From: an uncultured archaeon
GTDB lineage: Archaea > Aenigmatarchaeota > Aenigmatarchaeia > Aenigmatarchaeales > Aenigmatarchaeaceae
Length of the DNA stretch: 64,000 bases
Assembly (NCBI GenBank): GCA_964353745.1
Contig: CAYGWD010000001.1
Coordinates: 3,440 to 67,439, forward strand
Reading direction: 5' to 3'
A program made the translations under genes and the position numbers. Every line of letters starts with the position of its first letter. Within the stretch, counting starts at the first letter, position 1. Positions 1 to 64,000 of the stretch are shown piece after piece. The notes beneath the pieces are model-generated. The model did not search any database and was not told the origin of the DNA. It saw nothing but the letters and a program-made list of their open reading frames with translations.

Positions 1-97
1 CTTTATCAAGAACACTGGACACCTTTCTCTCACTCATTCTAATTCTTGGTAAAGTAAATGTTTAAATGTTTTAGTGTTCTATTTATTTTAGATATTT

Positions 98-409
98 ATG
101 CCAGCAGGAAATACTTTTCCAAATTCTGCTTTAGAAGGTTTAAAACCTAAGCCAAATGTAATCTATATTCCTAAAAAGGAGGATGAATATTCTGCAAAAT
201 CAATACAACATGATAATGTTACGCATTCTGTTTCTATGGCATATTTAGGATATGGTGGTAGAGTTCCAGTAAAAGATGTTGTTAGGTCTCATGTAAATGA
301 AGTTTTTGATGAAATGAGAAAAAATGGCTATAAATCACCATTAGTTTGCCTTGTAGAAAGTGCTATGTGGTCAGATACTCTTATGACTCACCATGAAGAA
401 AGTTGTTAA
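98..409 (+). CDS. hypothetical small protein (103 aa)
   Basis: Intact ORF. An AT-rich TATA-like tttaaat lies about 30 nt upstream of the ATG. No motif recognised. Confidence 0.35.
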   Translation: MPAGNTFPNSALEGLKPKPNVIYIPKKEDEYSAKSIQHDNVTHSVSMAYLGYGGRVPVKDVVRSHVNEVFDEMRKNGYKSPLVCLVESAMWSDTLMTHHEESC

Positions 410-450
410 AAATCATTCTTAGTATCTTTATTAATTATCTATTCTGTGTC

Positions 451-516
451 GCCCTCCCCGTCATCGGTGAATAGCATGAACTGTGCGGAGGGCAGGATTT
501 GAACCAGCGCACACGG
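451..516. repeat. tRNA-3'-end-like element, copy A
   Basis: 7-bp inverted repeat GCCCTCC...GGAGGGC closes a 29-nt loop and is followed by AGGATTTGAACCAGCGCACA. The reverse complement reads GGTTCAAATCCTGCCCTCCGCA, a typical T-arm plus 3' acceptor strand, but no matching 5' half exists. A paralogous copy lies at 5408-5472. Confidence 0.5.
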
Positions 517-1164
517 TTTTCACAAACAATTTTTTATTATTCTTTTTATTTAGGGGAACAAATAATAATATGTGATCAGATGAGGATGAAACTTGTTTTC
601 CCGTTGGTAGCAGTTTTCGCGGTCATAGCTTTAGCCATATTCAGCTATATGGACGAGACATTGCTAGGGATAATAATAGCCGTTGTGATGTTCGTATGGC
701 CGATACTGTTCTTTATTTTAACAAAGTTCATTGAGAACCGCGGCTCTGGGGCAAAGGAAGATAAGAGAGATTTGAAACAGGACATTATTGATGGAGTAGA
801 AGGAGATTCAAAACCTTCAAAAGAAGTTGAGAAAGAAGAATTTATTGTACCACAGAAAAAGGACGCCAACATAGGAATCGCAAAAGAAGAGTTGGAGAAA
901 TTGAAAGGGGCCTCAGATTTGTTGGACGAGGAAAAGAAGGATGGGATGTTGTCTGAGGACGCTTACAACGAAATGAAAAAGCAGAGCAAGGAAGCAATAG
1001 AAAAATTAGAAGAGGAGATAGCAAAGGCCTCTGGAGAGACTGGGGACAAGAAAGTTTATTGCAAAAAAGGCAAGCACTACATTTCTGTGAGGGATTGCCT
1101 ACCTTCGAAAATAGATGGCTATGTCATCTGCCAGGAGCACAACGAAGAGATAAGGGCTGAATAG
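499..1164 (+). CDS. membrane-anchored coiled-coil protein with C-terminal Cys/His cluster
   Basis: Two N-terminal hydrophobic helices, then a K/E-rich coiled-coil stretch. C-terminus reads YCKKGKHY...CLPSK...CQEH. Confidence 0.4.
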   Translation: MNQRTRFSQTIFYYSFYLGEQIIICDQMRMKLVFPLVAVFAVIALAIFSYMDETLLGIIIAVVMFVWPILFFILTKFIENRGSGAKEDKRDLKQDIIDGVEGDSKPSKEVEKEEFIVPQKKDANIGIAKEELEKLKGASDLLDEEKKDGMLSEDAYNEMKKQSKEAIEKLEEEIAKASGETGDKKVYCKKGKHYISVRDCLPSKIDGYVICQEHNEEIRAE

Positions 1165-1165
1165 G

Positions 1166-1585
1166 TCAGCATTTTATAGCCAAGCCATGTCTTTTAGTTC
1201 GTTCCACTTCACTTTTAGGATGTAATTCGTTTCCTCTTGGTTCATGAAGTTCACAAATTTTGCATACTGAAGTTCCTATCTCGAACTCACTTTTAAATCT
1301 TTCTCTGCCTGCTTCGCTTATAGTTTTTTTCTTATAACCTGTGAAATGGCAAAGAACTGCCACTTGTTGTGGGTTATATTCATCACGCATGAAATGCATC
1401 TCAGCATAATTTATAGGAAAAATCCCTGACTTTCTTACCTTTTCATTTTCACAAGCATAAACCTCGAAAAAATTACTCTCGCTTAAAGCTTGACATGATG
1501 GTAACATCATTAAAATTATGTCGGATGCAGCTCCAGCCCCAACAGCATATGCACAATTTCCCCATGTTTGTTCCTGTTTAGTCAT
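1166..1585 (-). CDS. hypothetical protein (139 aa)
   Basis: Intact ORF in the island. No recognised motif. Confidence 0.35.
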   Translation of the reverse strand: MTKQEQTWGNCAYAVGAGAASDIILMMLPSCQALSESNFFEVYACENEKVRKSGIFPINYAEMHFMRDEYNPQQVAVLCHFTGYKKKTISEAGRERFKSEFEIGTSVCKICELHEPRGNELHPKSEVERTKRHGLAIKC

Positions 1586-1658
1586 TTCACCACAACTCTA
1601 AATAGAAAGATAAAAAATTTAAACTCATTGCCTCTCTACCGTCAAACTATGAAAAGCG

Positions 1659-2036
1659 TTAATATTCTTTTATTTTTGCATGCGCTTTAGAAAAACTGGT
1701 AGTAACCGCCATGTCGGTCATTCTCCTTCTGTAACACGGATCATTCTGTAATCTTCCAAGAATTCCTACGTTAATATCAAAACGTTCTCTATGAAGTTCC
1801 CGTCTTTCTCCGTGCCTCAGCGCCTGTTCTTGCAAGTTCATTCTGTACCTCCACGACCTCCTAAAAGGTATATTTAATTCCACTGCAGGTGTTACTTTGA
1901 GCCTCTTTGCAGGTAGTTTAACTTCATAACTTGCATCTTCAGTCCATGGAATTTCAACAGACATAAAAACACTATTAAAGATATAGTTAGAAGAAATATA
2001 AATCCTTATAGAAAGATTAGCTTTGTTCAAGCTCAT
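1659..2036 (-). CDS. hypothetical protein (125 aa), translationally coupled to upstream 340-aa gene
   Basis: ATGA start/stop overlap with the 2033..3055 ORF. Confidence 0.4.
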   Translation of the reverse strand: MSLNKANLSIRIYISSNYIFNSVFMSVEIPWTEDASYEVKLPAKRLKVTPAVELNIPFRRSWRYRMNLQEQALRHGERRELHRERFDINVGILGRLQNDPCYRRRMTDMAVTTSFSKAHAKIKEY

Positions 2037-3055
2037 GCATTAAGACTTTTTTGTTTCTCTGTGAGCTTGTTTATTTGTTCTTTTAGTTCTTTTTCTATAC
2101 TAACTCTCTCTTCTTCAAAGTCTATCCTGCTTATCGCATAGTGCGGGTTCCAATTACAATGGCATAAATCAGTTATGCCATATAGAATTCCTTTTCTTCC
2201 TTCCTCGATAAGGTTTTTAATTATGTCCTTTCTTTTGGTCTGGTCTCTAGGGAAGTTCTCCGTTCTTCTGTATTCAGGTTTCCATCCTCTCCTAGCGATC
2301 AAGAGTTCTATTTTTGACAGGTTGCTGTTTTCAAAGTCTTTTTCTAAGGTCTTTTTTTGTTTTTCCAGCCAGATTTCCGGCAACCAATCGGCAACAGGTT
2401 TTGGAACATCTAAAATAGAGATGGTCTCGCACCCTTGCTCGCCCCTATCCTCTGCATATCTTATATTGTCTATGAACATCTGGGATTTTGGAACCTTTTC
2501 CAGAGATGTAATAATCCTTTCGTATTGTTTGTCAAAACATACTGCTTGCTCTTCTAGAATTTTTTTCTGTGTCTCCAGTTCCTTTGTGTCTGTCCTGTCA
2601 AATCTTACTAGGACCTCGTCGCCGGTATAATGAGTTGAAACATAACCTTTTTCTTCCAAATCTCTTACATAATCTCTTGCTCTGCCGAAATTAACTGTCT
2701 GAATGTTGCCTATGAATTTTAAAAGTTTTATTTGTTTGTCCAGAGTCTCTGTCATTCTTTTTCTGTCGTATACATCAATCTCTGCACTGCTTTCACCATG
2801 AATTAGATCAAATACTGTACAAGCCTCTAATGGAAGCGTATTTGACTTTTCCAAAACATCTGCCATCAGGTTCCTGGCGTGAAACGCAGACACGTCACCA
2901 TCGAAGCTATAAACTATTTTAGGTCTCGTCTCGTGTTCAACAATTTTAGCAGTAGCATTTTCCATTTTCCCGACTATTTTTTGATAGTCCTCAAGCTGTT
3001 CTTTGATGCTTTCCATCAAATATGTCAGCTCTATCTGAGGTTTAGAATTTTTCAT
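2033..3055 (-). CDS. hypothetical protein (340 aa), coiled-coil rich
   Basis: Long intact ORF. No integrase, nuclease or NTPase motif recognised by eye. Confidence 0.45.
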   Translation of the reverse strand: MKNSKPQIELTYLMESIKEQLEDYQKIVGKMENATAKIVEHETRPKIVYSFDGDVSAFHARNLMADVLEKSNTLPLEACTVFDLIHGESSAEIDVYDRKRMTETLDKQIKLLKFIGNIQTVNFGRARDYVRDLEEKGYVSTHYTGDEVLVRFDRTDTKELETQKKILEEQAVCFDKQYERIITSLEKVPKSQMFIDNIRYAEDRGEQGCETISILDVPKPVADWLPEIWLEKQKKTLEKDFENSNLSKIELLIARRGWKPEYRRTENFPRDQTKRKDIIKNLIEEGRKGILYGITDLCHCNWNPHYAISRIDFEEERVSIEKELKEQINKLTEKQKSLNA

Positions 3056-3211
3056 TATTATCGTATTTTAATACGAAACTTAAAGATTTAAACTTGATTA
3101 GAAACTATCCTATAATTTTATTATGGAGCAATAAGATTATGATTTGTCAACTATATCCAATATTTTTTCATTTCTTATATAATTACTAAAATAATATTAA
3201 TTTTTTAATCC

Positions 3212-3505
3212 CTAAGATCTTTTCGTGTGATAATTGTATAATGCTTCTTCGCCTAATCCTGTAATATAAATACCAAATGAATTTTCAACAATATAATTAG
3301 CATGCGTTAACCTCAGTAAGAAACCTGCATCAGTTTTTCCTCTTGAACCTGAAACTTTGTGCAGCTTACTTCTTGAAGATCTTGAAGGTTCGTAGATTTT
3401 TCTGCGCTCTTGCAGATGTTCCAATATCCTTACCTCTGTCTTGAACAACCTATCAGGTCTGTATGTGCTTGTCGGTTCGTTGGAAGTACCGTCAACCCAT
3501 ACCAT
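3212..3505 (-). CDS. hypothetical basic protein (97 aa)
   Basis: Intact ORF flanked by repeated sequence motifs (see findings). Confidence 0.3.
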   Translation of the reverse strand: MVWVDGTSNEPTSTYRPDRLFKTEVRILEHLQERRKIYEPSRSSRSKLHKVSGSRGKTDAGFLLRLTHANYIVENSFGIYITGLGEEALYNYHTKRS

Positions 3506-3728
3506 ATCAAATATATCAATAAATAGAAATTTAAATCTGTAATCTTATTACCCAGCAATAAGACTATCCTATAATTGTTCTCTATGTTTTTTAACTTTCT
3601 CAGATAATGTGTAGGCTTTCTTTGCTACCTTGTTCTTCTTCCTTAGAGATTTGATGCCAACCCAACCAATCAGAGCGTTTGTCTTACTGTTAGTGAAAAC
3701 CTTATTTTAATACCACCAATAATTAAGT

Positions 3729-4895
3729 ATGTCAATAGAAGTTTTATCATCCATATTTCTGGCAGCATCATTGTTCAGCCTTTTCTATGCCCTTAACTTT
3801 AAGAAACCTAGTCCACCAAAAGAACCAAAAGTCTTGCCAAAGGTCAGCGTCATGACATATGCCTACATCAACGACTGGGCAGGAAATGTGATAAAGAGGA
3901 AGATAGAAAACTTCCTTGATCTGAATTATCCGAAAGACAAGTATGAGATAATAGTTTATGACAACGGGTCGACTGGCAGAACTTTAAAGATATGCAAGGA
4001 ATACGCAAAGAAAGGTCTGATAAAGCATTACAGAAGCGACAAGGGTTACAACAGAAAGGGTTTGGTCCTTGACGACGTGATAAGGGATGTCGCCAAAGGA
4101 GATATAATCGCTCTTACTGATCCTGATGGAATATGCGAAAGGGACTGGCTGATGAAACATGTCTGCAACCTGATGAGCAGCAAAAAAATCGGAGCTTCCA
4201 TAGGAATGGTTTTCTGCGGCAACTGGTACAAAAACTTTTTCACTAGGATGAGAGCAATCGAGGATGTTTGGATGATTGATGTCGCATCCTTGGGAAGAAT
4301 AAGTGATGTGCAATTCATTTGCGGTGCCAACTATTCCTTTAAGAGAAAGGCATGGAAGGATGCCGGTGGTCATGGCAAAACACTTATCGAGGACGCAGAA
4401 ATAGCTAACAGGCTGCAGAAAGGCGGATGGAGGATAGCTGTTACTGATGCTGCCGTATGGCAAGAGGAAGTAGAGGACATATATGATTTTTTCATACAGA
4501 GATTGAGATGGTACAGCACTCCTATGGGTATTATCTTTCGCGAGAAGAAAACTATTTCAACAATCTTGTCTATCAGCCCTTGGTCGATACAGACTGTAAG
4601 TCTGTTCTCGCTGATTGCCTTTATTTTTGCAAATAACTTGCCATTGCGCATCTTCTCTCTGGCTCCATTTTTAATCTCAATCCTAGCTCTTGTCATAGGA
4701 CTGGTCAAAATGAAAGAGAAAAAGTTCATTCCGTTCATACTGCCCTACTTGACCTTTGATGCCGCAGTGTCTCTTATCTGTTTTATAGCGGCAAAAATTC
4801 TAAACATACTAAAGAAAGAGGTCAGATGGGAAAGGCTATCAAAGTGCAGATACTATCACAACGGAACCAAAATAAAAATTAATAGTGGCTATTAG
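3729..4895 (+). CDS. family-2 glycosyltransferase with processive-type QxxRW motif and C-terminal TM helices
   Basis: YDNGSTGRT (DxD-region), DPDG, and QRLRW followed by four hydrophobic helices. This resembles cellulose/chitin/hyaluronan-synthase-like GT2. Confidence 0.7.
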   Translation: MSIEVLSSIFLAASLFSLFYALNFKKPSPPKEPKVLPKVSVMTYAYINDWAGNVIKRKIENFLDLNYPKDKYEIIVYDNGSTGRTLKICKEYAKKGLIKHYRSDKGYNRKGLVLDDVIRDVAKGDIIALTDPDGICERDWLMKHVCNLMSSKKIGASIGMVFCGNWYKNFFTRMRAIEDVWMIDVASLGRISDVQFICGANYSFKRKAWKDAGGHGKTLIEDAEIANRLQKGGWRIAVTDAAVWQEEVEDIYDFFIQRLRWYSTPMGIIFREKKTISTILSISPWSIQTVSLFSLIAFIFANNLPLRIFSLAPFLISILALVIGLVKMKEKKFIPFILPYLTFDAAVSLICFIAAKILNILKKEVRWERLSKCRYYHNGTKIKINSGY

Positions 4896-4945
4896 GAAGC
4901 TTTATCAAGAATATCTTTTGGCATTATAATCATTTTACGATTCTT

Positions 4946-5368
4946 CTATTTTACTGGTTCATCAAAAGTCTCTAAAACACTCTCAACATTTCTCAATATG
5001 TCTTTAAATTGTTGGGTTGACTCTTTACCTATTATTTCACCGCTTTCTAAACCAGTATAAACTTTTACACATTGACTCCAAACATTCACTTCGACATTTT
5101 TTAGAATAGGTATTTTAACTTCAACAACATCAATATCTTTCTTTTTAACTTTTCCTCTATAAGATTCTGATAATTTAGTATATATTTTTTCTATTAAAGT
5201 TTGTCGCCTTTCTTCGCTCAAATCTTCACATGGTATAGGAAATCTACTTTTTTCAGTAGGTATTCTTTTTAAACGATTATACCTTACAGATCCTTCTAAA
5301 CCTATATCATTATCAACGAAGTATTTTCCAGCTATCTGAAAACAACTGTCAGAAAGTATTTTTGACAT
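4946..5368 (-). CDS. hypothetical protein (140 aa)
   Basis: Intact ORF. No motif. Confidence 0.35.
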   Translation of the reverse strand: MSKILSDSCFQIAGKYFVDNDIGLEGSVRYNRLKRIPTEKSRFPIPCEDLSEERRQTLIEKIYTKLSESYRGKVKKKDIDVVEVKIPILKNVEVNVWSQCVKVYTGLESGEIIGKESTQQFKDILRNVESVLETFDEPVK

Positions 5369-5407
5369 GTTATTATAGAGGATAGTAAATTTTAAATGCT
5401 TATTGCC

Positions 5408-5472
5408 GCCCTCACGTCTGCTGTGAAGAACATCCTATGTGTGGAGGGCAGGATTTGAACTAGCGAACATCA
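5408..5472. repeat. tRNA-3'-end-like element, copy B
   Basis: GCCCTCA...GGAGGGC stem with a 28-nt loop, followed by AGGATTTGAACTAGCGAACA. The 18-nt core GGAGGGCAGGATTTGAAC is identical to copy A and the flanks are about 65 percent identical. Confidence 0.5.
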
Positions 5473-5901
5473 ACCTAACGCTACTAGAATAGCACCAACA
5501 ACCATCAAAGCAGTTCCTATCGCTATCTTCAAGCTAACCTTCTCTCCAAGTATGAGGAAAGCTAGGATTATGACAAAAACTATGCTCAGTCTATCTATGG
5601 GAGCAACCTGCGATGCTTTGCCAATCTTTAGAGCAAGAAAATAAAACAGCCACGACAACGCTCCTGCTATGCCACTTAAAAATATATAAGACAGTGCTTT
5701 GGAATTGGAAAATATTGTTGTCATATTCTCTATTTTTCCTGTAAATGCTATAACCATAACAAGAAACCCAAACATTATGCCTGCTCTTATCATAGTAGCC
5801 GCGTTAGCATCGATTCCTTCCAAACCGATTTTACCGAATATCGCCACCAATGCAGCCATAGCTGCCGACAATATAGCAAATATCAACCAAGTGTAATCCA
5901 T
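5470..5901 (-). CDS. EamA/DMT-family small membrane transporter
   Basis: 143 aa with four hydrophobic helices. The pattern is EamA-like: FGKIGLEG...GIAGALSWLFYFLALK...PIDRLSIVFVIILAFLILGE. Confidence 0.55.
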   Translation of the reverse strand: MDYTWLIFAILSAAMAALVAIFGKIGLEGIDANAATMIRAGIMFGFLVMVIAFTGKIENMTTIFSNSKALSYIFLSGIAGALSWLFYFLALKIGKASQVAPIDRLSIVFVIILAFLILGEKVSLKIAIGTALMVVGAILVALG

Positions 5902-5905
5902 ATCA

Positions 5906-7192
5906 TCATTTTATTTTCTCTAGTTTCTTGATGCCGTTCATGTAGGGCCAGAGTGTTTTCGGAATTAGCACGGTTCCGTCTTTCTGTTGGCATTGCTCTA
6001 TCAAAGCTACCATTGTCCTTGACGTCGCTATGGCAGTATTATTCAATGTGTGGACAAATCCTTTTGGAGCCTGACCTTCCTTATCCCTGTATCTTAAATT
6101 CAATCTTCTAGCCTGATAGTCTATGCAATTGGAGTTCGAACCTACCTCACGATAAACTCCGTCAGACATCCACAACTCAACATCATAAGTCTTCGATGAG
6201 ACGACGCCAGTCTCGCCTGAGCATAAAACTATTGTTCTGAAGTGCAGGCCTAGATTCTTGTATAGCTCCTCGGAATTCTTTTGCAACTCCTCATGACAGT
6301 CCCAGGAATCTTCAGGCAGGCAGAAGATGAACTGCTCTACCTTGTTGAACTGGTGCATTCTGAACAATCCCTTGGTGTATTTGCCATGAGCTCCTACCTC
6401 TTTCCTGAAGTTAGTCGAGAAGCCGACAATCTTCAGAGGCAAATCTTTTTTATTCAAGACCTCGTCCTTGAGCATGGCTCCTATCGGATGCTCTGCTGTT
6501 GCAACCATGTATGCATCCTCGTTCTCAATCTTATACATCACGTTCTCAAAATCAGACAGATCAACCATGCCGCTATAAGGCTCTCTTCTGAGCATGTGCG
6601 GCGGGTAAATGAACAAATAACCTTTTTTAATCAAGAGTTCTATTGCATAATTTTGCAGAGCTCTGTCCAGCAACGCCAAAGGACCTTTCAAATAGAAGAA
6701 TCCCCTGCCTATGACCTTCTCTGCTCTTTCATCGTCTATCAATCCAAGATTCTTGAGAATGTCCAAATGGTTCTTTGGCTCGAAATTAAATTTAGGCGGC
6801 TTGCCATACTTTCTTACCTCTACGTTTCCCGTTTCTCCCCTTGCAATAGGAACAGACTCATGGAGTAGGTTGGGCATTCTCATTAAAGAAACATCAATAT
6901 TATCCTTTAGCTTAATAACATCTTCTTCCAATGTATTGATCTTGTTAGGGATTTCCGAAGCTTCCTTGATTTTGTGGGAAGCGTCCTTGCCATCTTTCTT
7001 TAACTTTGCTATCTCCTCTGACACTATATTCCTGTCATGCTTTAACTTCTCCAGCTCTTGTAGCTCTTCTCTATACTTTTTGTCATTGATTACCAATTCC
7101 TTCAGAAGCTTTAACTTCTCTTCGTCTCCTCTCTTCTTTAAGTTCTCTTCAATGATATGAGGGTTTTCCCTTATTATTTTTATGTCAAGCAT
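5906..7192 (-). CDS. serS: seryl-tRNA synthetase
   Basis: 428 aa. N-terminal coiled-coil arm. Class-II motifs including FSTNFRKEVGAHGKYTKGLFRMHQFNKVEQ and GFVHTLNNTAIATSRTMVAL. Confidence 0.9.
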   Translation of the reverse strand: MLDIKIIRENPHIIEENLKKRGDEEKLKLLKELVINDKKYREELQELEKLKHDRNIVSEEIAKLKKDGKDASHKIKEASEIPNKINTLEEDVIKLKDNIDVSLMRMPNLLHESVPIARGETGNVEVRKYGKPPKFNFEPKNHLDILKNLGLIDDERAEKVIGRGFFYLKGPLALLDRALQNYAIELLIKKGYLFIYPPHMLRREPYSGMVDLSDFENVMYKIENEDAYMVATAEHPIGAMLKDEVLNKKDLPLKIVGFSTNFRKEVGAHGKYTKGLFRMHQFNKVEQFIFCLPEDSWDCHEELQKNSEELYKNLGLHFRTIVLCSGETGVVSSKTYDVELWMSDGVYREVGSNSNCIDYQARRLNLRYRDKEGQAPKGFVHTLNNTAIATSRTMVALIEQCQQKDGTVLIPKTLWPYMNGIKKLEKIK

Positions 7193-7221
7193 CTATTCAC
7201 CTCTTTATATTTTTTAGGTTT

Positions 7222-8064
7222 GTGTTTAAATCTTTTAGTTTTTATTTAATTTTCATGAAAACGATTGAGCAGCTGATGAAAGATGGCTTGATAAAACAAT
7301 TTGAAAATAATTTTCCAGAGAGCCAATATTCAGCGGTTAGGAAAACATTTGAGGATGAGAAATTTGTAAACAAACACAACGGGCAGATTCCGCTGCTAGA
7401 GACGAGGCGACTCTGTCAGACTGGAAGCTCTAAGGATAGCATCAACCTGCTTGATTTGGGTTGCGGTACTGGCAATCAAATAGAATATTCTACATGGTTA
7501 GAAGGCGAATGGTCGACCGGACTTGATATTTCCAAAAGAATGTTAGAAAAAGCTGCTGATAAACTAAGGGGAACATGGGGTAAATGGAGATATAAGAAAG
7601 CAATTGCACTTGTCCATGCAAACATGAGTGATTCATTAAAAAATGATTTCTATGCACTCTTAGACAAACCTTATCTCGTAGATAGGCTAAGGCCAAAAAA
7701 GGCTGAGAAATTTAAAGCGATTAAAGATAGAAAAATTGCTGAAGTCAAAGAGATATTCAAAGGCAAATCAGGCAAGTACTTTGACATCATAACTTCCAAT
7801 CTTTCATTCCCAATTTATACGCCTCCCGAGAAGATAGAAGGTGTTGTTAAGTTTTACACTGAACGGTTGAAACCTGGCGGTTTGTGGCATATGTCGTATG
7901 CATTCGACCATGAAAATGTAGAAAAAGATAGCATATGGTTCAGCCACGACCCAGAAGCAATAAAAAGAGTCATGGAAGACTACAACATGAAATTGATAAA
8001 AGATAAAAGTAATTGCCTGCATTGTGAAGTATCTGTTGAACAGATTTATAGGTCAGATAATTAA
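7222..8064 (+). CDS. class I SAM-dependent methyltransferase
   Basis: Motif I LDLGCGTGNQ. Rossmann-type spacing. Confidence 0.55.
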   Translation: MFKSFSFYLIFMKTIEQLMKDGLIKQFENNFPESQYSAVRKTFEDEKFVNKHNGQIPLLETRRLCQTGSSKDSINLLDLGCGTGNQIEYSTWLEGEWSTGLDISKRMLEKAADKLRGTWGKWRYKKAIALVHANMSDSLKNDFYALLDKPYLVDRLRPKKAEKFKAIKDRKIAEVKEIFKGKSGKYFDIITSNLSFPIYTPPEKIEGVVKFYTERLKPGGLWHMSYAFDHENVEKDSIWFSHDPEAIKRVMEDYNMKLIKDKSNCLHCEVSVEQIYRSDN

Positions 8065-8092
8065 AAGGATTGCCTTCGCAAGAAAATTTTTT

Positions 8093-8356
8093 CTATACTA
8101 TGCAACTACCGCAGAAATTATAATAACCACCATAAACAGTTATAGATTTCTCATTCAGTTCCTTTACAGTGCTCCAACCGTAACGAATTGAATAGGCCAA
8201 CCTCGAAATACCATGCTTTGGAAAGCCTTTCTCTTCTAATTCTGTTTTTAATTTGTAGAACTCGCTCATTCCAGACTTGACATCATTCTCGCCTTTTGGG
8301 CGGCAAAGCTTATCATCAACTATTTTTAGTCTTTCACGAATTTCTTTTATCTTCAT
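8093..8356 (-). CDS. hypothetical protein (87 aa)
   Basis: ORF only. Confidence 0.25.
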   Translation of the reverse strand: MKIKEIRERLKIVDDKLCRPKGENDVKSGMSEFYKLKTELEEKGFPKHGISRLAYSIRYGWSTVKELNEKSITVYGGYYNFCGSCIV

Positions 8357-8466
8357 AAATATCCTATAAACGGGAAAAGATTTAAAATTATCTACCCGTA
8401 TGCAGTTAATTTTTTTGTCGAAGTACCTAATAAGTTTTTTAAACTCCGGGGAGATAGTCTTACTTA

Positions 8467-8829
8467 ATGCCTAGAAAAAAAAGTAATGTTGAATTGATTG
8501 AAAAGCTCCCGGTTATAAAAATTACAGCTGGAAACAAAATTAAAGAGGCTCCAACAGAGATAGCCTTTAGTTCAGAGAGTCTAGATTACGGAATAACGGG
8601 AGAGATTGACCTATTGCTGGACAGGGAAGGCTATGACTGCAAAAAGCTTAGGCTTACGAGTGTGGAAATTAAAACTCAGGTTGTAGGACATCGCGAAGGT
8701 GGAATATGCATATATGATGGAGAAAAAAGGAAGATTGATTATTCTTTAAAATATGATGGTCGGCTTGATGAGAAAACAAAAAATGGAATAGTGAATATCT
8801 TGAAGAGCGTTCCTAACGTAAAAATATAA
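8467..8829 (+). CDS. hypothetical protein (120 aa)
   Basis: ORF only. Confidence 0.3.
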   Translation: MPRKKSNVELIEKLPVIKITAGNKIKEAPTEIAFSSESLDYGITGEIDLLLDREGYDCKKLRLTSVEIKTQVVGHREGGICIYDGEKRKIDYSLKYDGRLDEKTKNGIVNILKSVPNVKI

Positions 8830-8852
8830 AGTTTAGTTTTCTTTCTAGTTTT

Positions 8853-9161
8853 ATGAGGAAGATAAAGGTTTTAAGCGATAGGTTTGTTGAAGTAATGACC
8901 TCTCATGAGATGATAAAAGCATTTGGAGAAAATGTAGCCTATGTAATGAGAAATGGAAATTTGTATGTGAGTGAGGAAAGTATTTTAGATGAAGTTAGAA
9001 AATTTGAAGAGCATTTATCACTCGAAGAGATAGCCGAAGATGTGTATAGAAAAGTAAGATTAGCTGAAGCTAACAGGAGGTATAAAACATCGCACACGCT
9101 CTGGGATGAGGTTAACAGAGCTAAATGCCCACTTAAATTGCTTGGCGAGTTCACCGAGTAA
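8853..9161 (+). CDS. hypothetical protein (102 aa)
   Basis: ORF only. Confidence 0.3.
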   Translation: MRKIKVLSDRFVEVMTSHEMIKAFGENVAYVMRNGNLYVSEESILDEVRKFEEHLSLEEIAEDVYRKVRLAEANRRYKTSHTLWDEVNRAKCPLKLLGEFTE

Positions 9162-10206
9162 TTGCCGCGTTCTTGACTGTTTCATACAGTTCTTTTGCTT
9201 TCTTATTCTTCTCAAAATATTCTCTGATTGGTTCTAACAGTTCATCCAAAGCCTCTATGGTTTCCTTCTTCAAGTCCAAGGGATGCAACTCTCCCTCTCT
9301 GTAAGTCTTTTCTAGTTCTTCATAGCTTTGAATTTCTAAATCTGTTTTGTCCTTCCTCTTGATGACTCTTGATTTGAACTTTCTAAGAATTATATATTTC
9401 CAAATCTCCAGTATTGGGTTACCTTCAGCCTCCTTAGGTTGGCAGAAGGCACCGTTTATTTTACTTCCTATCTGCTCCTTGTTATCGTGAATGAACACAG
9501 CGCTGCCAGCAATAGACTTGCTCATCTTGGCTTCCGCGGGTCCCATTCTCTGGCCGCCCTGCAAACCTATCAACAGATGATGCATGGCAGCAATCCTTAT
9601 GCTGTTATCAATCTTTGGCGCGACCTCTCTCGTTAATATCATCGCTTTGCGTTGGTCCATCCCAAGCTGTAAAATATCTGCCTCTATGTAGAATGGATCA
9701 TAAGCCTGCATCATGGGATACAGAACCTGAGCAACATACTGCATCTCTCCCTCCTCTCTGCCCATTATTGTTCCAGCTCTTATGGCCCTCTGAATCGTTG
9801 TCAGCTTTGAGATGTTTATGACGTTCTTCCAGTATTCAGAATCTTTGGCTAAATCTGATGCCCACAGAACCTTGACTTTCTTTGTGTCAACGCCGCAAGC
9901 CTTGTAGCCCTCGATAAAATACTCTCCAGTCTTTCTTATCAAATCCAGATTTCCCCCCATCTTGTTGTTTATCCATGCATACCAGTCTGCCAGTAGAATT
10001 ATGAAATTAACGTTAGCCTCGAACAAGTCATTAATCTTAATTTCTCTTAAAACTCCAGATCCTATGTGCATAAGTCCTGATGTTTCGAATCCATCGTAAG
10101 CTGTTATTTTTGTTTTCGTCTCTAACAGCTTTCTCAAATCCTCTACGGTAACGACCTCTTCTATCGGTGCTCTTGTTATTAAGTTTATTCTGGTCTCTAT
10201 GTCCAT
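9151..10206 (-). CDS. tyrS: tyrosyl-tRNA synthetase, archaeal type (TrpRS not fully excluded)
   Basis: Class I HIGH-like GFETSGLMHIGSG and KMSKS. IILLADWYAW, GNPILEIWKY and ELHPLDLK track blocks of Methanocaldococcus TyrRS. Confidence 0.75.
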   Translation of the reverse strand: MDIETRINLITRAPIEEVVTVEDLRKLLETKTKITAYDGFETSGLMHIGSGVLREIKINDLFEANVNFIILLADWYAWINNKMGGNLDLIRKTGEYFIEGYKACGVDTKKVKVLWASDLAKDSEYWKNVINISKLTTIQRAIRAGTIMGREEGEMQYVAQVLYPMMQAYDPFYIEADILQLGMDQRKAMILTREVAPKIDNSIRIAAMHHLLIGLQGGQRMGPAEAKMSKSIAGSAVFIHDNKEQIGSKINGAFCQPKEAEGNPILEIWKYIILRKFKSRVIKRKDKTDLEIQSYEELEKTYREGELHPLDLKKETIEALDELLEPIREYFEKNKKAKELYETVKNAAITR

Positions 10207-10255
10207 GTTAATGCCTAATCATATTAACTGAAAAGAATATTTAAATTCTATAATG

Positions 10256-10951
10256 TTAACTAATTACCGTTCCGCAATGCTTTCCTTCCACAGCTCTTAT
10301 AATTTCTTCTGGATCGCTACCATTTATGAAAACTGTTTTTATCTTGGCTTTTTTTATTAATCTAGTTGCTTTCAAGTCGAAGAATCTGTACTCGCCTGGA
10401 ACCTGAAGGTTTTTCATCATTATCTTTTCAAATCCGTTGTAACTTAGTTCATCGAACTTCTTTGCATTAGGGTCTTTTTTCGGATCATCAGAGTATACTC
10501 CATCAACGTTGGTAGCATTTATCAGCAAATTAGCTTTTATAGCTTGAGCAAATAGAGCTGAGACGTAATCAGTCGAATTACCTGGATGGATGCCGCCACA
10601 AACCAGAATCTTCTTTCCAAAGCTCTTCTTTAAGTCGACAACATTCCTTATAGATTGTTTGTAGGCATCATTCCCCAAAGCGGCTATGAGAACAAAGGCA
10701 TTCAAATGAGTGCCTTCGATTCCTATCCAGTCTAACAAATCATTGCTTGGTTTAAATTTTTTTGCAATGTCCCTGTATTGTCTGCTGGTTTTTCCTCCTC
10801 CGCAAACGACAACTAGCCTATGCCCCGCTCTCTTTAATCTTTTCAGGACTTCTGCATATTTTTTAAAATTTTCAGAATCAAGCTCTTTAGTCAGCAGAGA
10901 CCCACCAAGAGAAATTACAATTCTCATAGTTATTTTATTATGAATATTCAT
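10256..10951 (-). CDS. pyrH: uridylate (UMP) kinase, archaeal
   Basis: Amino-acid-kinase fold. RIVISLGGSLL and VVVCGGGKTSRQY. About 230 aa, typical of archaeal PyrH. Confidence 0.7.
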   Translation of the reverse strand: MNIHNKITMRIVISLGGSLLTKELDSENFKKYAEVLKRLKRAGHRLVVVCGGGKTSRQYRDIAKKFKPSNDLLDWIGIEGTHLNAFVLIAALGNDAYKQSIRNVVDLKKSFGKKILVCGGIHPGNSTDYVSALFAQAIKANLLINATNVDGVYSDDPKKDPNAKKFDELSYNGFEKIMMKNLQVPGEYRFFDLKATRLIKKAKIKTVFINGSDPEEIIRAVEGKHCGTVIS

Positions 10952-11006
10952 ATATCAACTTGACGCAAAGTACTATTATAAATATTTTAAATTTTATTAA
11001 ATTCTC

Positions 11007-11660
11007 ATGGACAAGTTCGAGTGCTGGCTGCCAAGTTGGGATTACCTTTATAATTCTTGCAAGGAAGTAGTTAAAAAAATGAAAAAAGACGAATTCAAAC
11101 CAGATTTTGTAGTAGCACTTTCTAGAGGAGGTTTCGTACCTGCAAGGACTATTTGTGATATGCTTATAATAAAGGACTTGGTCTCCATAAAAGTTGACCA
11201 TTGGGGAATAACAGCTACCCCGGACGGAAAGGTAAATATAAGGTATCCGCTAAATGCTGATTTGAAAGGAAAAAGAGTTCTTCTTGTCGATGATATAACA
11301 GACACTGGAGAGAGTATGATTGCATCTAAAGGTTATATAAAAACTCTAAATCCTCAAGAGATAAAAACTGCTGCTGCTTTGCATATAAGAACATCAAAGT
11401 TAAAGCCTGACTATTACGGCGAGGAAATAGACTGGAAATGGGTTATATTTCCATGGAACTATACAGAAGATATGTGCAACATAGTGCCAAAAGTTCTTGA
11501 AAATAAAAAACCAAAAAGTTTAAAAGAAATAAGGTATGGGTTAAAGGAACATTTTAAAATAGATGTTTATGAAGGGGCTGTTCTTGAAATATTAGATGAG
11601 CTAAAGGAAAGAAATGTAGCGGCCTATGATGGCGGAGGCTGGTTAAAGGCTAAACCTTAG
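11007..11660 (+). CDS. purine phosphoribosyltransferase (HGPRT/XPRT-like)
   Basis: PRTase type I motif RVLLVDDITDTGESM. VVALSRGGFVPAR. Confidence 0.65.
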   Translation: MDKFECWLPSWDYLYNSCKEVVKKMKKDEFKPDFVVALSRGGFVPARTICDMLIIKDLVSIKVDHWGITATPDGKVNIRYPLNADLKGKRVLLVDDITDTGESMIASKGYIKTLNPQEIKTAAALHIRTSKLKPDYYGEEIDWKWVIFPWNYTEDMCNIVPKVLENKKPKSLKEIRYGLKEHFKIDVYEGAVLEILDELKERNVAAYDGGGWLKAKP

Positions 11661-12432
11661 CGTTCTTCAGAGCTTCTTTGCAAATGCATTTTCTATCTTC
11701 AGGAATATTATTGACAACTTCTTTTATTATATTATTTATCTTTTCCTGGCTTTCCTTCATTGTCTTAGCTATTTCATCAAATGAAACCGGTCTTTCAGAA
11801 AAAGAGTCATAGTCTGTGACAGTAGCTAATATGCCAAGGCAAATTTCTCTTTCCCTTGCCAAGATTGCTTCTGACACACCTGTCATTCCTATTATGTCCG
11901 CAAAATTCCTAAACATCTTGCTCTCTGCTCTCGTAGAAAATCTCGGACCTTCTATACAGACATAAGTTCCTTTGTCATGATATCTTATTCCCAAATCTTT
12001 ACACGTCATAATCAATGCTTTTCTTATCTCCGAACAAAACGGGTCTGCCAACGAAACGTGAGTCACATCACCGGTGTTGTAGAACGTGTTCATGCTCTTT
12101 CTCCAGTCTATGAACTGGTCTGGTATCACTATGTCCCCAGGCTTATAGTCCTCTTCCAAAGAACCGACGGCACAGCAAGAAATAATTCTCTTTACACCAA
12201 GATTTTCAAAACCTGTAATATTTGCTTTAAAGTTCAATTCGTGCGGAGGTATCTTATGACCTTGACCATGCCTTGACAGAAAAGCAATCTTCCTACCATT
12301 TATGTTGCCTGTATGGAAAACGTCGGATGGATTACCATAGACTGTCTTTATAGGAACCTTAAGTACATTGCTTATCATACTCGCATCATAAAGCCCTGAA
12401 CCGCCTATGATGCCTATTTCAACCTTCTCCAT
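11650..12432 (-). CDS. mtnP: 5'-methylthioadenosine / purine nucleoside phosphorylase
   Basis: IGIIGGSGLYD N-terminus. PNP/MTAP family length (260 aa). Conserved C-terminal region. Confidence 0.8.
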   Translation of the reverse strand: MEKVEIGIIGGSGLYDASMISNVLKVPIKTVYGNPSDVFHTGNINGRKIAFLSRHGQGHKIPPHELNFKANITGFENLGVKRIISCCAVGSLEEDYKPGDIVIPDQFIDWRKSMNTFYNTGDVTHVSLADPFCSEIRKALIMTCKDLGIRYHDKGTYVCIEGPRFSTRAESKMFRNFADIIGMTGVSEAILAREREICLGILATVTDYDSFSERPVSFDEIAKTMKESQEKINNIIKEVVNNIPEDRKCICKEALKNAKV

Positions 12433-12491
12433 AAATTTAATAATACATAAAAGGATATTAACTTATCTGGTAAAACATTGGTTAGAATAAC

Positions 12492-13736
12492 ATGAAAATA
12501 AAATGTCTGGGCGGTTTCAGGGAAGTTGGAAGAACCGCTGTTCTAGTGGAAGGTAAGGAAAATGTCCTGCTCGATTACGGAATGGAGGTAGAAACTGGCA
12601 AGCTGCCCAACCCTGTTAATAAGGTGGACATTGCTATTTTAGGCCATGCGCACCTCGACCACAGCGGTTATTGCCCTGTAATTTATAGAAAGTTCAAGCC
12701 GCCTATTTACTCGACTATCGCAACTTTTGAACTTGCCCATCTGCTCTTGAAAGACAGCATCAAAGTCGCGAAGTATAGGGGCCTTGTCAGACGCTTTGAA
12801 AAAAACGACATTGAGAAAATGAAGAATCATGAAGTGATAGTAACCTACGGCCAGAAGATCGAAGGAGATAATTTTTCTTTGGACATATTTGACGCTGGCC
12901 ATATACCTGGAAGCATGGCGCCTTTGTTGGAGATGGGAAACAAAAGAATACTTTATGCCTGCGACTTTAATACTAATCCGTCACGCCTGCTGAACGGGGC
13001 AAGCATAGACGCCAAGGATGTGGACGTCTTAATAATAGAGAGCACTTATTCTGAAAGGAACCATTCCCCGAGAAAGGAAACCGAGAAAAAGTTCTTTGAA
13101 GCTGTTGAAAGCACTATCGCCAATGAGGGAGTGGCGGTGATACCCTGTTTCGCTGTCGGAAGGGCAGCAGAGATACTAATGATATTGAAAAGTTTCAATC
13201 CAAAGTTTCCTGTTTATCTTGACGGCATGGCAAAGACTGCCTCTCAACTGGCAATGAAATACCCTGAATTTATCAGGGACCCCAAAGCCTTGAAAAAAGC
13301 CTTGAATATTTCTCGCCTCATATGGGATGAAAAGGATAGAAAGAAAGTGGTAAAAAAGCCTTGCGCTATTATTTCATCCAGTGGAATGCTGGAAGGAGGA
13401 CCGTCTGTCAGTTATATAAAATATTTGTATAATAACCCTGAGAGCTCTGTCATATTCACTGGGTTTTTGATTCCTAATACTGCTGGAAGGGCGCTGGTGG
13501 AGACTGGTAGGTTCGTCACGGAAGGGTTTGACTTGAAAATAAAGATGGGTATTCATCGATTTGATTTTTCTGCCCATGCAGGTCGTGATGATTTGTTTAA
13601 ATTTGTTGATGAGATCAATCCTCAGAAAGTTATTTGCTTGCATGGAGACAATTGCGAATGTTTTGCCAAAGAACTTGGAGAAAAAGGATTTGATGCGATC
13701 GCTCCAAAGAATGGGGATATAGTTGATATTGATTGA
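12492..13736 (+). CDS. beta-CASP metallo-beta-lactamase ribonuclease (aCPSF2 / RNase J-like)
   Basis: MBL motif HAHLDHSG, later D and H motifs, and a 414-aa size matching short archaeal CPSF homologues lacking KH domains. Confidence 0.75.
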   Translation: MKIKCLGGFREVGRTAVLVEGKENVLLDYGMEVETGKLPNPVNKVDIAILGHAHLDHSGYCPVIYRKFKPPIYSTIATFELAHLLLKDSIKVAKYRGLVRRFEKNDIEKMKNHEVIVTYGQKIEGDNFSLDIFDAGHIPGSMAPLLEMGNKRILYACDFNTNPSRLLNGASIDAKDVDVLIIESTYSERNHSPRKETEKKFFEAVESTIANEGVAVIPCFAVGRAAEILMILKSFNPKFPVYLDGMAKTASQLAMKYPEFIRDPKALKKALNISRLIWDEKDRKKVVKKPCAIISSSGMLEGGPSVSYIKYLYNNPESSVIFTGFLIPNTAGRALVETGRFVTEGFDLKIKMGIHRFDFSAHAGRDDLFKFVDEINPQKVICLHGDNCECFAKELGEKGFDAIAPKNGDIVDID

Positions 13737-13794
13737 CGGCTCTTATTTGGAAGAGTGGAATAAGGATAAATAATTCTTTCAATTAAAAGATTAT

Positions 13795-15054
13795 ATGAAC
13801 TTTGAAGAAGAATTTCAAACATATATTAAAAATTCTCCTAAAGTCAAGACAACTGTTCATTGGTGGGACCTATATAATGGGCATTATGTAGAATTGACTT
13901 CTGATATACAAAAGCAATTATTTCATGAAGCTATCAGCAAAAGTGGGTCTTACACTTCATTGGGCAAATCTCTAAATAAACCTAGAAAAATAATATCAAA
14001 TTGTTCAAAACTGATTCATAGACCGAATGTTTTATTACTGAAAAAATTATGCGATTATATTGATTTTTCTAGAAGTGAAATTGAAAGAAATATATTAAAT
14101 ATCGGCAAATCACATTTCAAACCAAATCTTCCATTTAAACTTCATAATGAAAGCGGCGTAGAGATAAGAGCTGCATTTCTTTCTGACGGTCATGTTCCTA
14201 AGAATCCGACTTCATGTCCTGTATATTCAGCATCAGAAATGGATCTTCAAGAAAGATTGATTGAACTTTGCAAGATTATATTTGGAGAATTTAACTGTGA
14301 AATAAAGTATGGGCATAAAGCATTAGAAACAAAATTCCCTGCTGTTATAGGCACCGCATTGGAACTTGGTGGCGTGCCTAGAGGAGATAAACGAATTGTC
14401 AATTGCTACGTACCTAAGGATATATTAACTGGAGAAGATAAATTAAAGCGGATATATCTAAGTAGAGTTTTCGACGATGAAGGAGATGTCTACTTTGATA
14501 AACATGGCAAAAGAGCTGTCAGATTAACTAGGACTGTTAGCATAAATAATTGTAAAGATACTTTTAAATTAAATCAAGGAAAATGGACACCATGCAATGT
14601 CTCTAATGCTCCAATAAGCAACTTGATAAGAGGCGAACAACTTCTCTTAAGAAGACTAAGAATTGATGCCAAAATCTACAATGAAGGCTTCTATAGATCT
14701 AGAAAAGATAAAATTACCACAAAATGGAGAATTCAAATCGGTCAGCAAGACAGTGTTAAAAGATTTGAATCAGAAATAGGCTTTGGTTTAGAAGCAAAAC
14801 GAGACAAGTTAAAGAAATTGGTAAATTCTTATGTAAAGAGAAAACTTCCTAACAATTGTGGGAAGAATCTTGTAATGGAAGTTGGTAGAAAATATTATCA
14901 GAGGAACGGGTTTTTTCGCTATAGAGATTTAAGCAAAGATTTTGTAAGCATGAAATTCTCCTCAAACTTCGCTGGAAGCCATTTGAAAAGCCTACTAAAT
15001 GAGGGTAAAATCAGAAAAATTGAACGTGGTAAATATGTTATTAATAGACGGTAG
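13795..15054 (+). CDS. hypothetical protein with two degenerate LAGLIDADG-like motifs and a C-terminal winged-helix-like tail
   Basis: Candidate motifs are AAFLSDGH (about aa 123) and LSRVFDDEGDV (about aa 212), roughly 90 aa apart. C-terminus is [20 protein letters not shown]. The ORF overlaps the rtcA start. Confidence 0.4.
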   Translation: MNFEEEFQTYIKNSPKVKTTVHWWDLYNGHYVELTSDIQKQLFHEAISKSGSYTSLGKSLNKPRKIISNCSKLIHRPNVLLLKKLCDYIDFSRSEIERNILNIGKSHFKPNLPFKLHNESGVEIRAAFLSDGHVPKNPTSCPVYSASEMDLQERLIELCKIIFGEFNCEIKYGHKALETKFPAVIGTALELGGVPRGDKRIVNCYVPKDILTGEDKLKRIYLSRVFDDEGDVYFDKHGKRAVRLTRTVSINNCKDTFKLNQGKWTPCNVSNAPISNLIRGEQLLLRRLRIDAKIYNEGFYRSRKDKITTKWRIQIGQQDSVKRFESEIGFGLEAKRDKLKKLVNSYVKRKLPNNCGKNLVMEVGRKYYQRNGFFRYRDLSKDFVSMKFSSNFAGSHLKSLLNEGKIRKIERGKYVINRR

Positions 15055-16033
15055 TTATGGCGAATCCGGAGGCCAAATATTGAGAACTTCTGTTGCTTTG
15101 TCAGCAATTACAGGAAAGCCTTGTAAAATTTTTAATATAAGAAAGAATAGAGAGAATCCTGGTTTGAAAGCTCAGCATCTTAAAGGAATAGAAGCCGCAG
15201 CTGAAATATGCAATGCCGAATTAAAGAATGCTAAGATAGGCAGTGACTGGATAGAATTCGTACCTAAGAAAATCAAAAGTGGTAATTTTTCTATAGATAT
15301 TAAAACTGCAGGCTCGTTAACATTGTTTCTCCAAACAATAATCCCTGTATGCATCCATGCCGATAAAGAAATTAATTTGGAAGTGATTGGCGGAACCGAT
15401 GTTGAATGGAGCCCTAACGTAGAATATTTCCAGGAAGTTTTTTGTAGAAATGTTGAAAAGATGGGTGTTGAAATAGAATCAGAAATATTAAAATACGGTT
15501 TCTATCCCAAAGGCGGAGGAAAAATCAAAGTTAGAATAAAACCATGCGATAAATTAAAGCCTTGGGTTTGTTTGGAAAGAGGTAAAGTAAATAGATATGA
15601 CATTAGAAGCATTGTCAGCAAATCTTTGGAAAGAGCTAAAGTAGCGGAAAGACAAATCGAGGGTGCAAAGAAAATAATACCCAAGTTTGATTGCGAACAT
15701 TCAGAGTATGTGGAAGCTCTATCGCCTGGAACAGCAGTTCATATACATGCTCATTGCGATAATTCGGTGTTAGGCTCTACGTTTTTAGGCAGAATTGGTA
15801 AACCTGCTGAAAAAATCGGCGAGGAATGTGCAAGATTCTTAATGAAACAGATAGAATCTAATGCATGCTTGGATGAGCACATGGCAGATCAAATCCTCCC
15901 TTATCTAGCATTAGCAGGCAAATCAAAAGTTTCTGTCGCTGAGATTACAAATCATTGCAGAACAAATATGTGGGTTATAGAAAAATTCTTACCAGTGAAG
16001 TTTGAAATAAATGATAGAATAATATCAGTTTAA
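15035..16033 (+). CDS. rtcA: RNA 3'-terminal phosphate cyclase
   Basis: Hallmark [27 protein letters not shown]. The ORF opens at 14999 but the internal Met at 15035 matches family N-termini. Confidence 0.85.
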
Positions 16034-16641
16034 CTGCAAGCTCTTGTTTTCTTGGTTGTCTGAGAGCATCCGCTTGGGCTGCATTTCCTTGACCAATAGC
16101 AGGTTGTGCAGGTACCATCACTCTCACAGTTTGTTACCCACGAACCACAAGTGCAGACAGGTTGATTGTTGAAAGAACCATTGCTAACAGTACAGGTTAT
16201 GGGAAATGATGACTGATCGCCTAATTTTGCATCTTTGATTTCTAAATAGCAACTGCCAACGCTTTTTACTTTGAACGTTAAAGTTGCTATTGAAGAACTT
16301 CCTGTGAAACCGTTGTAAGGACTCTTTGCAGAGTATGCAGCCTCATAATAGCTATTAATATTATCTATCCATTTCATTGAATCAAACCATAAGTTTTTTG
16401 TATTCACCTTTGCACTAACCAAATTTAGTAAACTATTATTCCAATAAAGTTTAAAATCGAAACCATAGAGGTTAATTACGTTATCAACCTTTACATCAAC
16501 AGTGAAGTTGCTGCTTGGCGTAAGATTCGAATTAACAACGCTAGAAGGATTCACATAAATCGTTGCAGCAAAGGCCGTGTTAGCAAAAAGGGTAGACAGG
16601 AGAATTGAGATTAAAAATATTTTTGATTTCATCATGTGCAC
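16030..16641 (-). CDS. secreted cohesin-like domain protein with Cys-rich C-terminal tail
   Basis: Signal peptide with AFA cleavage-like site. Beta-sandwich pattern FTVDVKVDNV...ATLTFKVKSVGSCYLEIKDAKLGD...VSNGSF typical of type-I cohesins. C-terminal tail has 11 Cys. Confidence 0.55.
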   Translation of the reverse strand: MHMMKSKIFLISILLSTLFANTAFAATIYVNPSSVVNSNLTPSSNFTVDVKVDNVINLYGFDFKLYWNNSLLNLVSAKVNTKNLWFDSMKWIDNINSYYEAAYSAKSPYNGFTGSSSIATLTFKVKSVGSCYLEIKDAKLGDQSSFPITCTVSNGSFNNQPVCTCGSWVTNCESDGTCTTCYWSRKCSPSGCSQTTKKTRACS

Positions 16642-19600
16642 CTCTTGTTGAAGTTGTTAGACAATATTATGGCATCTAAAATATTTACTATTCCATCACC
16701 ATTTATATCGCCAGTTGAAGTCTTTTTGTTGAAGTTGTTAGACAATGTTATGGCATCTAAAATATTTACTATGCCATCACAATTTATATCGCCTAGACAG
16801 TTACAAGGCTTGGTGACTATGACTCTTACGCTCGCTGGGTCTACTCTTGATAGTGCATCTGTCCACCAATCATTGCCTGTGTTGCCATTGTTGCCTGCAT
16901 CCTGACCTAAATCCCTCTCGTGTATCCAGAACATTATTCTTTGATTTCCTGTTGTTGACCTATAAAATGAAGCTGGAGCTTGACAACTCACAACAATAGT
17001 TTCTCCCATATCTAATATACCATTTGGAAAGTCTTCACTCGCTACTGTACAACTAACTCCTGTTGGGCATTGACTTGGAGGTGCATGAACGCAACCATCG
17101 CTTCCACTGCCTCCGTCGTAAAAAGCATTTATTCTTCCTTTATTATCTCTTGTTCCCAACGGATTGTTATAATCTGAAACATTCCAAAATTCAACACCTA
17201 CATACCAATTATTTTGTGCATGCCATCCAGTATTAAGTATAGAAACGTTAACAACTATAAATGAAGTGTCCCAAATAGAAACATCACCACTAGTAACTCC
17301 ATTTACATTTACATCATTTATATAAGAATCATAAGTAACATCACATTGACATAGTCCTCCACAATGATAATCTCTCATTTGATTTGCACTATTGTATGCT
17401 TGAAGGAAAGGTGCCCGACAAGCTACTGCATAATTAGGCACTGCTGCAGTGTCAGGATAACCTCCGTCATAGCTTTCACATGTTTCTTTTCCACTAGCTC
17501 TTATTGCTAATATATTATTTATTGCATTTGCTCCATTAACTCTTCCGTGGCCTTCAATGCTAGTTCCATAACCGGCAGGTTCTGCACCTTCTATTAAAGC
17601 TTTTCTTATGTCACAAACACTTGCAGTAGGATATGCCTGGAACATTAACGCAACAGTTCCTGAAACATGAGGAGTTGCCATACTAGTTCCACTTTGTGCA
17701 TGGTATTTATCATTTCCACAAATATCAAACCAAGTTGCCTCTCTTCCTTGAGAAGATCTTGCAGCACAAATAAATTCTCCAGGAGCAGTTACATCAGGCT
17801 TTATAGTACCTTGAGGTGCTGGTCCTCTACTGCTGGAAAAGGATACAAAGTCTTTTGTTCCTGGAGTATTTTTTATGAAGATATTTCGATAAGTTTCACT
17901 GTCTTGAGTCCAAGTTCCAGTGCAACCGGTAGTATCTGGAGTTCCACATCTATAAGGCCATCCTATTCTATCTTCAATGTTACAATCTTTTGGTGCCCCA
18001 TTACATCCTACCCAAGCATAGCAATGTTGGATTTCATGGCCCCAACAACCGCTACACTCGCTTTGTGGTTTGTCCGGATAACAAGTCGTTGGACCGATTC
18101 CATCGTAAAATAATCCGCAACCACACCAACTACAACCTAACTGATTTTCACATCCGTTTCTATTAAGAGGATCAAAATCGTTACAAACTTTAGGAGTACC
18201 TGAACATGAAAAAGTATTCGTGCGTGAGTTGTACCATGGTTCAGGATCACCAGGACAACAACCCCAACCGCCTTCGTTCTGATGAGAACGCAATAAAATT
18301 TCAAAACCTACATATGGTCCTGCAGCGAAATTTTGAGAAGCTAAATTCCAAAAACCATCACCATTACCTCTACCATTTGGATCCCACCAAACATCTGTTG
18401 CAGAATAACAAGGTCTGTCTTTGTGTTCACTTTCTAAATTAAAATTAATGTTAGCAGGCCATGAGCTTGGTTGTAATGTTAAATGAACACCTGTTTCCTC
18501 AGTTAAAGGAAAATCGTCTATGCTATCCAAATCTGTTATAATAGCGCCTGCATTATTGGTAAATTGACTTACAACTTCAGAATTAACATTTATATTTAAT
18601 TTATTTCTATAAGGAATTTTATCATTTAAAAACATTAATGAATTATAAACATTGTTTGGAAAATCTTTTTTTACTGTTGAACCTACTGCAATAACTCCAT
18701 CTATACATGCAGGATATAGTGTAGCAACTGCTGGGCCATCATTTCCTTGAGCAGCTACAAACACTACTCCATGACCTAGAGCACTAATGATAGCATTGTA
18801 CCTTCTTAGATCATCTCCAAACAAATTTAAACCTCTACATATATTTGCATCTGAAGGTCTACCAGAACTGTAGCTAATCACGTTAACATGCTGTGCTATT
18901 GCTTGCTCTATAGCATCTGCAATCCAAAGTGAATTTGTTGTACCATCGTCCTTATAAACCTTCCAAATATACAAATCAGCTTTTGGAGCAACTCCTTTGT
19001 ATTTTCCGCCAGACTCAGAACCGTTACCTGCAGCTATTCCTGCACAATGTGTTCCATGAGCGCTTTTATCTGTATATGAAGTATGTCTGTCGGTTGTTGT
19101 GTCGTTCCAAAATTTAATTCTTCCTGCAAAATCTTTATGATTGTCTATACCTGTGTCTATCATTGCTATTCTTACACCTTCGCCAGTTAAATCACTCCCT
19201 AAATAATTATAAGGTAATCCCATAGAACTTACAGAATCGTTTAAAGCAGGTTTATCCATTACCACATCTCTAACATAAAATCCAAGTCCTCTTAAAGTTT
19301 TTGTTAAACTTTCATAGTTTTCATTTGGTACTTCAATAAGAGATGTAGCATAATCAGGATCATTAACGTAAACTGATGCATTATATTCTTTTACAATTTC
19401 GTCTAAAGGTAAGCTTGAAATTTCTTCATATTCTACACTTAATGATTTTGAAAGAGTTTGCGATAAAACTTTTGGTGATGAATAAACACTATTCCATTTT
19501 TCAGGTTTGAAAAGAAATTGTGAATAATTTTCCAATGGTGGCAATATTTCTATATAAGAATTATTTGTTTCTATTTTTTCTGCCCCTAACATTGAAAAAG

Positions 19601-19658
19601 CTGGAGAGATAAATAAAGGTAACAAAAATATTATTAAAAAAATAATTTTTATTTCCAT
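16632..19658 (-). CDS. S8 subtilisin-like serine protease with large Cys-rich insertion and C-terminal tandem dockerin
   Basis: Signal peptide. Catalytic motifs D (IAMIDTGID), H (HGTHCAG), N (AAQGNDGP) and S (GTSMATPHVSG). About 280 aa inserted between the N and S motifs. C-terminus is DINCDGIVNILDAITLSNNF...DINGDGIVNILDAIILSNNF. Confidence 0.85.
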   Translation of the reverse strand: MEIKIIFLIIFLLPLFISPAFSMLGAEKIETNNSYIEILPPLENYSQFLFKPEKWNSVYSSPKVLSQTLSKSLSVEYEEISSLPLDEIVKEYNASVYVNDPDYATSLIEVPNENYESLTKTLRGLGFYVRDVVMDKPALNDSVSSMGLPYNYLGSDLTGEGVRIAMIDTGIDNHKDFAGRIKFWNDTTTDRHTSYTDKSAHGTHCAGIAAGNGSESGGKYKGVAPKADLYIWKVYKDDGTTNSLWIADAIEQAIAQHVNVISYSSGRPSDANICRGLNLFGDDLRRYNAIISALGHGVVFVAAQGNDGPAVATLYPACIDGVIAVGSTVKKDFPNNVYNSLMFLNDKIPYRNKLNINVNSEVVSQFTNNAGAIITDLDSIDDFPLTEETGVHLTLQPSSWPANINFNLESEHKDRPCYSATDVWWDPNGRGNGDGFWNLASQNFAAGPYVGFEILLRSHQNEGGWGCCPGDPEPWYNSRTNTFSCSGTPKVCNDFDPLNRNGCENQLGCSWCGCGLFYDGIGPTTCYPDKPQSECSGCWGHEIQHCYAWVGCNGAPKDCNIEDRIGWPYRCGTPDTTGCTGTWTQDSETYRNIFIKNTPGTKDFVSFSSSRGPAPQGTIKPDVTAPGEFICAARSSQGREATWFDICGNDKYHAQSGTSMATPHVSGTVALMFQAYPTASVCDIRKALIEGAEPAGYGTSIEGHGRVNGANAINNILAIRASGKETCESYDGGYPDTAAVPNYAVACRAPFLQAYNSANQMRDYHCGGLCQCDVTYDSYINDVNVNGVTSGDVSIWDTSFIVVNVSILNTGWHAQNNWYVGVEFWNVSDYNNPLGTRDNKGRINAFYDGGSGSDGCVHAPPSQCPTGVSCTVASEDFPNGILDMGETIVVSCQAPASFYRSTTGNQRIMFWIHERDLGQDAGNNGNTGNDWWTDALSRVDPASVRVIVTKPCNCLGDINCDGIVNILDAITLSNNFNKKTSTGDINGDGIVNILDAIILSNNFNKRCT
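16635..16800 (-). other. dockerin type-I duplicated Ca-binding segments (domain of the S8 protease)
   Basis: Two 69-nt DNA copies, about 95 percent identical, at an 81-nt period, encoding DINxDGIVNILDAIxLSNNFNK twice. Confidence 0.75.
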
Positions 19659-20302
19659 TTTGTATCCTTTCCCCTTTTTAGTAATTTGTTTGCATTATAA
19701 ACTCCAGAAGCAAGCCAAGCTGGAATATGTTCGATAATACCTCCACCTACATTACGCCAAGCTAAGGTATTTTGTTGATAGCCTGTTAAAGCTTCATGAT
19801 TAACTTCTATTAAATCCTGTGAAAGTGGAAAATATTGCGCTGCATAATCTGCGGCATGATTTACTGGTGGTGCATAACTAAAAGGATTGATGTTACCAAA
19901 ATCAAACAGAGGTTTGCCTGTAAAATTCCCAGTATTAGCGACTCCTGTCGGCATTCCTGATGAAAAATCAAGTGGACGTTTAGAAATTTCTCTTTCAAAA
20001 TCAAATCTATAGTGTGCAGTTGTTAAACCCAAAGCTAAAGAAATTAGAGATGGTATTGCTATAGATAATATAGTTCCTTTATGCCTTCCTATCACACTAC
20101 TGCTGGTTGGATCATTAACGAACATATAACTAACTTTTTCTCCAATCTCATCTATTCGTTTATTTACTTTACCTAAAGTATCTTTTATTTTATAAATTGT
20201 AGATTGATTTGTCATTCCTAGCAAAGACTTTTCACCTTCTTCACTTAATCTGTAATAATCAGCTATTTCGTCTCTAGAACCATATTTTAGCATATTAATC
20301 AT
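19649..20302 (-). CDS. hypothetical protein (217 aa), first gene of the protease operon
   Basis: Overlaps the protease start by 10 nt. Central hydrophobic segment. G/N/F-rich region. Confidence 0.4.
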   Translation of the reverse strand: MINMLKYGSRDEIADYYRLSEEGEKSLLGMTNQSTIYKIKDTLGKVNKRIDEIGEKVSYMFVNDPTSSSVIGRHKGTILSIAIPSLISLALGLTTAHYRFDFEREISKRPLDFSSGMPTGVANTGNFTGKPLFDFGNINPFSYAPPVNHAADYAAQYFPLSQDLIEVNHEALTGYQQNTLAWRNVGGGIIEHIPAWLASGVYNANKLLKRGKDTKWK

Positions 20303-20411
20303 TATAACCTTATTTAAAAACTATGGATAAAAAACATTTAAAAGCAATATTATATTTAAATCTAACTACGACTATTGCATAATTTTTATTAAGAACTCAA
20401 GCCGAGTTAAA

Positions 20412-20888
20412 TCAGTAAATCTTGATGTTTTTCTCTTCTTTTTTCTTAATTTCCTTTTTCGGCATTACAACCTCTAGAACACCGTTTTCAAACTTTGTTT
20501 TTACTCCTTCAGTTTTAACTTCTTCTGGCAAATTCATAACTCTGCTGACAGAGTTAAAACCTTTTTCCATCCTGAAGAATGTTTTGTCCTTATCGATTGA
20601 TTGTCTCTTCTTCTCAGCAGATATGAAAACTGCTCTTGGTGTAATTTTTAGTTTTATTTCGTCTTTAGAAAAAATAGGAAGCTCTGCTCTCAACACCAAT
20701 TCTCCATCTGTTTCTCCTATTCTAACTGGTATGAATCTTGATTCAAAATCTGGAACTTTAATTAGCTTGTCTAAATTCAAAAAAGGTTTCCTAAAAACTT
20801 CTTGCATGTTTCCAAAGAAATCATCCTGCATTCCCCTAAAATCATCAAGAGGTTCTTCAAACCAAAGTAATGACCTTTTCTTAGCCAT
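20412..20888 (-). CDS. small heat-shock protein (Hsp20/alpha-crystallin)
   Basis: ACD pattern VRIGETDGELVLRAELPIFSKDEIKLKIT...ENGVLEVVMPKKE. Confidence 0.8.
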   Translation of the reverse strand: MAKKRSLLWFEEPLDDFRGMQDDFFGNMQEVFRKPFLNLDKLIKVPDFESRFIPVRIGETDGELVLRAELPIFSKDEIKLKITPRAVFISAEKKRQSIDKDKTFFRMEKGFNSVSRVMNLPEEVKTEGVKTKFENGVLEVVMPKKEIKKKEEKNIKIY

Positions 20889-20982
20889 AATTACACCTAG
20901 TTAGTATATGCGTACACCAGAAATATTTAAACTTATATGATGACAGGCTCTGTTAAGGAATAAGTTAGAATTTATAGAATTA

Positions 20983-23748
20983 TCATATATCTGTAAATTT
21001 CTCTTCTTCAACATTATTGGTCTTTCTTGCCAAGCTTTCCAAATAAGAGGTCTTCTTATGATTGTTAGTTTTCTTAGAAATTTTTCCTAGGTAATAGCTT
21101 ATCTTGGTTCTTTGCAAGAAAATGAAGACACAGGCGATTATTGCAACCACTATAACTATCACAGTGGTTAAAATGGATGTTTGAACTGGCGCTGTAACAG
21201 TTGTCTCTCCTCTATTCACGGTACAGCTCTGCGACTCGCTAGGCTTACCGGCTGTCGTGCCGCAGCTGTTAGCATCAGTGCATGTCCTAGTCTGTTGACT
21301 GTTTGCACAGGCAGACCAATCCCCGCATGTCCAAGACTCTGTGCATGCAGCAGGCGTTTCAGGGATTATGGGTGCGCCGCCTGTGGTTCCTATGACGAAC
21401 ACAGACAGGCCTGGTGAACTTACTTTGTAAAATACTTCTCTATCGTCTTCAGATACTTTAACTGCGCTCAAATCATTCCATTTATTGTTTGACCACCTGT
21501 AAAGAGTAATGTTAGAAGCGCTAATATTGTTATTCGTCAGCCATGTCTTGTTGACGGCAAAAGAAATATTAACTACTCTAATGTCAGAATCTGTAAAGTT
21601 TAGTTTATCCACGCTAATGTAATTATAGACCTTTCCGTCGATATCATAAGGAACTGATGATGGCAAATTTGCTAATTTCAAGGTCATTATCTTTATGTTT
21701 GCCACATTGTTTACAACTGTAATATTCAATCCTCTTATTGCCACGTCCTGATATCTTGCTATTTTTGCAATCAGCTTTCCGTCTGTCGTGAGATAGTTTG
21801 CTGTGATGTTTGCTTTACCGACTGCAAGGTTGATGTAAGTAACCATGCCTGTTGATGTAATGCCGCTAATTGAAGACCCGCTTGTGGTAGTTGTGGGTGT
21901 AGCCGCAGCAGTTACTACTATGACCACTGTATATATGCTTGAATTAGCAGACCAATTTTCTCCTGCTGTGGAATTTAACATATAGGTATAAGTACTCGCC
22001 GTTGACTGTGTATAAGCAGAAAAACTTGTGGTACCATTAGCGAGGCTAACAAAACTTGTATCTCTCCAAAAACTATAATTGACATCCGCATCACCACCAT
22101 TACTTTCTAATGGTGTTATGCTTGCAGTGTTTGGTAATGTAACATTAGAACCTGATATTGAACCTGTAGTTGCACCCTTGCTTATGTTCCACCATAGGAA
22201 AACAACAGAACTAGCTGAATAATTTTGATCAGCAATAACGGATGCGTTGAAATAATTATTATAAGCACCCCATTGCCTTATATCATTTGCTGTTGATGAA
22301 GCACTAACTAACGATGTTCCGTTTCTCCATATCGTAACGTTTGCTCCTGTTATGTTAGCTACAGCTGTGGCATTAATTGTAGAATTAGGATAGGTTGATG
22401 TTATGTTGTTTATGGTTCCATTTAAGTATAGTATTACCGAAGTTGCTGCTAGATTAATAGTAGCATTCAAATTAGTAGAAGAAGCTGAGTAGTTTTCACC
22501 AGTATCATAAACTGCAGTAAAGTTATGGAGTCCTCCTCCCCACAAATTTGTATTATTACAAGAAGTTGCTCCAGAACATATGCTTAAACTATTTCTATAA
22601 ATATTAATAGCTAATCCTGTTACATTTATAACTGCTGTGATATTGAGAGTAGAATTGGGATAAGTTGATGTCCAGTTTGCTTGTGTTCCATTTATAAATA
22701 GATTTATTGAAGTTGGTCCTTTAGACACATTAAACCATAGGAAAACGTTAACGCTGTCCGTATAATTATCATTACCAAGAACCCGGGCAGTGAAATTATT
22801 GTTAGAAGCATTCCATTGCGAGATGTTCCATGCAGTGCCAGTTGCATTACTTATTAAAGTTCCACTTCTCCACAATTGAACATAAAGTCCAGAAACATTA
22901 GAGACTGCCGTGACGTTTATCGTGGAATTGGGATAGGTTGATGTTATATTCGCTACTGTATCATTTAAATACAAAGTGGCCAAAGTCGCCGCTTGTGCTA
23001 TATAAATTATGACAGGACTTGATGCGTTCATATTGCCCCTTGTATCATTGGCATAGGATTTCCATTGCCATATTCCTGCAGGCAGAACTGCTGAATAATT
23101 ATAAATTCCTCCACCATAAGTGGGAGTCGTCGAAGCATTGGAGTTAGACCAGTTCCCTTCTATCAAAACTGTTGATATGTCCACATTGTCTGCCCAAGTG
23201 ATATTGAATCGAGACGGCGTTGATGAATAGATTAAAGGTGTAACATTTGATTGTCCAGACCATGTTGGATACGTAGTGTCATTAACTGTCACAGAAACAT
23301 TAGTAGAATTATAAACTCCAGCTGTATCTAAGGTTGAAACATTAAAATTATATGCAACGCTTGCATTCGAAGGTACAATTACATTTATAGAAAAGTATTG
23401 CGTGTCGCCTCCGCTGACAACAAAGCCTGTTTCTGTTGTATTAACCCAAGAGACTAGCTGGCCAGCACTTGAAAAAATCGTACCGCTTGCCGTTGTTGTA
23501 TTGCTAGCGGCTATAAAACCAAAACCGGCTGGCAGGGTTATATTAACTTGAGTTATATTCCCAGTTGCATTGATATTGACGATGGTAAAGTTTAGAATTT
23601 GATTGGTTGTGCTTGCATTTACATTAGTCGGGTTTACGTTAGAAGTAAAGGGTATGCTAAACACCGGCAAAACAAAAATCAAAATCAGTGCAATTGCTAA
23701 GAGTACTGCAAAAGATAATCCTATTTTAACAAACCCTTTCCTATTCAA
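20983..23748 (-). CDS. large membrane-anchored surface (S-layer-like) glycoprotein
   Basis: Signal/TM at N-terminus. Dozens of N-x-S/T sequons. Three tandem roughly 90-aa repeats (STYPNSTxNxTAV...WRxG). A Cys-rich module, then a C-terminal TM helix plus basic cytoplasmic tail. Confidence 0.65.
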   Translation of the reverse strand: MNRKGFVKIGLSFAVLLAIALILIFVLPVFSIPFTSNVNPTNVNASTTNQILNFTIVNINATGNITQVNITLPAGFGFIAASNTTTASGTIFSSAGQLVSWVNTTETGFVVSGGDTQYFSINVIVPSNASVAYNFNVSTLDTAGVYNSTNVSVTVNDTTYPTWSGQSNVTPLIYSSTPSRFNITWADNVDISTVLIEGNWSNSNASTTPTYGGGIYNYSAVLPAGIWQWKSYANDTRGNMNASSPVIIYIAQAATLATLYLNDTVANITSTYPNSTINVTAVSNVSGLYVQLWRSGTLISNATGTAWNISQWNASNNNFTARVLGNDNYTDSVNVFLWFNVSKGPTSINLFINGTQANWTSTYPNSTLNITAVINVTGLAINIYRNSLSICSGATSCNNTNLWGGGLHNFTAVYDTGENYSASSTNLNATINLAATSVILYLNGTINNITSTYPNSTINATAVANITGANVTIWRNGTSLVSASSTANDIRQWGAYNNYFNASVIADQNYSASSVVFLWWNISKGATTGSISGSNVTLPNTASITPLESNGGDADVNYSFWRDTSFVSLANGTTSFSAYTQSTASTYTYMLNSTAGENWSANSSIYTVVIVVTAAATPTTTTSGSSISGITSTGMVTYINLAVGKANITANYLTTDGKLIAKIARYQDVAIRGLNITVVNNVANIKIMTLKLANLPSSVPYDIDGKVYNYISVDKLNFTDSDIRVVNISFAVNKTWLTNNNISASNITLYRWSNNKWNDLSAVKVSEDDREVFYKVSSPGLSVFVIGTTGGAPIIPETPAACTESWTCGDWSACANSQQTRTCTDANSCGTTAGKPSESQSCTVNRGETTVTAPVQTSILTTVIVIVVAIIACVFIFLQRTKISYYLGKISKKTNNHKKTSYLESLARKTNNVEEEKFTDI

Positions 23749-23839
23749 GATAACACCTTTTTATGATAAAGATAATTAAAAAACCTGCATATAAAGGTTT
23801 CTTCTAAGCCGGCTTTGTGTAGATAGTAAAAATGAAGCT

Positions 23840-23900
23840 TGACTTTATACACAACCTAAGGACTTTTTACACAAAAGATACTTGTTACACAAAGCTTTCT
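23840..23900. promoter_or_regulatory. candidate operator: three direct TxACACAA repeats in the divergent intergenic region
   Basis: tttatACACAAcc, ttttACACAAaag and gttACACAAagc at about 20-nt spacing, between the surface-glycoprotein gene and the agl-type cluster. Confidence 0.3.
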
Positions 23901-23947
23901 AAGCCATGAAAAGAAGAGATTTATTCTAAGAAATGTTATTTAATTAA

Positions 23948-25108
23948 ATGGAAATACCTTTTTTCAAAGAGGACCTTATAAGAAAGGGGCTCTTAGTCTT
24001 CATAGCATCTTTATCCGGAGGCATAGTGGCTTTTTTTGCTAACCTGATTATTGCTAATATACTCCTCCCGACATCCACTTATTCATTTGGCATGTTCAAG
24101 ACCATCATCTACTTGTTCACTTTCCTGCCCAGCATAATAGATCTTGGAATAAGCACCAGCTTGACAAAGTATGTGGCCGAGTTCAAGGAATACGGCAAGA
24201 AAAAACACGTGATAAGGTGGTTTTTGAAAATTAAGTTTGTAACTTATGTTTTTTTGATTTTGGCAATTTTCTTGTTTAAGGATTATATAGCCTTTTACTT
24301 TACAAAGGACGTTTCCAATAACTATCTTGTCATTGCTGGCACCTTTTTGGCAATTTCTTCATTTTTCACAACTTTCAATGCTATTGTGCTCGGACTGAAA
24401 AACTTCAAGCTCTTTAGCCTTTCCCTGTTCCTTGGTTCCACTTTACCTGCTGTTTTTGCTGTATTGTTAAGCTCTTTTGGAATCTTCTATATGACTTTAG
24501 GTTGGGGGATTGGGTTTATAGCGAGCAGTATGCCTAACATTTTATACCTATTTAGAAAAAGAATATTCAGTGGTTATAGAAAAGTTGATGTTAAGAAGCT
24601 GTTCTTTAGATTTAGTCTGCCTATATTTCCTATAGAACTAACTGGAGCTTTGTTCGGCTCAATAGTGCCTCTTCTGAGTTTGTTCTTCTCCCAGAAACTC
24701 ATAAGCTATTACTCCTTTGCATTTATGTTTTATTGGGCAGCCCAGTTGGTTCCAAGCTCTTTGTCATCGGTCATGTTTCCAACAATATCTGGATTGAGCG
24801 GTTTGGGGAGGCATGAAAACGCGAAGAGCATCCTAAGAAAGACCTTTCTCTATTACGGTTTGTTCGCGGTGATAGGTTTTATCTTCGTATTATTATTTTC
24901 AGACTGGTTCATAAGTGTTGTGTCAGCGAACTACTTGCCTAGTTTGTATATGTTCAAGATAATTGTCTCTTTGAGCTTCTTGTTCGGCTTTAATATTATT
25001 TATGCAAGCTACCTAAAGGGTCTTGGAAAGGTCAAGAAGTATGCCTTGTTTGTGCTAACCCAGAACATTATATTGCTATTGATAAGCTTCTTTATACTGA
25101 GTATCTGA
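23948..25108 (+). CDS. polytopic membrane protein, Wzx/AglR-like (MOP superfamily) flippase candidate
   Basis: 386 aa with about 10 hydrophobic helices. LTKYVAEF-type segment. Located immediately upstream of aglB. Confidence 0.45.
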   Translation: MEIPFFKEDLIRKGLLVFIASLSGGIVAFFANLIIANILLPTSTYSFGMFKTIIYLFTFLPSIIDLGISTSLTKYVAEFKEYGKKKHVIRWFLKIKFVTYVFLILAIFLFKDYIAFYFTKDVSNNYLVIAGTFLAISSFFTTFNAIVLGLKNFKLFSLSLFLGSTLPAVFAVLLSSFGIFYMTLGWGIGFIASSMPNILYLFRKRIFSGYRKVDVKKLFFRFSLPIFPIELTGALFGSIVPLLSLFFSQKLISYYSFAFMFYWAAQLVPSSLSSVMFPTISGLSGLGRHENAKSILRKTFLYYGLFAVIGFIFVLLFSDWFISVVSANYLPSLYMFKIIVSLSFLFGFNIIYASYLKGLGKVKKYALFVLTQNIILLLISFFILSI

Positions 25109-25163
25109 GAAAATTATATCTTTTTATATTTGCCACTCCAAATTTTGTTATCAAAGTGGTTTA

Positions 25164-27254
25164 ATGGATTTTAGACTGAAAAAATACTGGTATGTTTTTG
25201 TATTGCTGCTTATAGTGTTATTCTCTTATTATATAAGGTCACTGAATATAATCCCAGATAGGCTGCTTTCATTTGACCCCATTTTCCAATATAGGTTCAC
25301 AAAATATCTGGCTGATTGGGGCCATATGCCAGTTTGGGACGAGCTGACATACTATGTTGGCAGGCTGGCCGACTTCTCTGAGACACAACCCTTTATGTAC
25401 TATGTGACTGCCTTGGTTTACTGGATTTTCGCACCATTGTGGAATTTGAGTTTAATGACTGTGGCATCTTATATGTCTGCCATTTATGGAGCTCTGATAG
25501 TCATCCCATCATTCTTGCTCGGAAAGGAACTCTCAAACAAATATGGCGGATTGATGGCAGCTGTTTTGATGGGGACCGCGCCACAGATATTGACAAGAAC
25601 TTTCGGAAGCTCATATGATACTGACCAGGTTGTAATGTTTTTTCTAATTCTAACCCTATATTCAGGTTTTATATTATTGAGAAGGAGAACTATACCTAAT
25701 TTTTGCCTGGCTTTGATAAGTTTTTCAGGATTCATGCTCACTTGGAAGTTCTTCCCATACGCTTACATGATACTTGGCGCCTCGGTTGTAATCTATTTCC
25801 TAATAAACATACTTTTTGAAATAAGAGCGAAGAAAAAGTTTTCTGAAAAGGTTAAAAACAGTTTTAATAACATCAAGCCACAGATAATTGCTCTGATTGT
25901 TTTGCTTGTTGGAATTTTTATAGTAGGCGTACTAAGCAACACCAATGTAATCGTTAGTTTCTATGACTTGTTAGGCTTTGCACAAAGCGCAGAGAAATGG
26001 ATAGTGAACATTTCTATTGCAGAACTACAGCCATTCAGTATTTTCAACTTGGAAGGTTGGATCACCGCAATGGGAAGATTCATCTCAGGAGACATAATCA
26101 TAGACATGCTGGTATTTCTGCTTTTCGTGATATTCCTTGCCTTTGGAATTTTTACTAACATGAAAAAAAAGGATGCGATAGTAAGCTCCTTCCTAATCAC
26201 GCTATTCTTGATAGCTATATACACATCATTCAGAGGTATACGTTTTACAGAGTACACCGCATCCTTCTTTATAATACTGGTTTCAGTAGGTTTTGGAAGC
26301 CTTGTAGAATTCGGTAAAAAAGATGTCTTATACAAAAGTATCTTCTTAGGCTTTGGTATTCTGATAATTCTTTTTGCTCTAAACATCAGTTTTCAGCTTG
26401 GAAAGAGTCTAGGGCCTGATGTGAACTCCAACTGGGACAATGCATGGACCTTCCTCAACACCAAAACTCCAGAACTTTCCATTGTGGGCACTTGGTGGGA
26501 CCCTGGTCACATGATAACAGGCCTGGCCGAGAGGAGAGTTTTTGCAGATGGAGCCCACTGTGAAGAAGGCAACGACAATCAAAACGCATGCCTCTATACG
26601 ATTAATGATAGGATAGCAGACTTGGGAAAGATAATGGTGACTTCAGATGAGAACGAGTCCTTAAGTCTGATAAGAAAATATCAGGGCGATTCACCAAAGG
26701 TTTATTGGATTGCTTCTGACGACTTGATAGGAAAATTCCAATGGTTGCAGTACTTTGGAACAGGATGCGATGCTAGAACAGATCAGAATTGCCCGCTGTA
26801 CATGCAAATACCTGAAAACTCACAAGGCAGGTTGGCTGATAACAACGGTAACCTGGTTTTCAGAAGCTACCCACTAGGGCAACAGACACAAATCCTAATT
26901 TATAACAGCCAAGTACCTATACCCATCTACATACAAGGAATAAACGCTGTATTGTTCGATGAATTCATTGTTTATAATAACACGCAACCTATCGCCATAA
27001 GGTTCAACGAAACTGAAAAAAATGCTCTTGTAACCAGTCTCAAACCTTTAGAAAGTCAATTGAATGTCAGGTTTTCCAATCAAACAATACCAATGACTGT
27101 TTGGATACCGAACTTCTATGATTATATTGTGGTGATACCGCCTACTCTCAGAAATTCTGTGTTCACCAAGATGTTCATGCTGGAGGGCCAAGGATTAGAT
27201 CATTTCAAAGAAGTGTTTAGGAATGAGCAAGTTAAAATATACGAAGTGGTATGA
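25164..27254 (+). CDS. aglB: archaeal oligosaccharyltransferase AglB/STT3
   Basis: About 13 N-terminal TM helices then a soluble domain. WWDPGHMITG in the place of the canonical WWDYG catalytic motif. Confidence 0.7.
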   Translation: MDFRLKKYWYVFVLLLIVLFSYYIRSLNIIPDRLLSFDPIFQYRFTKYLADWGHMPVWDELTYYVGRLADFSETQPFMYYVTALVYWIFAPLWNLSLMTVASYMSAIYGALIVIPSFLLGKELSNKYGGLMAAVLMGTAPQILTRTFGSSYDTDQVVMFFLILTLYSGFILLRRRTIPNFCLALISFSGFMLTWKFFPYAYMILGASVVIYFLINILFEIRAKKKFSEKVKNSFNNIKPQIIALIVLLVGIFIVGVLSNTNVIVSFYDLLGFAQSAEKWIVNISIAELQPFSIFNLEGWITAMGRFISGDIIIDMLVFLLFVIFLAFGIFTNMKKKDAIVSSFLITLFLIAIYTSFRGIRFTEYTASFFIILVSVGFGSLVEFGKKDVLYKSIFLGFGILIILFALNISFQLGKSLGPDVNSNWDNAWTFLNTKTPELSIVGTWWDPGHMITGLAERRVFADGAHCEEGNDNQNACLYTINDRIADLGKIMVTSDENESLSLIRKYQGDSPKVYWIASDDLIGKFQWLQYFGTGCDARTDQNCPLYMQIPENSQGRLADNNGNLVFRSYPLGQQTQILIYNSQVPIPIYIQGINAVLFDEFIVYNNTQPIAIRFNETEKNALVTSLKPLESQLNVRFSNQTIPMTVWIPNFYDYIVVIPPTLRNSVFTKMFMLEGQGLDHFKEVFRNEQVKIYEVV

Positions 27255-27282
27255 GCTTCTTATTTTGTAATGATGATGAACT

Positions 27283-27939
27283 ATGAAATGCAATATTATA
27301 GCAGTTATACCAGCTTATAACGAAGGTAAGAAAATAGCGAATGTTGTCAAGGGTGCTAGAAAGTATGTTGACAAAACAATTGTTATCGATGATCATTCTT
27401 CAGACAATACTTATGAAATTGCTCGTAAGTGTGGCGCAGAAGTCATAAGGCTGGAAAAAAATAATGGAGTTGGATTCGCAACAAGAGTTGGCATAAAGAG
27501 AGCTCTATCATTAAAACCTAAGATTGTAATATTCCTTGATGGCGACGGCCAGCACGACCCAAAATACATTCCCTATTTCTTAAAGGCCATAGAGAATGGA
27601 GCTAACTATGTTTATGGTTATAGGGATTTGTCAAATTATCCGATGAGCAGAAGGTTGGGAAACTTTGGGCTCACAACCCTGATAAATCTAATATGCCGCA
27701 AAAACATAGCAGACGCAGAATGCGGCTACAGGGCCATTGATGCAGAATCTCTTAAGAAGCTGAATCTAAGGGCTAAAAGATATGAAAGAGAAATGGATTT
27801 TATTTATGAAGTCTGGAAAAACAAGTTAAAGGTCGACCATGTGAACATTATAGTTTCTACATATTATCCGAAGTATGCGGTGGTTAGGGGTTTTATGAAC
27901 TTCTTTTTCTTCATAAAGAGAAGAATAGGCAATTCATAA
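27283..27939 (+). CDS. GT2 glycosyltransferase, dolichyl-phosphate hexose synthase-like
   Basis: IAVIPAYNEG, IDDHSSDNT and FLDGDGQHDP. 218 aa, soluble DPM1/GtrB-like. Confidence 0.7.
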   Translation: MKCNIIAVIPAYNEGKKIANVVKGARKYVDKTIVIDDHSSDNTYEIARKCGAEVIRLEKNNGVGFATRVGIKRALSLKPKIVIFLDGDGQHDPKYIPYFLKAIENGANYVYGYRDLSNYPMSRRLGNFGLTTLINLICRKNIADAECGYRAIDAESLKKLNLRAKRYEREMDFIYEVWKNKLKVDHVNIIVSTYYPKYAVVRGFMNFFFFIKRRIGNS

Positions 27940-28908
27940 TTTTACAAGCCCGTAAAAGAAACCAACAAAACAAACTATTGTTCTAATAAACAAAATTATA
28001 AATGCGTAAAAGAACTGAAGTTTTTCTGTTTTAAACAGGAATCTAAAAAATTTATAATAGACAAAGTAGAACAAGATTAGACTTGCTATAGAAACATAAA
28101 GTAAATTTGAGTTAAACATGCTTAACAGTAGGGTAAGCAGAAAAATCGACATGAAGAAAGATGCCATAGGTATCTCTTTACCAGTATAGCTCTCTCCCAA
28201 GATTTTTTTCGGAAACTTTTTGTACATCAAGATTCTCCAGTAAGCTCTCCAATACTGGCTTCTAAGATATTTTTTCAGGGAATCTGGATGAGGATGCCAA
28301 ACAAACATTTTTTTATCAAGTATCAGCTTGTATTGTCTGGATATTCTAAATGATAGTTCAGGATCTTCACCAGAAGCTGTTAAGAACTTTTCATCAAAAC
28401 CACCAAACTTCAGAAATATATCTCTCTTGTAAGCACAACAATAAGTCCCTAGAAAGTCCGTGAACCTTTTCTCCTTTTCATGCCTGAATCCTATCTCATA
28501 GCCAACATACCTTGCTATCAAGCTTTCCTTATTCAATGTTCTGTAAGTTCCTCCTACGCCTGCGATATCATATTTCTTAAAATCATCTGAAACTCTCTTT
28601 AGCAAGTCTTTTGAAACAATGCAATCAGAGTCCGTGAAAAGAATTATATCTCCTCTCGCAGCCTTGGCACCAAAGTTTCTCTGTGTGGCTGGTCCCGCAT
28701 GTTTTCTGGCAAAGACTCTTACATTCTTAGTCTGTTTTAATATCTTTACCGTATTGTCCTTAGAGCCGTCGTCCACAACGATGACTTCAAATTGATTTTT
28801 AGGAAAAGCAGAGTTCAAGACAGATCTTAGAGTTTCTGCTACTGTTTTTTCTGCGTTGTACGCCGGTATAATAACAGAAATTTGCATAATTATGATTATC
28901 AAGAGCAA
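27934..28908 (-). CDS. GT2 glycosyltransferase with C-terminal TM helices
   Basis: ISVIIPAYNAEKT, VVDDGSKDNT and FTDSDC. Confidence 0.7.
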   Translation of the reverse strand: MLLIIIIMQISVIIPAYNAEKTVAETLRSVLNSAFPKNQFEVIVVDDGSKDNTVKILKQTKNVRVFARKHAGPATQRNFGAKAARGDIILFTDSDCIVSKDLLKRVSDDFKKYDIAGVGGTYRTLNKESLIARYVGYEIGFRHEKEKRFTDFLGTYCCAYKRDIFLKFGGFDEKFLTASGEDPELSFRISRQYKLILDKKMFVWHPHPDSLKKYLRSQYWRAYWRILMYKKFPKKILGESYTGKEIPMASFFMSIFLLTLLLSMFNSNLLYVSIASLILFYFVYYKFFRFLFKTEKLQFFYAFIILFIRTIVCFVGFFYGLVKL

Positions 28909-28918
28909 GATAAATAAA

Positions 28919-29947
28919 TTATGAACCCATGAAATTGTTCAAGTCATCTTTAAATTTGGCTATGATAACATCCCAGTCAAAATTCTTTCTGACGAACTCT
29001 CTTCCTCTTCTTGCCTTTTCCTTGTCAGGATTTTTCAATGCCTTTAATATCTGTTTCTTGAAAATTCCATTATCCTCTGTTGGAAAACTGTACACATAGT
29101 CTGAAAACAGGGAAATATCACCGATTGTATTGCAGATAGTTGGTATGCCTGCTGCCAAGTATTCTCTCACTTTGATAGACGATCTATATTGATTGGCAAA
29201 ATTATCCCTCAGATAGTTTACCGCAACACTAGCCTCTGATATAATTTGTGGTATGCTTTCATGCTCAACATAACCGAGAAACTCCACAGCGTTGGATATT
29301 CCCATTTCTTCAGTCAAATTTTTGAAGTATTTTAAATAAGGACCGCTACCTATAATCTGCAATTTAACATTTTTTTCTTCCTTTAGAACTTCCTTAAAGA
29401 CCTTAAAGATGACGTCCACATCCCAAGCAGCTGGGCCCAGGTATGCCGCATAAACTATCTTTTTTTGCTTTGAAGGTTTCCACTTTATGTTCTTAAACAA
29501 TGAAAAGTCTATGCCCTGAGGAAGAAATATTATCTTTTTCTCCGGTATTCTTAGATTTTTAATTATGTAACTTTTTAGATTGGGAGTGTGCGTCGTAACG
29601 ACGTTAAAAAACAAAGGGAAAATCTTGTCGTTGAGAATCATTAGGTATTTCATCAAGATTCTTAAATAGCCCTTACCCCTGTCCCAGTAACCCCATTCAA
29701 GGTCGTCTATGTCTAAAATCAGAAAATCATTTTTGAAGAATTTTCTAAACAAAGAAGGTATGCATGAACCCCATAGAGTCTTCGATGCAAAAACAACATC
29801 AGCATGAGAGAAAAACTTCTGCCTTTTCGTTTCTGCAATCTCAACCTTATAGCCTAGTTTTCTTAGAGATTTGGCTATCCCCAATAACCTCAAACCTGTC
29901 CCAGACTTGATGCTAACAGAAGGTATTATTAAAATTTTCATATCCAA
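28919..29947 (-). CDS. GT4-type (GT-B) glycosyltransferase
   Basis: C-terminal EYLAAGIPTICNTIGD block typical of GT4/GT1. Confidence 0.6.
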   Translation of the reverse strand: MDMKILIIPSVSIKSGTGLRLLGIAKSLRKLGYKVEIAETKRQKFFSHADVVFASKTLWGSCIPSLFRKFFKNDFLILDIDDLEWGYWDRGKGYLRILMKYLMILNDKIFPLFFNVVTTHTPNLKSYIIKNLRIPEKKIIFLPQGIDFSLFKNIKWKPSKQKKIVYAAYLGPAAWDVDVIFKVFKEVLKEEKNVKLQIIGSGPYLKYFKNLTEEMGISNAVEFLGYVEHESIPQIISEASVAVNYLRDNFANQYRSSIKVREYLAAGIPTICNTIGDISLFSDYVYSFPTEDNGIFKKQILKALKNPDKEKARRGREFVRKNFDWDVIIAKFKDDLNNFMGS

Positions 29948-31386
29948 CCTTCTTTTTTCCTTCTTCTGTAGGCGTTCATAAGCCTTAAAAGGTGCAAGAA
30001 CTTGTCTTTAGAGGAAAGAGCGTTTTTCAACATTAAAGAAATGTATTCTGGCCTGGTATAGTAACTTGAATAGGCTTCTTTGGCTAGCCTGTTTATTTCT
30101 TCTGCTGGAAGATGAGGCAGATTGACGCCAGCACTATAGAAGCTGTCCCTATCGCACCAATTTCCTATTAACAGCTTTCTTTTTTCAATTGTTTCGTAAT
30201 AGGGCGCTCCTGGCAATGGAGTTGCAATGGCGAATTGCGTGAACTCGCCATTCAGTTCAAAGGCAAAATCTATGGTCTTTTTAATGGTTTCTAATGTATC
30301 CCACAAGAAACCGATCATGAAACAATTATGCAAATATATTCCATACTTCCTAGCTTTCATCACGCCTTCTCTTATTTGCCTGGTCGTCATGCCTTTCTTT
30401 ATTTTTATCAGCACGTCATCATCTCCAGATTCCACACCAAACAAAATCTTTACGCATCCTGCATCGGCCATAGCCTTGCACAATTGATCGGTCATAAGAT
30501 CAGGTCTAGACTGTGGTTGCCAAGTCAGGTCCAAACCTTCTTTTTTGAAAAGCTTGCAAAGGTCAAAGACCCTTTGTTTGTTAACTTCAAACGTGTCATC
30601 ATCATATCTTATCTCTTTAACCCCAAACTCATCAACCAGGTATTTGGCTTCTTCAAAAGCCCTTTCAGCGCTCTGAGCCCTCCATAAATGAGAATAAATT
30701 GTATTTGGGAATGTACAGAATACGCATTGGGCGTAGCATCCTCTAGAAGAAATGGTGGTTGCGCAAGGTAGTCTTATGAAAACTGTTTCAACGAACTTTT
30801 TCAGGTCAATCAAATCGAAAGCAGGAAATGGCAGCCTGTCCAGATTCTTTTCAAGTTCAAAATCCTTATTCATTCTGACTTTTCTGCCTTGCTTGTAATC
30901 CAAACCCTTGACTTCGTTTAGTTTGTCTTTTCTCATACCATCCACTAGCCATGGCAGTGCATAGTCCCATTCCCTTCTTATTATAAAATCCACATTCGGA
31001 TTCTTTATAAACTGTTTATGCAGAGGAGTAGCAAACGAACCTACCCAAAGAACTTTGCTGTTAGCCTCTCTTGCCACTTTGCTCAGATATTCATCAACAT
31101 CAAGCCTTACGTGCTGAATATCGAACACAGTTAAATCTGGAGAAATCCTTCTAATCTCTTGCGCTGTTTGCGCTGTTGTTTTTCCTTCAGACTGGCTGTG
31201 CATGTAGTAGACATTGATACCATTGTTCCTTAGAATCTGAGCACCAATTAGATTGAGATAGGAATAAGTCATCTCACCCGTGACTGTCTTGGACGGATGT
31301 CTTCTGCCTCCTGTCCTCAACAACTGTTTCGGATTCCATTTAATTGCCGGTGGCGATTCTATAAACAAAACTTTCATGTTTAACAC
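29938..31386 (-). CDS. B12-binding-domain radical SAM enzyme (paralogue 1)
   Basis: Rossmann-like N-domain, then SSRGCYAQCVFC (CxxxCxxC). Confidence 0.75.
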   Translation of the reverse strand: MLNMKVLFIESPPAIKWNPKQLLRTGGRRHPSKTVTGEMTYSYLNLIGAQILRNNGINVYYMHSQSEGKTTAQTAQEIRRISPDLTVFDIQHVRLDVDEYLSKVAREANSKVLWVGSFATPLHKQFIKNPNVDFIIRREWDYALPWLVDGMRKDKLNEVKGLDYKQGRKVRMNKDFELEKNLDRLPFPAFDLIDLKKFVETVFIRLPCATTISSRGCYAQCVFCTFPNTIYSHLWRAQSAERAFEEAKYLVDEFGVKEIRYDDDTFEVNKQRVFDLCKLFKKEGLDLTWQPQSRPDLMTDQLCKAMADAGCVKILFGVESGDDDVLIKIKKGMTTRQIREGVMKARKYGIYLHNCFMIGFLWDTLETIKKTIDFAFELNGEFTQFAIATPLPGAPYYETIEKRKLLIGNWCDRDSFYSAGVNLPHLPAEEINRLAKEAYSSYYTRPEYISLMLKNALSSKDKFLHLLRLMNAYRRRKKEGWI

Positions 31387-31441
31387 TTTTTATTGCTGAT
31401 TTTATAAATAAAGTTAAGCAATCAAATATTTAAATTAAAAA

Positions 31442-33877
31442 TTATGAACTGTAATGAATTATTCTTTTTATATTTTCCAAGGAAAGATTTCTAGGTCTTA
31501 GATTTCTTAATAAATAGCTGGGTCTGAAATAAAATTCTCTATAAGCTTTTCTTTTCATTTCTAGCAATAGCTCTGGCGTCAGTTCTCCTAATTTAAACTT
31601 TTTAGGTTTATCATAATGTCCTGAGAACTTAACATTCCAATCTTCTAAAAGTTCACCTTCTCTCTTAATAAGATCATAAACTCTTGTGCCTACAAAAGGT
31701 GTTAATGTAGTAAACTGAGCAAATGTTGGGTCTAATTCTTTAGCAAAGTCTATTGTCTCTTGCATAGTTTCTCTATTTTCACCTGGAAGACCTAAAACAA
31801 AGAAGGCGGTTGACTCTATGTCAAGTTTTTTACAAAGTTCAAATGTTTTCTTAACTTTATTGAGGTCTAATCTCTTGTCAATCGTTTTCATTATGCGTTT
31901 TGAACCTGTTTCAACACCAAATGCTACTCTTATGCATCCTGCTTTTTTCATCTTCTTAAGAGTTTGATAGTTTACAAATTCTGCTCTTAAACCATTGGGA
32001 AAGAAATGCGGAAGATTTAATTTCTTTTTAAGAATAAGGTCATAAATTTTATTTACTCTTTCTAACGATAGGTTAAAAATATCATCATATATTGCAATTT
32101 CTTCTACATTTATGTCATTAATAAGCCATTCCCATTCTTTAACAACGTTTTCAGGACTTCTTGCTCTCCACATATATCCAAACAATCCTTTGAAACAATA
32201 AATACAATTGAAAGGACAACCACGACTATTTCCACTCCAAACAGATTTTCCTTTTCTTCTCACATAAATTATATGATTAGGAACTTCACAACAATAGATT
32301 TTACCAAGATAATTCTCTTTAGATGTATGTTTACGCCTGCCATGCTTATCAATATAATTAATTACTGGCATATTTTGTTTTTTATTAAAAATTATACGAT
32401 AGCAAGGGAATTGAGATTTTATTGTTTTGCCTTTAATTTTTCCTATAGAATTGTTTAGTTTATTTTTAATATTCCCACTCCAACCAACTTTTAGAAGTAT
32501 CTCTTGAATGTCGTCAATCAATTTTTTAGAAGTAGTTATATACTCAATTTCTCCAATTTTTGATATATATCCATCGCCTAAAACAAGTGCATCTAATAAA
32601 ATTTTAAGGTAATTAGTTGAAAGTTGTTTTATTTCTTTTGGAACGAATTTATCTTCAGCATGACCAAACTGTTTTAGATAGCAGCATAATTGTTTGTTTG
32701 AAATAAAAAATCCTTCTATAGGATGCTTATAGTATTTATAACCCAATTTTTTAATACAGTCTTCCATTTTTTTATAGGATTCTGTTCCGACTTTCTGCGA
32801 AATTTTAACAATCCAAGAATTATTACTTTTTTTATGTTGAACTGAACCTTCACTAAGATAATAACCTAGAAATTCTAACCATAAGCCCATTGGTATTATT
32901 TTTCCCTCTGATTTTCTAATTTTATTTATTGGGTTAAATTCATGGAGAACTTCTGGTAATATAAAATAGTCTTTTTTGTCTCCCAACCATATGGCATCTT
33001 TTTTCATCCGAAAATCATTCTTATTCATTAAAATAGAGACATCTATTAGTGTAAATTTATTTGGGCGTTTTGACCTTAATCTAACATATAGTTTGTGATT
33101 TGGCGTAACTAATAAATTGATTTGTTTACATTCTATTTTACACATATCACCATTATAGTCATAAGACATTAATTTTGATGGTTTTTGATATTCTAAATTA
33201 TGATTTTCAGGATTGAGAGTAGCTATCTCATTTTCATAGGTTAAATCTTTAAAAAGTTTCCATCCATCTTCTGTTAGAACTTCTGTTTGGTCGTCATAGC
33301 ATGTCATAATTCCAGCGCCACGTTTATGAGGATGCGGTACAAACCATGTATATTTTTCTAATGGTGGAAATAAATGATAAGCAGGGAAAGGTAAAGAATC
33401 TAAATCTTTTATAAGTGGTCTTGGTTTAGTAACTATGATTCTGTTTCCATATTTGAATGCAATACCTTTTACATTTTTTAGATTTTTTTTGTTTTCTATA
33501 TTTTTAATTAATTCAGATGTTGTAATTTCTCCTTCACCTATGACAACATAATCTATATCTGCTATTTCTAATAATTCATGGGATTGACATGTTGGATGTG
33601 GACCTCCCATCATAATCTTTATATCTGGATTATATTGTCTTGCTTTTTTTACTAATTTCAATGAGCCTGCTATGGTTAACGTCGTTGCTGTTATACCTAA
33701 AACTTCATTTTCCTTAACTGATTTTTTGAATTTTTCATCCGACTCAACATTCAAATCAACAACGGAAACTTCATGTCCATCTCTTTCTAAAACAGATGCT
33801 ATATAACCCAAACCTATATTTATAGTCTTAACTGGTTCAAAACAAGAATAATTGGGACTTACTAACAGAACTTTCAT
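31442..33877 (-). CDS. B12-binding-domain radical SAM enzyme (paralogue 2) interrupted by an intein
   Basis: The 811-aa ORF has extein ...GAGIMT | intein | SRGCPFNCIYC. The spliced product would be 453 aa with a junction IMTSRGC matching the paralogues. Confidence 0.75.
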   Translation of the reverse strand: MKVLLVSPNYSCFEPVKTINIGLGYIASVLERDGHEVSVVDLNVESDEKFKKSVKENEVLGITATTLTIAGSLKLVKKARQYNPDIKIMMGGPHPTCQSHELLEIADIDYVVIGEGEITTSELIKNIENKKNLKNVKGIAFKYGNRIIVTKPRPLIKDLDSLPFPAYHLFPPLEKYTWFVPHPHKRGAGIMTCYDDQTEVLTEDGWKLFKDLTYENEIATLNPENHNLEYQKPSKLMSYDYNGDMCKIECKQINLLVTPNHKLYVRLRSKRPNKFTLIDVSILMNKNDFRMKKDAIWLGDKKDYFILPEVLHEFNPINKIRKSEGKIIPMGLWLEFLGYYLSEGSVQHKKSNNSWIVKISQKVGTESYKKMEDCIKKLGYKYYKHPIEGFFISNKQLCCYLKQFGHAEDKFVPKEIKQLSTNYLKILLDALVLGDGYISKIGEIEYITTSKKLIDDIQEILLKVGWSGNIKNKLNNSIGKIKGKTIKSQFPCYRIIFNKKQNMPVINYIDKHGRRKHTSKENYLGKIYCCEVPNHIIYVRRKGKSVWSGNSRGCPFNCIYCFKGLFGYMWRARSPENVVKEWEWLINDINVEEIAIYDDIFNLSLERVNKIYDLILKKKLNLPHFFPNGLRAEFVNYQTLKKMKKAGCIRVAFGVETGSKRIMKTIDKRLDLNKVKKTFELCKKLDIESTAFFVLGLPGENRETMQETIDFAKELDPTFAQFTTLTPFVGTRVYDLIKREGELLEDWNVKFSGHYDKPKKFKLGELTPELLLEMKRKAYREFYFRPSYLLRNLRPRNLSLENIKRIIHYSS
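32228..33301 (-). other. intein (358 aa) with LAGLIDADG homing-endonuclease domain
   Basis: Block A CYDDQTEVLTEDGWK. Block B VTPNHKLYV. LAGLIDADG-like LGYYLSEGSV and LLDALVLGDGYI. It ends VWSGN followed by the +1 Ser. Confidence 0.7.
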
Positions 33878-33942
33878 TTTATTTCCTCATACCTTTCATT
33901 CTAAAATAATTTAATATTATCTATTTTTTGAATCGTCTACTA

Positions 33943-34845
33943 TTATCTTTTCACTCTAATTTTCCAACCTTCTTTTGTTGATTTCTTATGTAACTTTCCT
34001 TTAATTACTCCGAAAAATGAAAAGAACCAATAAAGTATGACACCTAAGAATATTCCACCAGCTCTTCTTATACTATAAAACATAGCGGGTAAATAGAAAT
34101 CAAACAATCCTCCTCTGTATTCACCGTAACTTTCTTTTATCTGTCTTCTTGCTATTTCACCCCTGCTTTTTATTCTTATTAAATCTCTAGGTGTAGATGG
34201 ATATCTGCTAAGCACGGTACCAAAATGTAGAAAATCTTTAGTTGGTATCAATACTTCATATCCATTCTTTCTTAATTGTATTGATCTCTCTCCATCATCA
34301 CACAACGTGAGTTGATCACCAATGAGTGCTTTCTTTCTGAACATGTTTACAAAGAATGGATATTTATTGTCTCTAACATAGAATTTTCCATTTACATTCT
34401 TAGCGTATTTCATAATTTTGTATTCATGAAGGAATTGATTCATGAAGTTGTCTCCAACTATGAGTAACGATGCTCTTGAAGTATCTGCTGGTCTGTAATC
34501 TGCAATTCCACCAACCTTAGGATCTTTGAAATAATCTACTATTCTTTTAAAGTTTCCTGTTGGTTGCAAGAACCAGTCAGCATCATGTATCAGAATTATA
34601 TCTCCTTTAGCTTCTCTTATCAATTTAGAAAGCATTTTTGCTTTTCCTTCTCTTTCATTGTTCTTTATTATCCTAGCAAATTTAAATTTTCTAACAATAT
34701 TTTCTGTCTTATCAGTGCATCCATCAAGACCTACAAGAACTTCTAGATTAGGATACTCATGCTTTTTTATGAATCCCAATGGTTCCAAAGCATTAGCTAT
34801 TACCTTCTCTTCATTGTGCGTTGGAATAAGTACTGACACTTTCAT
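33943..34845 (-). CDS. GT2 glycosyltransferase with C-terminal TM helices
   Basis: VSVLIPTHNEEK, VGLDGCTDKT and IHDADW. Confidence 0.7.
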   Translation of the reverse strand: MKVSVLIPTHNEEKVIANALEPLGFIKKHEYPNLEVLVGLDGCTDKTENIVRKFKFARIIKNNEREGKAKMLSKLIREAKGDIILIHDADWFLQPTGNFKRIVDYFKDPKVGGIADYRPADTSRASLLIVGDNFMNQFLHEYKIMKYAKNVNGKFYVRDNKYPFFVNMFRKKALIGDQLTLCDDGERSIQLRKNGYEVLIPTKDFLHFGTVLSRYPSTPRDLIRIKSRGEIARRQIKESYGEYRGGLFDFYLPAMFYSIRRAGGIFLGVILYWFFSFFGVIKGKLHKKSTKEGWKIRVKR

Positions 34846-34858
34846 ATTATCAACGTCT

Positions 34859-36322
34859 TCATGATAAAACAGCTGGAACTTTATAGATCCCCCATCTTAG
34901 ATTATTTAACTCTACTACCTTTTCCAACTCCAACTTGCTAAAGCGATTCTTTACAATAGGATCGTTTTGGTTTTCTGCAGCAAAATCAATTGGACTTATA
35001 ACGTATGATACACCATTTTCTGCAAGATATTCTACGAATTTCTGAGGATCATATATATTAGATATTCCTACATTTATTATACCAGTAATATCAAACAAAT
35101 AACGATTGGATTCCCATTTCAATATTCCGAGCTCACCTACACCAACAATTTTATTTTCTGGAATATTATGATTTATCCATTCTGCCATTTGGAAATAAGA
35201 TTCCAGTCTGCCATTCAAATAATTTAGTTTTCCATTAAGAATCAAATATTGTGATGCAATAATTATTATCATTATGATTGAGAATTTTATGATAATTTTC
35301 TTTTCTATTTTTAATCTGTCAAATAAAAGGAATGCACTGATTATCAGGAACGGTATAAATAGTGTGATATATCTGTAAGCATTTGAAGATAATACAAGTA
35401 ATACATGGACAAAAATTATTATGATCCACCAGAGATGCATTACGATCTCGTTTTTCATTAACTCCTTTCTATTTATGAAAAATGCTAAAGAAAGTATGGC
35501 TATACTGAAAAATATAGGATCCATACTTATAGTTTCTAGAATAAAATTATATGATAGTTTCAATGGTCCTATTGACATTGCAGTTGTTCCAAAAGCTATG
35601 CGCTTAGCTAAGAATGATGTAGAAAATATTGAACCTTCATTCACATAAGTTAAAATCAACCATGGAGACACTATTATTAAAAACAAAACTAGGTTAATAA
35701 TTCTCATTTTTATATTCTCAGATAATTTCATTTGTTTCGTATCAACGAAAAATCTATGGGCTATTAGCAACAAGAACAAGAAACCGCCTTCTGGTCTTGC
35801 AAGGAATGCAAAACCGCATGATAAAGCTGAGAGATTATATTTTTTGGAAATGTAAAGGTACACTGATAACAAAGATAATGTTATGAATAGTACTGTATCT
35901 ACAGCAGATGCTGAAAATAAATTAATCCATGGGTTTACTGCAACTAAGAATGATGCTATAATCGCGATATTTTCATTCTTAGTTAATTTATTCATCAGAC
36001 TGTATACCAGCAGAATTGTTATTGCTGTTAGTATCAAGTCGATAATCTTTGAAGCTAAAAATAAATTATTACCACCGAACAACAGGTATGGAACTGACAG
36101 TATAATGGACCATAATGGTGTTGATGCAGAAGAGAATCCTTTTCCATTGTAATTGAATCCTTTTCCTTCTGCAAGATTTCTTGCATACACGTAATTTACA
36201 TAAGCATCATCGCTCAGAGTATCCCGGAAGCTTGGTATACCTAGTTGGATGACTATGGCTAGTAAAATAAACGCAGACAAAAGCCTGTGATGCCTTTTAC
36301 TGAAACCAAATTTCATATTCAA
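34859..36322 (-). CDS. GT-C fold membrane glycosyltransferase (ArnT/PMT_2-like)
   Basis: First periplasmic-loop motif DDAYVNYVYARNLAEGKGF followed by more than 10 TM helices. 487 aa. Confidence 0.55.
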   Translation of the reverse strand: MNMKFGFSKRHHRLLSAFILLAIVIQLGIPSFRDTLSDDAYVNYVYARNLAEGKGFNYNGKGFSSASTPLWSIILSVPYLLFGGNNLFLASKIIDLILTAITILLVYSLMNKLTKNENIAIIASFLVAVNPWINLFSASAVDTVLFITLSLLSVYLYISKKYNLSALSCGFAFLARPEGGFLFLLLIAHRFFVDTKQMKLSENIKMRIINLVLFLIIVSPWLILTYVNEGSIFSTSFLAKRIAFGTTAMSIGPLKLSYNFILETISMDPIFFSIAILSLAFFINRKELMKNEIVMHLWWIIIIFVHVLLVLSSNAYRYITLFIPFLIISAFLLFDRLKIEKKIIIKFSIIMIIIIASQYLILNGKLNYLNGRLESYFQMAEWINHNIPENKIVGVGELGILKWESNRYLFDITGIINVGISNIYDPQKFVEYLAENGVSYVISPIDFAAENQNDPIVKNRFSKLELEKVVELNNLRWGIYKVPAVLS

Positions 36323-36422
36323 CCTTCTTTCTTTGTAATCTTATTATCTTAACGAAATATTTGAAACTATATTTTTTATTGACATATAATAGATTATAAA
36401 AAAACTATTTAAATAAAATCAT

Positions 36423-37952
36423 TTAAGTCAAGTCTTTGAATTTTATCATCCAACTTTGGCTGCGATCTTCTATATATTTATCCAAATATTTTTTAACCAT
36501 TTTCCATTCAGGTGCCAAAGAAAATAGTTTGCGTTTGAACCTAAATTTAGCATCTATCTTTAATAATAAAAATATCAGTCTCTGCCATATCTTAAGTCCC
36601 CTATCAGCATAATGGTACCCAGCAAGAAATTGAGATAACATTGTTATTACTTTAACAGTATCTCTGAATTTTTTTCCTCCCCATGGTGTACTAAATGTCA
36701 AATAATTATATTTCCCCCATTCTTCCAAGCTTGCAGGAGGTTTAAATCCATTTTTTGTAATATAATTCATTAGGTATGTCCCTGCAAAGGGTGTGAATAT
36801 GCTTATGTATTCGAATTTATCAGGAAATATTTTATTTATTTTTAGCATAAGGTCTACAGTCCTATAAAGGTCTTTAACAGTTTCAGTTGGGAGTCCCATC
36901 ATAAAATAAAACTTTGCCTTTATACCATGCTTTTTGCATTTTCTTGTAGTTTCAATAATCTGCTCGATTGTAATGTCCTTTCTCATGAAATCCAGCATTC
37001 TCTGAGAGCCTGACTCTGCACCAAAATGTAATGACACGCATCCTGACTTTTTCATTTTTTCTATGAAGGCATCATCATAATTAGCAAAATAATTCACTCT
37101 ACAACTAGCAGAAGACCATTTAAGATTCATTTTTTCTTTTATCATCAAATCAAATATCTTTTCAGCGCGTTCTTTGCTTACAAAGAAATTCTCGTCTGCA
37201 AACACTATTCCTTTCAAATTATATTTTTTCTTTAATATTTTCAATTCTTTTACAACTCTCTCTGGTTTGTAAGCTTGCCAACCTCTATGGCAATCTGATG
37301 CTGTACTGCAAAATCCACATCTATGTACACAACCTCTGCTTGAGAAATACCCTGTATATCGTGTTGCAATATCTTCTGGTGTAACTTCACTATCTTTTTT
37401 AATAATCATATATCTTTTCATATCTAGGGCGTCATAGTCAAACATTGGAAAATTATTGATATCCTCAAGCTCTCTATCAGAATTATGTATTATCTCTCCG
37501 TTTTTCTTAAAGGAAAGGCCTTTTATTCCTTCCAATGATTTTTTTGATTTCAATGCTTTGGCTAATTCTACTACAGTTTTTTCTCCAGGACCCCTAACAA
37601 TTATATCGACTAAAGGGTGTTTTAATGTCTGCTCTGGTGAGCTAGTTGGATGCGCTCCTCCCCATACCAACGGTAAATCTGGATATTTCTCTCGAATGTT
37701 TTGTGAAACAGCAAGATTATCGTATATAGGAGAGCCTGTCATGCAAGTCAACCCTATGAATAATGTGTTACTTCCTATTGAAGACATTATTTTTTTAAGA
37801 CTTTGTTCTATTGTGGCCTCATTTACTATATTTACTGAGAATTCAGCCTTCTTTAGACAACCTGATAAAGCAATAAGCCCAAACGGTAATTGAAAATTTT
37901 TTATATTCAGTCTAAAACCATTAGGAGCGTAAAGTATAACATCGTATGGCAT
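36423..37952 (-). CDS. B12-binding-domain radical SAM enzyme (paralogue 3)
   Basis: FSSRGCVHRCGFC. Confidence 0.75.
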   Translation of the reverse strand: MPYDVILYAPNGFRLNIKNFQLPFGLIALSGCLKKAEFSVNIVNEATIEQSLKKIMSSIGSNTLFIGLTCMTGSPIYDNLAVSQNIREKYPDLPLVWGGAHPTSSPEQTLKHPLVDIIVRGPGEKTVVELAKALKSKKSLEGIKGLSFKKNGEIIHNSDRELEDINNFPMFDYDALDMKRYMIIKKDSEVTPEDIATRYTGYFSSRGCVHRCGFCSTASDCHRGWQAYKPERVVKELKILKKKYNLKGIVFADENFFVSKERAEKIFDLMIKEKMNLKWSSASCRVNYFANYDDAFIEKMKKSGCVSLHFGAESGSQRMLDFMRKDITIEQIIETTRKCKKHGIKAKFYFMMGLPTETVKDLYRTVDLMLKINKIFPDKFEYISIFTPFAGTYLMNYITKNGFKPPASLEEWGKYNYLTFSTPWGGKKFRDTVKVITMLSQFLAGYHYADRGLKIWQRLIFLLLKIDAKFRFKRKLFSLAPEWKMVKKYLDKYIEDRSQSWMIKFKDLT

Positions 37953-39353
37953 TTACTTTCCCCTCATTTCAAATGATACTATACCCTCGAAACCTTTCCA
38001 GTATTTTCGTATCGTATCCAACGAGTTTATTTTTAATAACTTGTTCAGAAAGAAATTTGGTCTTAGATAGAACTCTTTATATGCTGTTTTTGCCCATTTG
38101 TCTGAATTCTTCACAAAGAATGGTATCCTTTCGTCTGTTTTTCCTAGCATAAAATTTAGCCAGTAGTCTTCTTTAACTATTCCTCTTTTCAATGCATGGT
38201 TAAACAAATCAGTTTTTGGTAAAGGCGTTGCAACAGTGAACATTACCCAATCTGGATCCAGTTTCTTGGCAAAATTTATTGTCTGTCTTATTGTTCTCGC
38301 ATTCTCTCCAGGATAACCTATGATGAAATAAGCAAAAGTTTCTATGCCAATCTTCTTGGATAGCTTGAATGATTCTTCGACTTTCCTAAGGTCTATTCCC
38401 TTTCTCATTATTTTCAATATTTCGGAGTTTCCACTTTCAACACCATACCTCAATCTTATACATCCCGATTTTTTCATGAGTCTTAGCATCTCTTCGTCAA
38501 TACAATCTGCTCTTGTTGGAGATTCCCAAGATATGTCAAGACCTCTAGATATTATTTCATTACAAATTTCTGTTATGTGGTTCTTGCTGAAAGTAAGAGT
38601 ATCGTCATAGAACATGATTTCCTTTACTTTAAATTTTTCAATGCAATGCTGCATCTCATCAACAACTTTTTCTGCTTTTCTAAATCTATATTTCTCATCA
38701 GATGGACCTTTAAAACAGAAACCACATCTGAAAGGACAGCCTCTGCTAGTTATCATAGTAGTAAATGGATGCTTTGCTATAACACACGAGTATTTATCAT
38801 GTGGCATTAGATGCCTCGCAGGAAATGGCAATGAATCTAAATCCTCAACTATTCTCCATCCGTTCATCTTAACATCTTTTCCCTTCTTCCATACAAGTCC
38901 TTTAACTTTAGAAATTCTTTTCTTTTCAATTGAATTAACAAGATCAAGAATTACATTTTCCCCTTCTCCATATACTCCATAGTCTATGTAAGGAAGTTTG
39001 ACTGTTTCTTGTGGGTATACAGAGATATGTGGACCTCCAATGACTGTAGGTATGTCTTTGGATACCTCTTTGGTAATCCTTGCAGCTTCCAGTGCCCCTC
39101 TTATGTTAGGTGTCATCGCTGTTATGCCAACAAGGTCTGGATTGGCTTTGGCTATTTTTTCCTTTGTCTCTTGTGTTGTGAGATTAAGTGCTTGACTGTC
39201 CAATATAGAAACCTTATGGCCATTTTTCTCAAGAACCGCTGCTATATAGCCAATCCCTAGAGGAGGATATATACCCTGTACCTTGTTTATTGATTCTGGC
39301 AACCTTGTGTTTATGTTTTCTCTGTCATGATGCCTTATGAGCAATATTTTCAT
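37953..39353 (-). CDS. B12-binding-domain radical SAM enzyme (paralogue 4)
   Basis: ITSRGCPFRCGFC. Abuts paralogue 3 with no gap. Confidence 0.75.
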   Translation of the reverse strand: MKILLIRHHDRENINTRLPESINKVQGIYPPLGIGYIAAVLEKNGHKVSILDSQALNLTTQETKEKIAKANPDLVGITAMTPNIRGALEAARITKEVSKDIPTVIGGPHISVYPQETVKLPYIDYGVYGEGENVILDLVNSIEKKRISKVKGLVWKKGKDVKMNGWRIVEDLDSLPFPARHLMPHDKYSCVIAKHPFTTMITSRGCPFRCGFCFKGPSDEKYRFRKAEKVVDEMQHCIEKFKVKEIMFYDDTLTFSKNHITEICNEIISRGLDISWESPTRADCIDEEMLRLMKKSGCIRLRYGVESGNSEILKIMRKGIDLRKVEESFKLSKKIGIETFAYFIIGYPGENARTIRQTINFAKKLDPDWVMFTVATPLPKTDLFNHALKRGIVKEDYWLNFMLGKTDERIPFFVKNSDKWAKTAYKEFYLRPNFFLNKLLKINSLDTIRKYWKGFEGIVSFEMRGK

Positions 39354-39422
39354 TATTAATTTTATTGATTTGAAGCTTAAATATAATAATAAGATTAAAT
39401 ATGATCAGGAGGAACCTTAAAT

Positions 39423-40433
39423 ATGAAAAGAGAAAAGATAAAAGGTTTTCTTAAACTGATGAGACCAAAACAATGGTTTAAATCCTTATATGTAATATTT
39501 GGTGCTGCACCTGCAATATTCCTAACACCCCCAGATATTCTGTTGATAGTATGGCTACTATTCTTGTGCTTGGTGAATCTCATACTCTTGCAAGGTTTCA
39601 TTTATACTATAAATGATATTATTGATGTTAAAGAAGATAGGGCACATCCTAAAAAGAAGTACAGACCTATTGCAAGTAATCTTATTTCGAAGAGAGAAGC
39701 ATTTGCATTCGCATCAATACTGTTAATGGTATCATTAGTATTGGCATACTTACTTGGAACTATAATATTTCTGCTAGCAATTTCGATTATTATAATAAAC
39801 CTTCTATATACTCTACCCCCTATAAGACTAAAGTCAAGATTTATTCTAGATATATTATCAGCTGGCCTTAACTTTCCGTTAAGAGTAACTGTAGGTTGGT
39901 TTCTTTTTGAGCCGTTTAATAATTCAAGATTATCGATAAGCTACGACATCATAAGAACTACAATAGATTCAAAATCAATTCAATCTATATTCTTCAAGAC
40001 TCAACCAATGATAATAGAATTTACAACAAATTTTTCCAGTGTAACATTAGCATATGCATCAATGGTCCTTTTCACATATTTTTTAGCAATATTCTTACTA
40101 TCATTAAAAAGACTCGCCGAAATAATGTCTATAAGAAATGCAGTAAAGGTAAGAGGAGTACTAGAGAAATACAACACAACCTCACTAAAGGCAATAGCAT
40201 TGTTCTCTTTTCTTTTAGCTATAGCATCTTCTATAGTTCTCGCCATTAGCCTGAAACTTATACTAATCTTCCTTGTACCTATCTTAATTTTTGGTATGGC
40301 CTGGTACTATAGACTTACGATAAAGAAACCTTCTCTTGTAAGACAACCAGAAGAGATATTTACAAAGATGAGAAGATTCTTACTACTTGGTCTGGTATTC
40401 ATAATTCTGACATTCATTCTTTTGTTTATTTAG
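39423..40433 (+). CDS. UbiA-superfamily prenyltransferase / polyprenyl-phosphate transferase
   Basis: NDIIDVKEDRAHPKKKYRPIASN (NDxxDxxxD) plus 8-9 TM helices. Confidence 0.7.
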   Translation: MKREKIKGFLKLMRPKQWFKSLYVIFGAAPAIFLTPPDILLIVWLLFLCLVNLILLQGFIYTINDIIDVKEDRAHPKKKYRPIASNLISKREAFAFASILLMVSLVLAYLLGTIIFLLAISIIIINLLYTLPPIRLKSRFILDILSAGLNFPLRVTVGWFLFEPFNNSRLSISYDIIRTTIDSKSIQSIFFKTQPMIIEFTTNFSSVTLAYASMVLFTYFLAIFLLSLKRLAEIMSIRNAVKVRGVLEKYNTTSLKAIALFSFLLAIASSIVLAISLKLILIFLVPILIFGMAWYYRLTIKKPSLVRQPEEIFTKMRRFLLLGLVFIILTFILLFI

Positions 40434-40555
40434 ATTCCTAGAATCTTGTATATTTTTGTTCTACCAAGCGGGTAAAGGGAATATAAGATGGATGTCTGAT
40501 ATAAAAGAGCCTATAAATCCAGCTCCTCCTGTTACTAAAACTTTTGTAATAAAAA

Positions 40556-41653
40556 TCACTTCCTAATGTTACTAAAATAAGATTCATTCTTTAGTTTTAT
40601 GTTCAACTTGTATTTATCTATGAAGTAGTTGATTATTTCATTGAAAATGAAATCCAAATCCTTTGTGACTTTCCATTCAGGATAATCGTTCTTAAGTTTT
40701 GATATGTTGGATATCCACCATATGTGGTCGGACTCTCTTTCTTTTCCTTCCTCCCATTTCAAGTCTATTCCTGTTTTTGCCTTGATGGCATCGATTGTCT
40801 CGAAAATTGATATGGAATTGTCTCTTCCTCCCCCTATGTTGTAAACTTGGCCATATATTCCCAGAGGATTTGGTTTTGGTTTTCTAATAAAATTATACAG
40901 GGCTGCAGCAACATCAGAGCTGTGTATCTGGTCCCTTACTCTATAACCTCCACCAAATATTGTATATTTCTTTCCGAGGAGAGCGCATTCTATTATGAAC
41001 GGCAGATAACCGTGCATCTCAACAGCCTTAGAGTGTTTGCCTGTCAAGCAACCTCCTCTGAATGTCGCTGTCTTCAAACCATAATTAATTGCATACTCCT
41101 GCGAATAAAGGTCAGCAGCAGCTTTTGACACGCCGAATGGCGTATGGCCGCACCTGTCTATAGGCAATTGTTCGTCAAAGCTATCTATCGCAGTATTTTC
41201 AAATCTCTTACCAACGATTTTGTAATTAAAATAGTTTGGATAGTCACCATATACCTTGTTGGTCGACATGTATGCAAATGGTATGCTCGGATTAAGATTC
41301 CTTACAATTTCCAAAAGTAGCAACGTACCATAAGCATTAATCTGAAAGTCCTCCATGGGTATCTCTAGACTTCTAGGATGCGATGGTTGGGCTGCGAGAT
41401 GTATCACGGCATCAACTCTTTTTATTATATCTTCCATTGTTTCCTTGTCTCTAATATCAGCCTCTACGAGTTCAATTTCTTTTCTTCTAAAAATATCATT
41501 TTCATCAAGATTAGTCTTTATACTAGCATCATCACCAAATATTTTCCCTCTCATATTGTTGTCTACACATACTACTTCACATTTTTGATTAACCAGCAAT
41601 TCGCAACAAGCACTGCCTATAAGACCCGCTCCACCAGTGACCAAAACTTTCAT
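40556..41653 (-). CDS. NAD-dependent epimerase/dehydratase (extended SDR)
   Basis: VLVTGGAGLIGS Rossmann motif. YxxxK region. Confidence 0.7.
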   Translation of the reverse strand: MKVLVTGGAGLIGSACCELLVNQKCEVVCVDNNMRGKIFGDDASIKTNLDENDIFRRKEIELVEADIRDKETMEDIIKRVDAVIHLAAQPSHPRSLEIPMEDFQINAYGTLLLLEIVRNLNPSIPFAYMSTNKVYGDYPNYFNYKIVGKRFENTAIDSFDEQLPIDRCGHTPFGVSKAAADLYSQEYAINYGLKTATFRGGCLTGKHSKAVEMHGYLPFIIECALLGKKYTIFGGGYRVRDQIHSSDVAAALYNFIRKPKPNPLGIYGQVYNIGGGRDNSISIFETIDAIKAKTGIDLKWEEGKERESDHIWWISNISKLKNDYPEWKVTKDLDFIFNEIINYFIDKYKLNIKLKNESYFSNIRK

Positions 41654-42777
41654 TTAATCAAGCCTCCAAAGTATTTTTTCCTCTCCACCTCTGCCTGACC
41701 AAACTTGTCTACAGTATCAATATCCTGGGACCATTTAATCAATTCTTCTATACCCTTATTGAAAGTGAAACTAGGTTTGAATCCCAAGTCTTTCTTTATC
41801 TTTGAAATGTCAGCAAAATCATGCCTATTGTCCCCGACTCTAAATTCTTCTGTTATTTTTGGTTCTATGTCCGACCCTAAAACATCAGCAATTGTTTTTA
41901 CAACGTCTATCAAGCTCACCGGAACGCCTGTACCCACGTTATAAGAGTCTGTTTTGCTTCCCTTTTCCAAAGCCAAAAAAATTGCATTGGCAAAATCCTT
42001 GACATAAACATAGTCCCTAAGCTGCTTTCCGTCTTCATAAATTATAGGTTGATTATTATTCTTAATTCTACTTATAAAGATCGAGCAGACCCCTGTGTAC
42101 GGGTTGTTAAGGCTCTGCCTTGGGCCATAGCATGAGAAACCTCTGAGAGCAGTTGTAGGTATTTGAAAGGCATTGCCGAACATCATTGCTATTCTTTCTG
42201 TGCTGTATTTACTCAAAGCATAAATGGAAAGGTTTTGCGGCGGCTTATCTTCTTTTATTCCTACCGGCTCCATTTCTTCATTACAACACGGACAACGCAA
42301 CTCCCATTCTTTGTTTTTTAATTGCTCTATTGTTCTCTGCTCAGGATAAACAACTCCGTGCGTCTTGCATTTGTAGGAGCCCTCGCCGTAGATTGTCTTT
42401 GAGCTAGCAACTATTATTTTTTTAATGTTCTTCTTAATTTCAGGATTGTTTAACAATAATTCATATAGCATTGTTGTTCCGATTACGTTTGTGCTAAGGT
42501 ATTTCAAAGGCTGGTACATACTTTGCCCAATACCCGTAGAAGCGGCAAGATGAACTATTGCATCAATGCTTTCTAAAGATTTTTTCCATAAATCCATGCT
42601 AGAAATATCACCTTTGATGAATTCTGCTTTGTGATTGGTGTAATCTGGTTTTTTTCCGCCATGAATTTGCACATCAAGATTGTCTAGAATTCTTACTTCA
42701 TGACCTTTTTCTATTAACAAATCTGTGACATGGCTACCTATAAAACCTGCACCGCCTGTTACCAATACTTTCATCAA
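41650..42777 (-). CDS. NAD-dependent epimerase/dehydratase with Cys-cluster insertion
   Basis: VLVTGGAGFIGSH and YALSK. About 45 extra residues containing CKTH...CPCC between the SS.TIYG and YxxxK segments. Confidence 0.7.
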   Translation of the reverse strand: MMKVLVTGGAGFIGSHVTDLLIEKGHEVRILDNLDVQIHGGKKPDYTNHKAEFIKGDISSMDLWKKSLESIDAIVHLAASTGIGQSMYQPLKYLSTNVIGTTMLYELLLNNPEIKKNIKKIIVASSKTIYGEGSYKCKTHGVVYPEQRTIEQLKNKEWELRCPCCNEEMEPVGIKEDKPPQNLSIYALSKYSTERIAMMFGNAFQIPTTALRGFSCYGPRQSLNNPYTGVCSIFISRIKNNNQPIIYEDGKQLRDYVYVKDFANAIFLALEKGSKTDSYNVGTGVPVSLIDVVKTIADVLGSDIEPKITEEFRVGDNRHDFADISKIKKDLGFKPSFTFNKGIEELIKWSQDIDTVDKFGQAEVERKKYFGGLIK

Positions 42778-43736
42778 GTCACCTGAATTTTTTTATCTAA
42801 TGTGACAACTATTTTATCCATATATCTAGGATCTATTTCTCCAGTTGCCCAGTTAAATGGATAATGTGTTTTCTGAACACTCCTTATGTGTTTGTAGTTT
42901 GTAAAAGGATTTAAATATCTCTCTTTATTAACTACTTGACGCTTTTTTAAGCAATGCGGTATTCCAGTTATGGCTCTGCCAAAATAATATAAAAATGTGA
43001 AAGGATTTTTTATCTGAATTAAAAATGAAAATAAATATATTGGAGTGAATATCAACACATTGCTTAAGCTGTAAAATGTCCATAAATTCCATAAGTTATT
43101 TCTCATGCTGTAAGAATACCAAACCTTCCAATTTATTCTTGCTTTCGATGTATTAGGTTTATGGAATGTAATCGCTGTTCTTAACCTTTTTATTCCATAA
43201 CCTAGATTGAAAACTCTTGCTGTTATTTCTTCTTCTTGCGCATAAAGAAAATAATCAGAATCGTATAAAGTTTGACCAGCTTCCTCAATTATATCTTTTC
43301 TTATGGCAAAGCAACCATTTGTCATAAACAAGTAATCGTCAGGAGTTTCAAATTCGCAATCAACCCAACCGTATTTTGACCAGTGAAGAAAATAAGGGCA
43401 TACAATTCCAGCCTTTGGGTTTCTTTCAAATTCTTTAATGACCTCCTCTACCCAGTTTTTAGACAAGGTCATATCGCTTTCAACTATTCCTACATATTTT
43501 CCTTTGGAATTTTTAAAACCAACATTAGCCGCAAAACATAAACCTTTATTCTCAGGTAAAATAATTAACCTAACTTTAGGAAATTTTTTTCTTACCATTT
43601 CTATTGTCCCATCTGTAGAATTATTATCAACCACTATTATCTCATCGGGTTTTCTAGTTTGCTCAAGTATAGACTCTAAACCTTTTTTTACATCATCCTT
43701 TCTATTATAACTTATGAGAACCAAACTCATTTTCAT
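42774..43736 (-). CDS. GT2 glycosyltransferase
   Basis: MSLVLISYNRKDD and IVVDNNSTDGT. Confidence 0.65.
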   Translation of the reverse strand: MKMSLVLISYNRKDDVKKGLESILEQTRKPDEIIVVDNNSTDGTIEMVRKKFPKVRLIILPENKGLCFAANVGFKNSKGKYVGIVESDMTLSKNWVEEVIKEFERNPKAGIVCPYFLHWSKYGWVDCEFETPDDYLFMTNGCFAIRKDIIEEAGQTLYDSDYFLYAQEEEITARVFNLGYGIKRLRTAITFHKPNTSKARINWKVWYSYSMRNNLWNLWTFYSLSNVLIFTPIYLFSFLIQIKNPFTFLYYFGRAITGIPHCLKKRQVVNKERYLNPFTNYKHIRSVQKTHYPFNWATGEIDPRYMDKIVVTLDKKIQVT

Positions 43737-45257
43737 CTAAATTGCCTCTAATGTTTTCATCCATTGATTTTTGCATTCTTGTATTTGACCATCGAAATAT
43801 ATTTTTACCATCTTCCACTCTGGAGCAAATTTGAAGAATTTATGTTCCCATCTGAACTTTGCATCAAGTTTCAAAATTTCAAAAACTATCTTTTGCCATA
43901 TTTTACTATATCTTTCTCCCTTTTGATAACCCAATAGGAATTGGCTTAACATGGAAATTGTCTCGGTTAAACTTATAAATTCAGAAGTCCCCCACGGTTT
44001 ATTGTATGTCAAAAAATTATAGGTACCCCAACCTTCTAAAGTTTCTGGTGGCTTTAGACCATGTTTTATACTTTCTTCCATCAAATCCGTTTTTGCATAA
44101 GGTGTATATATCAAAACAGGATGCATCGTCTCTGGAATTATTTTATAAACTTCATTTAAGACATCTATTGTTTTGTATAAATCTTTAACAGTTTCTCCTG
44201 GAAATCCCATCATAAAGAAAAATTTAGCTTTTATTCCATGTTTTCTGGATTTCTTAGCACATTCGATAATATCGCTAACCTTTATGTCCTTTTTCATATA
44301 ATCAAGCATTCTTTGAGAACCTGACTCAGCCCCAAAAAATAGTGATGTACAACCAGCTTTTTTGAGTTTGTCTATAAATTCGTCGCTATAATTAGCAAAA
44401 TAATTACATCTGCACATTGCCCCCCATTTAATATTTAAATTTTCTTTTATCATCAAATCGCATATCTTTTCTACTCTGTTCTTATCTATAAAGAAATTGT
44501 CATCTGAAAATACCACTCCATTTATTTTATACTCCTTAATTAATATTTTCAATTCTTTTATTACTCTTTCTGGTTTGTAACTCAACCAATGTTTTCCATA
44601 AAATGAAGAGATAGCGCAAAAACCGCAACGGTGAAAACAACCTCTACTAGAACAATAACCAATTGATCTCGTTGATATGTCGTCATAAGTTAATTTATCT
44701 GAATCAACTTTAGTTATGTACTTTTCCATATCGAATGCTTCATAATCTAGCATAGGAAATTGGTTTATGTCAACAAAATCTGCATCAGGGTTATTAATGA
44801 TTTTACCATTCTCTTTATAGGTTATTCCTTTTATGTTCTTCAAAGATTTTTTATTTTTCAAGGCCTTAGCCAATGCTAGAATCGTTATCTCTCCAGGGCC
44901 TCTGACGATTATATCAATCAAAGAATTTCTTAGTGTTTGTTCTGGCAACAGCGATGCGTGAGATCCTCCCCATACGATTGGTAAGTTCGGATATTTTTCT
45001 TTCACTTTTTTAGAAACCAAAAGACCATCATAAATTGTTGTGCCTGACATGGAACCTATTCCAAAAAATATTGTATTATTACCTATAGAATCTAAGACAA
45101 TTTTTATATTGTCTTTTATGTCGAGCTCATTGACAATTTTTACCGTGCAGCCTGCTTTCTTTAAGCAGCTTGATAAAGCCATTAAACCCATAGGCATTTG
45201 TAAATTAGACTCTATTTTGAAACCATTTGGTGAATATAAAATAACATCATACTTCAT
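43737..45257 (-). CDS. B12-binding-domain radical SAM enzyme (paralogue 5)
   Basis: CSSRGCFHRCGFC. Closest in sequence to paralogue 3. Confidence 0.75.
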   Translation of the reverse strand: MKYDVILYSPNGFKIESNLQMPMGLMALSSCLKKAGCTVKIVNELDIKDNIKIVLDSIGNNTIFFGIGSMSGTTIYDGLLVSKKVKEKYPNLPIVWGGSHASLLPEQTLRNSLIDIIVRGPGEITILALAKALKNKKSLKNIKGITYKENGKIINNPDADFVDINQFPMLDYEAFDMEKYITKVDSDKLTYDDISTRSIGYCSSRGCFHRCGFCAISSFYGKHWLSYKPERVIKELKILIKEYKINGVVFSDDNFFIDKNRVEKICDLMIKENLNIKWGAMCRCNYFANYSDEFIDKLKKAGCTSLFFGAESGSQRMLDYMKKDIKVSDIIECAKKSRKHGIKAKFFFMMGFPGETVKDLYKTIDVLNEVYKIIPETMHPVLIYTPYAKTDLMEESIKHGLKPPETLEGWGTYNFLTYNKPWGTSEFISLTETISMLSQFLLGYQKGERYSKIWQKIVFEILKLDAKFRWEHKFFKFAPEWKMVKIYFDGQIQECKNQWMKTLEAI

Positions 45258-45314
45258 TTTAAATCACTTTAATTAAATAAACTGTTAATAATGTTTATAA
45301 ATCTTATAAATGTT

Positions 45315-46250
45315 TTATTTTTTAAATTTACCGTTTAAAATTCCTATAGAATAAGGAAAGATTAATATCCATCTAGCTATCCAACGAGGAAATGCTTTTC
45401 TAATTGATTTAAAGAATATTATCCAATAAAATAAAGTCCCTATGTAAATTAGAAATGCTAGTGAAAAACAAAGATATAAATTAATAAAATATGTGAATGG
45501 GGTTATTAAACCTAAAAAAGCAATTAGTGGTAGCAGCATGGTATAATAATATAACTGATCCTTTACTTTTTCTTTATCCATCATAACAGTTATTCCATAC
45601 CCCATATTAATTGCTGTTTTCCATAATCCTCTAAAACTTGTTTTATATTGATGGTAAGCTTTTATTTCTTCATCAAACCAAATTTTATAACCTCTATCTT
45701 CTATTTTTTTGCTTATAATCACATCTTCTGCATTAACTAACTCTAAAGAAGGCCAGCCACCAATTTTTCTTAAAGCATCTGTCCTAAAGTAAGAATTACC
45801 GCCAATAACTCCATTTGTATAGCCTGTTTCTAGCGTTTCAACTATATACCACAAATGATGCAAATGAGCTACCCAGTTCTTTTTACCACCCATCGGATGT
45901 CTGCCTGTTCCAGCAGCAACTTCTGGATGATTTTTAAAAACTTTTAGAATGTTTTTTACCCAATCTTTATCTAGAACGCAATCTGCATCAGTAAATGCTA
46001 TATATTTAGTCTTGCAATTTCTTAATGCAGTATTTCTTTGATTATAAAGTGCTTTACCTTTACTAATTATTACACTTACTCTATGTTTTCTCACAATGGG
46101 TATAGTTGTATCATTCTCATCATATACGACAACATAAGTATCGTCAGCTTTTACAGACTGTTTTTTTATACTGTCCAAACATTTCCCTATGGTATTTTCT
46201 GCATTTTTTGCACATATGGCAATTGTTAAATCTGATACCATATTATTCAT
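45315..46250 (-). CDS. GT2 glycosyltransferase with C-terminal TM helices
   Basis: LTIAICAKNAENT and FTDADCVLDKDW. Confidence 0.65.
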   Translation of the reverse strand: MNNMVSDLTIAICAKNAENTIGKCLDSIKKQSVKADDTYVVVYDENDTTIPIVRKHRVSVIISKGKALYNQRNTALRNCKTKYIAFTDADCVLDKDWVKNILKVFKNHPEVAAGTGRHPMGGKKNWVAHLHHLWYIVETLETGYTNGVIGGNSYFRTDALRKIGGWPSLELVNAEDVIISKKIEDRGYKIWFDEEIKAYHQYKTSFRGLWKTAINMGYGITVMMDKEKVKDQLYYYTMLLPLIAFLGLITPFTYFINLYLCFSLAFLIYIGTLFYWIIFFKSIRKAFPRWIARWILIFPYSIGILNGKFKK

Positions 46251-46280
46251 GTTTTAAATTCTGAAAAGCTTTTGATTTTT

Positions 46281-47309
46281 TTACGCATAATACAACCTCA
46301 GGCAGTTGTCGCACCTCTGTTTTCCGTCCTGCTTCGCTAAATTTTTCCTAAATGTCTGGAATCTTTCATTGTTCCATATATCCTTCAAAGGAGTTTTGAA
46401 TGCGTTGCCAAAATCTAATCCTTTTTCTCTTACTCTGCAACAAGGTATTATTGTGCCATCAACTAATATACTCATGCCCTGATATAGTTGTTTGCATGCT
46501 AACATCTTAGTAGAAAATTGGACTTTCTTTGAAGGTGAGAACTCATTGGAATTCCTCTCGACATTAGAATTATTCTCATCAAAGAACCAGTTGTCTGCCA
46601 AAGGAATGAATGGGACACTGAATGTTATGCCGTCAAAACCCATGTTTTTTGACATCTTAATCGCATCGTTGACTTGATATTCGTTGTGCTTCATTATTAT
46701 GAACTGCCAGAATATCAATGGGTATTTCTTTCTTCTTTCCTTTTTAATTCTTATGAGCTTTCTTATGTCAGGAATCACCTTGTTAAAGTCCCCGCCGGCT
46801 CTGTATTTCGAGTATGTGTAATCAGTCGTGCCGTCAAGGGCTACTACCAATATTTGCGGCGGATGGTCTATTATCTTCTTGACATCAAAAGTCAAATTGA
46901 AATTGCTCTGCACGACAGAACCTATCCTGTTATTATTGAGGTAGTCAATCATCTTGAATATCTCAGGATTTAAAAAAGGCTCTCCATTCAAACCGAAATA
47001 TACAGTAAAGATGTAATCCTTTACCTGCTCGGTTATGCTTTTAAATTCTCTAAAAGACATATTTTTCTTGTCTCTCTTTGATGTGTGAATTATCGTAGGA
47101 CATGAAGGACATCTTAGATTGCATGTGTTGTTCGTCTCTATGTCGAGATATTTCGGATAACTATATAATGAGGTTCTTTTAGTTCTCATCTCAATGTTTG
47201 ATAATGTAAGATTGAGTAGTTTTTTAATAGTCATATTTTTGAAGAACAAAGTTCCATCATATTTAATCGTGAATCGTACGTCTTGAAAGTTCATTTTATC
47301 ATCAACCAT
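46281..47309 (-). CDS. radical SAM enzyme with C-terminal SPASM/twitch domain
   Basis: CNLRCPSC (CxxxCxxC). C-terminal LVDGTIIPCC...GN...IW...C.NC pattern. Confidence 0.7.
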   Translation of the reverse strand: MVDDKMNFQDVRFTIKYDGTLFFKNMTIKKLLNLTLSNIEMRTKRTSLYSYPKYLDIETNNTCNLRCPSCPTIIHTSKRDKKNMSFREFKSITEQVKDYIFTVYFGLNGEPFLNPEIFKMIDYLNNNRIGSVVQSNFNLTFDVKKIIDHPPQILVVALDGTTDYTYSKYRAGGDFNKVIPDIRKLIRIKKERRKKYPLIFWQFIIMKHNEYQVNDAIKMSKNMGFDGITFSVPFIPLADNWFFDENNSNVERNSNEFSPSKKVQFSTKMLACKQLYQGMSILVDGTIIPCCRVREKGLDFGNAFKTPLKDIWNNERFQTFRKNLAKQDGKQRCDNCLRLYYA

Positions 47310-47527
47310 ATTCTATAGCATTTATCACATAAAAGTTTATTTCTTGTAGGTTCATGACACCACCAACAATAATGCATTCCCTTGTAAAATTTCACTTTCT
47401 TTCTCAATCCCATCCTCTTCAAAAAACTATCGTATTTATCCTCTAAAATATTAAGTATTTCAGGTTTAGCTGGATCTCTCATTTTTATCACTTCGCCTCG
47501 AAGTTCACGATATGCTTCTTTAAACAT
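47291..47527 (-). CDS. small Cys-rich (zinc-ribbon-like) protein, 78 aa
   Basis: C-terminal CWWCHEPTRNKLLCDKC. Overlaps the SPASM rSAM start by 19 nt. Confidence 0.35.
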   Translation of the reverse strand: MFKEAYRELRGEVIKMRDPAKPEILNILEDKYDSFLKRMGLRKKVKFYKGMHYCWWCHEPTRNKLLCDKCYRIWLMIK

Positions 47528-47544
47528 TTGTTACAATTTGAATT

Positions 47545-49047
47545 TTAAGTTCCTGGAACAAATACGTGATCTTGATTTCTTTTTTTAAGGAGAACCTTAA
47601 CTTTTTTAATTGTATAAAAAAATCCCTTCCCTTTTAAATATCTAAACGCACGCGATGGAGATTTGAAATAATTTTTAAATGCACTGAATGTCCATTCTTT
47701 TTGCATTTTTATTGATATAGCTTCTATTTCTTCTTTTTTCAACCAAGGATAACTTACAGGAGATGAGAAAGAACCATCATACTCAGTCCAATCCTTAGCT
47801 ACCAACCAACCATTTTTTTTTGCCTGATAATAGAAAGGTGTTCCTGGAAGCGGTTGAGCAGTATATATCTGAGCAGAGTCTAGGTCTAGATCTATCATTA
47901 ATTTTAATGTTCTTTCAAGGCTCTCTTTGTTATCCTGAGGCAAACCTACTATGAAATCCCCATGCGTATAAACTCCATATTTCTTACACATTTTAACAAA
48001 TTTTCTAACCTTTTCTTCACTCACCCATGCTTTATTTATATTTTTAAGAGTTTCAGGATTGGTACTTTCAACACCAAATTTCAGGCCTATAGCACCAGCT
48101 TTGACGAGAAGTTTCATAAGTTTTTCATCAATGTGAATAGACCCCATAAAGGCCCAAGGAATTTTTAATTTTCTTTTTAATATTTCATTGGCAAAATCTA
48201 CCATTCTTTCTCTATCGAAAGTCATTATATCGTCATCAAAATATATTTGTTTAGCCCCATGTTTTTCTTTAACATATTCCATTTCATCAACAATATTTTT
48301 TACTGACCTCTTCCAGTAAAATCCTGAAGGCCAAAATACTCTAACATTACAATAAGAACACATGAAAGGACAACTTCTTGAAGTTACTATATGAATTGTC
48401 GGTTTTCCTGCAATCTCAAAATCATGATAATGTTCACATGGTAAATCTTCTCTATCAGGATAAGGTAAAGAATCGAAATTTACAAATTCCATTTTAGCTT
48501 TGGATTTTTTTATTGCTCTTCCTTTACGATAATATAAATTATATACTTTATTTACGCTACCATTAGTTTCTATAAACTTTAATAAAGGTAGTCCGTAATC
48601 GCCTTTAATAACATAATCGATAAAACTATATTTTTTCATGACTTCGACTGGCAGACCAGAAGCATGTAAGCCTGTAATAATTAAAGTAAATTTTGATTTC
48701 TTTTTTAATTCTCTTAAAATATCCATACAAAGAGAAAAAGATATTGTAGGTAATTCAACAACCATCAGACCAGGTTTAAAATCTTTAACTGCTTTTATGA
48801 AATCTTCTTCGTTGTAATCTCTTGCTTGGGCGTCTATTGCTTTTATAGTTTCCTTGGTGTCCCTTTTTAAGATAGCAGAAGCATAACCTAAAGACCATGG
48901 ATATGGCGTGTAATGATCTTTTACCTTGGTTGCATTTTTTCCTCCAAGAGAATATGGTATACGCATAGTACAACCAAATCTTCCATAAGAAAAATGTCTA
49001 TTCATATCCTTTATGTATGCCGGACTGTTTGTAAGCAATATTCTCAT
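47545..49047 (-). CDS. B12-binding-domain radical SAM enzyme (paralogue 6)
   Basis: VTSRSCPFMCSYC. Confidence 0.75.
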   Translation of the reverse strand: MRILLTNSPAYIKDMNRHFSYGRFGCTMRIPYSLGGKNATKVKDHYTPYPWSLGYASAILKRDTKETIKAIDAQARDYNEEDFIKAVKDFKPGLMVVELPTISFSLCMDILRELKKKSKFTLIITGLHASGLPVEVMKKYSFIDYVIKGDYGLPLLKFIETNGSVNKVYNLYYRKGRAIKKSKAKMEFVNFDSLPYPDREDLPCEHYHDFEIAGKPTIHIVTSRSCPFMCSYCNVRVFWPSGFYWKRSVKNIVDEMEYVKEKHGAKQIYFDDDIMTFDRERMVDFANEILKRKLKIPWAFMGSIHIDEKLMKLLVKAGAIGLKFGVESTNPETLKNINKAWVSEEKVRKFVKMCKKYGVYTHGDFIVGLPQDNKESLERTLKLMIDLDLDSAQIYTAQPLPGTPFYYQAKKNGWLVAKDWTEYDGSFSSPVSYPWLKKEEIEAISIKMQKEWTFSAFKNYFKSPSRAFRYLKGKGFFYTIKKVKVLLKKRNQDHVFVPGT

Positions 49048-49067
49048 TTAATACACCTCACTCACAT

Positions 49068-49763
49068 TTATTTAATTGCATATAAAAGCAATGACCTTCC
49101 TAAGCTTTGAAAACCAAAAATGCCGAATAAAAAATTATAAGGTAATCCGACCGGAGCGAATCTTATTTTTTTAAACCCTATATTTGAAATTAAGTATTTT
49201 AACTTTGGCTTTGTAAACCAATGTAAATGTTCTACCTCATCTCCATACTTTTCCCAATGCAAAATATCTATGGGGTCACCTTTTAGCATTTTTATTCTAT
49301 TTGAAAATCTAGCAAAGTTAGGAATATAAATTATAACTCTTCCGCCTCTTTTTAATAATCTATGTGCTTCTTTTAGAATTGATACTGGATCTATTAAATG
49401 TTCCAATATGTCGGCAAATACGGCTACATCAAAACTTTCTTTTCTTAGCGGTAATGGAACTTTGTTCAAATCCCACTCTATGGTTTTTATACCTTTCTTT
49501 TGCACACTCGATAAAGCAACTTTAGATACATCAATACCGGTAACTTCACAGTTTTTCTCCAAAAAAAGTGAAGCTACGGTTCCATCACCGCATCCAAAAT
49601 CTAAAACCTTTGAATTTTGCGGGATTAAGTTAGCTATTGCTCCATTATTAGAATATTTTATTAATAATTTTGGGACCGATGGATTAATGGGCGGTACTTG
49701 AGTTTTTATTCTCTTCTTCCAGTATTTTTCATAATATTTATTTAAAGTTTGTATATATACCAC
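49068..49763 (-). CDS. class I SAM-dependent methyltransferase
   Basis: VLDFGCGDGTV. Confidence 0.65.
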   Translation of the reverse strand: MVYIQTLNKYYEKYWKKRIKTQVPPINPSVPKLLIKYSNNGAIANLIPQNSKVLDFGCGDGTVASLFLEKNCEVTGIDVSKVALSSVQKKGIKTIEWDLNKVPLPLRKESFDVAVFADILEHLIDPVSILKEAHRLLKRGGRVIIYIPNFARFSNRIKMLKGDPIDILHWEKYGDEVEHLHWFTKPKLKYLISNIGFKKIRFAPVGLPYNFLFGIFGFQSLGRSLLLYAIK

Positions 49764-49827
49764 CTAAATTACGATATTGTTGGATTATTTAAAATGTATT
49801 TTTAATTATTAATTCACCTTTTTAATA

Positions 49828-50532
49828 TTAATTTTTCACCCTGCAAACTATGAAAAATAAGTTATTATAGTCTTTGTCGAAATTAAGTTTTTTTATGTCT
49901 TTAATATTAACATTTTTAATGTTTTTATCCAGATAATCTTCCATAACAAAATAAGGCACAAATCCGCCTAAGAGGTGTATAATCTCCAATCTCATCACAA
50001 GTTTAGGGTTTATACCATCACCTAATCCTCTAAACTCTACTATCTCAAAATACTTTTCCAGCTCTTTCCTAATTTCTTTTTCTATGAACTCATGCTTGTG
50101 GAATATCGGAGTCCTGTTCAGACATCTTAATGTCGCCTCATGATCAGGGGTAGTCAATATTAATAATCCATCGTCTTTGAGCATTCTTCTGGCATTTTTA
50201 ATATATGTTCTATAGTCATCTAGATGTTCTATAACCTCAAAAGATAACACGACATCGAACTTGTCTTTTGATTTGAAAGAGCATGCGTCTGCCACTTTGA
50301 ATATTGCTTTCTCAGACGCAAAATGAGAATTTGCATATCTTATTAATTTTTCATTGATATCGATGCCTGTATAACTTTTTATGCCATTATTAACTAAGAA
50401 ATAACCGCTTTGCCCTAGACCGCAACCCATGTCCAATATAGTTTTGCCTTCGCAAAGTTTGCTTATATGCTTGAAATTCCTCAAGCTGTCAACTAGATTG
50501 TTTGAAATCATCATGTTTTCTATTTCATTCAC
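49828..50532 (-). CDS. class I SAM-dependent methyltransferase
   Basis: ILDMGCGLGQSG. Confidence 0.65.
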   Translation of the reverse strand: MNEIENMMISNNLVDSLRNFKHISKLCEGKTILDMGCGLGQSGYFLVNNGIKSYTGIDINEKLIRYANSHFASEKAIFKVADACSFKSKDKFDVVLSFEVIEHLDDYRTYIKNARRMLKDDGLLILTTPDHEATLRCLNRTPIFHKHEFIEKEIRKELEKYFEIVEFRGLGDGINPKLVMRLEIIHLLGGFVPYFVMEDYLDKNIKNVNIKDIKKLNFDKDYNNLFFIVCRVKN

Positions 50533-50652
50533 CTAAAAAATATGATTTTCTTATTTCTGCTTCTTTAATCTTTGTAAAAATTTTGGTATATGTTTTTCCT
50601 CGTTTTTACTTACAAGTATCAGACTGACTTTCAATCCTATCAACTCATGATT

Positions 50653-52122
50653 TTAGAGTACTTTAAGTACTGCATTGTCTTGATTCTGATAAACTATGCT
50701 AAAGCTATTGTTAGCATTTAATGTTGTTTTAACAAATTGATAGCTAAAGACTGCAGCTAAGTTTGCATGCGGCACAATATAACTCTCTGAAACAACACCA
50801 CTCCATATAACTATGTAAGAAACATTGTATTTCTTTAATATGCTATTAATATACGTAGCATTATCTGTAGTCATTATCTTATCGAATTCCACAATTTGTG
50901 TCCATATATCTTTCCTGTCGGCATAGTTTCTTAAACTACCGCTATAAGTTGTGAACACTGATGCATCTTTCGGTGTATTACTCTTTACCCATTCCAGTGC
51001 TTGTACATAGCTCTGCGGAAATCTTACAGATTCAGAGGTTGCTAATCCAATGGATATACTTGAATAAAACGCAAAAATCACAATCGGCACTAATAAAATC
51101 ATTAAATATTTATTTTTTTCTTTAAGCTTATACAAGAAATAACCTCCCATCAAAGCTAACTGAGGAAACACTATCATAAGATATCTATCTTCTGCAATCA
51201 CTTTCCCTAAGCTGTACAATGTTAAAAACATCGCTAAAAATATAAGAAACAATAATGCTGACAATTCTATTGATTTAGGGTTCTGTCTTCTATCAAAAAA
51301 TATGTAAAGTGAACCGAATATGCCAACAACTAATGGTATCCACCCAAAAGCTGATATAAAGTAATCAAGAGTCAAGAGCGGTGATGTAATTGATGAGCCC
51401 GGCCCTATCCAACCTGCAGCATAAGATGTTGTAGGAACTAACATGTCAATAACTATAAAATGCGGGTAATTGAAAATCAATGTATTTCTTACTATATAAG
51501 GCATTATAACTATAATTGAAATTCCTAAAGCCAAAAGTGCCAATTTGAATTGTTGCTTATCTTTCTTAAAAATGTAAAGACATGCCGAATAAAATGCAAA
51601 AATCATAATAATGTAGAAAGTGCTAACTTTTGCAAAATAAGATATACCTATCATAGAGCCTAGCACAATTGACTTTTTCTTGGAATCTATGTTTACAGCC
51701 ATATATGTGAGTAAAGCTGAGAAGAAGGCAGTCGGCACATCAACATATGCTAACAATGACATACTAGTAAAGATCGGTATTAAAAGAAGAATTGCCACAG
51801 AGAATATCCCAACATAGATGTTTATTTTCTTACCAATAAGATAGACTAGCACCAATGTTAAAAAACCAAAAATTGCTGTAATCATTTTTGCTATTGAAAG
51901 TGATGTACCGAATATTAAAAATAAAATACTATAAAGAAGTGGTATAAATGGTGGATCTAAAGTCGGTACAAGGATAAGTTTAGCTAATTGCTCGCCTGAA
52001 TAAATATACCCTGCTTCGTCCTCACCAAGAAATGCAGTTTTAGAGGCTAGATGCATATCGAAAATTCCAAGCACTGTAATTATCAATAAAAATGCAAGTT
52101 CTATTTTTTTATTTTTATTCAT
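50653..52122 (-). CDS. GT-C fold membrane glycosyltransferase (ArnT/PMT_2-like), second copy
   Basis: EDEAGYIYSGEQL loop motif. More than 10 TM helices. Confidence 0.55.
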   Translation of the reverse strand: MNKNKKIELAFLLIITVLGIFDMHLASKTAFLGEDEAGYIYSGEQLAKLILVPTLDPPFIPLLYSILFLIFGTSLSIAKMITAIFGFLTLVLVYLIGKKINIYVGIFSVAILLLIPIFTSMSLLAYVDVPTAFFSALLTYMAVNIDSKKKSIVLGSMIGISYFAKVSTFYIIMIFAFYSACLYIFKKDKQQFKLALLALGISIIVIMPYIVRNTLIFNYPHFIVIDMLVPTTSYAAGWIGPGSSITSPLLTLDYFISAFGWIPLVVGIFGSLYIFFDRRQNPKSIELSALLFLIFLAMFLTLYSLGKVIAEDRYLMIVFPQLALMGGYFLYKLKEKNKYLMILLVPIVIFAFYSSISIGLATSESVRFPQSYVQALEWVKSNTPKDASVFTTYSGSLRNYADRKDIWTQIVEFDKIMTTDNATYINSILKKYNVSYIVIWSGVVSESYIVPHANLAAVFSYQFVKTTLNANNSFSIVYQNQDNAVLKVL

Positions 52123-52169
52123 TTTCTCATCCTATTAGTTTTATAATCTAAAGTTTAAAAGCATTATAA

Positions 52170-53582
52170 TCATGAAAAATAGTCTAAAAATGATTTGAAG
52201 CCGAACAACTTCCTTTTAATGTCGGAAACACTTCTTATGTTTGTTATCATCCTAAATATTTGATTTGGTCTCAGATAAAACTCCTTGAGAGCCTTGTCTA
52301 TGTAATGATCAATCTCCTTCTTTGAGAATTGCGGATAGTTTAATATGGTAACCTGTTCCTTTTCAGGGGAGACCCATTCTGTCCAGTCTTTGGGAACCAA
52401 GTAGCCATTTTGTTTTGCCCACTCATATATTGGCGTGCCGGGATAAGCTGTTATGCCACTAAACTGGGCAGTATCCAGAGGCAAGCTCTTGGCAAAATCG
52501 ATAGTCTTCTGTGCTTCCTTTGGGGTCTCGCCTGGGAATCCGAACATGAAACAGCCATGAAGTATGAAACCTAATTTATGTGCAGCTTTGCTAAATCTTT
52601 TACTTTGCTCGATTGTCACTCTTTTACAAACTGCATCCAAGCACCTCTGATTTCCACTTTCATACCCGATCATCAACATTCTGCAACCCGCTTTCTTCAT
52701 TATAGGCAGCAATGATAAATCAATGTCAACCCTTACGTTACAACTCCACTTTATATTAAGTTTTCTCCTTTTCAGCTCATTGCAAAATTCTTTAACGTGC
52801 TTTGGGGATGCTGTGAAAGTGTCTGTCTCAATCATGAACTCTTGAATTTGCGGAAAGAGTTGCAGGTCATACTCGATTTCGTCAACAATGCTTTCTGCAG
52901 ACCTGGGCCTGAAAATTCTTTTGAACAGTAAAGGGGTGCTGACGCAAAATGTACAATAATTAGGACAACCTCTGCCAGTTATCAGAGTTATGAACGGATA
53001 CAATTTTCCAGGGTCTGGATAATCTTCTATTTTAATGTGATGCCATGCAGGAAAAGGCAATTCGTCTACGTTCTGTATAGGCGGTCTTGATTTGTTCCTG
53101 TATATTTTATTATTTTTTCTGTAAGCAATGCCTAAAATTTTATTAATGGCTTTTTTATTTGCCAAGTCACGCAAGGTGTAATCGAATTCGCCGTAAGCTA
53201 CAACATCTATTAGTCTGTCTATCTTTAACGACTCTTCGGGCAAAGCAGAAACGTGAGGACCAATCAAAACAGTCATTATCTTTTTGTTCTTTTCCTTAAT
53301 CAATCTACCATGGTGTATGTCGCTATATATCGACGGCGTGGTGCAATAAATAACAACCATCTCTGGATTGAAATCCAGAACTCGCTTTACCAAAGCTTTT
53401 TCATGGATGTCGTGAGTGGTGGCATCAATGAACTGCACCTCATGCCCGTCCATTTCAAGAACAGCAACAGCAGTAAGGAAATATTCCGGATGTCTGAAAC
53501 ATCTACTACGGCTCTTGGTATACCAGCGAGCAGACTTTGAAAAATCCTTGCCATAGCTTGGAATTATAGCCGAGACTCTCAT
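52170..53582 (-). CDS. B12-binding-domain radical SAM enzyme (paralogue 7)
   Basis: ITGRGCPNYCTFC. Confidence 0.75.
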   Translation of the reverse strand: MRVSAIIPSYGKDFSKSARWYTKSRSRCFRHPEYFLTAVAVLEMDGHEVQFIDATTHDIHEKALVKRVLDFNPEMVVIYCTTPSIYSDIHHGRLIKEKNKKIMTVLIGPHVSALPEESLKIDRLIDVVAYGEFDYTLRDLANKKAINKILGIAYRKNNKIYRNKSRPPIQNVDELPFPAWHHIKIEDYPDPGKLYPFITLITGRGCPNYCTFCVSTPLLFKRIFRPRSAESIVDEIEYDLQLFPQIQEFMIETDTFTASPKHVKEFCNELKRRKLNIKWSCNVRVDIDLSLLPIMKKAGCRMLMIGYESGNQRCLDAVCKRVTIEQSKRFSKAAHKLGFILHGCFMFGFPGETPKEAQKTIDFAKSLPLDTAQFSGITAYPGTPIYEWAKQNGYLVPKDWTEWVSPEKEQVTILNYPQFSKKEIDHYIDKALKEFYLRPNQIFRMITNIRSVSDIKRKLFGFKSFLDYFS

Positions 53583-53635
53583 TTTATCTACACCTTAGAT
53601 TATAATATCAGGATTATTTATTTAAATTAGAAATT

Positions 53636-54679
53636 CTAGACGTGTTCCAATACCCTCTTAAGGCCTTCGTCTATCTTTATTGTGGGTTCGTACCCGAGCA
53701 ATTTCTTGGCCTTTTCTATATTGGGGCATCTTCTTTTCGGATCGTCTTTTATGTTATAATGAGCTGGCTGTGAGTTGATCTTGATTTCTGATCTAGAACC
53801 TGTAGTTTTTATTATTTTCTTGGCCAAGTCTAGAATTGTAATTTCTTTGTCATTCCCTATGTTTATTATTTCCCCATCTAAGCCATCAGTTAAAAGTAAT
53901 TTAAATAAACCAATCATGGTGTCCACGACATAGCAAAAGCTTCTGGTTTGTTTTCCATCCCCAAATATAGTTATAGGCTCGTTAGCTTTGGCCTGTCTGA
54001 CAAAATTAATCAGCGCCCTACCATAAGTCGTTGCCAAGCCTGAGTCAAGCCGATCCCCAAAAGTATTGAATATCCTAGCTATTCTTACCGGCACTCCATG
54101 CTTTTTCCAATAATAATAGGTGTATGTTTCTGCAACCCTCTTTCCCTCGTCATACATGGCTCTTGAACTGGTGGTGTGTATTATGCCGTGAAACGTCTCT
54201 GGTGTCGGTATCACATCGTCTGGCGGATTGCCGTATATCTCGCTCGTGCTCGTCAAAAGAAAGCCTTTAATTTTATTTTTAATTCCCAATTCTAACATCT
54301 TCTTTGTCGCTATGACAGAAGAGTCCAATGTTTCTATGGGATGCTCAAAATAAACCATCGGCGATGCTATGCATGCCATATGTATGATGTAATCAATCTT
54401 CTCGTCGGCGTTGTAGTTCAAGATGTCGTCCTGCACGAACTTGAAGTTCTTTTTGCTCAATAGGTGGCCTATGTTTTCTTTGGTTCCCACAATTAGGTTG
54501 TCGACACAGATTATGTCAGCGCCAAACTCATTCAACACGTCGCAGAACCAGCTTCCCAAAAAACCTGCTCCGCCTGTCACAAGGAACGTGTGCCCTCTTA
54601 TCTTGTCTTCAAACTCGCTCAAGTTATCAACAATCTCTTTCAAGTCTTTTTTTATTCTTTCATTAATCATGTCAATCAA
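53636..54679 (-). CDS. UDP-glucuronate decarboxylase-like extended SDR (UXS/ArnA-C type)
   Basis: FLVTGGAGFLGS and the UXS-like catalytic block MYDEGKRVAE. Confidence 0.6.
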   Translation of the reverse strand: MIDMINERIKKDLKEIVDNLSEFEDKIRGHTFLVTGGAGFLGSWFCDVLNEFGADIICVDNLIVGTKENIGHLLSKKNFKFVQDDILNYNADEKIDYIIHMACIASPMVYFEHPIETLDSSVIATKKMLELGIKNKIKGFLLTSTSEIYGNPPDDVIPTPETFHGIIHTTSSRAMYDEGKRVAETYTYYYWKKHGVPVRIARIFNTFGDRLDSGLATTYGRALINFVRQAKANEPITIFGDGKQTRSFCYVVDTMIGLFKLLLTDGLDGEIINIGNDKEITILDLAKKIIKTTGSRSEIKINSQPAHYNIKDDPKRRCPNIEKAKKLLGYEPTIKIDEGLKRVLEHV

Positions 54680-55527
54680 TCTCTAAACACTTCGTGGCTC
54701 TTCTCTAAAGCTATCTTATAGCTCTCTGGTTTTCCAATATCTATTCTGACTTCATTTTCTCCTATTTCTTTTGCATAAACATCGTGATTATTATTTATCA
54801 TTTCCTGTATGGCGTCTGTTAGTTGCTTTTCCTGGTTGACCCCAAGGGAGATTTTCTCTATTGCATTGAATATTTCAGGACTAAAAATATATATGCCAAC
54901 TGCTGTCAAGTTTGAAAGCGGCATCTTGGGTTTCTCAATTATATTTGTTACCTTATACAGGTCTGTACCAATGAGATTGCCTACAATGACTCCGAATCTT
55001 TCAGGATTGGGAACTTTTTCAGCAGAAAGAACAGCCTTAGCGTTGAATTTCTCAAAAGTGAGTATGATATCTTTAATAAAACTATAATTAGGAGAGTGAA
55101 TGTAATCGTCGCCTGCCCATACTATGAAGTTGTCAGAACCAACAAAGGATTTAGCCCTGTAGACAGCGTCCCCAAAACCAATCGGATATGGCTGGTTCTT
55201 CCAGATAATCTCTGAATTTTCTAGCATGTTATAGAACTTTTCCAAATGCTTTGCGGCATTGTTGTTTTTGCTCTTTAAATATTGTAGGTAAGCTATGTCG
55301 GGTGTGAAGTGATCCTCTATGCTTCTCTTGCCTCTGCCTACGATAAAGCAGAATTCTCTGATTCCTATGTTATAGAGCTGTTCAAAAGAAACTTGAAGCA
55401 ATGGTTTAACTAGAACCTCGTCGCCTTCCCTATAAAATATGGGAAGCATCTCTCTAGGAAATTCTTTTGTGTAAGGCAAAAATCTTGTTCCCAAACCTCC
55501 TGCTGTTATTACCGCTTTTTTTATCAT
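54676..55527 (-). CDS. galU: UTP-glucose-1-phosphate uridylyltransferase-like sugar nucleotidyltransferase
   Basis: KAVITAGGLGTRFLPYTKEFPREMLPI. Confidence 0.7.
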   Translation of the reverse strand: MIKKAVITAGGLGTRFLPYTKEFPREMLPIFYREGDEVLVKPLLQVSFEQLYNIGIREFCFIVGRGKRSIEDHFTPDIAYLQYLKSKNNNAAKHLEKFYNMLENSEIIWKNQPYPIGFGDAVYRAKSFVGSDNFIVWAGDDYIHSPNYSFIKDIILTFEKFNAKAVLSAEKVPNPERFGVIVGNLIGTDLYKVTNIIEKPKMPLSNLTAVGIYIFSPEIFNAIEKISLGVNQEKQLTDAIQEMINNNHDVYAKEIGENEVRIDIGKPESYKIALEKSHEVFRD

Positions 55528-56438
55528 TCTCTGACACCATATTTTTTCTTCATAATTTCATTAACATGCTCTATAGCCTTGAGGAAAACAGGGTCATGAT
55601 CAAGATTTTTTTCCACATGCCTTATCATTGCTCTCAAATCCTTGGGAAAGCATTTGCCACCGAAAGCCTTGCCACAAACAGTTCCATACTTTCCTATTCT
55701 CTTGTCCAGACCAACTATGTCAGCGACTTTTTGCCCGTCTATTCCCATTTTTTCACATATCTGATATAGTTCATTGAAATATGATATTGAAGCTGCTAGA
55801 CGAAGATTGTTAGCATATTTTATTATCTCTGCTGTCTTATAATCTGTTCTTATAATCGGTGAGTTCAAGTGCTTTAACAAATTTTCAACTTCATCCCCGA
55901 ATTTCTTATTGCTGCCTTCTCCTATGACTATCTTGTCCTCTGTTTTGAAGTCTCTCTTGAATTCTGGGTCGTCAGTCCAGCTGTGAGCTATCTCTGTCAG
56001 GAATTCTGGCATAAATATTACACCGAAATCAATGTTGGCTTTCTTTCTCGAATGCTTTTCTAAGTTAGGTATTATAATAGACTCCGTGGTTCCTGGAACC
56101 ATTGTTGACTTGAAAACAAAAACATGAGATTTGCCCTTCTTGGATAGAACCTTGGACAAATCCTCTGACACCTTTTCTATAAAACTCAAATCAATGCCTT
56201 CCTCGGTTGAAGGTGTAGGAACTGCTATAAAGGAAATGTCAGTATTATTTAATGCATATTCCAAATTGTCTGTGGCATCAAATCCTTCAGATTTTATTTT
56301 TTCAACAGTGCTCTTGTTGATATCATAGAAAATTACTTTATTGCTTTCCAAAAACCCTTTTCCTACTATTTGACCAACGACCCCAGAACCGATTATGCTA
56401 ATTCTTTTCATTTCACTACCTTTCATTAAATAAGTCAA
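55524..56438 (-). CDS. UDP-glucose/GDP-mannose dehydrogenase family protein, short form lacking C-terminal UDP-binding domain
   Basis: N-terminal ISIIGSGVVGQ. Catalytic-Cys motif GGKCFPKDL. The ORF ends about 40 aa after it (304 aa versus the typical 430 or so). Confidence 0.6.
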   Translation of the reverse strand: MTYLMKGSEMKRISIIGSGVVGQIVGKGFLESNKVIFYDINKSTVEKIKSEGFDATDNLEYALNNTDISFIAVPTPSTEEGIDLSFIEKVSEDLSKVLSKKGKSHVFVFKSTMVPGTTESIIIPNLEKHSRKKANIDFGVIFMPEFLTEIAHSWTDDPEFKRDFKTEDKIVIGEGSNKKFGDEVENLLKHLNSPIIRTDYKTAEIIKYANNLRLAASISYFNELYQICEKMGIDGQKVADIVGLDKRIGKYGTVCGKAFGGKCFPKDLRAMIRHVEKNLDHDPVFLKAIEHVNEIMKKKYGVRE

Positions 56439-56511
56439 AACCGTATATATATCTTACCTTTATACTACCTAATCCGATAAATATTTAAATATTAGTCAAG
56501 ATAGCATTATC

Positions 56512-57300
56512 ATGAAAGAAAAGATTTCTGTAACAATTGATAGCAACGTATTGAAAGAGATAGAGCCTTTGATAGACGGTATAAAGATACGAAACAAATC
56601 GCAAGCAGTAGAGTTTTTGCTCAGAAAAACTCTTTCTGAAAATAGAAACGCTGTGATACTGGTTGGAGGCCCTGAAGACAAACTAAAAATCAACGGAGTA
56701 TTAAAGCCGTTGGTAAAAATAAAAAATAAAACTGTCATAGAGCATATGATCGATAATTTCAAGAAATACAAATTTTCGAACGTCTACATAGTAGGTAGAA
56801 AAAACATCTTAAGCGAGATTTTCAAAACAATCGGGGACGGCTCATCATACGATGTTAACTTTAATTATGTTGAAGAGAAAGACGAAAAATCCGTGACTCT
56901 GCAGGATTCTGCTAGAACCCTAAAGCTATTGAAAGGAAAAATAAAATCACCGTTCATTTGCTCCTACTGTGATATAGTATTTGACTATGACCTCGATGTA
57001 ATATGGAATTTCCACAGCAGCAACAAGAATATGGTTACTAGTTTGCTAAAGACCACACAGACGCCTAGGAAATGGGGAGTAGTAACTGTCAACGGCAATA
57101 AAATAATGAAGTTTGTAGAAAAGCCGAAGAATGTCAACTCTAATTTGGTCTACACAGGAATTTTCATCTCCGAACCTGATATACTTGAAATTCCCGGTAA
57201 CTCTTTAGAATACGAGATATTTCCGAAACTGGCAGAGGAAGAGAAGTTGGCAGGATATATATGTTCCGGAAACAGCAAACACATACATGAAAAAAATTAA
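56512..57300 (+). CDS. ribbon-helix-helix domain fused to a degenerate sugar nucleotidyltransferase-like domain
   Basis: N-terminal ISVTIDSNVLKEIE...RNKSQAVEFLLRKTL is CopG/RHH-like. It is followed by VILVGGPEDK...LKPLVKIKNKTVIEHMI, an NTP-transferase fold lacking the canonical GxGTRL. Confidence 0.45.
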   Translation: MKEKISVTIDSNVLKEIEPLIDGIKIRNKSQAVEFLLRKTLSENRNAVILVGGPEDKLKINGVLKPLVKIKNKTVIEHMIDNFKKYKFSNVYIVGRKNILSEIFKTIGDGSSYDVNFNYVEEKDEKSVTLQDSARTLKLLKGKIKSPFICSYCDIVFDYDLDVIWNFHSSNKNMVTSLLKTTQTPRKWGVVTVNGNKIMKFVEKPKNVNSNLVYTGIFISEPDILEIPGNSLEYEIFPKLAEEEKLAGYICSGNSKHIHEKN

Positions 57301-57332
57301 ATAGGTCAAAGCTAATATCTCAAGGGATAAAA

Positions 57333-57866
57333 ATGAAAATAATGGTAGTCGGAGTTGGCAAGCTAGGCTCTCAAGTGGCCTTTCTAGCTCTGCTAAGGCT
57401 AAGACCACAAAAACTGATACTTTCTGATGTAAAGGATTTGTCTGGGGATATTTTGGATTTACAACATGCATGCAAAGGCTTGAACATAAACACTGATATA
57501 ACAGAGAAAAAGGAGCCTTGTGATTTTATAATAATAACAGCAGGCACGGCGAGGAATGAAAAAATAAAAACTCATGAGGAGCTCTTCAAGATAAACACGC
57601 CTCTCATGAAAGAGCTAATCAAAGAACTGAAAGGCTGCATCGAAAAAGACACGAAGATAATAGTCATGACAAATCCCGTGGAAGAAATGACAAAATTAGT
57701 CAAAGAAACTCTTCCTGAGAATTTTGTGGCAAACCCAGAGAAGATACTCATGAAGATGAGGGATAACAAAGAACTTGGCTGGGAAATCGTTTCAACAAAA
57801 GGCTATAGCAATTTTGGCCCGGCTGTTTCCGCAATATTACTGATTGAAGAAATTAATAAAGCCTAA
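57333..57866 (+). CDS. LDH/MDH-like NAD-binding domain protein (177 aa, lacks catalytic domain)
   Basis: MKIMVVGVGKLGSQVAF, DLQH, IIITAGTARNEK and IVMTNPVEEMT follow the L-lactate/malate dehydrogenase N-domain. The ORF stops before the catalytic His region. Confidence 0.5.
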   Translation: MKIMVVGVGKLGSQVAFLALLRLRPQKLILSDVKDLSGDILDLQHACKGLNINTDITEKKEPCDFIIITAGTARNEKIKTHEELFKINTPLMKELIKELKGCIEKDTKIIVMTNPVEEMTKLVKETLPENFVANPEKILMKMRDNKELGWEIVSTKGYSNFGPAVSAILLIEEINKA

Positions 57867-58910
57867 TCATCTAGCTTTGGCAAACTTTACCGCTCTATCC
57901 AGATCTTCTACGATGCCAACCGCAGTTTCAACGTTGCAAGGATTCTCTCCCTTGCCTTCAAAGAAATCGACTGCTCTTTGCTGATGAAATCTCATATGAT
58001 TATCATCAACGCTATCAATCTTTTCCATGTTTCCATTTTGGTAGACGAATACAATACTCTGACCTCTAGGTTTATTTGGCATTGGTTCGAAAATTCCCCC
58101 AACAGTTACAAACCTTTCTTCAACAAGCATTACTCTGTATCTTTCGTCTGGATTTTTAATGTTATATTTAGGCAATTTATCAGAATCTGGTAATCTAACA
58201 TCAGTGTTTCCTATCATTGAAGTAAAGAAATGAACAAAAGAGCCGTCCTTTGCCCTGTAGTCCAGTAAAGCTTCGCCTTGGTCCTCCACAACATTACCAT
58301 TGGATAACATCATAGGTCTAAAAACAGAATTTGTGATTTCCTTTATTCTTCTGTCACCACCAGAACCGACAACACACGTCTCCATGTGTGTTCCTTCATA
58401 ACCGAATGCTCCCAATTCTTTATCAAGGAATCTTCCTTTTTCAACATCAGGGATTCTATTCTTACTAAATTCAATTGAAATTGATGGTCTTTTCATTTCA
58501 AACTCTTCTACATATTTTCTGATTTTTTGTGTAACTTGGGAAGACATATAATTTTCGTTAACAACTAACTTTGCTTTTTCAAACTTTTTCTCTAGCATCC
58601 TTAACTTTTCTGTTTCTGAAGGCATACAAACTGGTTTTTCAACCAGTATTCTAGCGGCAGGGTACTGCGAAAGAATTTCTTTAACAACGCTAAAATGAGA
58701 ATCGGTCGGTGTTGTCACATCAAAATAATCCGGCTCTGGACCGCACATCAGCATCTCTTCCAGACTCCTGTAAAAATACATTTGCGAAGTTTGAAATTCT
58801 TTTATTTTTTGGGGGTCGTTATCAAATACCCCTATCATTTCTGCTTCTGGAAAAGTATTTTTGTGAATTCTTGCGGCATTTCCATATCCTATTACATTTT
58901 TTGTTACCAT
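57867..58910 (-). CDS. Gfo/Idh/MocA-family NAD(P)-dependent oxidoreductase
   Basis: N-terminal Rossmann VIGYGNAARIHK...IGVFD. EKP helix motif. Confidence 0.55.
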   Translation of the reverse strand: MVTKNVIGYGNAARIHKNTFPEAEMIGVFDNDPQKIKEFQTSQMYFYRSLEEMLMCGPEPDYFDVTTPTDSHFSVVKEILSQYPAARILVEKPVCMPSETEKLRMLEKKFEKAKLVVNENYMSSQVTQKIRKYVEEFEMKRPSISIEFSKNRIPDVEKGRFLDKELGAFGYEGTHMETCVVGSGGDRRIKEITNSVFRPMMLSNGNVVEDQGEALLDYRAKDGSFVHFFTSMIGNTDVRLPDSDKLPKYNIKNPDERYRVMLVEERFVTVGGIFEPMPNKPRGQSIVFVYQNGNMEKIDSVDDNHMRFHQQRAVDFFEGKGENPCNVETAVGIVEDLDRAVKFAKAR

Positions 58911-58946
58911 AGTTATATTAAAACAGAAAACTTTAAATTACTTTTG

Positions 58947-59918
58947 TCAGAACAACAGGTCCCCATCAAACCAGATTTCTTTAGGCGTTAAGAAGGATGC
59001 TTTTTTACCTAAAAACTTTCCTGCAAACAAGGTCATTTTAGAGTAAAATATCTTTGGTTCGAAAAATCTCTTAATTTCATTGTCATATTCTTTAAAATTA
59101 GGAAAGTTTTTCAAGAGAAAGTTGCAAGCTGTTAAACCCCAGATAACACCACCTCTAGAGGTTGGTTTTGTCAAACCTATGGCATCTCCGCAAAGAGCAA
59201 CTCTTCCTGCTTCCGCATTAACCAATCCTTCAGGTATTATGTGCGAATAAATTTTCTGAGGTTTAATTCTTTTAGACTTGCAAAATTTATTGAACTTATC
59301 CTTTGCTTTGTCCAAATCTTCTAATAAACCATATTCAATGCTAGAACCCCTAGGTATAACCCAAGCAAAACCGTTCTCAGAAGGGTAAACATCAACAAAG
59401 TTCGATTTATTCTTTTTGCTTTTGTACGTGTATATTCCTAGCTTATACTTTGGCTCCTTGATACCAACTGATCTTCTCACGATTGAGTTGAAACCATCAC
59501 AACCTATTAGGTAGTCAAACTCATATACCTTGTCAGCTAGTATCTGCGGTTTCTTATCCTTGAAAAAATAAACTTTCTTTACCTCATTGTTAAGAAGTAT
59601 GTTTGCTCCACTCTCCTTTGCAAGCTTTGAAACGTATTGATCCAACAATTTCCTATTCATGACAAGCATTCGAGGATGAAACTTTAGCTTGACATCTTTG
59701 TTTGGAAAATGAACTATGGCTTCGTCAATGAAATTCTCTATCAACTTCTCATTCTTTGGTATGAAGTTCCAAATCCTCTCGGATATCAAACCCGAGCAAG
59801 GTTTCTCTCCTATTACTTTGTTCTTTTCAAAGACAGTAACATCGTTTTCCTTGGAGAGTTTCCAAGCTAAGAAAGAACCGTTAATGCTGCAACCAACTAT
59901 GCCTACTCTACTTTTCAC
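58947..59918 (-). CDS. geranylgeranyl-reductase-family FAD-dependent oxidoreductase
   Basis: GIVGCSINGSFLA dinucleotide-binding motif and the GGR-like KPCSGLIS. Confidence 0.5.
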   Translation of the reverse strand: MKSRVGIVGCSINGSFLAWKLSKENDVTVFEKNKVIGEKPCSGLISERIWNFIPKNEKLIENFIDEAIVHFPNKDVKLKFHPRMLVMNRKLLDQYVSKLAKESGANILLNNEVKKVYFFKDKKPQILADKVYEFDYLIGCDGFNSIVRRSVGIKEPKYKLGIYTYKSKKNKSNFVDVYPSENGFAWVIPRGSSIEYGLLEDLDKAKDKFNKFCKSKRIKPQKIYSHIIPEGLVNAEAGRVALCGDAIGLTKPTSRGGVIWGLTACNFLLKNFPNFKEYDNEIKRFFEPKIFYSKMTLFAGKFLGKKASFLTPKEIWFDGDLLF

Positions 59919-59961
59919 AAGTTCTATTTAATTTTAAATACTTTTATATCATATCTATTTT

Positions 59962-60786
59962 ATGAATTACAAACTGATGGCGCTAATCCCTATAATTATT
60001 CTGATTATAAGTGCTATTTACCTGTTTTTCCTAATAGAGAACAATCAGATATTGTTGGATATAGACTTCAAGGGAGGAACACAAATATTCGCAGAGTCTG
60101 ACAAAGCAATAGACGCGAATGCATTAAAAGATGTGTTAAAGCAGTATGATGCTAACGTTAGGGTTGCAAGAAGTATAACAAACTATGCTATTTTTATTGA
60201 TTTTGACCCTAGCATAAAACCTGAAAGCGTTCTAAGCACTTTACAAAAAAATAATTATGATTTTAAAAGCTATTCCGTGCAAACAATAGGACCTGTTCTA
60301 GGCTCTAGCTTCTTTCAGCAGGCATTAATCGTATTGGCTTTTTCTTTCTTATTAATGGCTATTACAGTTTTCATAATGTTTAGAAACCCAATGCCAAGCA
60401 TTTTTATGATTTTAACAGTGCTTGCAGATTTAACAGAGACTGTAGTGCTTATGCAAATAATCGGGATAAAGCTTTCTATAGCAACTTTTGCAGCCTTACT
60501 ATTATTGATAGGTGCCGCGGTAGGAGATAATGTAATGTTCACAACAAGACTTTTGAAAAGCAACCCGAAGGATCATGATACGATAATTAAAAAGACTTTC
60601 AAAACCGGTATCACTATGTTTGGCGCTGTTCAGGTTGCTTTTGCATCCTTGCTCTTAATATCCGGTTCTGCCGTGATAACCCAGATAGCTGCCATCTCTA
60701 TAATTGGAGGAACCTTAGACCTTATGAATTCATGGGCATTAAATCTTGGTTTGCTGATGTTGCACATAAAGAGGAAGATTAAATGA
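59962..60786 (+). CDS. secF: protein-export membrane protein SecF
   Basis: N-terminal TM, periplasmic DFKGGTQIF, and a six-TM C-terminal core. ATGA overlap with secD. Confidence 0.8.
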   Translation: MNYKLMALIPIIILIISAIYLFFLIENNQILLDIDFKGGTQIFAESDKAIDANALKDVLKQYDANVRVARSITNYAIFIDFDPSIKPESVLSTLQKNNYDFKSYSVQTIGPVLGSSFFQQALIVLAFSFLLMAITVFIMFRNPMPSIFMILTVLADLTETVVLMQIIGIKLSIATFAALLLLIGAAVGDNVMFTTRLLKSNPKDHDTIIKKTFKTGITMFGAVQVAFASLLLISGSAVITQIAAISIIGGTLDLMNSWALNLGLLMLHIKRKIK

Positions 60787-62699
60787 AACTTGATTTTTTA
60801 AAACATTTGTTAAGAGAATGGAAAGTTTCGCTAGTCTTGATATGCGTGATAGGCTCGCTCATATTAATAGCGCCTAATCCCTTTTCAAAGGGTGTTGTTG
60901 TCACATCAATAACCAGCACCTCTCCTCTTTTAGGAAAATTACAAGTTGGGGAGGCAATAACATGGGCGAATGAAAAAGATATAAATTCCCCTGAAGACCT
61001 TTTGGCGTTTGAAAATTTTACAGGGACCTTTAGATTCATGCACTCTGGAAAATTAGATTTGGCATATCTAGACGAATCTGGCTTGGGGATATCTGTTGTC
61101 AAAAAGCCTACTTCCAACATACAGTTCGGCATGGACCTGATCGGAGGAACAAGAGTCCTATTAAAGCCTAAGGGCGTTGTAAGCGACGCAGTTATTCAAC
61201 AGATCATAAGCATACTAGAGACAAGGATAAACGTTTTCGGTTTGAAAGAGGTAACGTTCCAACCAATAAAAGACTTCTCCGGTAACAGTTACATACAAGT
61301 AGAAATGGCTGGCGGTTCAAGGGAGGACATGGAAAATTTATTGGCAAAGGAAGGCAAGTTCGAAGGCAAAATAGAAAGGATAGTCAGTCTTAAAAACAAC
61401 ACTGGCTCCTTTTTACTAAATGGAAAAACATATTCCCTGAGGATTGATAATAATAACACCTACATTGGCAACATCTCATTAATCGGGAACCAAACAGTTA
61501 AAATTGATAATATAGATGTCCAGAATTACAACATGACCAATGATACTGCTGTTATAATGCTTACCGCATTCACGGGAAGCGACATTCAGTCTGTCTGCCT
61601 GCAAAACCAGCCTGGAATCTGCACAAACCAGATTATAAAAAGTGGCAACGGATGGGAATTTAATTTCCAGGTATTCATAACTCAAAGAGGTGCCGAAAGA
61701 TTCGCCAACCTGACAAAAGATATGAATGCCATTACAGATCCTAGCAGCGGAACAAAATATTTGGACGGCAAAATTTATCTTTTCTTGGATGAAAGTTTAG
61801 TAACATCTCTCTCAATAGCAGCCGACCTGAAAGGCAAAGCTTATACAACTCCTGCAATAACCGGCTTCAGGACAACAAGAGACGATGCCTTGAAAGAACA
61901 ATTAACACTAGAAGGTATTTTACAATCCGGTTCATTGCCTGTTAGCTTGGAAATAACAAGGATTGATCAGATATCACCCGCTTTAGGAGAAGAATTTATC
62001 AATGCAACTATACTTTCCGCTTTAGTCGCTGCCCTGGCAGTTTCTGTTATTCTTTTTATAAGATATAGAAGCTTTAAGATTTTGATACCGAACATGCTCT
62101 GGAGCTTTTTTGAAATAGTATTAACCCTAGGTGCTGCAACATTAATAAGATGGACTATCGATTTGTCCTCCATTGCTGGATTAATAGCAGCAATAGGCCA
62201 AGGAACAAACGATCAGGTTATGATTATCGATGAGGCAATAGAAGGCGGAACCGGAGAAGAGAATAAAATCTTCACGATAAAAGAAAGACTAAAAAGAGCG
62301 TTCTTTATTGTTGTTGGCTCTGCTGTTGTTATAATGATGTCTGTCGTGCCTATGATATTTATTGGCATAGGAGTTATGAAGGGATTTGCCATAACAACTT
62401 TGCTAGGAACTTTTATCGGAGCTATTTTAACGAGACCAGCATTTTCATTAGTAGCTCAGAAAGTATTGGAAGGCAGGGTTGAAAAGAAGCTAGAAAAGAA
62501 AATCGAAAGCGACGCAAGCAAAAAAATAGTTGAGCCTGAGAAAGTAAAAGAGGAGATAATAAAGAAGGAATGGAACAAATTGTTGGATATGGCATCGAAA
62601 GAACTGTACAACAGGCCCTTTAACGAATTAGCAGCTGAAGAAAAGGCGGAAGTTAAGAAAATATTATCAGAAACCGAAGAAAAAGAAACTAAGCATTAA
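60783..62699 (+). CDS. secD: protein-export membrane protein SecD
   Basis: Large periplasmic domain. Conserved IDLSSIAGLIAAIGQGTNDQVMIIDE TM core. K/E-rich C-terminal tail. Confidence 0.8.
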   Translation: MKLDFLKHLLREWKVSLVLICVIGSLILIAPNPFSKGVVVTSITSTSPLLGKLQVGEAITWANEKDINSPEDLLAFENFTGTFRFMHSGKLDLAYLDESGLGISVVKKPTSNIQFGMDLIGGTRVLLKPKGVVSDAVIQQIISILETRINVFGLKEVTFQPIKDFSGNSYIQVEMAGGSREDMENLLAKEGKFEGKIERIVSLKNNTGSFLLNGKTYSLRIDNNNTYIGNISLIGNQTVKIDNIDVQNYNMTNDTAVIMLTAFTGSDIQSVCLQNQPGICTNQIIKSGNGWEFNFQVFITQRGAERFANLTKDMNAITDPSSGTKYLDGKIYLFLDESLVTSLSIAADLKGKAYTTPAITGFRTTRDDALKEQLTLEGILQSGSLPVSLEITRIDQISPALGEEFINATILSALVAALAVSVILFIRYRSFKILIPNMLWSFFEIVLTLGAATLIRWTIDLSSIAGLIAAIGQGTNDQVMIIDEAIEGGTGEENKIFTIKERLKRAFFIVVGSAVVIMMSVVPMIFIGIGVMKGFAITTLLGTFIGAILTRPAFSLVAQKVLEGRVEKKLEKKIESDASKKIVEPEKVKEEIIKKEWNKLLDMASKELYNRPFNELAAEEKAEVKKILSETEEKETKH

Positions 62700-62747
62700 A
62701 TAATGATAAAGGAAAAATTTAAATTCGTTTTTCTCTAATTATTTATT

Positions 62748-63020
62748 ATGAATAGCTTTCAATTGGAAAGCCTAGTAAAGGTTAAAACCATAGAACAAGT
62801 TAAGAAGCGCAAACCTGGCAAGCCACTTTACAGTCTAAGGAGTTCGGAATGTTACGCTAATTTTCCAGTGCCAACTGAAATTACTGGTATGATAAAGAAA
62901 ATAGAAAACGGAAAATACTTTGTTCAAGTTGGAAATTATGTGGATGGAAAATTTATGCTTTCTGGCAGAACATTAACCTTTACCGAAATTTATATGTCCA
63001 GGTTTGCTAGATTAATCTAA
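62748..63020 (+). CDS. hypothetical protein (90 aa)
   Basis: ORF only. Confidence 0.3.
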   Translation: MNSFQLESLVKVKTIEQVKKRKPGKPLYSLRSSECYANFPVPTEITGMIKKIENGKYFVQVGNYVDGKFMLSGRTLTFTEIYMSRFARLI

Positions 63021-63089
63021 TTTTTTACAGTTTGGAATAAATTTGTTAGCGTTAAATTTCCAGAGTTTATTTTAATGCACCTGTGAAGT

Positions 63090-64000
63090 TTATTTGCTCA
63101 AATCAACTGTACTTCCCATCGAACCTGAAGCAGAAAAATACAGCCTGCCTGAGCATTTTGGGCATTTACCGCTCAAGGTCGGCCTTCTGAAATCCCAACC
63201 ACAGTCAATACATGTAACTGACTCGAACTTCTTTAGAACGGTTTCATCAGGCGAAGCTTTCTTAGCGCCGTTCATTATGTCAAGGAGATTTGTCTGTTTG
63301 ACGCCTTCTATTAATTCAGACGAAGAGACGCCACAGACTTCAAAGATTCTTTCCAATGGCGGCAACAACTGGTTGTAAATATAATACTCAGGGTCTATCT
63401 GCAAATTGTTTTCTTTTACAAAATCAGGGTCTTCGGCCCGCTTTGAGAGCAATTGATTACCTTTTATTATGACATAGCCTAATCTCTCCCCTATCATAGA
63501 CCTAGTCTTGTCCCTTTTCATAATCTTCTTGGCAAGTTCAACATGAGGTTGAATGCCGTCATAAGATTCTAAAGATTTGGTAACTCCTTTTACAATAGTT
63601 AGTTTTTCCAAAGGTATTTCACTTTTAGCCAGCTTTTCTATGATTGTTCTGACATACCTTGAAGCTTTTTTCACGTTCTTTTCCTTCAAAATTATATTGA
63701 GAACTTCGAGAGTCGTTTCCGATGTCAAGTCGCACCAGTCCCTCCTAACAGTCTCTATACCTTTCATTTCCATTTTGTCCGACCACTTCTCTCCATCTTT
63801 TTCAAAGCACCAACCAGCATACCTCTTCTTGGCCTCAATCAAAAAAGTTTTGAAGACCTTTTCAAATTTCAAATCCAAACCATACATGCTATCAGAAATA
63901 AATTTCGAAATTTCCTTGCCGAGCTTTTCTGACTCGTCCTCATTCTTAACATCAGATTTTATAAATACGGAATCAGTGTCCGCATAAATAACTTTTACAG
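63090..64000 (-). CDS. polB: family B DNA polymerase, C-terminal (palm/thumb) part; 5' end lies beyond the window
   Basis: KKRYAG and KGIETVRRDWC thumb motifs. C-terminal CIDCGW...CPKCSG Zn finger. In-frame translation of 63888-64000 upstream of the annotated Met gives VIYADTDSVF (motif C, YxDTDS). Confidence 0.8.
   Translation of the reverse strand, partial: VKVIYADTDSVFIKSDVKNEDESEKLGKEISKFISDSMYGLDLKFEKVFKTFLIEAKKRYAGWCFEKDGEKWSDKMEMKGIETVRRDWCDLTSETTLEVLNIILKEKNVKKASRYVRTIIEKLAKSEIPLEKLTIVKGVTKSLESYDGIQPHVELAKKIMKRDKTRSMIGERLGYVIIKGNQLLSKRAEDPDFVKENNLQIDPEYYIYNQLLPPLERIFEVCGVSSSELIEGVKQTNLLDIMNGAKKASPDETVLKKFESVTCIDCGWDFRRPTLSGKCPKCSGRLYFSASGSMGSTVDLSK

Follow-up and report, generated by a model that had tools for sequence, protein, structure and literature searches.

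What are the two tRNA-like elements that stand in direct orientation at the ends of a 5-kb island in the genome of an uncultured member of the Aenigmatarchaeota? We analyzed a 64-kb stretch of DNA (hereafter the window) together with comparable loci (L numbers), all of which are metagenome assemblies. The initial annotation had considered remnants of integration at a tRNA 3′ end, a structured RNA and split-tRNA halves.

The repeat pair and its relation to tRNA-Leu

The 18-mer GGAGGGCAGGATTTGAAC occurs exactly twice in the 64 kb, at 487–504 and 5443–5460, both on the plus strand, and shuffled sequences are expected to hold no copy, which confirms the identical core in direct orientation noticed at the outset. 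No third copy appears in the window even at up to two mismatches, and a 22-mer version with up to seven mismatches recovers the same two copies only. The direct repeat around the 18-mer extends over 55–65 nt (78% identity between 459–513 and 5415–5469 when aligned), its near-exact part being 21–22 nt within 484–511 and 5440–5467. The features discussed below are as follows.

98–409, plus: ORF103, beyond copy A; single homologue found, in L084 (71% amino acid identity)
451–483, minus: trailer of copy A, CAGTTCATGCTATTCACCGATGACGGGGAGGGC; its arm GGAGGGC occupies 451–457; matches L040 at 86% identity over 58 nt, across the 3′ end and trailer of the intact tRNA-Leu(GAG) gene there
484–511, minus: copy A core TGCGCTGGTTCAAATCCTGCCCTCCGCA, a tRNA-Leu 3′ fragment
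512–531, minus: copy A left flank TTGTTTGTGAAAACCGTGTG, shared with L076 and L101
580–1164, plus: ORF194, encoding a small membrane protein and lying distally in the island, at its end, with homologues in relatives
1165–3690, no strand assigned: variable insert with four ORFan genes and no intact core at its borders
1166–1585, minus: ORF139, ORFan in the variable insert
1659–2036, minus: ORF125, ORFan in the variable insert
2033–3055, minus: ORF340, ORFan in the variable insert
3212–3505, minus: ORF97, ORFan in the variable insert
3729–4895, plus: GT2 family glycosyltransferase gene (Pfam Glyco_trans_2_3, 6.5e-19)
4896–5472, minus: ORF140 cassette, comprising core, trailer, promoter-like motif, ORF140 (4946–5368) and a truncated 3′ arm
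5369–5403, minus: promoter-like motif TTTAAAATTTACTATCCTCTATAAT ahead of ORF140, a recurring consensus
5404–5439, minus: copy B trailer CATAGGATGTTCTTCACAGCAGACGTGAGGGCGGCAA, P′-arm-like; homologous trailers follow the cores in 19 aligned copies
5440–5467, minus: copy B core TTCGCTAGTTCAAATCCTGCCCTCCACA, an exact tRNA-Leu 3′ match
5470–5901, minus: EamA transporter gene (Pfam), conserved chromosomal flank (5470–7192)
5906–7192, minus: seryl-tRNA synthetase (SerRS) gene (Pfam), conserved chromosomal flank

Read on the minus strand, both copies are an exact archaeal tRNA-Leu 3′ end, from the T-loop to the discriminator base, in agreement with the T-arm and acceptor 3′ strand previously recognized in the reverse complement. 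The core matches tRNA-Leu genes identified by ARAGORN letter for letter at 40 or more archaeal loci, and a scan of 185,579 species genomes with the 21-mer returned 64 loci, all archaeal but one, most of which are tRNA-Leu gene 3′ ends, whatever the anticodon. The block common to all copies, (G)TTCAAATCCTGCCCTCCGCA, runs from the T-loop through the discriminator base, as expected of a tyrosine integrase crossing over in the T-loop. In alignment, the window copies correspond to tRNA-Leu(GAG) over its final 27 nt and on into the trailer. Each is followed by a trailer of about 45 nt, the equivalent of which follows intact tRNA-Leu(GAG) genes carrying an insertion in related Aenigmatarchaeota (L040, L046, L057 and L067). 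Both repeats are leftover pieces of a tRNA-Leu gene, partial copies that comprise the last 28 bases at its 3′ end.

ARAGORN, run with and without intron mode, finds no tRNA anywhere in the 64-kb window, consistent with the earlier observation that neither copy can be completed into a canonical tRNA, and Rfam gives nothing at gathering score in the window. The 5′ acceptor strand is missing because the site is an orphan 28-nt fragment and not a tRNA gene. The 18-mer is multi-copy genome-wide, with about four to six exact copies per MAG, but it is not a generic repeat, since the Aenigmatarchaeota copies examined are all either tRNA-Leu genes or fragments located at resident sites or insertion junctions. 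The copies are G+C-rich patches within an A+T-rich genome.

Anatomy of the two copies

The copy B core spans the end of the variable arm/T-stem to the discriminator and begins 2 nt past the stop codon of EamA. Its T-stem is broken, reading GCTAG where the tRNA has GCAGG. The fragment recurs after EamA or SerRS in L001, L002, L003, L007, L083, L084, L103, L106 and L114, so that its place directly behind the stop codon is kept throughout this family of Aenigmatarchaeota; copy B is thus the resident, attB-like orphan site, without a tRNA. The distal GAGGGC of its trailer (5408–5413) pairs with the acceptor 3′ strand. Of the 7-bp stem initially ascribed to each copy, copy A has all seven pairs (GCCCTCC/GGAGGGC, 451–457 with 487–493, 29-nt loop), whereas copy B forms six contiguous pairs (GCCCTC/GAGGGC). 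The motif TTTAAAATTTACTATCCTCTATAAT may act as a promoter driving ORF140; its consensus is also found at 59–89 and 7223–7253 of the window and precedes many cassette ORFs, 16–23 nt past the trailer arm.

The left flank of copy A corresponds to the conserved 3′ arm of the cassettes in shortened form and is akin to arm 1, AAGAAAACCGTAGGTTGTC; it recurs at L076, where the core lies at 4066, and at L101, where the core lies at 5456–5477. The His-like UUGUGAA reported in copy A is present as sequence but is not an anticodon loop: it belongs to the conserved flank TTATTTGTGAAAAACCGTGTGCGCTR, which also occurs in L076 and L101.

Gene content of the island

The 5 kb of the window is a cassette mosaic (ORF140, GT2, ORFans and ORF194) whose internal cores are decayed. 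The absence of an intact core at the internal cassette borders in the window counts against the att reading. The description of the interval as a GT2 gene accompanied by unknown ORFs stands: the GT2 gene is identified by Pfam, and none of the other ORFs falls into a Pfam, PHROG or PADLOC family. The ORF140 cassette, which ends in the truncated 3′ arm CTTGATAAAGCTTC at 4896–4909, shares 95% nucleotide identity over 578 nt with L107, another chromosomal site whose empty form is L071/L090, and the two sequences cease to be homologous precisely at the GT2 stop codon.

The GT2 gene is the stable cargo of islands of this type. In L057 and L067, homologues with 74–77% amino acid identity lie beside an intact tRNA-Leu(GAG) gene and have a degenerate core behind them; the EamA/SerRS island of L001, L084 and L100 contains others, and the GT2-ORF194 unit is also found on L076, a short contig that ends before EamA or SerRS. 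ORF194 homologues adjoin GT2 in L001, L076 and L084, and one stands alone immediately past the SerRS-side core in L006/L112. The gap between GT2 and ORF194 measures about 105 nt in L076/L084, less than 40 nt of it non-coding, and holds a different 1.74 kb in L001. ORF340 of the variable insert has a copy with 91% nucleotide identity at an unrelated locus (L122–L124). A candidate decayed core lies at about 3600–3690, with a weak match.

Beyond copy A, ORF103 is probably part of a further cassette because the copy A trailer faces that side; the window ends just beyond, and the L084 homologue of ORF103 sits elsewhere in that genome. In L101, an additional cassette and a decayed core separate the copy-A-type site from the topoisomerase gene.

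Empty and occupied sites in related genomes

Synteny of the EamA/SerRS flank is kept in L001, L002, L007, L084 and L114. Between the copy B-type core and the topoisomerase gene there is nothing in two relatives, a 600-nt cassette in another, or islands of more than 10 kb. In the empty site of L007 the core is followed by 60 nt and then the topoisomerase ATG, and L106 is also empty; L091 holds the single 600-nt cassette. The occupied allele with both flanks is that of L084 and L101, one contig with a two-core island in the order EamA-core-2.65 kb-GT2-ORF194-core-880 nt-topoisomerase; the distal flank of the window's own island lies beyond the window edge. The site contents of L001, L002 and L114 differ, despite a SerRS 95–98% identical to that of the window. 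The comparison suggested at the outset hence yields a region that is empty in some relatives and filled with different DNA in others, which fits att remnants. Orphan cores have stayed perfect, those of empty sites included, across genomes between which the SerRS genes share only about 70% DNA identity. Such persistence would be unexpected of a simple scar, which counts against the att reading.

Three further chromosomal loci are empty in some genomes and carry an insertion in others. In L113 (empty form L096/L099) and L065 (empty form L078/L081/L111), the insertion lies between core repeats and both outer flanks are kept; in L077 and L107 (empty form L071/L090), the distal core is reduced to decayed remnants before the conserved flank. 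Empty sites (L007, L106, L096, L071) consist of the 28-nt core alone. Shared cassettes occur at different sites, as illustrated by ORF140 in the window and L107, and further pairs exist. GT2 lies at an intact tRNA-Leu(GAG) gene in L057/L067; the window's lineage has it at the orphan site. A single MAG supplies both L057, with GT2 at the tRNA, and L007, the empty orphan site. Unlike the window, L046, L057 and L067 have, at another site, an intact tRNA-Leu(GAG) gene plus a downstream fragment. Arrays of single-ORF cassettes are seen in relatives (11 units listed, in L046, L065, L067, L074, L091, L097, L113 and L114), with a core spacing of 391–858 nt and the ORF in the tRNA-sense direction; the window retains just the outer two cores. 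The two variant cores of L001 are consistent with a crossover within TTCAAAT.

Integrases and mobile forms

Searches with two Aenigmatarchaeota integrases (tblastn and phmmer) found no homologue in the 64-kb window, as the initial annotation had anticipated. Among about 125 loci, no integrase lies near a core save in L002, where a Pfam Phage_integrase gene (3.9e-16) encoding a tyrosine integrase is located 220 nt past the second core; this scarcity counts against the att reading. Some cores are read through by the start of a short ORF (MKGKMVKEENRRLSFSAGSNPALR), and no integrase-like ORF continues past the core at the other junction, where the ORFs are unrelated and each stands behind its own promoter-like motif. 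A search for a free circle or an attP-bearing virus or plasmid gave 0 matches in 2.9 million viral contigs and no phage match. This too counts against the att reading, as do the lack of an intact tRNA gene at either window copy, the truncation of the flank distal to copy A by the window edge, and the metagenomic origin of all comparative loci.

Alternative explanations

The elements could be copies of a dispersed MITE- or REP-like intergenic repeat, made of tRNA tail, hairpin and promoter and serving the host as terminator or punctuation, with differences in content produced by homologous recombination. A GCGCTR variant lies directly behind the stop codons of at least five conserved genes and sometimes provides the stop; this suits such a repeat, as do the perfectly kept cores at empty sites, the fixed distance of 16–23 nt between trailer and TATA-like box, and the near absence of integrases nearby. 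We nevertheless consider this explanation unlikely, given that empty sites lack the trailer and hairpin, that whole genes have been gained between direct cores with sharp T-loop and discriminator borders where the distal core is intact, that neither terminal inverted repeats nor target-site duplications are found, and that an identical stretch of 21 nt offers little length for homologous recombination.

It is very improbable that the two copies are paralogous genes, on either strand, for a structured small RNA. Their folding energy is no better than that of shuffled sequences, whichever strand is taken (z of −0.13 to −0.58), none of seven pairs shows compensatory changes (in L001 the left arm is mutated and the right arm unchanged), the flanks differ at every copy, the second arm is wholly absent from many copies, empty sites included, and the left arm is a plain tRNA acceptor strand. 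No Rfam family is matched, the top hit being a chance snoRNA (E=2.9). These findings outweigh the G+C-rich character of the patches in an A+T-rich genome, a GCCCTCC/GGAGGGC stem formable in 94.5% of cells over 19 copies, and an exact complement of at least 6 nt in 19% of copies against 1.7% in shuffles. A further possibility is that the copies are 3′ halves of a split or permuted tRNA-Leu, each completed in trans by a 5′ half in the manner of Nanoarchaeum equitans; this would suit a DPANN host, an intact T-loop and acceptor strand, and a downstream GGAGGGC resembling a 5′ acceptor strand. However, the fragment starts at about position 47 instead of 37/38, at the T-stem, which is broken (GCTGG/GCTAG for GCAGG); the upstream flank is unrelated protein-coding sequence, different at each copy, and thus offers no leader to pair with a 5′ half; no D-arm-like sequence follows GGAGGGC; related genomes hold intact tRNA-Leu genes with several anticodons; and ARAGORN in intron mode is empty here. 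None of the Nanoarchaeum-type features (complementary leader and trailer, bulge-helix-bulge, break at an intron position) is found at these copies. The folding energies, missing compensatory changes and copy-specific flanks that speak against a structured RNA apply here as well, and we give this explanation hardly any credence.

Discussion

Both elements are likely junctions of site-specific insertion, that is, att-type direct repeats derived from the 3′ end of tRNA-Leu. This interpretation builds on the identity with tRNA-Leu, the empty and occupied sites, the cassettes shared between sites and the one core-adjacent integrase, in L002, and it upholds the initial proposal of att remnants from integration at a tRNA 3′ end. 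The tRNA can now be named as tRNA-Leu, but the idea of a single element integrated at a tRNA gene gives way to several small cassettes at an orphan fragment. Recombination would be performed by a tyrosine integrase acting in trans, with the crossover presumably in the T-loop, and the flanking motifs could represent promoters and terminator-like hairpins. DNA circles with a matching core, left arm and right trailer would insert successively at the copy B site, each adding one core copy. The 5 kb would have grown by accretion followed by decay, from the ORF140 cassette through the GT2 cassette, the 2.5 kb ORFan insert and ORF194 to copy A, the junction with the next cassette. The 7-bp stem would belong to the trailer arriving with each cassette.

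The type of scar is familiar; its form is unusual, with neither a tRNA gene nor an integrase, in the tiny genome of a DPANN archaeon. CIMEs, known from bacteria, are cis-mobilisable, att-flanked, recombinase-less units beside ICEs; they arise by ICE decay, and an integrase provided in trans presumably mobilizes them. The units described here are likewise att-bounded, devoid of recombination genes and presumably mobilized in trans, but they resemble a family in which the arms are conserved and the single gene varies. A regenerated tRNA and a displaced fragment marking the island ends are an established paradigm (PMC4383910). Like the islands that tyrosine integrases place in tRNA genes (Islander type, PMC4383910), the loci studied here have direct repeats identical to the 3′ part of a tRNA gene, with an identity block that starts at the T-loop and reaches the 3′ terminus of the gene; they also exist as empty and occupied alleles and show tandem accretion. 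Unlike them, the window's target is an orphan 28-nt fragment after a protein gene, no tRNA is regenerated (none is found in the window, and copy B abuts the EamA stop codon), the island has no integrase beside an att site, an arrangement seen in L002 only, and units are as small as 0.5–0.9 kb. Prochlorococcus tycheposon islands (10.1101/2020.12.28.424599) are also hypervariable islands at fixed sites, in which successive integrations push older ones inward and leave partial tRNAs and degraded elements behind; tycheposons, however, carry integrase and replication genes beside full tRNA genes, whereas almost all units here are without a recombinase and several sites are without a tRNA.

Archaea are known to harbor integrated elements in tandem as well as ones that lack an integrase (PMC8371274). 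The pTN3 and pT26-2 family plasmids/viruses, which use tRNA-Leu among other tRNA genes (PMC8371274), and the tRNA fragments of Thermococcaceae (PMC9897764) share the tRNA-Leu target and fragment scars, and archaeal tRNA-integrating elements can likewise have lost their integrase (PMC8371274); the elements described here are far smaller and belong to a DPANN lineage. No int(N)/int(C) pair of the SSV ("suicidal") type, with the core inside the ORF, is found at the junctions. CALINs, clusters of attC sites without an integrase, are reported also in Archaea (PMC9668308). With integrons and CALINs (PMC9668308), our relatives' loci share one-orientation arrays of short, mostly single-ORF cassettes with a recurring hairpin-capable site, the lack of a nearby integrase in most arrays, and cassettes common to several arrays. 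In contrast, the site is a tRNA-Leu tail of fixed 21-nt sequence instead of a structure-defined attC with RYYYAAC/GTTRRRY ends (by inspection, the copies show neither this pair nor compensatory changes), sites are dispersed over at least four chromosomal loci without an attI platform or IntI (no tyrosine recombinase lies in the window or beside the arrays), and each cassette apparently has its own promoter and terminator-like hairpin.

The unusual part is these integrase-less arrays of small single-gene cassettes at orphan tRNA-fragment sites. A tentative reading, which we hold to be possible though less than probable, is that Aenigmatarchaeota possess an integron-like gene-shuffling system with the tRNA-Leu tail as recombination site. 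A pool of self-contained cassettes of 0.5–0.9 kb, each made of trailer, promoter, one ORFan gene, terminator-like hairpin arm and core, would shuttle among genuine tRNA-Leu genes and orphan core sites, at least four in number, that follow housekeeping genes. The recombinase would be encoded elsewhere, and orphan cores would stay intact because they are in use.

For annotation, tRNA-like fragments of this sort should not be called as genes for a tRNA, a split tRNA or a small RNA. The genomes of DPANN archaea are tiny, and how these organisms gain genes is little known. If the reading proposed here is true, a large share of strain-specific ORFans would enter at a few fixed tRNA-Leu-tail sites, as units that have no integrase of their own and are much smaller than the integrative elements known so far. 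The 21-mer and its trailer would then provide a simple sequence tag for hypervariable regions and recently acquired genes in these uncultured organisms, and the findings would point to an archaeal counterpart of cassette capture.

A tRNA-Leu 3′ end recurs in the window

The 18-mer GGAGGGCAGGATTTGAAC occurs on the plus strand at 487-504 and 5443-5460, with no third copy in the 64 kb at up to two mismatches and 0 copies expected by chance. A 22-mer extension, with up to seven mismatches allowed, again returned just these two positions in the 64-kb window. The two direct copies of a shared 18-nt core described in the initial annotation are thus a genuine observation. Their similarity spans some 55-65 nt, with 78% identity between 459-513 and 5415-5469. 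The 7-bp stem ascribed to each copy can be formed in copy A (GCCCTCC/GGAGGGC); copy B offers six contiguous pairs.

Features of the region
98-409, plus: ORF103, beyond copy A
451-483, minus: trailer of copy A
484-511, minus: core of copy A
580-1164, plus: ORF194
2033-3055, minus: ORF340
3729-4895, plus: GT2
4946-5368, minus: ORF140
5404-5439, minus: trailer of copy B
5440-5467, minus: core of copy B
5470-5901, minus: EamA transporter gene
5906-7192, minus: seryl-tRNA synthetase gene (SerRS), which places the host in the Aenigmatarchaeota, a DPANN phylum

A search with the minus-strand 21-mer GTTCAAATCCTGCCCTCCRCA, in which each bacterial and archaeal species was represented by a single genome, gave 64 loci, archaeal except one. 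At most of them the 21-mer forms the final 21 nt of a tRNA-Leu gene (anticodons GAG, TAG, CAG and CAA), the full genes running from 5′ GCGGAGG to TTCGCAGGTTCAAATCCTGCCCTCCGCA 3′, which confirms the suspected likeness to a tRNA 3′ end. Both copies align with the final 27 nt of tRNA-Leu(GAG) (alignment A5), except that the GCAGG T-stem of the tRNA is GCTGG in A and GCTAG in B, and the identity block among cores always extends from G/TTCAAAT to the discriminator base. Nothing upstream of either copy matches a tRNA: copy B lies behind the EamA 3′ end, and copy A follows an A+T-rich flank conserved likewise at L076 and L101 (L-numbers denote comparison loci in other genomes). Since the His-like TTGTGAA of copy A belongs to this conserved flank, it is not an anticodon loop. 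ARAGORN, in default and intron modes, detected no tRNA gene in the whole window, in agreement with the annotation's view that neither copy can be completed into a canonical tRNA.

An RNA gene would be one alternative, and the stem in copy A could be read in its favor. Fold energies for both strands of both copies were no better than those of shuffled sequences (z −0.13 to −0.58), so the stem alone is no evidence for a structured RNA. No Rfam family reached its gathering score in the window; at E values up to 10, snoZ182 over copy A (E 2.9) is a chance match, and Hammerhead_II at 4133-4186 within the GT2 coding sequence (21.7 bits, gathering score 37, E 0.73) is most likely another. Among 19 trailers the hairpin described below showed 0 compensatory pairs, a count of low power given its invariant left arm. 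A C/D-box, H/ACA or K-turn RNA was rejected by inspection, the candidate boxes differing between the copies, and a permuted tRNA was rejected for the absence of D-arm-like sequence 3′ of GGAGGGC. We also rejected a short peptide over core and trailer (..SNPALRTAHVLHR*), whose frame is unlike that of the upstream ORFs and which stops early in copy B and L076.

Other arrangements of tRNA tails were seen in the comparison loci. In Thermoplasmata (L011 5355-5420, L012 200-280, L042, L048 7044-7129, L056 and L068), tRNA-Leu(CAG) genes, or a tRNA-Ile gene in L056, have a perfect 12-19-nt inverted repeat of their own 3′ end 16-45 nt further on. Several of these stems run past the tRNA end with sequences that differ per genome yet remain complementary, and ..GGAGTTC(GATCG) adjoins the inverted copy in L048, L056 and L011. 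In Asgard and Nanohalarchaeota contigs (L005 4586-4681, L026 78-173 and L032 6296-6394), the tRNA-Leu 3′ end occurs twice, 75-78 nt apart, with the common spacer motif TAGTGGCAGTGATTTG; these doubled tails may be empty cassettes of minimal size, or reflect unusually built tRNA genes.

Empty and occupied sites in related genomes

Comparison with related genomes, as the annotation had proposed, revealed the EamA/SerRS site empty in L007 and L106 and holding different DNA in others. In every relative retrieved via SerRS or via the pattern GCTRGTTCAAATCCTGCCCTCC, the tRNA-Leu fragment directly follows the EamA or SerRS stop codon, and the DNA beyond it differs from genome to genome.

Forms of the EamA/SerRS site
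L007: core, 60 nt, topoisomerase IA start codon
L106: SerRS, core, about 100 nt, topoisomerase IA
L091: one 600-nt cassette with a second core at its end, then topoisomerase IA
L084 and L101 (one 103-kb contig): EamA, core, 2.65 kb, GT2, ORF194, core, 880 nt, topoisomerase IA
L114 (SerRS 98% identical to that of the window): two small cassettes
L001 (SerRS 98%): degenerate core, other genes over 5.5 kb, second core, GT2 and ORF194
L002 (SerRS 95%): two cores 2.2 kb apart, Pfam Phage_integrase gene 220 nt past the second

The L084/L101 contig also carries a truncated arm and core remnant ahead of the topoisomerase promoter. The window order of EamA, copy B, 5 kb and copy A fits this series, its distal flank lying outside the window edge; contigs found by exact protein (1-3 kb) reach just 81 nt left of the window. 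L003 was discarded as an exact empty allele, having no ORF103 homologue and a flank likeness of core plus 15 nt, and L007, L106 and L084/L101 were used in its place.

In genomes without EamA (L003 11270-11290, L091, L095, L100, L073 and L106), the SerRS frame enters the tRNA fragment and stops at the TAG within GCGCTAG (..EKMR*), so that the scar encodes the final residues of an essential enzyme. A beta-CASP RNase gene near SerRS contains a LAGLIDADG intein in one sub-lineage (850 aa; L003 4321-6873 and L004 638-3190) but no intein in the window's nearest relatives (420 aa; L001 4126-5388).

At least five different conserved genes have the orphan GCGCTR fragment behind their stop codons, several further conserved flanks carry it as well, and three loci besides EamA/SerRS exhibit both states. 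Behind a gene ending ..FVPLVGKYGFK*, L096 and L099 have flank, core and flank (alignment A3), and L113 has, between the same left and right flanks, three cores separated by cassettes of 593 and 858 nt. The second locus is empty in L071 and L090; L077 holds one cassette whose end, a conserved arm plus decayed core, lies before the same right flank, and L107 holds the ORF140 cassette of the window (4896-5472; 95% nucleotide identity over 578 nt) with a decayed distal core. The third is empty in L078, L081 and L111 and carries one cassette in L065. GT2 homologues in L057 and L067 adjoin an intact tRNA-Leu(GAG), with a degenerate core next; L057 belongs to the same MAG as L007, in which the EamA site is empty.

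Anatomy of the inserted units

A trailer of about 45 nt (consensus CACATCTGATGTTCTTCACCGCTGA..GGAGGGCGGCA) recurs 3′ of many cores in other genomes (alignment A6). Behind intact tRNA-Leu(GAG) it was found only where a second core lies downstream (L040, L046, L057 and L067), which argues that it arrives with the inserted DNA; the tRNA-Leu(GAG) genes of L008, L030 and L039, without a second core, have unrelated 3′ flanks, as does that of L018, whose sole second-core candidate is a six-mismatch match 4 kb downstream. In 94.5% of cells the distal arm of the trailer is complementary to the acceptor 3′ strand, with no compensatory change, and in L001 the left arm is mutated and the right unchanged. 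The distal arm lies at a fixed 16-23 nt from a TATA-like box and at a variable 13 to 30 nt from the core. This motif, TTTAAA followed after about 10 nt by ACTATCCTATAAT or TAGTGTTCTATTT, also precedes unrelated window genes on both strands (59-89, 3103-3139, 3540-3576, 5369-5400 and 7223-7253), so that it probably represents the lineage's ordinary promoter and initiator consensus. It also accounts for several families reported by the repeat finder.

Eleven units between cores, 391-858 nt long, each contain a single ORF (93-257 aa) in the tRNA sense, in most cases preceded by trailer and promoter-like motif. No two of these ORFs are alike, and none has a Pfam family. The units close, immediately ahead of the next core, with one of a few conserved 3′ arms, each a hairpin of 9 bp whose loop is 3 nt long and which is followed by a T-run: AAGAAAACC-GTA-GGTTGTCTT-TTT (arm 1) or AAGCTTCTT-CTA-AAGAAGCTT-TT (arm 2).

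In the window island, copy B is followed by trailer, putative promoter, ORF140 and an arm 2 cut at CTTGATAAAGCTTC against the stop codon of GT2, which is on the strand opposite to ORF140. Then come four ORFan genes in a block of 2.56 kb, which L076/L084 lack and in whose place L001 has a different 1.74 kb. After this block lie ORF194, an arm in shortened form, copy A and its trailer, the last pointing to a further unit (ORF103) beyond. Pfam, PHROG and PADLOC assign a family to no island ORF apart from GT2. ORF340 has three homologues among 5.8 billion proteins; its gene (1994-3094) is 91% identical in nucleotides to L122 9962-11059, an unrelated locus after the aIF5B gene with no tRNA-Leu core near. 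As a candidate hidden recombinase ORF340 was set aside; it gave a weak PHROG HNH hit (E 0.005). It seems to be an ORFan gene that is mobile by another route, so core-mediated insertion is not the sole process shaping the region.

Proposed recombination at the core and known systems

Searches by tblastn and phmmer found no integrase in the window, as the annotation had stated, and none lies near some 125 other cores, L002 excepted; homologues were confined to L002/L079 and L003/L004. The 21-mer had 0 matches in viral contigs and blastn of window positions 1-8000 against phages none, and these searches yielded no circular or viral attP form.

Islands in tRNA genes have ends marked by a regenerated gene and a displaced fragment (PMC4383910), the classical pattern that the window reproduces, and Prochlorococcus islands are similarly strewn with partial tRNAs (10.1101/2020.12.28.424599). 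Tandem integration and integrase-less remnants are already known in archaea (PMC8371274, PMC9897764). The present case departs from these systems in having targets that lack a tRNA gene, single-gene cassettes of very small size whose arms are conserved, and almost no integrases. It is also similar to the integrase-less integron cassette arrays reported in two Aenigmatarchaeota MAGs (PMC9668308); the features that define an attC site and IntI are absent here.

We favor, as the best account, insertion of the units by site-specific recombination at the tRNA-Leu-tail core, with tyrosine integrases supplied in trans as the probable enzyme, and with accretion and decay. Against this proposal stand the lack of an integrase in the window and near the other cores save L002, the lack of a circular or viral attP form, and orphan cores that are perfect at empty sites though SerRS DNA is just ~70% identical between genomes. 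Such conservation would have to be explained by selection, repeated use or gene conversion. We infer the enzyme, the roles of trailer and arm, and the crossover point; two variant cores in L001 are distributed as a crossover inside TTCAAAT would predict (one case only). The annotation's reading of the repeats as att-site remnants gains support from the tRNA-Leu identity of the core, the empty and occupied alleles, the cassettes shared between different sites, and the integrase gene beside the L002 core. Copies A and B are quite likely to be insertion junctions of this kind.

Follow-up and report, generated by a model that had tools for sequence, protein, structure and literature searches.

A putatively secreted archaeal protease that ends in a dockerin, encoded directly upstream of a secreted cohesin-like protein, raises the question of whether the two products are partners and what such a partnership would attach to the enzyme. 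Herein, we analysed this gene pair in a 64-kb stretch of DNA from an uncultured archaeon, called the window below, with positions counted from its first nucleotide. Both open reading frames named in a preliminary description were recovered, at 16632–19658 and 16030–16635 on the minus strand. The archaeal host assumed there agrees with the SerRS encoded in the window, the closest matches of which are archaeal MAGs (83% and 80% identity), followed by Bathyarchaeia (60–74%), and with a STT3/AglB-type gene and a PGF-pre-PGF protein that are also encoded in it.

Gene layout of the locus

The genes follow one another on the same strand:

19649–20302, minus strand: small gene preceding the protease gene, 217 aa, with a single predicted transmembrane segment; shares 10 nt with the protease start
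16632–19658, minus strand: S8 subtilisin-like serine protease precursor, 1008 aa (Peptidase_S8, E = 1.2e-50)
16030–16635, minus strand: cohesin adaptor, 201 aa (Cohesin PF00963 and predicted fold)

The 217-aa gene probably opens the operon, and TATA-like AT-rich TTTAAATA boxes were recognized by inspection 5' of the operon at ~20311–20360. Its product has no match in Pfam or NCBIfam. A small gene occupies the corresponding position in all S8 loci examined, with an identity of 41% in locus L096 and only 16–20% elsewhere.

The protease and its dockerin

The protease comprises, in order, a putative signal peptide, a putative propeptide, a catalytic domain with a Cys-rich insert, a C-terminal beta-rich region, and the dockerin. 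Its N-terminus is hydrophobic and ends in AFS, which was judged by inspection to be a signal peptide. In the AF2 model, pLDDT was about 90 over the putative propeptide and the catalytic core; residues 33–131 formed a compact alpha/beta domain at this confidence, without a Pfam match to Inhibitor_I9. The best solved relative was Tk-SP (3afg, phmmer E = 9.6e-34). The triad residues D168, H201, and S659, in Asp-His-Ser order, and the oxyanion residue N306 were invariant across 28 homologues, and judged by profile and triad the protein is an intact subtilase of family S8. Query residues 332 and 603 both align to residue 307 of 3afg, which bounds the insert:

17853–18662, minus strand: insert of ~270 aa containing 17 Cys within the catalytic domain (residues 333–602; phmmer against 3afg)

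Thirteen of the 17 insert cysteines are invariant in P0057–P0060. The insert has no Pfam match of its own and was modelled poorly by AF2.

The C-terminus of the protease reads DINCDGIVNILDAITLSNNFNK-KTSTG-DINGDGIVNILDAIILSNNFNK-RCT and carries the following features:

16635–16823, minus strand: dockerin module, residues 946–1008 (Dockerin_1 match)
16725–16790, minus strand: dockerin segment 1, DINCDGIVNILDAITLSNNFNK, converted towards the likeness of segment 2
16644–16709, minus strand: dockerin segment 2, DINGDGIVNILDAIILSNNFNK (DNA repeat and segment comparison)

The Dockerin_1 profile (PF00404) scored 28.1 bits against a gathering cut-off of 22.9 over residues 955–1004, and the NCBIfam model dockerin_GC scored 20.5, under its cut-off of 29. 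Each 22-residue segment consists of a Ca-loop sequence (DINCDGIVNILD and DINGDGIVNILD) and a putative helix, with AI(T/I)LSNNFNK following each loop; both loops have D1, N3, D5, N9, and D12, bearing out the tandem dockerin segments of the preliminary description. Cys950, Cys952, Cys958, and Cys1007 flank the module. Linkers between dockerin segments are usually longer than five residues, as they are in the dockerins of locus L090 and of P0060, whereas here the linker is the five residues KTSTG, giving a segment period of 27 aa (81 nt), and only 50 residues match Pfam profile positions 1–57. By its sequence, then, this dockerin is a compact variant, with a linker shorter than the usual middle-helix linker. 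Residues 951–1008 were unfolded in the AF2 model (pLDDT 23–36), in which Ca is absent and the alignment of this region is 1–2 sequences deep.

The two segments are nearly identical at the DNA level (96% over a 68-nt repeat with a spacing of 81 nt; 94% over the 66-nt segments), close to the 95% estimated earlier from the sequence. Of the two origins proposed for this likeness, recent duplication was rejected because the two-segment layout is ancestral. Segment 1 of the window shares 94% identity with segment 2 of the window and 94% with segment 2 of locus L091, but only 85% with its own orthologue, segment 1 of L091. In other lineages, segment 1 retains T/K-R at positions 7–8 and G-K/Q at positions 21–22. 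This comparison indicates that gene conversion in this lineage made the segments near-identical and that segment 1 became like segment 2.

A single-cohesin adaptor coupled to the protease gene

The adaptor is composed of a signal peptide (residues 1–23), a cohesin domain (about 24–155), and a C-terminal eight-cysteine module (156–201). Its N-terminus is signal-peptide-like and ends in AFA|A by inspection. The Cohesin profile (PF00963) scored 30.2 bits against a cut-off of 24.1 (E = 6e-7) over residues 41–157, covering profile positions 11–137 of 139. The AF2 model was all-beta with moderate confidence (pLDDT 70.9), in keeping with the flattened beta-sandwich (jelly-roll) of cohesins, and in a Foldseek search with the cohesin model the best 50 PDB matches were all cohesins (TMt of the best 0.74–0.77; for example 6kgd_A, E = 2.4e-8, TMt 0.74); the A. 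fulgidus cohesin 2xdh was matched at E = 1.3e-7. The suspicion that the downstream product is a cohesin-like protein with a signal peptide thus proved well founded. Twelve orthologues of 60–87% identity are all about 200 aa long, and each carries a precomputed PF00963 assignment. The 64-kb window encodes only this one dockerin and this one cohesin; searched with a family HMM, neither the window nor the retrieved loci yielded a further cohesin.

The junction of the two genes is compact. The cohesin ATG (16633–16635) overlaps the TGA stop of the protease (16632–16634) in ATGA, an overlap of 4 nt, and is preceded by a Shine-Dalgarno-like motif:

16639–16644, minus strand: Shine-Dalgarno-like GAGGTG within the last dockerin codons (K-R-C), 3 nt 5' of the cohesin ATG

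The 10-nt overlap reported previously holds only for a mechanical GTG start; the ATG at 16635 yields the 201-aa product that is also the form in public data (P0001). A AAGAGGTG or AAGGTGTG motif likewise lies 5' of the ATG in L004, L087, L089, L091, L092, L093, and L095, irrespective of the cargo, and a junction of this type recurs in seven other lineages. These features support a tight, operon-style coupling of the protease and cohesin genes.

The eight-cysteine module and what the pair may do

The last part of the adaptor is a small module with a conserved cysteine pattern:

16033–16170, minus strand: C-terminal eight-cysteine module, P-x-C-x-C-[GT]-x-W ... [YT]-R-x-C-x-P-x-G-C ... C

All eight cysteines lie within the last 41 residues and are invariant in 13 orthologues, as are the W and the R, and they may form disulfides. 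The module has no Pfam, NCBIfam, or PDB sequence match, and an exhaustive profile search of 1.84 billion proteins returned only a handful of relatives. It is an undescribed module and the probable functional end of the complex. Among its relatives, a profile of the tail placed the module at the C-terminus of the S8 proteases P0053 (5e-14), P0062 (E = 6e-10), and, weakly, P0058 (3e-5), the last being 71% identical to the window protease. In P0052 the module directly precedes a separate transmembrane anchor, and in P0050 and P0051 it forms internal tandem repeats.

Based on these results, we read the locus as a minimal one-to-one, non-cellulosomal cohesin–dockerin pair linking the eight-cysteine module to an S8 protease. 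We put the probability of this reading at roughly 0.7, jointly with that of a three-gene operon (small membrane protein, S8 protease with dockerin, cohesin protein with eight-cysteine module) and of the portable cassette discussed below. The most likely task of the adaptor would be to attach its module non-covalently to dockerin-tagged secreted proteins. Protease and adaptor would each leave the cell by means of a Sec signal peptide. Once outside, the C-terminal dockerin of the protease, loaded with Ca, would plug into the single cohesin of the adaptor, and this docking would place the eight-cysteine module on the protease without a covalent bond. Most probably, the module would determine where the enzyme is located, for instance at the envelope of the cell, on a substrate, or on a partner protein.

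This explanation can be narrowed to a true cell-surface tether, in which the module fixes the adaptor to the envelope (S-layer, glycan, or membrane protein) and the protease is displayed. The module does sit at the extreme C-terminus, the usual place of anchoring elements, and is membrane-proximal in P0052; the small transmembrane protein of the operon could serve as a receptor; and a double dockerin on an S8 protease of C. thermocellum is proposed to anchor that protease on the cell surface (PMC12484212). However, the adaptor contains no transmembrane segment, lipobox Cys, PGF-CTERM or other C-terminal sorting signal, or SLH-type element by Pfam, NCBIfam, and inspection, and beyond the cohesin domain it has no Pfam or NCBIfam match and no hydrophobic C-terminal segment. 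In P0052 the anchoring is done by the separate transmembrane segment, which means that the module does not anchor proteins in the membrane on its own; the internal tandem modules of P0050 and P0051 suit a binding or spacer role as well as an anchor; and the proposed receptor is fast-evolving and barely conserved. Surface tethering is therefore a tentative possibility, and the earlier suggestions that the Cys-rich tail could be an anchor and that the pair is a self-contained tethering module were not sustained, as no anchor is recognisable by sequence on the cohesin protein.

Conservation of the gene pair and exchange of the cargo

At every locus with upstream sequence (L004/5, L087, L088/89, L090, L091, L092, L093/94, and L095), a gene ending in a dockerin lies directly 5' of the cohesin gene. 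The dockerin was kept at the end of the preceding gene in L004, L087, L089, L090, L091, L093, and L095, those of L095 and L090 scoring just under the Pfam cut-off (19.0 and 22.1 against 22.9). The cargo itself varies: besides the S8 protease, it is a NosD-like beta-helix protein in L095 (E = 4e-26) and a protein without assignment in L090. The link between dockerin and cohesin gene is thus kept across lineages and cargos, which argues for partnership. In relatives with the module fused to the S8 protease, the dockerin and the cohesin gene are both absent. The locus of P0058 (L096) has the same synteny, with a small gene, the S8 protease, and a convergent RtcA, and lacks a cohesin gene, as does the locus of P0062 (L098). 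Such a joint absence would make sense only if dockerin and cohesin act together to connect the cargo to the module. Dockerin, cohesin, and module behave as a portable cassette: in related organisms the cargo is exchanged, and in paralogous or orthologous proteases the module is fused without a cohesin gene.

The neighbouring cohesin might instead not be the partner, the dockerin being a Ca-binding stabilising appendage or binding a cohesin encoded elsewhere, and the adjacency reflecting shared regulation of secreted proteins. [quoted passage not shown] 2009, summarised in PMC9012536). But the junction, including the embedded Shine-Dalgarno motif and the overlap, is kept while the cargo is exchanged, and dockerin and cohesin gene vanish together where the module is fused directly, which makes this explanation unlikely. 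It is very unlikely that the adaptor controls the protease rather than its location, by holding the precursor, shielding the C-terminus from autolysis, or joining two proteases via two dockerin faces: the almost identical segments would offer two equivalent binding faces, translational coupling would yield roughly equal amounts of both proteins, and cellulosomes contain proteases and protease inhibitors (PMC12484212), but the NosD-like non-protease cargo uses the same cassette, related proteases carry the module as a fusion and lack a cohesin altogether, and the adaptor showed no inhibitor-like domain (Pfam, NCBIfam).

Comparison with known cohesin–dockerin systems

The preliminary description called the pair cellulosome-style. 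The plug-and-socket principle stands; a scaffoldin, CAZyme cargo, and CBM were not found, with the window and the fetched loci searched for cohesins and no GH or CBM match among the neighbour genes examined (Pfam). One cohesin is present in a 201-aa protein, the sole dockerin of the window is on an S8 protease, and there is no SLH or sortase anchor. With its archaeal context, and neither scaffoldin nor cellulolytic context found in the 64-kb window, the locus falls in the non-cellulosomal archaeal cohesin/dockerin class of Peer et al. 2009, which is described in PMC9012536. Such archaeal modules and bacterial dockerin-bearing S8 proteases are already documented; the present pair would be a minimal form of this docking that is not concerned with cellulose and has a new eight-cysteine tail, and in related organisms the cassette serves other cargo.

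The modules of Archaeoglobus fulgidus are reported as verified binders (PMC9012536) and have been built as a functioning pair into designer cellulosomes (PMC6394049; PMC12484212). Common to both systems are an archaeal host and single cohesins; neither has a multi-cohesin scaffoldin or a context of cellulose degradation, and the A. fulgidus cohesin 2xdh resembles the present model at TMt 0.71 (E = 1.3e-7) with about 20% identity. In contrast to A. fulgidus, the cargo here is an S8 protease, the adaptor is a 201-aa secreted protein with a new eight-cysteine module, the dockerin linker has five residues, and the two genes form a conserved cassette that is translationally coupled and takes different cargos. 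The A. fulgidus genes AF2375 and AF2376 are, we presume, also neighbours.

A dockerin-bearing S8 protease of C. thermocellum also has its dockerin at the C-terminus, with a proposed role in protease placement and not in biomass degradation (PMC12484212). That system is bacterial, with a full cellulosome, scaffoldins, SLH anchoring, and two complete tandem dockerins, whereas here one dockerin of two segments is accompanied by one dedicated neighbouring cohesin with no known anchor. ANME archaea, as described by Chadwick et al. 2022 (PMC9012536), are likewise uncultured anaerobic archaea with non-cellulolytic cohesin/dockerin proteins, presumed to organise the extracellular space; their scaffoldin-like proteins have up to five cohesins, and the cargos consist mostly of binding proteins of ABC transporters and of S-layer-domain proteins, in contrast to the single-cohesin adaptor with its eight-cysteine module and protease cargo.

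Compared with type I cohesins (1ohz, 2ccl, 6kgd, and neighbours), the predicted fold is alike (TMt 0.71–0.77) at a sequence identity of 12–21%. Unlike type I cellulosomal pairs, the present pair has no scaffoldin, CBM, CAZyme cargo, or SLH/sortase anchor, and its dockerin has a shorter linker and flanking cysteines. It shares with type I dockerins the two duplicated 22-residue segments and the D-x-N-x-D-G-x-x-N-x-x-D Ca loop, and the near-identity of its segments would permit a dual binding mode like that of 2vn5/2vn6.

The dockerin-cohesin gene pair and its junction

Three consecutive genes overlap one another by 10 nt and 4 nt, respectively:

19649-20302, minus strand: small upstream gene, 217 aa, one transmembrane segment, 10-nt overlap with the protease start
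16632-19658, minus strand: S8 protease, 1008 aa, with a C-terminal dockerin of two segments
16030-16635, minus strand: cohesin protein, 201 aa, with a signal peptide, a cohesin domain and a C-terminal eight-cysteine region (the 8-Cys module)

In Pfam, the large protein matched Peptidase_S8 (E = 1.2e-50), and its residues 955-1004 matched Dockerin_1 with 28.1 bits (curated cut-off, 22.9). Residues 41-157 of the small protein matched Cohesin PF00963 with 30.2 bits (curated cut-off, 24.1). The preliminary description had assigned a dockerin to the protease and had proposed a search with both profiles; both scores exceed their curated cut-offs, and the assignment is further supported by the loop motifs. 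The protease ends in ...KPCNCLG-DINCDGIVNILDAITLSNNFNK-KTSTG-DINGDGIVNILDAIILSNNFNK-RCT, in which both 12-residue dockerin loops carry the canonical Ca-ligand pattern D1, N3, D5, N9, D12. The dockerin was left unfolded in the full-length AF2 model of the protease (pLDDT 23-36), and most of the Cys-rich insert of the protease was likewise poorly modelled; thus, the dockerin assignment rests on HMM score, loop motifs and conservation, not on fold. Across the 64-kb window, a regular-expression scan and the family HMM found no second dockerin and no second cohesin.

The overlap of 10 nt previously given for the protease and cohesin genes had to be corrected. It arises only if the first possible GTG is taken as the start, which gives an ORF of 203 aa at 16030-16641, whereas starting from the ATG at 16635 leaves an overlap of 4 nt (ATGA) with the TGA that ends the protease gene. 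Read in the protease frame, the junction is AAC AAG AGG TGC ACA TGA; in the cohesin frame, it is ATG ATG AAA, with GAGGTG located 3 nt upstream of the cohesin ATG. The 201-aa product from this ATG is the form found in public collections (P0001, 100% identity). NCBI lists neither this protein nor the protease under a name.

Cysteines flank or lie within the dockerin, both in the window (16635-16823, minus strand) and in the orthologous dockerins: PCNC ahead of loop 1, a cysteine within the loop (position 4 or 6), and another, conserved one, two residues past the last dockerin helix (NK[RVH]C). These residues might form a disulfide clasp linking both ends of the dockerin.

The cohesin protein

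By inspection, the N-terminus MMKSKIFLISILLSTLFANTAFA|ATIY is built like a Sec signal peptide, with n-, h- and c-regions, and there is no lipobox cysteine. An AlphaFold2 model built from 13 orthologues was all-beta (pLDDT 70.9). When it was compared with the PDB by Foldseek, the top 50 matches were cohesins only, including types I, II and III, in agreement with the earlier reading of this protein as cohesin-like. Examples are 6kgd_A (E = 2.4e-8, TMt 0.74) and 2xdh (E = 1.3e-7, TMt 0.71), the latter being a non-cellulosomal cohesin of the archaeon Archaeoglobus fulgidus. A plain sequence search against PDB chains gave nothing meaningful, indicating that the family is remote at the sequence level. 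Twelve orthologues with 60-87% identity were found in metagenomes, and a scan of GTDB species-representative genomes found no relative of the family.

In the last 46 residues, eight Cys, one Trp and one Arg are invariant in 13/13 orthologues. By Pfam, NCBIfam and inspection, no transmembrane segment, PGF-CTERM or SLH domain follows this tail. A likeness of the module to thrombospondin repeats was considered and dropped, as neither the PDB (by sequence, at E < 2) nor Pfam gave a match. Kinship with the Cys-rich insert of the protease was likewise rejected, since narrow and broadened module HMMs both miss the insert.

Conserved pairing with exchangeable cargo

All obtainable orthologue loci were fetched, and the pairing was judged where upstream sequence was present. 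At every such locus, the cohesin gene directly follows a gene with a two-segment dockerin at its end, and the protein carrying this dockerin (the cargo) is not always a protease.

Upstream neighbour of the cohesin gene in related metagenomic loci
L004 and L005: S8 protease
L087: S8 protease with a frameshift
L088 and L089: S8 protease
L091: dockerin alone visible
L093 and L094: dockerin alone visible
L092: ...NYNKRCS* alone visible
L095: 372-aa NosD/right-handed beta-helix protein (NosD E = 4e-26), ending ...GDINGDCVVDIYDAIILANNYNKHTSTGDLNKDGIVDIFDAILLANNYNKRC
L090: different protein without assignment

With any cargo, the codons of the dockerin end (N-K-R/V-C) read AAGAGGTG or AAGGTGTG and lie a few bases before the cohesin ATG. 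As this junction is constant across cargos, the conserved unit is any cargo ending in a dockerin, followed by the cohesin-module gene. The same codons double as a Shine-Dalgarno-like GAGGTG/AGGTGT for the cohesin gene (16639-16644 in the window), and this is kept in L004, L087, L089, L091, L092, L093 and L095, whatever cargo lies upstream. The dockerin end is thus under dual constraint, as coding sequence and as ribosome-binding site.

The S8 gene that precedes the cohesin gene at L087:1-1762 is split over two frames near nt 1409-1478, reflecting either a pseudogene or a misassembly. In L090, the cohesin gene is followed directly by a 79-aa ORF (L090:1122-1361, plus strand) that begins with a signal-peptide-like stretch, shows a beta-helix-like motif at its N-terminus and contains just one dockerin segment (GDGIVDIFDAILLSNNFNKHC); this ORF could be what recombination left of another dockerin cargo. 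A search for dockerin homologues returned short metagenomic fragments only (59-114 aa), with nothing on other cargos.

Fused and split forms of the 8-Cys module

The module profile was searched exhaustively against 1.84 billion representative proteins (E <= 0.001) and matched only eight: P0013 of the family itself, four module carriers (P0050-P0053) and three proteins treated as spurious (P0054-P0056), in which only a short Y-x-Y-x-V-x-A-C-N-x-x-G-C-S hairpin within fn3-like repeats was matched. P0050 and P0051 carry three and five copies of the module, respectively; in P0052, it stands directly before a C-terminal transmembrane anchor with a basic tail; and P0053 is an S8 fragment with the module at its end.

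The C-termini also vary widely among homologues of the window protease. That of P0062 is the 8-Cys module itself (tail profile, E = 6e-10). The window protease and P0058 share 71% identity over 94% of the former, and P0058 ends in CTCTNW...RTCTPKGC...C, which has the same pattern with a weaker match (3e-5). P0060 ends in a dockerin, and P0059 in a Hint-like domain (weak Hint_2 match, GGGC|LVEG...THNYF...LLIHN). Several of P0061 and P0063-P0066 finish with long stretches of poly-glycine, which in some cases precede a few basic residues. The Hint-like and poly-glycine ends may be alternative processing or attachment signals.

The L096 locus, which encodes P0058, has the gene order of the window (small gene, S8 gene, convergent RtcA gene) without the cohesin gene, which is absent from the P0062 locus (L098) too. 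Dockerin and cohesin gene occur together, or both are missing where the module is fused. The simplest reading of this joint presence and absence is that cohesin-dockerin contact links cargo and module. An adjacent cohesin gene was predicted for the dockerin-ending P0060, but there is none at its locus (L097); the P0060 dockerin has a long linker and belongs to another sub-type.

Proposed role and precedents

The gene pair is real and very probably functional, and we put a probability of roughly 0.7 on its two products forming a cohesin-dockerin complex by which cargo and 8-Cys module are joined. More tentatively, at somewhat below even odds, the module could be a new targeting domain of uncultured archaea for envelope or substrate, and the cassette a natural plug-and-play adaptor that alternates in evolution with direct fusion at the same chromosomal locus; a secreted enzyme acquiring the dockerin-cohesin cassette would then gain the module non-covalently. 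Tethering and an anchoring tail, as put forward in the preliminary description, are candidate roles, and cell-surface display is less likely than not.

The docking principle itself is already known. Non-cellulosomal modules of both kinds, also from archaea that lack scaffoldins, are on record (PMC9012536), and section 32 of that paper, with reference to Bayer 1999, Haimovitz 2008 and Peer 2009, reports the A. fulgidus modules as verified binders. The A. fulgidus modules are used as a functional pair in designer cellulosomes (PMC6394049; PMC12484212). Surface anchoring via ScaD was proposed for dockerin-bearing S8 proteases of C. thermocellum (PMC12484212), and ANME archaea have many cohesin/dockerin proteins with other cargos (PMC9012536). 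In the searchable literature, no account was found of a single-cohesin secreted adaptor with such an 8-Cys module, of a translationally coupled dockerin-cohesin cassette with exchangeable cargo, of fused/split alternation at one locus, or of a compact dockerin with a 5-residue linker.

The cataloguing of non-cellulosomal cohesin and dockerin modules, those of archaea especially, goes back more than twenty years, and their function is still called unclear. The present locus is an unusually clean natural case, with a single dockerin and a single cohesin on translationally coupled adjacent genes, a cargo that related organisms exchange, and fused relatives without the cohesin gene. The comparison of fused and split forms makes a vague annotation a testable hypothesis, in which the interaction attaches the 8-Cys module to the cargo. 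If the module is a targeting domain as suggested above, the long-unexplained archaeal non-cellulosomal pairs would gain a concrete role, and protein engineering a minimal one-to-one pair. The locus also bears on the use of extracellular proteases by archaea of sediments and hot springs, and in practice it would offer a small orthogonal cohesin-dockerin pair for designer scaffolds.

Gene conversion between the dockerin segments

The dockerin segments had been described as about 95 percent identical in DNA, and this figure was reproduced: the repeat spans 68 nt with 96% identity and an 81-nt period, and the identity between the two segments is 94%. The corresponding value is 85% in the closest relative, L091, and 64-76% in other lineages. 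Recent duplication or gene conversion had been offered as the cause. Recent duplication is not the cause, as the two-segment layout is, by sequence comparison, ancestral. Gene conversion is upheld, since segment 1 of the window is 94% identical to segment 2 of L091 and only 85% identical to its own orthologue, L091 segment 1. In segment 1 elsewhere, positions 7-8 are still T/K-R and positions 21-22 still G-K/Q, residues that the window copy has lost. Segment 2 has overwritten most of segment 1 in the window lineage, with Cys4 kept. Gene conversion leaves two nearly identical potential binding faces, which are compatible with a dual binding mode such as that of clostridial dockerins (2vn5/2vn6).

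The protease and its insert

The closest solved relative of the protease is Tk-SP of Thermococcus kodakarensis (3afg, E = 9.6e-34). The protease should be active, judging from its active-site residues D168, H201, N306 and S659, none of which varies among 28 aligned homologues. In the AF2 model, the confidence was ~90 for the catalytic core and an N-terminal alpha/beta propeptide-like domain (33-131). Past the oxyanion-Asn region and ahead of the catalytic-Ser segment, the catalytic domain is interrupted by the following feature:

17853-18662, minus strand: Cys-rich insert, protease residues 333-602, ~270 aa, 17 Cys

Its flanking residues, 332/603, align to 3afg 307/307, and Tk-SP has nothing there. 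Thirteen of the 17 Cys are invariant in P0057-P0060, and P0061-P0066 have shorter inserts of 146-171 aa. The insert has no Pfam match of its own.

Genomic context

TATA-like TTTAAATA boxes were seen by inspection upstream of the first of the three genes, and the stop of the cohesin gene overlaps that of the convergent rtcA. The 217-aa upstream protein has no family match. In all related loci, a small gene precedes the S8 gene, but it diverges fast, with an identity of 41% in L096 and 16-20% elsewhere; the protein might serve the protease as a dedicated partner. An Rfam scan of the window gave no match. The window has ~35% G+C and carries an STT3/AglB-type gene; its SerRS is 83% and 80% identical to those of archaeal MAGs and 60-74% identical to those of Bathyarchaeia. 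Judged by SerRS, the one gene on which the organism assignment rests, the host is an uncultured archaeon. The labels of the nearest MAGs disagree ('uncultured archaeon', 'Aenigmatarchaeota', Bathyarchaeia), so the assignment is kept above the level of phylum.

A 921-aa surface protein is encoded at 20983-23748 (minus strand), with a PGF-pre-PGF domain (E = 6.8e-22), many N-x-S/T sites and a Cys-rich motif (CTESWTCGDWSACANSQQTRTCTDANSCG) just ahead of its C-terminal transmembrane anchor. Kinship of this motif with the 8-Cys module was rejected, as both module HMMs miss it.

A free-standing LAGLIDADG-type ORF of 419 aa (13795-15054, plus strand) overlaps the rtcA start and sits between rtcA and a beta-CASP/metallo-beta-lactamase gene (12492-13736). 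It is also present in L002; the same interval in L004 holds a 44-aa ORF only, and L089 is without rtcA. This suggests insertion of a homing-endonuclease-like gene at 13795-15054. The B12-binding radical SAM protein of 811 aa at 31442-33877 (minus strand) probably contains an intein, because a LAGLIDADG_3 match (residues 427-476) lies between its B12 and radical-SAM domains. This protein belongs to a large B12-radical-SAM gene cluster at about 31-54 kb.

Follow-up and report, generated by a model that had tools for sequence, protein, structure and literature searches.

The window analyzed here (the whole 64,000-nucleotide stretch of DNA) contains, at positions 27283–56438, a cluster in which glycosyltransferases (GTs) and sugar-nucleotide enzymes are interleaved with radical SAM (rSAM) proteins. 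Domains were called with Pfam (gathering score) and NCBIfam (model cut-offs), and transmembrane (TM)-like segments were predicted. All 24 open reading frames that an earlier sequence-only reading had described as nearly all co-directional and overlapping were confirmed in position; 22 are on the minus strand, and start/stop overlaps of 4–10 bases occur between several of them. The cluster encodes seven B12-type rSAMs and one SPASM rSAM (eight rSAMs in total), five GT2, one GT4 and two GT-C-like proteins, three SDRs, two methyltransferases and a UbiA, a GalU-like and a UGDH-like protein. The features of the cluster and its flanks are as follows.

20983–23748, minus strand: sequon-rich surface (S-layer-like) protein, 921 aa, outside the cluster
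23948–25108, plus strand: flippase-like membrane protein (Polysacc_synt, AglR-like; PF01943 43.5 bits; 9 TM-like segments)
25164–27254, plus strand: AglB oligosaccharyltransferase (STT3; PF02516 60.3 bits)
27283–27939, plus strand: short soluble GT2, AglJ / polyprenyl-phosphate-sugar synthase type (PF00535)
27934–28908, minus strand: membrane-anchored GT2 (PF00535 119.7 bits; C-terminal TM-like segments)
28919–29947, minus strand: GT4 glycosyltransferase (PF00534 61.3 bits)
29938–31386, minus strand: rSAM group I (HpnJ-like), degenerate N-terminal domain (PF04055 72.8 bits; CxxxCxxC at aa 225)
31442–33877, minus strand: rSAM group II, intein-interrupted (PF02310 82.6, PF04055 83.8, LAGLIDADG_3 41.4 bits)
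32228–33301, minus strand: intein with LAGLIDADG homing endonuclease (aa 193–550 of the preceding rSAM)
33943–34845, minus strand: GT2 (PF00535 75.2 bits)
34859–36322, minus strand: polytopic membrane protein, probably GT-C (10 TM-like segments)
36423–37952, minus strand: rSAM group III (PF04055 96.5, PF02310 50.9 bits)
37953–39353, minus strand: rSAM group II (PF02310 99, PF04055 96.6 bits)
39423–40433, plus strand: UbiA-family prenyltransferase, polyprenyl-phosphate phosphoribosyltransferase type (PF01040 83.5 bits)
40556–41653, minus strand: SDR epimerase/dehydratase (PF01370 140.9 bits)
41650–42777, minus strand: SDR epimerase/dehydratase (PF01370 172.9 bits)
42774–43736, minus strand: GT2 (PF00535 102.6 bits)
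43737–45257, minus strand: rSAM group III (PF04055 93, PF02310 41.4 bits)
45315–46250, minus strand: GT2 with C-terminal TM-like segments (PF00535 81.3 bits)
46281–47309, minus strand: SPASM-domain rSAM, the eighth (PF13186 55.8 bits; CxxxCxxC at aa 71)
47545–49047, minus strand: rSAM group I (HpnJ-like), degenerate N-terminal domain (PF04055 76.8 bits)
49068–49763, minus strand: class I SAM methyltransferase (PF13489 and PF08241)
49828–50532, minus strand: class I SAM methyltransferase (PF08241 and PF13847)
50653–52122, minus strand: GT-C glycosyltransferase, PMT_2 / ArnT-like (PF13231 37.2 bits; 12 TM-like segments)
52170–53582, minus strand: rSAM group I, closest to HpnJ; the conserved right flank starts with this gene
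53636–54679, minus strand: SDR, UDP-xylose synthase / ArnA / 4,6-dehydratase-like by NCBIfam (PF01370 143.8 bits)
54676–55527, minus strand: GalU-like sugar-1-phosphate nucleotidyltransferase (PF00483; best NCBIfam match TIGR01099 galU, 192 bits, below cut-off)
55524–56438, minus strand: short protein of the UGDH family without the C-terminal UDP-binding domain (PF00984 and PF03721 only)
56512–57300, plus strand: second nucleotidyltransferase, in the conserved right flank (PF00483 71.1 bits)

The Pfam and NCBIfam calls upheld the earlier gene assignments, with a weaker basis for one of the two proposed ArnT/PMT-like GT-C enzymes. Whereas 50653–52122 matches PMT_2, a Pfam search with 34859–36322 returned no match; its assignment follows from the 10 TM-like segments, from 24% identity over 379 aa to 50653–52122 and from a weak score (44.4 bits) on the NCBIfam model for the LA_3751/3752 family of putative glycosyltransferases. 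The best NCBIfam models for the GT2 at 27283–27939 were AglJ (93.9 bits) and PpgS (70.6 bits), and that for the UbiA protein was decaprenyl-phosphate phosphoribosyltransferase (89.9 bits), all below cut-off; no NCBIfam model reached cut-off for the SPASM rSAM. The UGDH-like protein covers profile positions 58–299 of 413 and is equally short in relatives. The cluster contains no initiating phosphoglycosyltransferase.

The flippase gene and aglB lie directly upstream of the cluster. The surface protein at 20983–23748 has a signal-like segment at its N terminus and a TM segment at its C terminus, and gave no match in a Pfam search. It contains 62 N-X-S/T sequons versus 26 expected from its composition, a density of 6.7 per 100 aa compared with 0.42 in the other proteins examined, in agreement with the earlier description of a sequon-saturated protein beside aglB. 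It is presumed to be a target of N-glycosylation, and homologues were found upstream of flippase–aglB in relatives.

The sequence-only reading had called all seven named rSAMs COG1032-type and B12-binding, and had taken loss of a usable CxxxCxxC/B12 domain as the case against it. PF04055 exceeded its gathering score in all seven, and none of the seven has lost CxxxCxxC or the SAM-binding GxE(S/T)G motif. For PF02310 the gathering score is 32.1 bits; five of the proteins exceeded it, and the other two, 29938–31386 (25.8 bits) and 47545–49047 (27.6 bits), fell below. Likewise, the (S/T)SRGC sequence attributed to every member is exact in five, the exceptions being 47545–49047 (TSRSC) and 52170–53582 (TGRGC). 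Cobalamin dependence of the seven is an assumption. The rSAMs have zero predicted TM segments and are predicted to be soluble, with TM segments found instead at the C termini of GT2s and in the GT-C proteins (10–12).

The seven are paralogues, as proposed, but not the product of a recent expansion. Pairwise identities are 22–39%, except for 36423–37952 and 43737–45257 (57%), and the extein of 31442–33877 is 39% identical to 37953–39353; the proteins are old paralogues in three deeply diverged subfamilies. More than 5,500 matches were found for the 37953–39353 type, 2,963 homologues for the 52170–53582 type and 765 matches for the 43737–45257 type, none of these 765 bearing a functional name.

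The 811-aa length of 31442–33877 is due to a 358-aa intein, which splits the Fe-S cluster loop between T and SRGC, and the TSRGC motif of the rSAM can be read only once the intein is removed. The element is recognized by Cys1, by a TPNH block, by an Asn at its C terminus with Ser at +1, and by continuity of the 453-aa extein with the paralogues; it scored 44.3 bits with LAGLIDADG_3 and 18.5 bits, below gathering score, with Intein_splicing. The sequence-only reading had missed it.

For the chemistry of the rSAMs, NCBIfam models and solved structures were compared. None of the seven reached an NCBIfam equivalog cut-off, so chemistry cannot be transferred by homology. Four of them had HpnJ as their top-scoring NCBIfam model; 52170–53582 scored 380 bits over the full model length against a 578-bit cut-off, 29938–31386 scored 229 bits and 47545–49047 scored 204 bits. 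On this model a true HpnJ reaches 843 bits, and its identity to 52170–53582 is only 33%. Both carry an Arg-rich N-terminal motif that is invariant in the 52170 family. AprD4 was the best solved-structure match to 52170–53582 by sequence and fold, and to 37953–39353 by sequence. The AF2 model of 52170–53582 (pLDDT 90.8) matched AprD4 in Foldseek with TM scores of 0.76–0.79 over ∼468 aligned columns at 19–20% identity; the phmmer match covers the rSAM core only, and the rSAMs scored 63–126 bits on the NCBIfam AprD4 model (cut-off 500 bits). Judged by sequence and modeled structure, the closest characterized relatives thus appear to be HpnJ and AprD4, both sugar-acting and neither a methylase, which does not favor the C-methylation or cross-linking guessed earlier from HpnP, GenK and Fom3.

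Each of these systems resembles the cluster in part. In hopanoid biosynthesis, where HpnI–HpnJ(–HpnK) lead from bacteriohopanetetrol glucosamine to the cyclitol ether, the B12-domain rSAM HpnJ stands beside the GT2 HpnI, a pairing like that seen here; the partner GT2 of this archaeal locus is, however, not HpnI-like, and neither a deacetylase nor a hopanoid gene is present. AprD4 and AprD3, the rSAM 1,2-diol dehydratase and reductase of apramycin C3'-deoxygenation, resemble the cluster in the fold match and, through the SDR genes adjoining the rSAMs, in a possible counterpart of their pairing; AprD4 itself acts on a sugar. The cobalamin-dependent sugar C-methylases GenK, GenD1, MoeK5 and Fms7, compared by architecture and not by sequence, have a like domain arrangement but serve antibiotic biosynthesis instead of protein glycosylation. 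Among them, MoeK5 methylates a sugar that is attached to a lipid. HpnJ, Fom3 and MoeK5 fall in one cluster of a published similarity network (PMC9204698). HpnJ uses a lipid-anchored sugar as its substrate (PMC13459092, PMC9204698), and its proposed reaction, a sugar ring contraction, has been inferred only from a knockout (PMC13459092). AprD4, which has a like architecture, binds no cobalamin (PMC12931638), whereas most N-terminal domains here score as B12-binding.

Conservation of the locus was examined by AglB-based recovery of 80 related loci, the synteny count being limited to the 37 with at least 8 kb downstream of aglB. In 28 of these 37 (AglB identity 41–92%), the first 10 kb downstream of aglB include one or more class-B-type rSAMs, so the association is conserved synteny and not coincidence, and the earlier proposal of a surface-glycan cluster tied to aglB is borne out. 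The flippase–aglB–GT2 order is conserved, a 27283-type GT2 comes after aglB in almost every related locus, and the extended order flippase–aglB–GT2–(GT2, rSAM...) persists where AglB is only 41–60% identical. For 27 of the 45 rSAMs downstream of aglB in relatives, 37953–39353 was the best-matching paralogue. One Aenigmatarchaeota MAG encodes, in order, a surface protein, flippase, STT3, GT2 and three rSAMs, and a close relative (locus L024) has five consecutive rSAMs.

At the DNA level, the flanks are 84–94% identical to close relatives, and 28.9–52.1 kb (∼23 kb) is unique to this window, with a GC content of 0.28–0.36 in this core versus 0.35–0.40 in most of the remaining window. A conserved frame therefore encloses a strain-specific core: on the left, the sequon-rich surface protein, flippase, AglB, AglJ-like Dol-P-sugar GT2 and membrane GT2 (27934–28908, where the flank ends); on the right, the HpnJ-like rSAM, SDR, GalU-like enzyme and short UGDH-like protein. 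In the right-hand block the rSAM is 90–92% conserved, together with the SDR, GalU-like and UGDH-like genes, in L001 and L022–L024, the SDR 53636–54679 is 92–97% identical in L001, L022 and L024, and the nucleotidyltransferase 56512–57300 is 92–97% identical in relatives. The rSAM subfamilies are shuffled between strains as glycosyltransferases are.

Within locus set L002–L014, a 27934-type GT2 homologue occurs beside a 52170-type rSAM; the two are adjacent in four loci from Aenigmatarchaeota, of which L002 and L003 share one contig, and, farther afield, in 9 of 11 loci, including one from a Methanosarcinales archaeon. In Elusimicrobia, Deltaproteobacteria and Lawsonia, clusters with a 52170-type rSAM hold a GtrB-like GT2, DUF2304 and a GT-C or DUF2142 protein, as well as GT4, methyltransferases and SDR/UGDH, and the rSAM–GT4–GT2 order around 29938–31386 recurs in bacterial loci L105 and L108. 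The rSAM–aglB arrangement is lineage-wide instead of particular to this window, and the core module of GT2 and HpnJ-like rSAM is widespread in bacteria.

The reading we favor, with moderate confidence, is that a tiny, uncultivated DPANN archaeon resembling Aenigmatarchaeota carries here its N-glycosylation (agl) island, in which rSAMs tailor the sugars of a lipid-linked glycan. The GalU-like, UGDH-like and SDR enzymes would supply nucleotide sugars, and the GT2/GT4 enzymes would add sugars to a dolichyl-phosphate-linked glycan at the cytoplasmic face. The seven rSAMs of class-B architecture and the SPASM rSAM would then modify single sugars of this intermediate through radical reactions. The candidates are an HpnJ-like contraction of the ring to a carbocycle, an AprD4/AprD3-like dehydration of a 1,2-diol or deoxygenation in partnership with an SDR, and a C-methylation of the MoeK5/GenK kind. 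The glycan would be flipped and moved by AglB onto Asn sequons, and extracellular addition of further sugars would fall to the two GT-C enzymes, with the AglJ-like GT2 and the UbiA enzyme as makers of their polyprenyl-P-sugar donors.

An unlikely alternative, and the strongest of those weighed, keeps the glycan island but takes soluble nucleotide sugars, still to be transferred, as the rSAM substrates, which would give unusual NDP-sugar donors (branched, deoxy or carbocyclic) for the GTs. The conservation of rSAM 52170–53582 with the SDR, GalU-like and UGDH-like genes would fit such a substrate equally well, as would the predicted solubility of every rSAM and the action of AprD4, with its reductase, on a soluble pseudo-oligosaccharide. 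The Arg-rich motif of the 52170 family could bind a diphosphate, but is found also in HpnJ, whose substrate has no phosphate. At wider phylogenetic distance, moreover, the neighbor that persists is the membrane GT2 and not the nucleotide-sugar genes, and the closest functional relatives, HpnJ and MoeK5, work on lipid-anchored sugars.

That the cluster adjoins aglB is no proof that its product is an N-glycan. It is rather improbable, though, that aglB is merely a neighbor of genes for another surface polymer (lipoglycan, glycolipid, exopolysaccharide or O-linked glycan) with the GT-C enzymes as final transferases. The bacterial modules with GT-C, GtrB-like GT2 and DUF2304 lack AglB and resemble a self-sufficient Gtr/Arn-type system, and the window holds two GT-C proteins and a phosphoribosyltransferase-type UbiA; against this, the gene order from flippase through aglB to rSAM is kept in distant relatives, and the 62-sequon protein is directly upstream. 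In L025–L027, AglB identity falls to 92, 83 and 72% while that of the flippase stays at 97–99%, the pattern expected if AglB co-evolves with a variable glycan.

Modification of isoprenoid lipids (dolichol carrier or membrane ether lipids), in the manner of GrsA/B, Tes, GDGT methylases or ladderane-type enzymes, is very unlikely. Several archaeal lipid modifications are rSAM-dependent (PMC13459092) and a UbiA prenyltransferase is present, but the 62–162 bits of the seven rSAMs on TIGR04072 ("lipid biosynthesis B12-binding/radical SAM protein") are far below the 360-bit cut-off and below their HpnJ or BchE scores. In all genomes examined the rSAMs are surrounded by genes for glycosyltransferases and sugar-nucleotide enzymes and not by genes of lipid synthesis, and rSAM number and type differ between strains, as expected for glycan tailoring and not for core lipid chemistry. 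That the rSAMs are RiPP-type C-methylases or cross-linkers of a surface protein or small precursor peptide is hardly credible, since, despite a SPASM rSAM of an often peptide-acting class and 69–190 bits on the NCBIfam RiPP models ApyD and rSAM_ocin_1, these scores are below the model cut-offs and the HpnJ or BchE scores, the ORF list and Pfam gave no precursor-peptide, protease or exporter gene in the cluster, and the conserved partner is a GT2.

The N-glycosylation island reading is also consistent with known Agl clusters. As in Haloferax volcanii (aglB-aglJ-aglG/I/E-aglM-aglF-aglP-aglR-aglS), AglB stands beside a flippase-like protein, and the locus also encodes an AglJ-like Dol-P-hexose GT2, further GT2/GT4, UGDH-like (AglM-like) and GalU-like (AglF-like) proteins, SAM methyltransferases (AglP-like), an AglS-type GT-C and a sequon-rich surface protein, although all Agl-named NCBIfam matches were below cut-off. 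The difference lies in the eight rSAMs; to our knowledge no described Agl pathway includes radical SAM enzymes, and none was found in the searchable literature, nor was a description of a pathway of this kind, in agreement with the sequence-only reading. The observation made in that reading is confirmed, and its interpretation partly supported.

From sequence comparison, the eight rSAMs probably remodel glycan sugars by so far uncharacterized chemistry. With its conserved flanks and strain-specific, low-GC core full of GTs and tailoring enzymes, the locus resembles O-antigen and capsule loci, but its host is archaeal, its frame is set by aglB and the tailoring enzymes swapped are radical SAM proteins. 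Strain-to-strain exchange of such GT-plus-rSAM cassettes would generate surface glycan diversity.

The ORF map of the island reproduced every coordinate of the sequence-only reading, with 24 ORFs between 27283 and 56438. The near co-directionality and overlapping ends that had been described were also found, 22 of the 24 lying on the minus strand and many being joined by 4–10 base overlaps or abutting. Pfam searches agreed with the assignment of five GT2 and one GT4 glycosyltransferases, three SDR epimerase/dehydratases, two class I methyltransferases, a UbiA prenyltransferase, a SPASM radical SAM (rSAM) protein, an NTP_transferase (GalU-like) and a UGDH-family protein. One of two enzymes read as GT-C is a Pfam PMT_2 protein, but the second (34859–36322) has no Pfam match and is put in the same class on its roughly 10 hydrophobic segments, a weak match in NCBIfam and 24% identity with the PMT_2 protein. 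Upstream of the 24 ORFs lie aglB (PF02516, 60.3 bits) and a Polysacc_synt flippase-like gene. AglB is found, as in aglB-based N-glycosylation clusters, linked with glycosyltransferase, flippase and sugar-nucleotide genes, and this linkage is conserved in relatives. The frame is recognisably like that of Agl-type clusters, with family-level matches to AglJ, AglG, AglF, AglM and Agl16, all below cut-offs.

The UGDH-family protein (55524–56438, minus strand) has 304 amino acids, covers profile positions 58–299 of 413 and is without the C-terminal UDP-binding domain. A short form (295–301 amino acids) is kept in four related loci (L001, L022, L023 and L024), and is therefore not a pseudogene; the bacterial locus L105 has the full 430-amino acid enzyme. 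The short protein may not be a canonical UDP-glucose dehydrogenase. Outside the island, the window carries archaeal housekeeping genes, amid which, 20 kb from the island, sits a membrane-type GT2 (3729–4895, plus strand; 388 amino acids, Glyco_trans_2_3/GT21-like). Near the window's end, a 265-amino acid ORF with an in-window start (63090–63887, minus strand) aligns with family B DNA polymerase through its C-terminal portion only (profile positions 264–451 of 453); polB is split or else interrupted, the end of the window cutting off the stretch that would tell which.

The presumed product of the island is the Asn-linked glycan of the surface protein encoded at 20983–23748. This protein has 921 amino acids, with signal-like and C-terminal membrane segments, and contains 62 N-X-S/T sequons against 26 expected from its composition, a density of 6.7 per 100 residues compared with 0.42 in the other proteins examined. 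Also in this region, a 1008-amino acid subtilase with a C-terminal dockerin (16632–19658, minus strand) adjoins a 203-amino acid cohesin-domain protein (16030–16641, minus strand). This cohesin–dockerin pair beside an S-layer-like glycoprotein suggests a protease tethered to the cell surface.

Membership of the radical SAM superfamily was evident for the seven B12-domain-type proteins of the island (29938–31386, 31442–33877, 36423–37952, 37953–39353, 43737–45257, 47545–49047 and 52170–53582), all of which scored 72.8–96.6 bits with PF04055 (gathering score 29.5 bits). The SPASM protein reached 29.3 bits, just below that cut-off, and 55.8 bits with PF13186. CxxxCxxC is present in the SPASM protein and in all seven, and the GxE(S/T)G SAM-binding motif is likewise kept in 7 of 7; with both motifs intact, the seven look like working enzymes. 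The fuller (S/T)SRGC motif quoted for the whole set is exact in five, 47545 having TSRSC and 52170 TGRGC. The B12-domain call stood for five proteins, with PF02310 scores of 41.4–99 bits, but not at the gathering score (32.1 bits) for 29938–31386 (25.8 bits) and 47545–49047 (27.6 bits). To our knowledge, no sequence motif is diagnostic of cobalamin binding.

At 811 amino acids, 31442–33877 is long because of a predicted intein, which the sequence-only reading had missed:

32228–33301, minus strand: intein (amino acids 193–550) with Cys1, TPNH block, LAGLIDADG_3, terminal Asn and +1 Ser.

The insertion is in frame and splits a conserved host motif (junctions GAGIMT/CYDDQ and WSGN/SRGCPFNC); its removal joins GAGIMT to SRGCPFNC and restores the T-SRGC-x3-C-x2-C loop of the paralogues. 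The resulting 453-amino acid extein is 39% identical to 37953–39353. LAGLIDADG_3 scored 44.3 bits, above its gathering score, and Intein_splicing 18.5 bits, below its gathering score of 35.8; with Gly in the penultimate position, the element ends Gly-Asn rather than His-Asn, and no PDB sequence match was obtained for it. A different intein, placed before the third Cys of CxxxCxxC, is present in P0003, the 52170-type orthologue of a relative (L001, 10001–12385). Inteins have thus entered at two independent sites, both about 10 residues or less from the Fe-S motif and in different paralogue types. A second homing-endonuclease-type gene in the window, a free-standing 419-amino acid ORF with LAGLIDADG_3 (13795–15054, plus strand), lies between a beta-CASP RNase gene and RtcA.

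Pairwise identities among the seven are 22–39%, except for 36423 and 43737 at 57%; these values mark them as old paralogues and rule out recent tandem duplication as the origin of the set. Three groups were obtained by alignment and a neighbour-joining tree that took in one true HpnJ, placement otherwise being by NCBIfam profile scores. Group I (52170, 29938 and 47545) shares an Arg-rich N-terminal segment with HpnJ, group II comprises 37953 and the 31442 extein and is the commonest type beside aglB in relatives, and group III comprises 36423 and 43737.

No NCBIfam equivalog cut-off was reached by any of the seven. With the HpnJ model (TIGR03471, cut-off 577.6 bits), 52170–53582 scored 380.3 bits, the other three HpnJ-best proteins 229, 204 and 197, and the three BchE-best proteins 146–210; with the BchE model (TIGR02026, cut-off 481 bits), 37953–39353 scored 215.7 and the other two BchE-best proteins 157 and 151. 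Orthology to HpnJ or BchE was rejected on these scores, which lie far under the cut-offs. A true HpnJ, adjoining hpnI on a Paraburkholderia replicon, scored 843 bits and is 33% identical to 52170–53582, and the database name "HpnJ" on a 54%-identical bacterial homologue is an over-call (321.6 bits). The pairing of GT2 and rSAM in the window resembles hpnI–hpnJ; none of hpnI, hpnK, hpnH and shc was found in the window, and the partner GT2 has no HpnI match.

The AlphaFold2 model of 52170–53582 (pLDDT 90.8) shows a two-domain fold, for which AprD4 was the best structural match (TM 0.76–0.79), followed by MgmA, TsrM, OxsB, CysS and TokK. AprD4, a sugar 1,2-diol dehydratase, was also the nearest solved structure by sequence for the two proteins searched (52170–53582 and 37953–39353). 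On knockout evidence alone, HpnJ has been proposed to turn the sugar of bacteriohopanetetrol glucosamine into a cyclitol by contracting its ring (PMC13459092, PMC9204698); it co-clusters with Fom3 and MoeK5 in a published similarity network (PMC9204698). The nearest characterised relatives, HpnJ and AprD4, therefore act on sugars, HpnJ on a lipid-anchored one, and replace the C-methylases that had been taken as reference enzymes. AprD4 and ArsL have class-B architecture without cobalamin binding, and AprD4 binds no cobalamin despite its Rossmann-like N-terminal domain (PMC12931638). Because this nearest relative does not bind the cofactor, cobalamin use by the seven cannot be assumed.

Linkage to aglB was surveyed in 80 metagenome loci carrying AglB relatives of 41–92% identity, onto which the proteins of the window were mapped. 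Flippase, aglB and AglJ-like GT2 follow one another in this order in nearly every locus. Sequence of 8 kb or more beyond aglB was present in 37 loci, and 28 of these have at least one B12-domain rSAM in that downstream stretch (one in 14, two in 11 and three in 3), and in one Aenigmatarchaeota MAG a large surface protein, flippase, STT3 and GT2 are followed by three consecutive rSAMs. The association of these enzymes with aglB therefore characterises the lineage. Among named organisms, rSAM 52170 has its best relatives in Candidatus Aenigmatarchaeota MAGs (76–77% identity), with metagenome contigs at 86–91%, and proteins 100% identical to 37953–39353 and 43737–45257 are present in public data.

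Both flanks of the island are 84–94% identical in DNA to the closest relatives, the left up to about 28.9 kb (through GT2 27934–28908) and the right from about 52.1 kb (rSAM 52170 onward); between them only scattered matches of 64–70% were found. The place of this core is taken in L024 by a GT2, four further rSAMs and then heptose-pathway-like genes, and in L022 by SDRs, a GT-C, one methyltransferase and one GT2 along with two rSAMs. In L025–L027 the flippase is 97–99% identical to that of the window while the adjacent AglB falls to 92, 83 and 72% and the next GT2 to 58–60%; a constant flippase beside a diverging AglB suggests recombination breakpoints in or near aglB, and the variable island seems to have its edge within the aglB gene. 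GC content dips to 0.28 at 32–34 kb, spanning the intein-carrying gene, and no tRNA genes were found at the island borders. Conserved flanks around a low-GC, strain-specific core recall O-antigen-type islands; here, rSAMs are exchanged alongside glycosyltransferases.

The family of rSAM 52170 returned 2,963 database matches at E ≤ 1e-10, with 70% mean column identity in the family alignment and bacterial members 50–60% identical in Elusimicrobia, Nitrospirota, Deltaproteobacteria, Planctomycetes and others. A 27934-type GT2 lies within about 2 kb of a 52170-type rSAM in four Aenigmatarchaeota loci (L002 and L003 among them represent a single contig) and in 9 of the 11 more distant loci, which include a Methanosarcinales archaeon. 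One Elusimicrobia and one Deltaproteobacteria genome each carry a GtrB-like GT2, DUF2304, 52170-type rSAM, 29938-type rSAM, GT4 and 27934-type GT2, with methyltransferases nearby; in Elusimicrobia these are joined by SDRs, a PMT_2 GT-C and a full-length UGDH. The 29938-type rSAM, GT4 and 27934-type GT2 keep the same order in the window, where the two ends of the module lie on opposite sides of the variable core. A comparable cluster on Lawsonia intracellularis plasmid 1 (L111, NC_008012, 8112–25497) contains an HpnJ-like rSAM 35% identical to 52170–53582, together with a GT2, two DUF2304 proteins, a SIS protein, another rSAM, six methyltransferases, and a heptose-like pathway of HAD and GHMP-kinase genes; rSAM genes of this cluster lie at 16055–17518 and 13950–15080. 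Group II gave more than 5,500 matches, in DPANN, Asgard and bacterial MAGs, and group III 765, with no functional name from any source among them.

Our preferred reading, of moderate confidence, is that the rSAMs tailor sugars of the lipid-linked N-glycan precursor. The rSAMs are predicted to be soluble, the GT2s membrane-anchored and the GT-Cs polytopic. Nucleotide sugars would be supplied by the GalU-like, UGDH-like and SDR enzymes, and a dolichyl-phosphate-linked glycan would be built on the cytoplasmic side by the AglJ-like GT2 and the other GT2 and GT4 enzymes. Each rSAM would then tailor a particular sugar of the lipid-linked intermediate by hydrogen-atom abstraction; candidate outcomes are ring contraction, C-methylation and, in concert with an adjacent SDR, dehydration or deoxygenation. 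The flippase and AglB would deliver the glycan to the sequon-rich surface protein, and the two GT-C enzymes would add further sugars extracellularly from polyprenyl-phosphate-sugar donors. One of these donors may come from the UbiA enzyme, which best matches decaprenyl-phosphate phosphoribosyltransferase.

The main alternative, that the rSAMs act on nucleotide sugars, draws on the tight block that rSAM 52170 forms with the SDR, GalU-like and UGDH-like genes; set beside the lipid-anchored sugar proposed as the substrate of HpnJ, we consider it unlikely. Less likely again, given the recurrent placement of rSAMs downstream of aglB, is a polymer that AglB does not transfer. Tailoring of lipids is very improbable: no relative bears an annotation as a GDGT or other lipid-modification locus, and every context examined was glycan-related. 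Tailoring of peptides is the least probable reading.

The archaeal N-glycan pathways described so far work with glycosyltransferases, SDRs, aminotransferases and methyltransferases of the ordinary kind; rSAM tailoring is not known among them. Full-text literature searches, with most subscription journals outside their coverage, returned no paper linking an rSAM to AglB, archaeal N-glycans or DPANN glycosylation, which is absence of evidence only, and nothing relevant on rSAMs with O-antigen or Aenigmarchaeota. The novelty lies in an N-glycosylation island whose dominant and exchangeable tailoring enzymes are radical SAM proteins. As a genomic pattern this is solid and widespread; the rSAM chemistry is wholly inferred. 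More tentatively, the three HpnJ/AprD4-like subfamilies could be a general toolkit for rewriting sugar carbon skeletons on lipid-linked glycan precursors by carbocycle formation, deoxygenation and C-branching. Exchange of cassettes would then yield hypervariable, radically tailored N-glycans in DPANN archaea, and the same module, which thousands of genomes carry among bacteria (Elusimicrobia, Nitrospirota, Desulfobacterota, Lawsonia), would make surface-glycan modifications new to glycochemistry.

Eight rSAM genes serve a single glycan island in this genome-reduced archaeon, and its relatives show the same investment with other sets of rSAMs. This points to sugar chemistries, and possibly a demand for scavenged cobalamin, that bear on the surface of episymbiotic DPANN cells. 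The HpnJ-like family also reaches thousands of bacterial glycan clusters, including one on a plasmid of a cultured pathogen, L. intracellularis, which offers a tractable place to establish the function of the family and an experimental route to the HpnJ-type reaction and a large unassigned part of the class-B radical SAM network.
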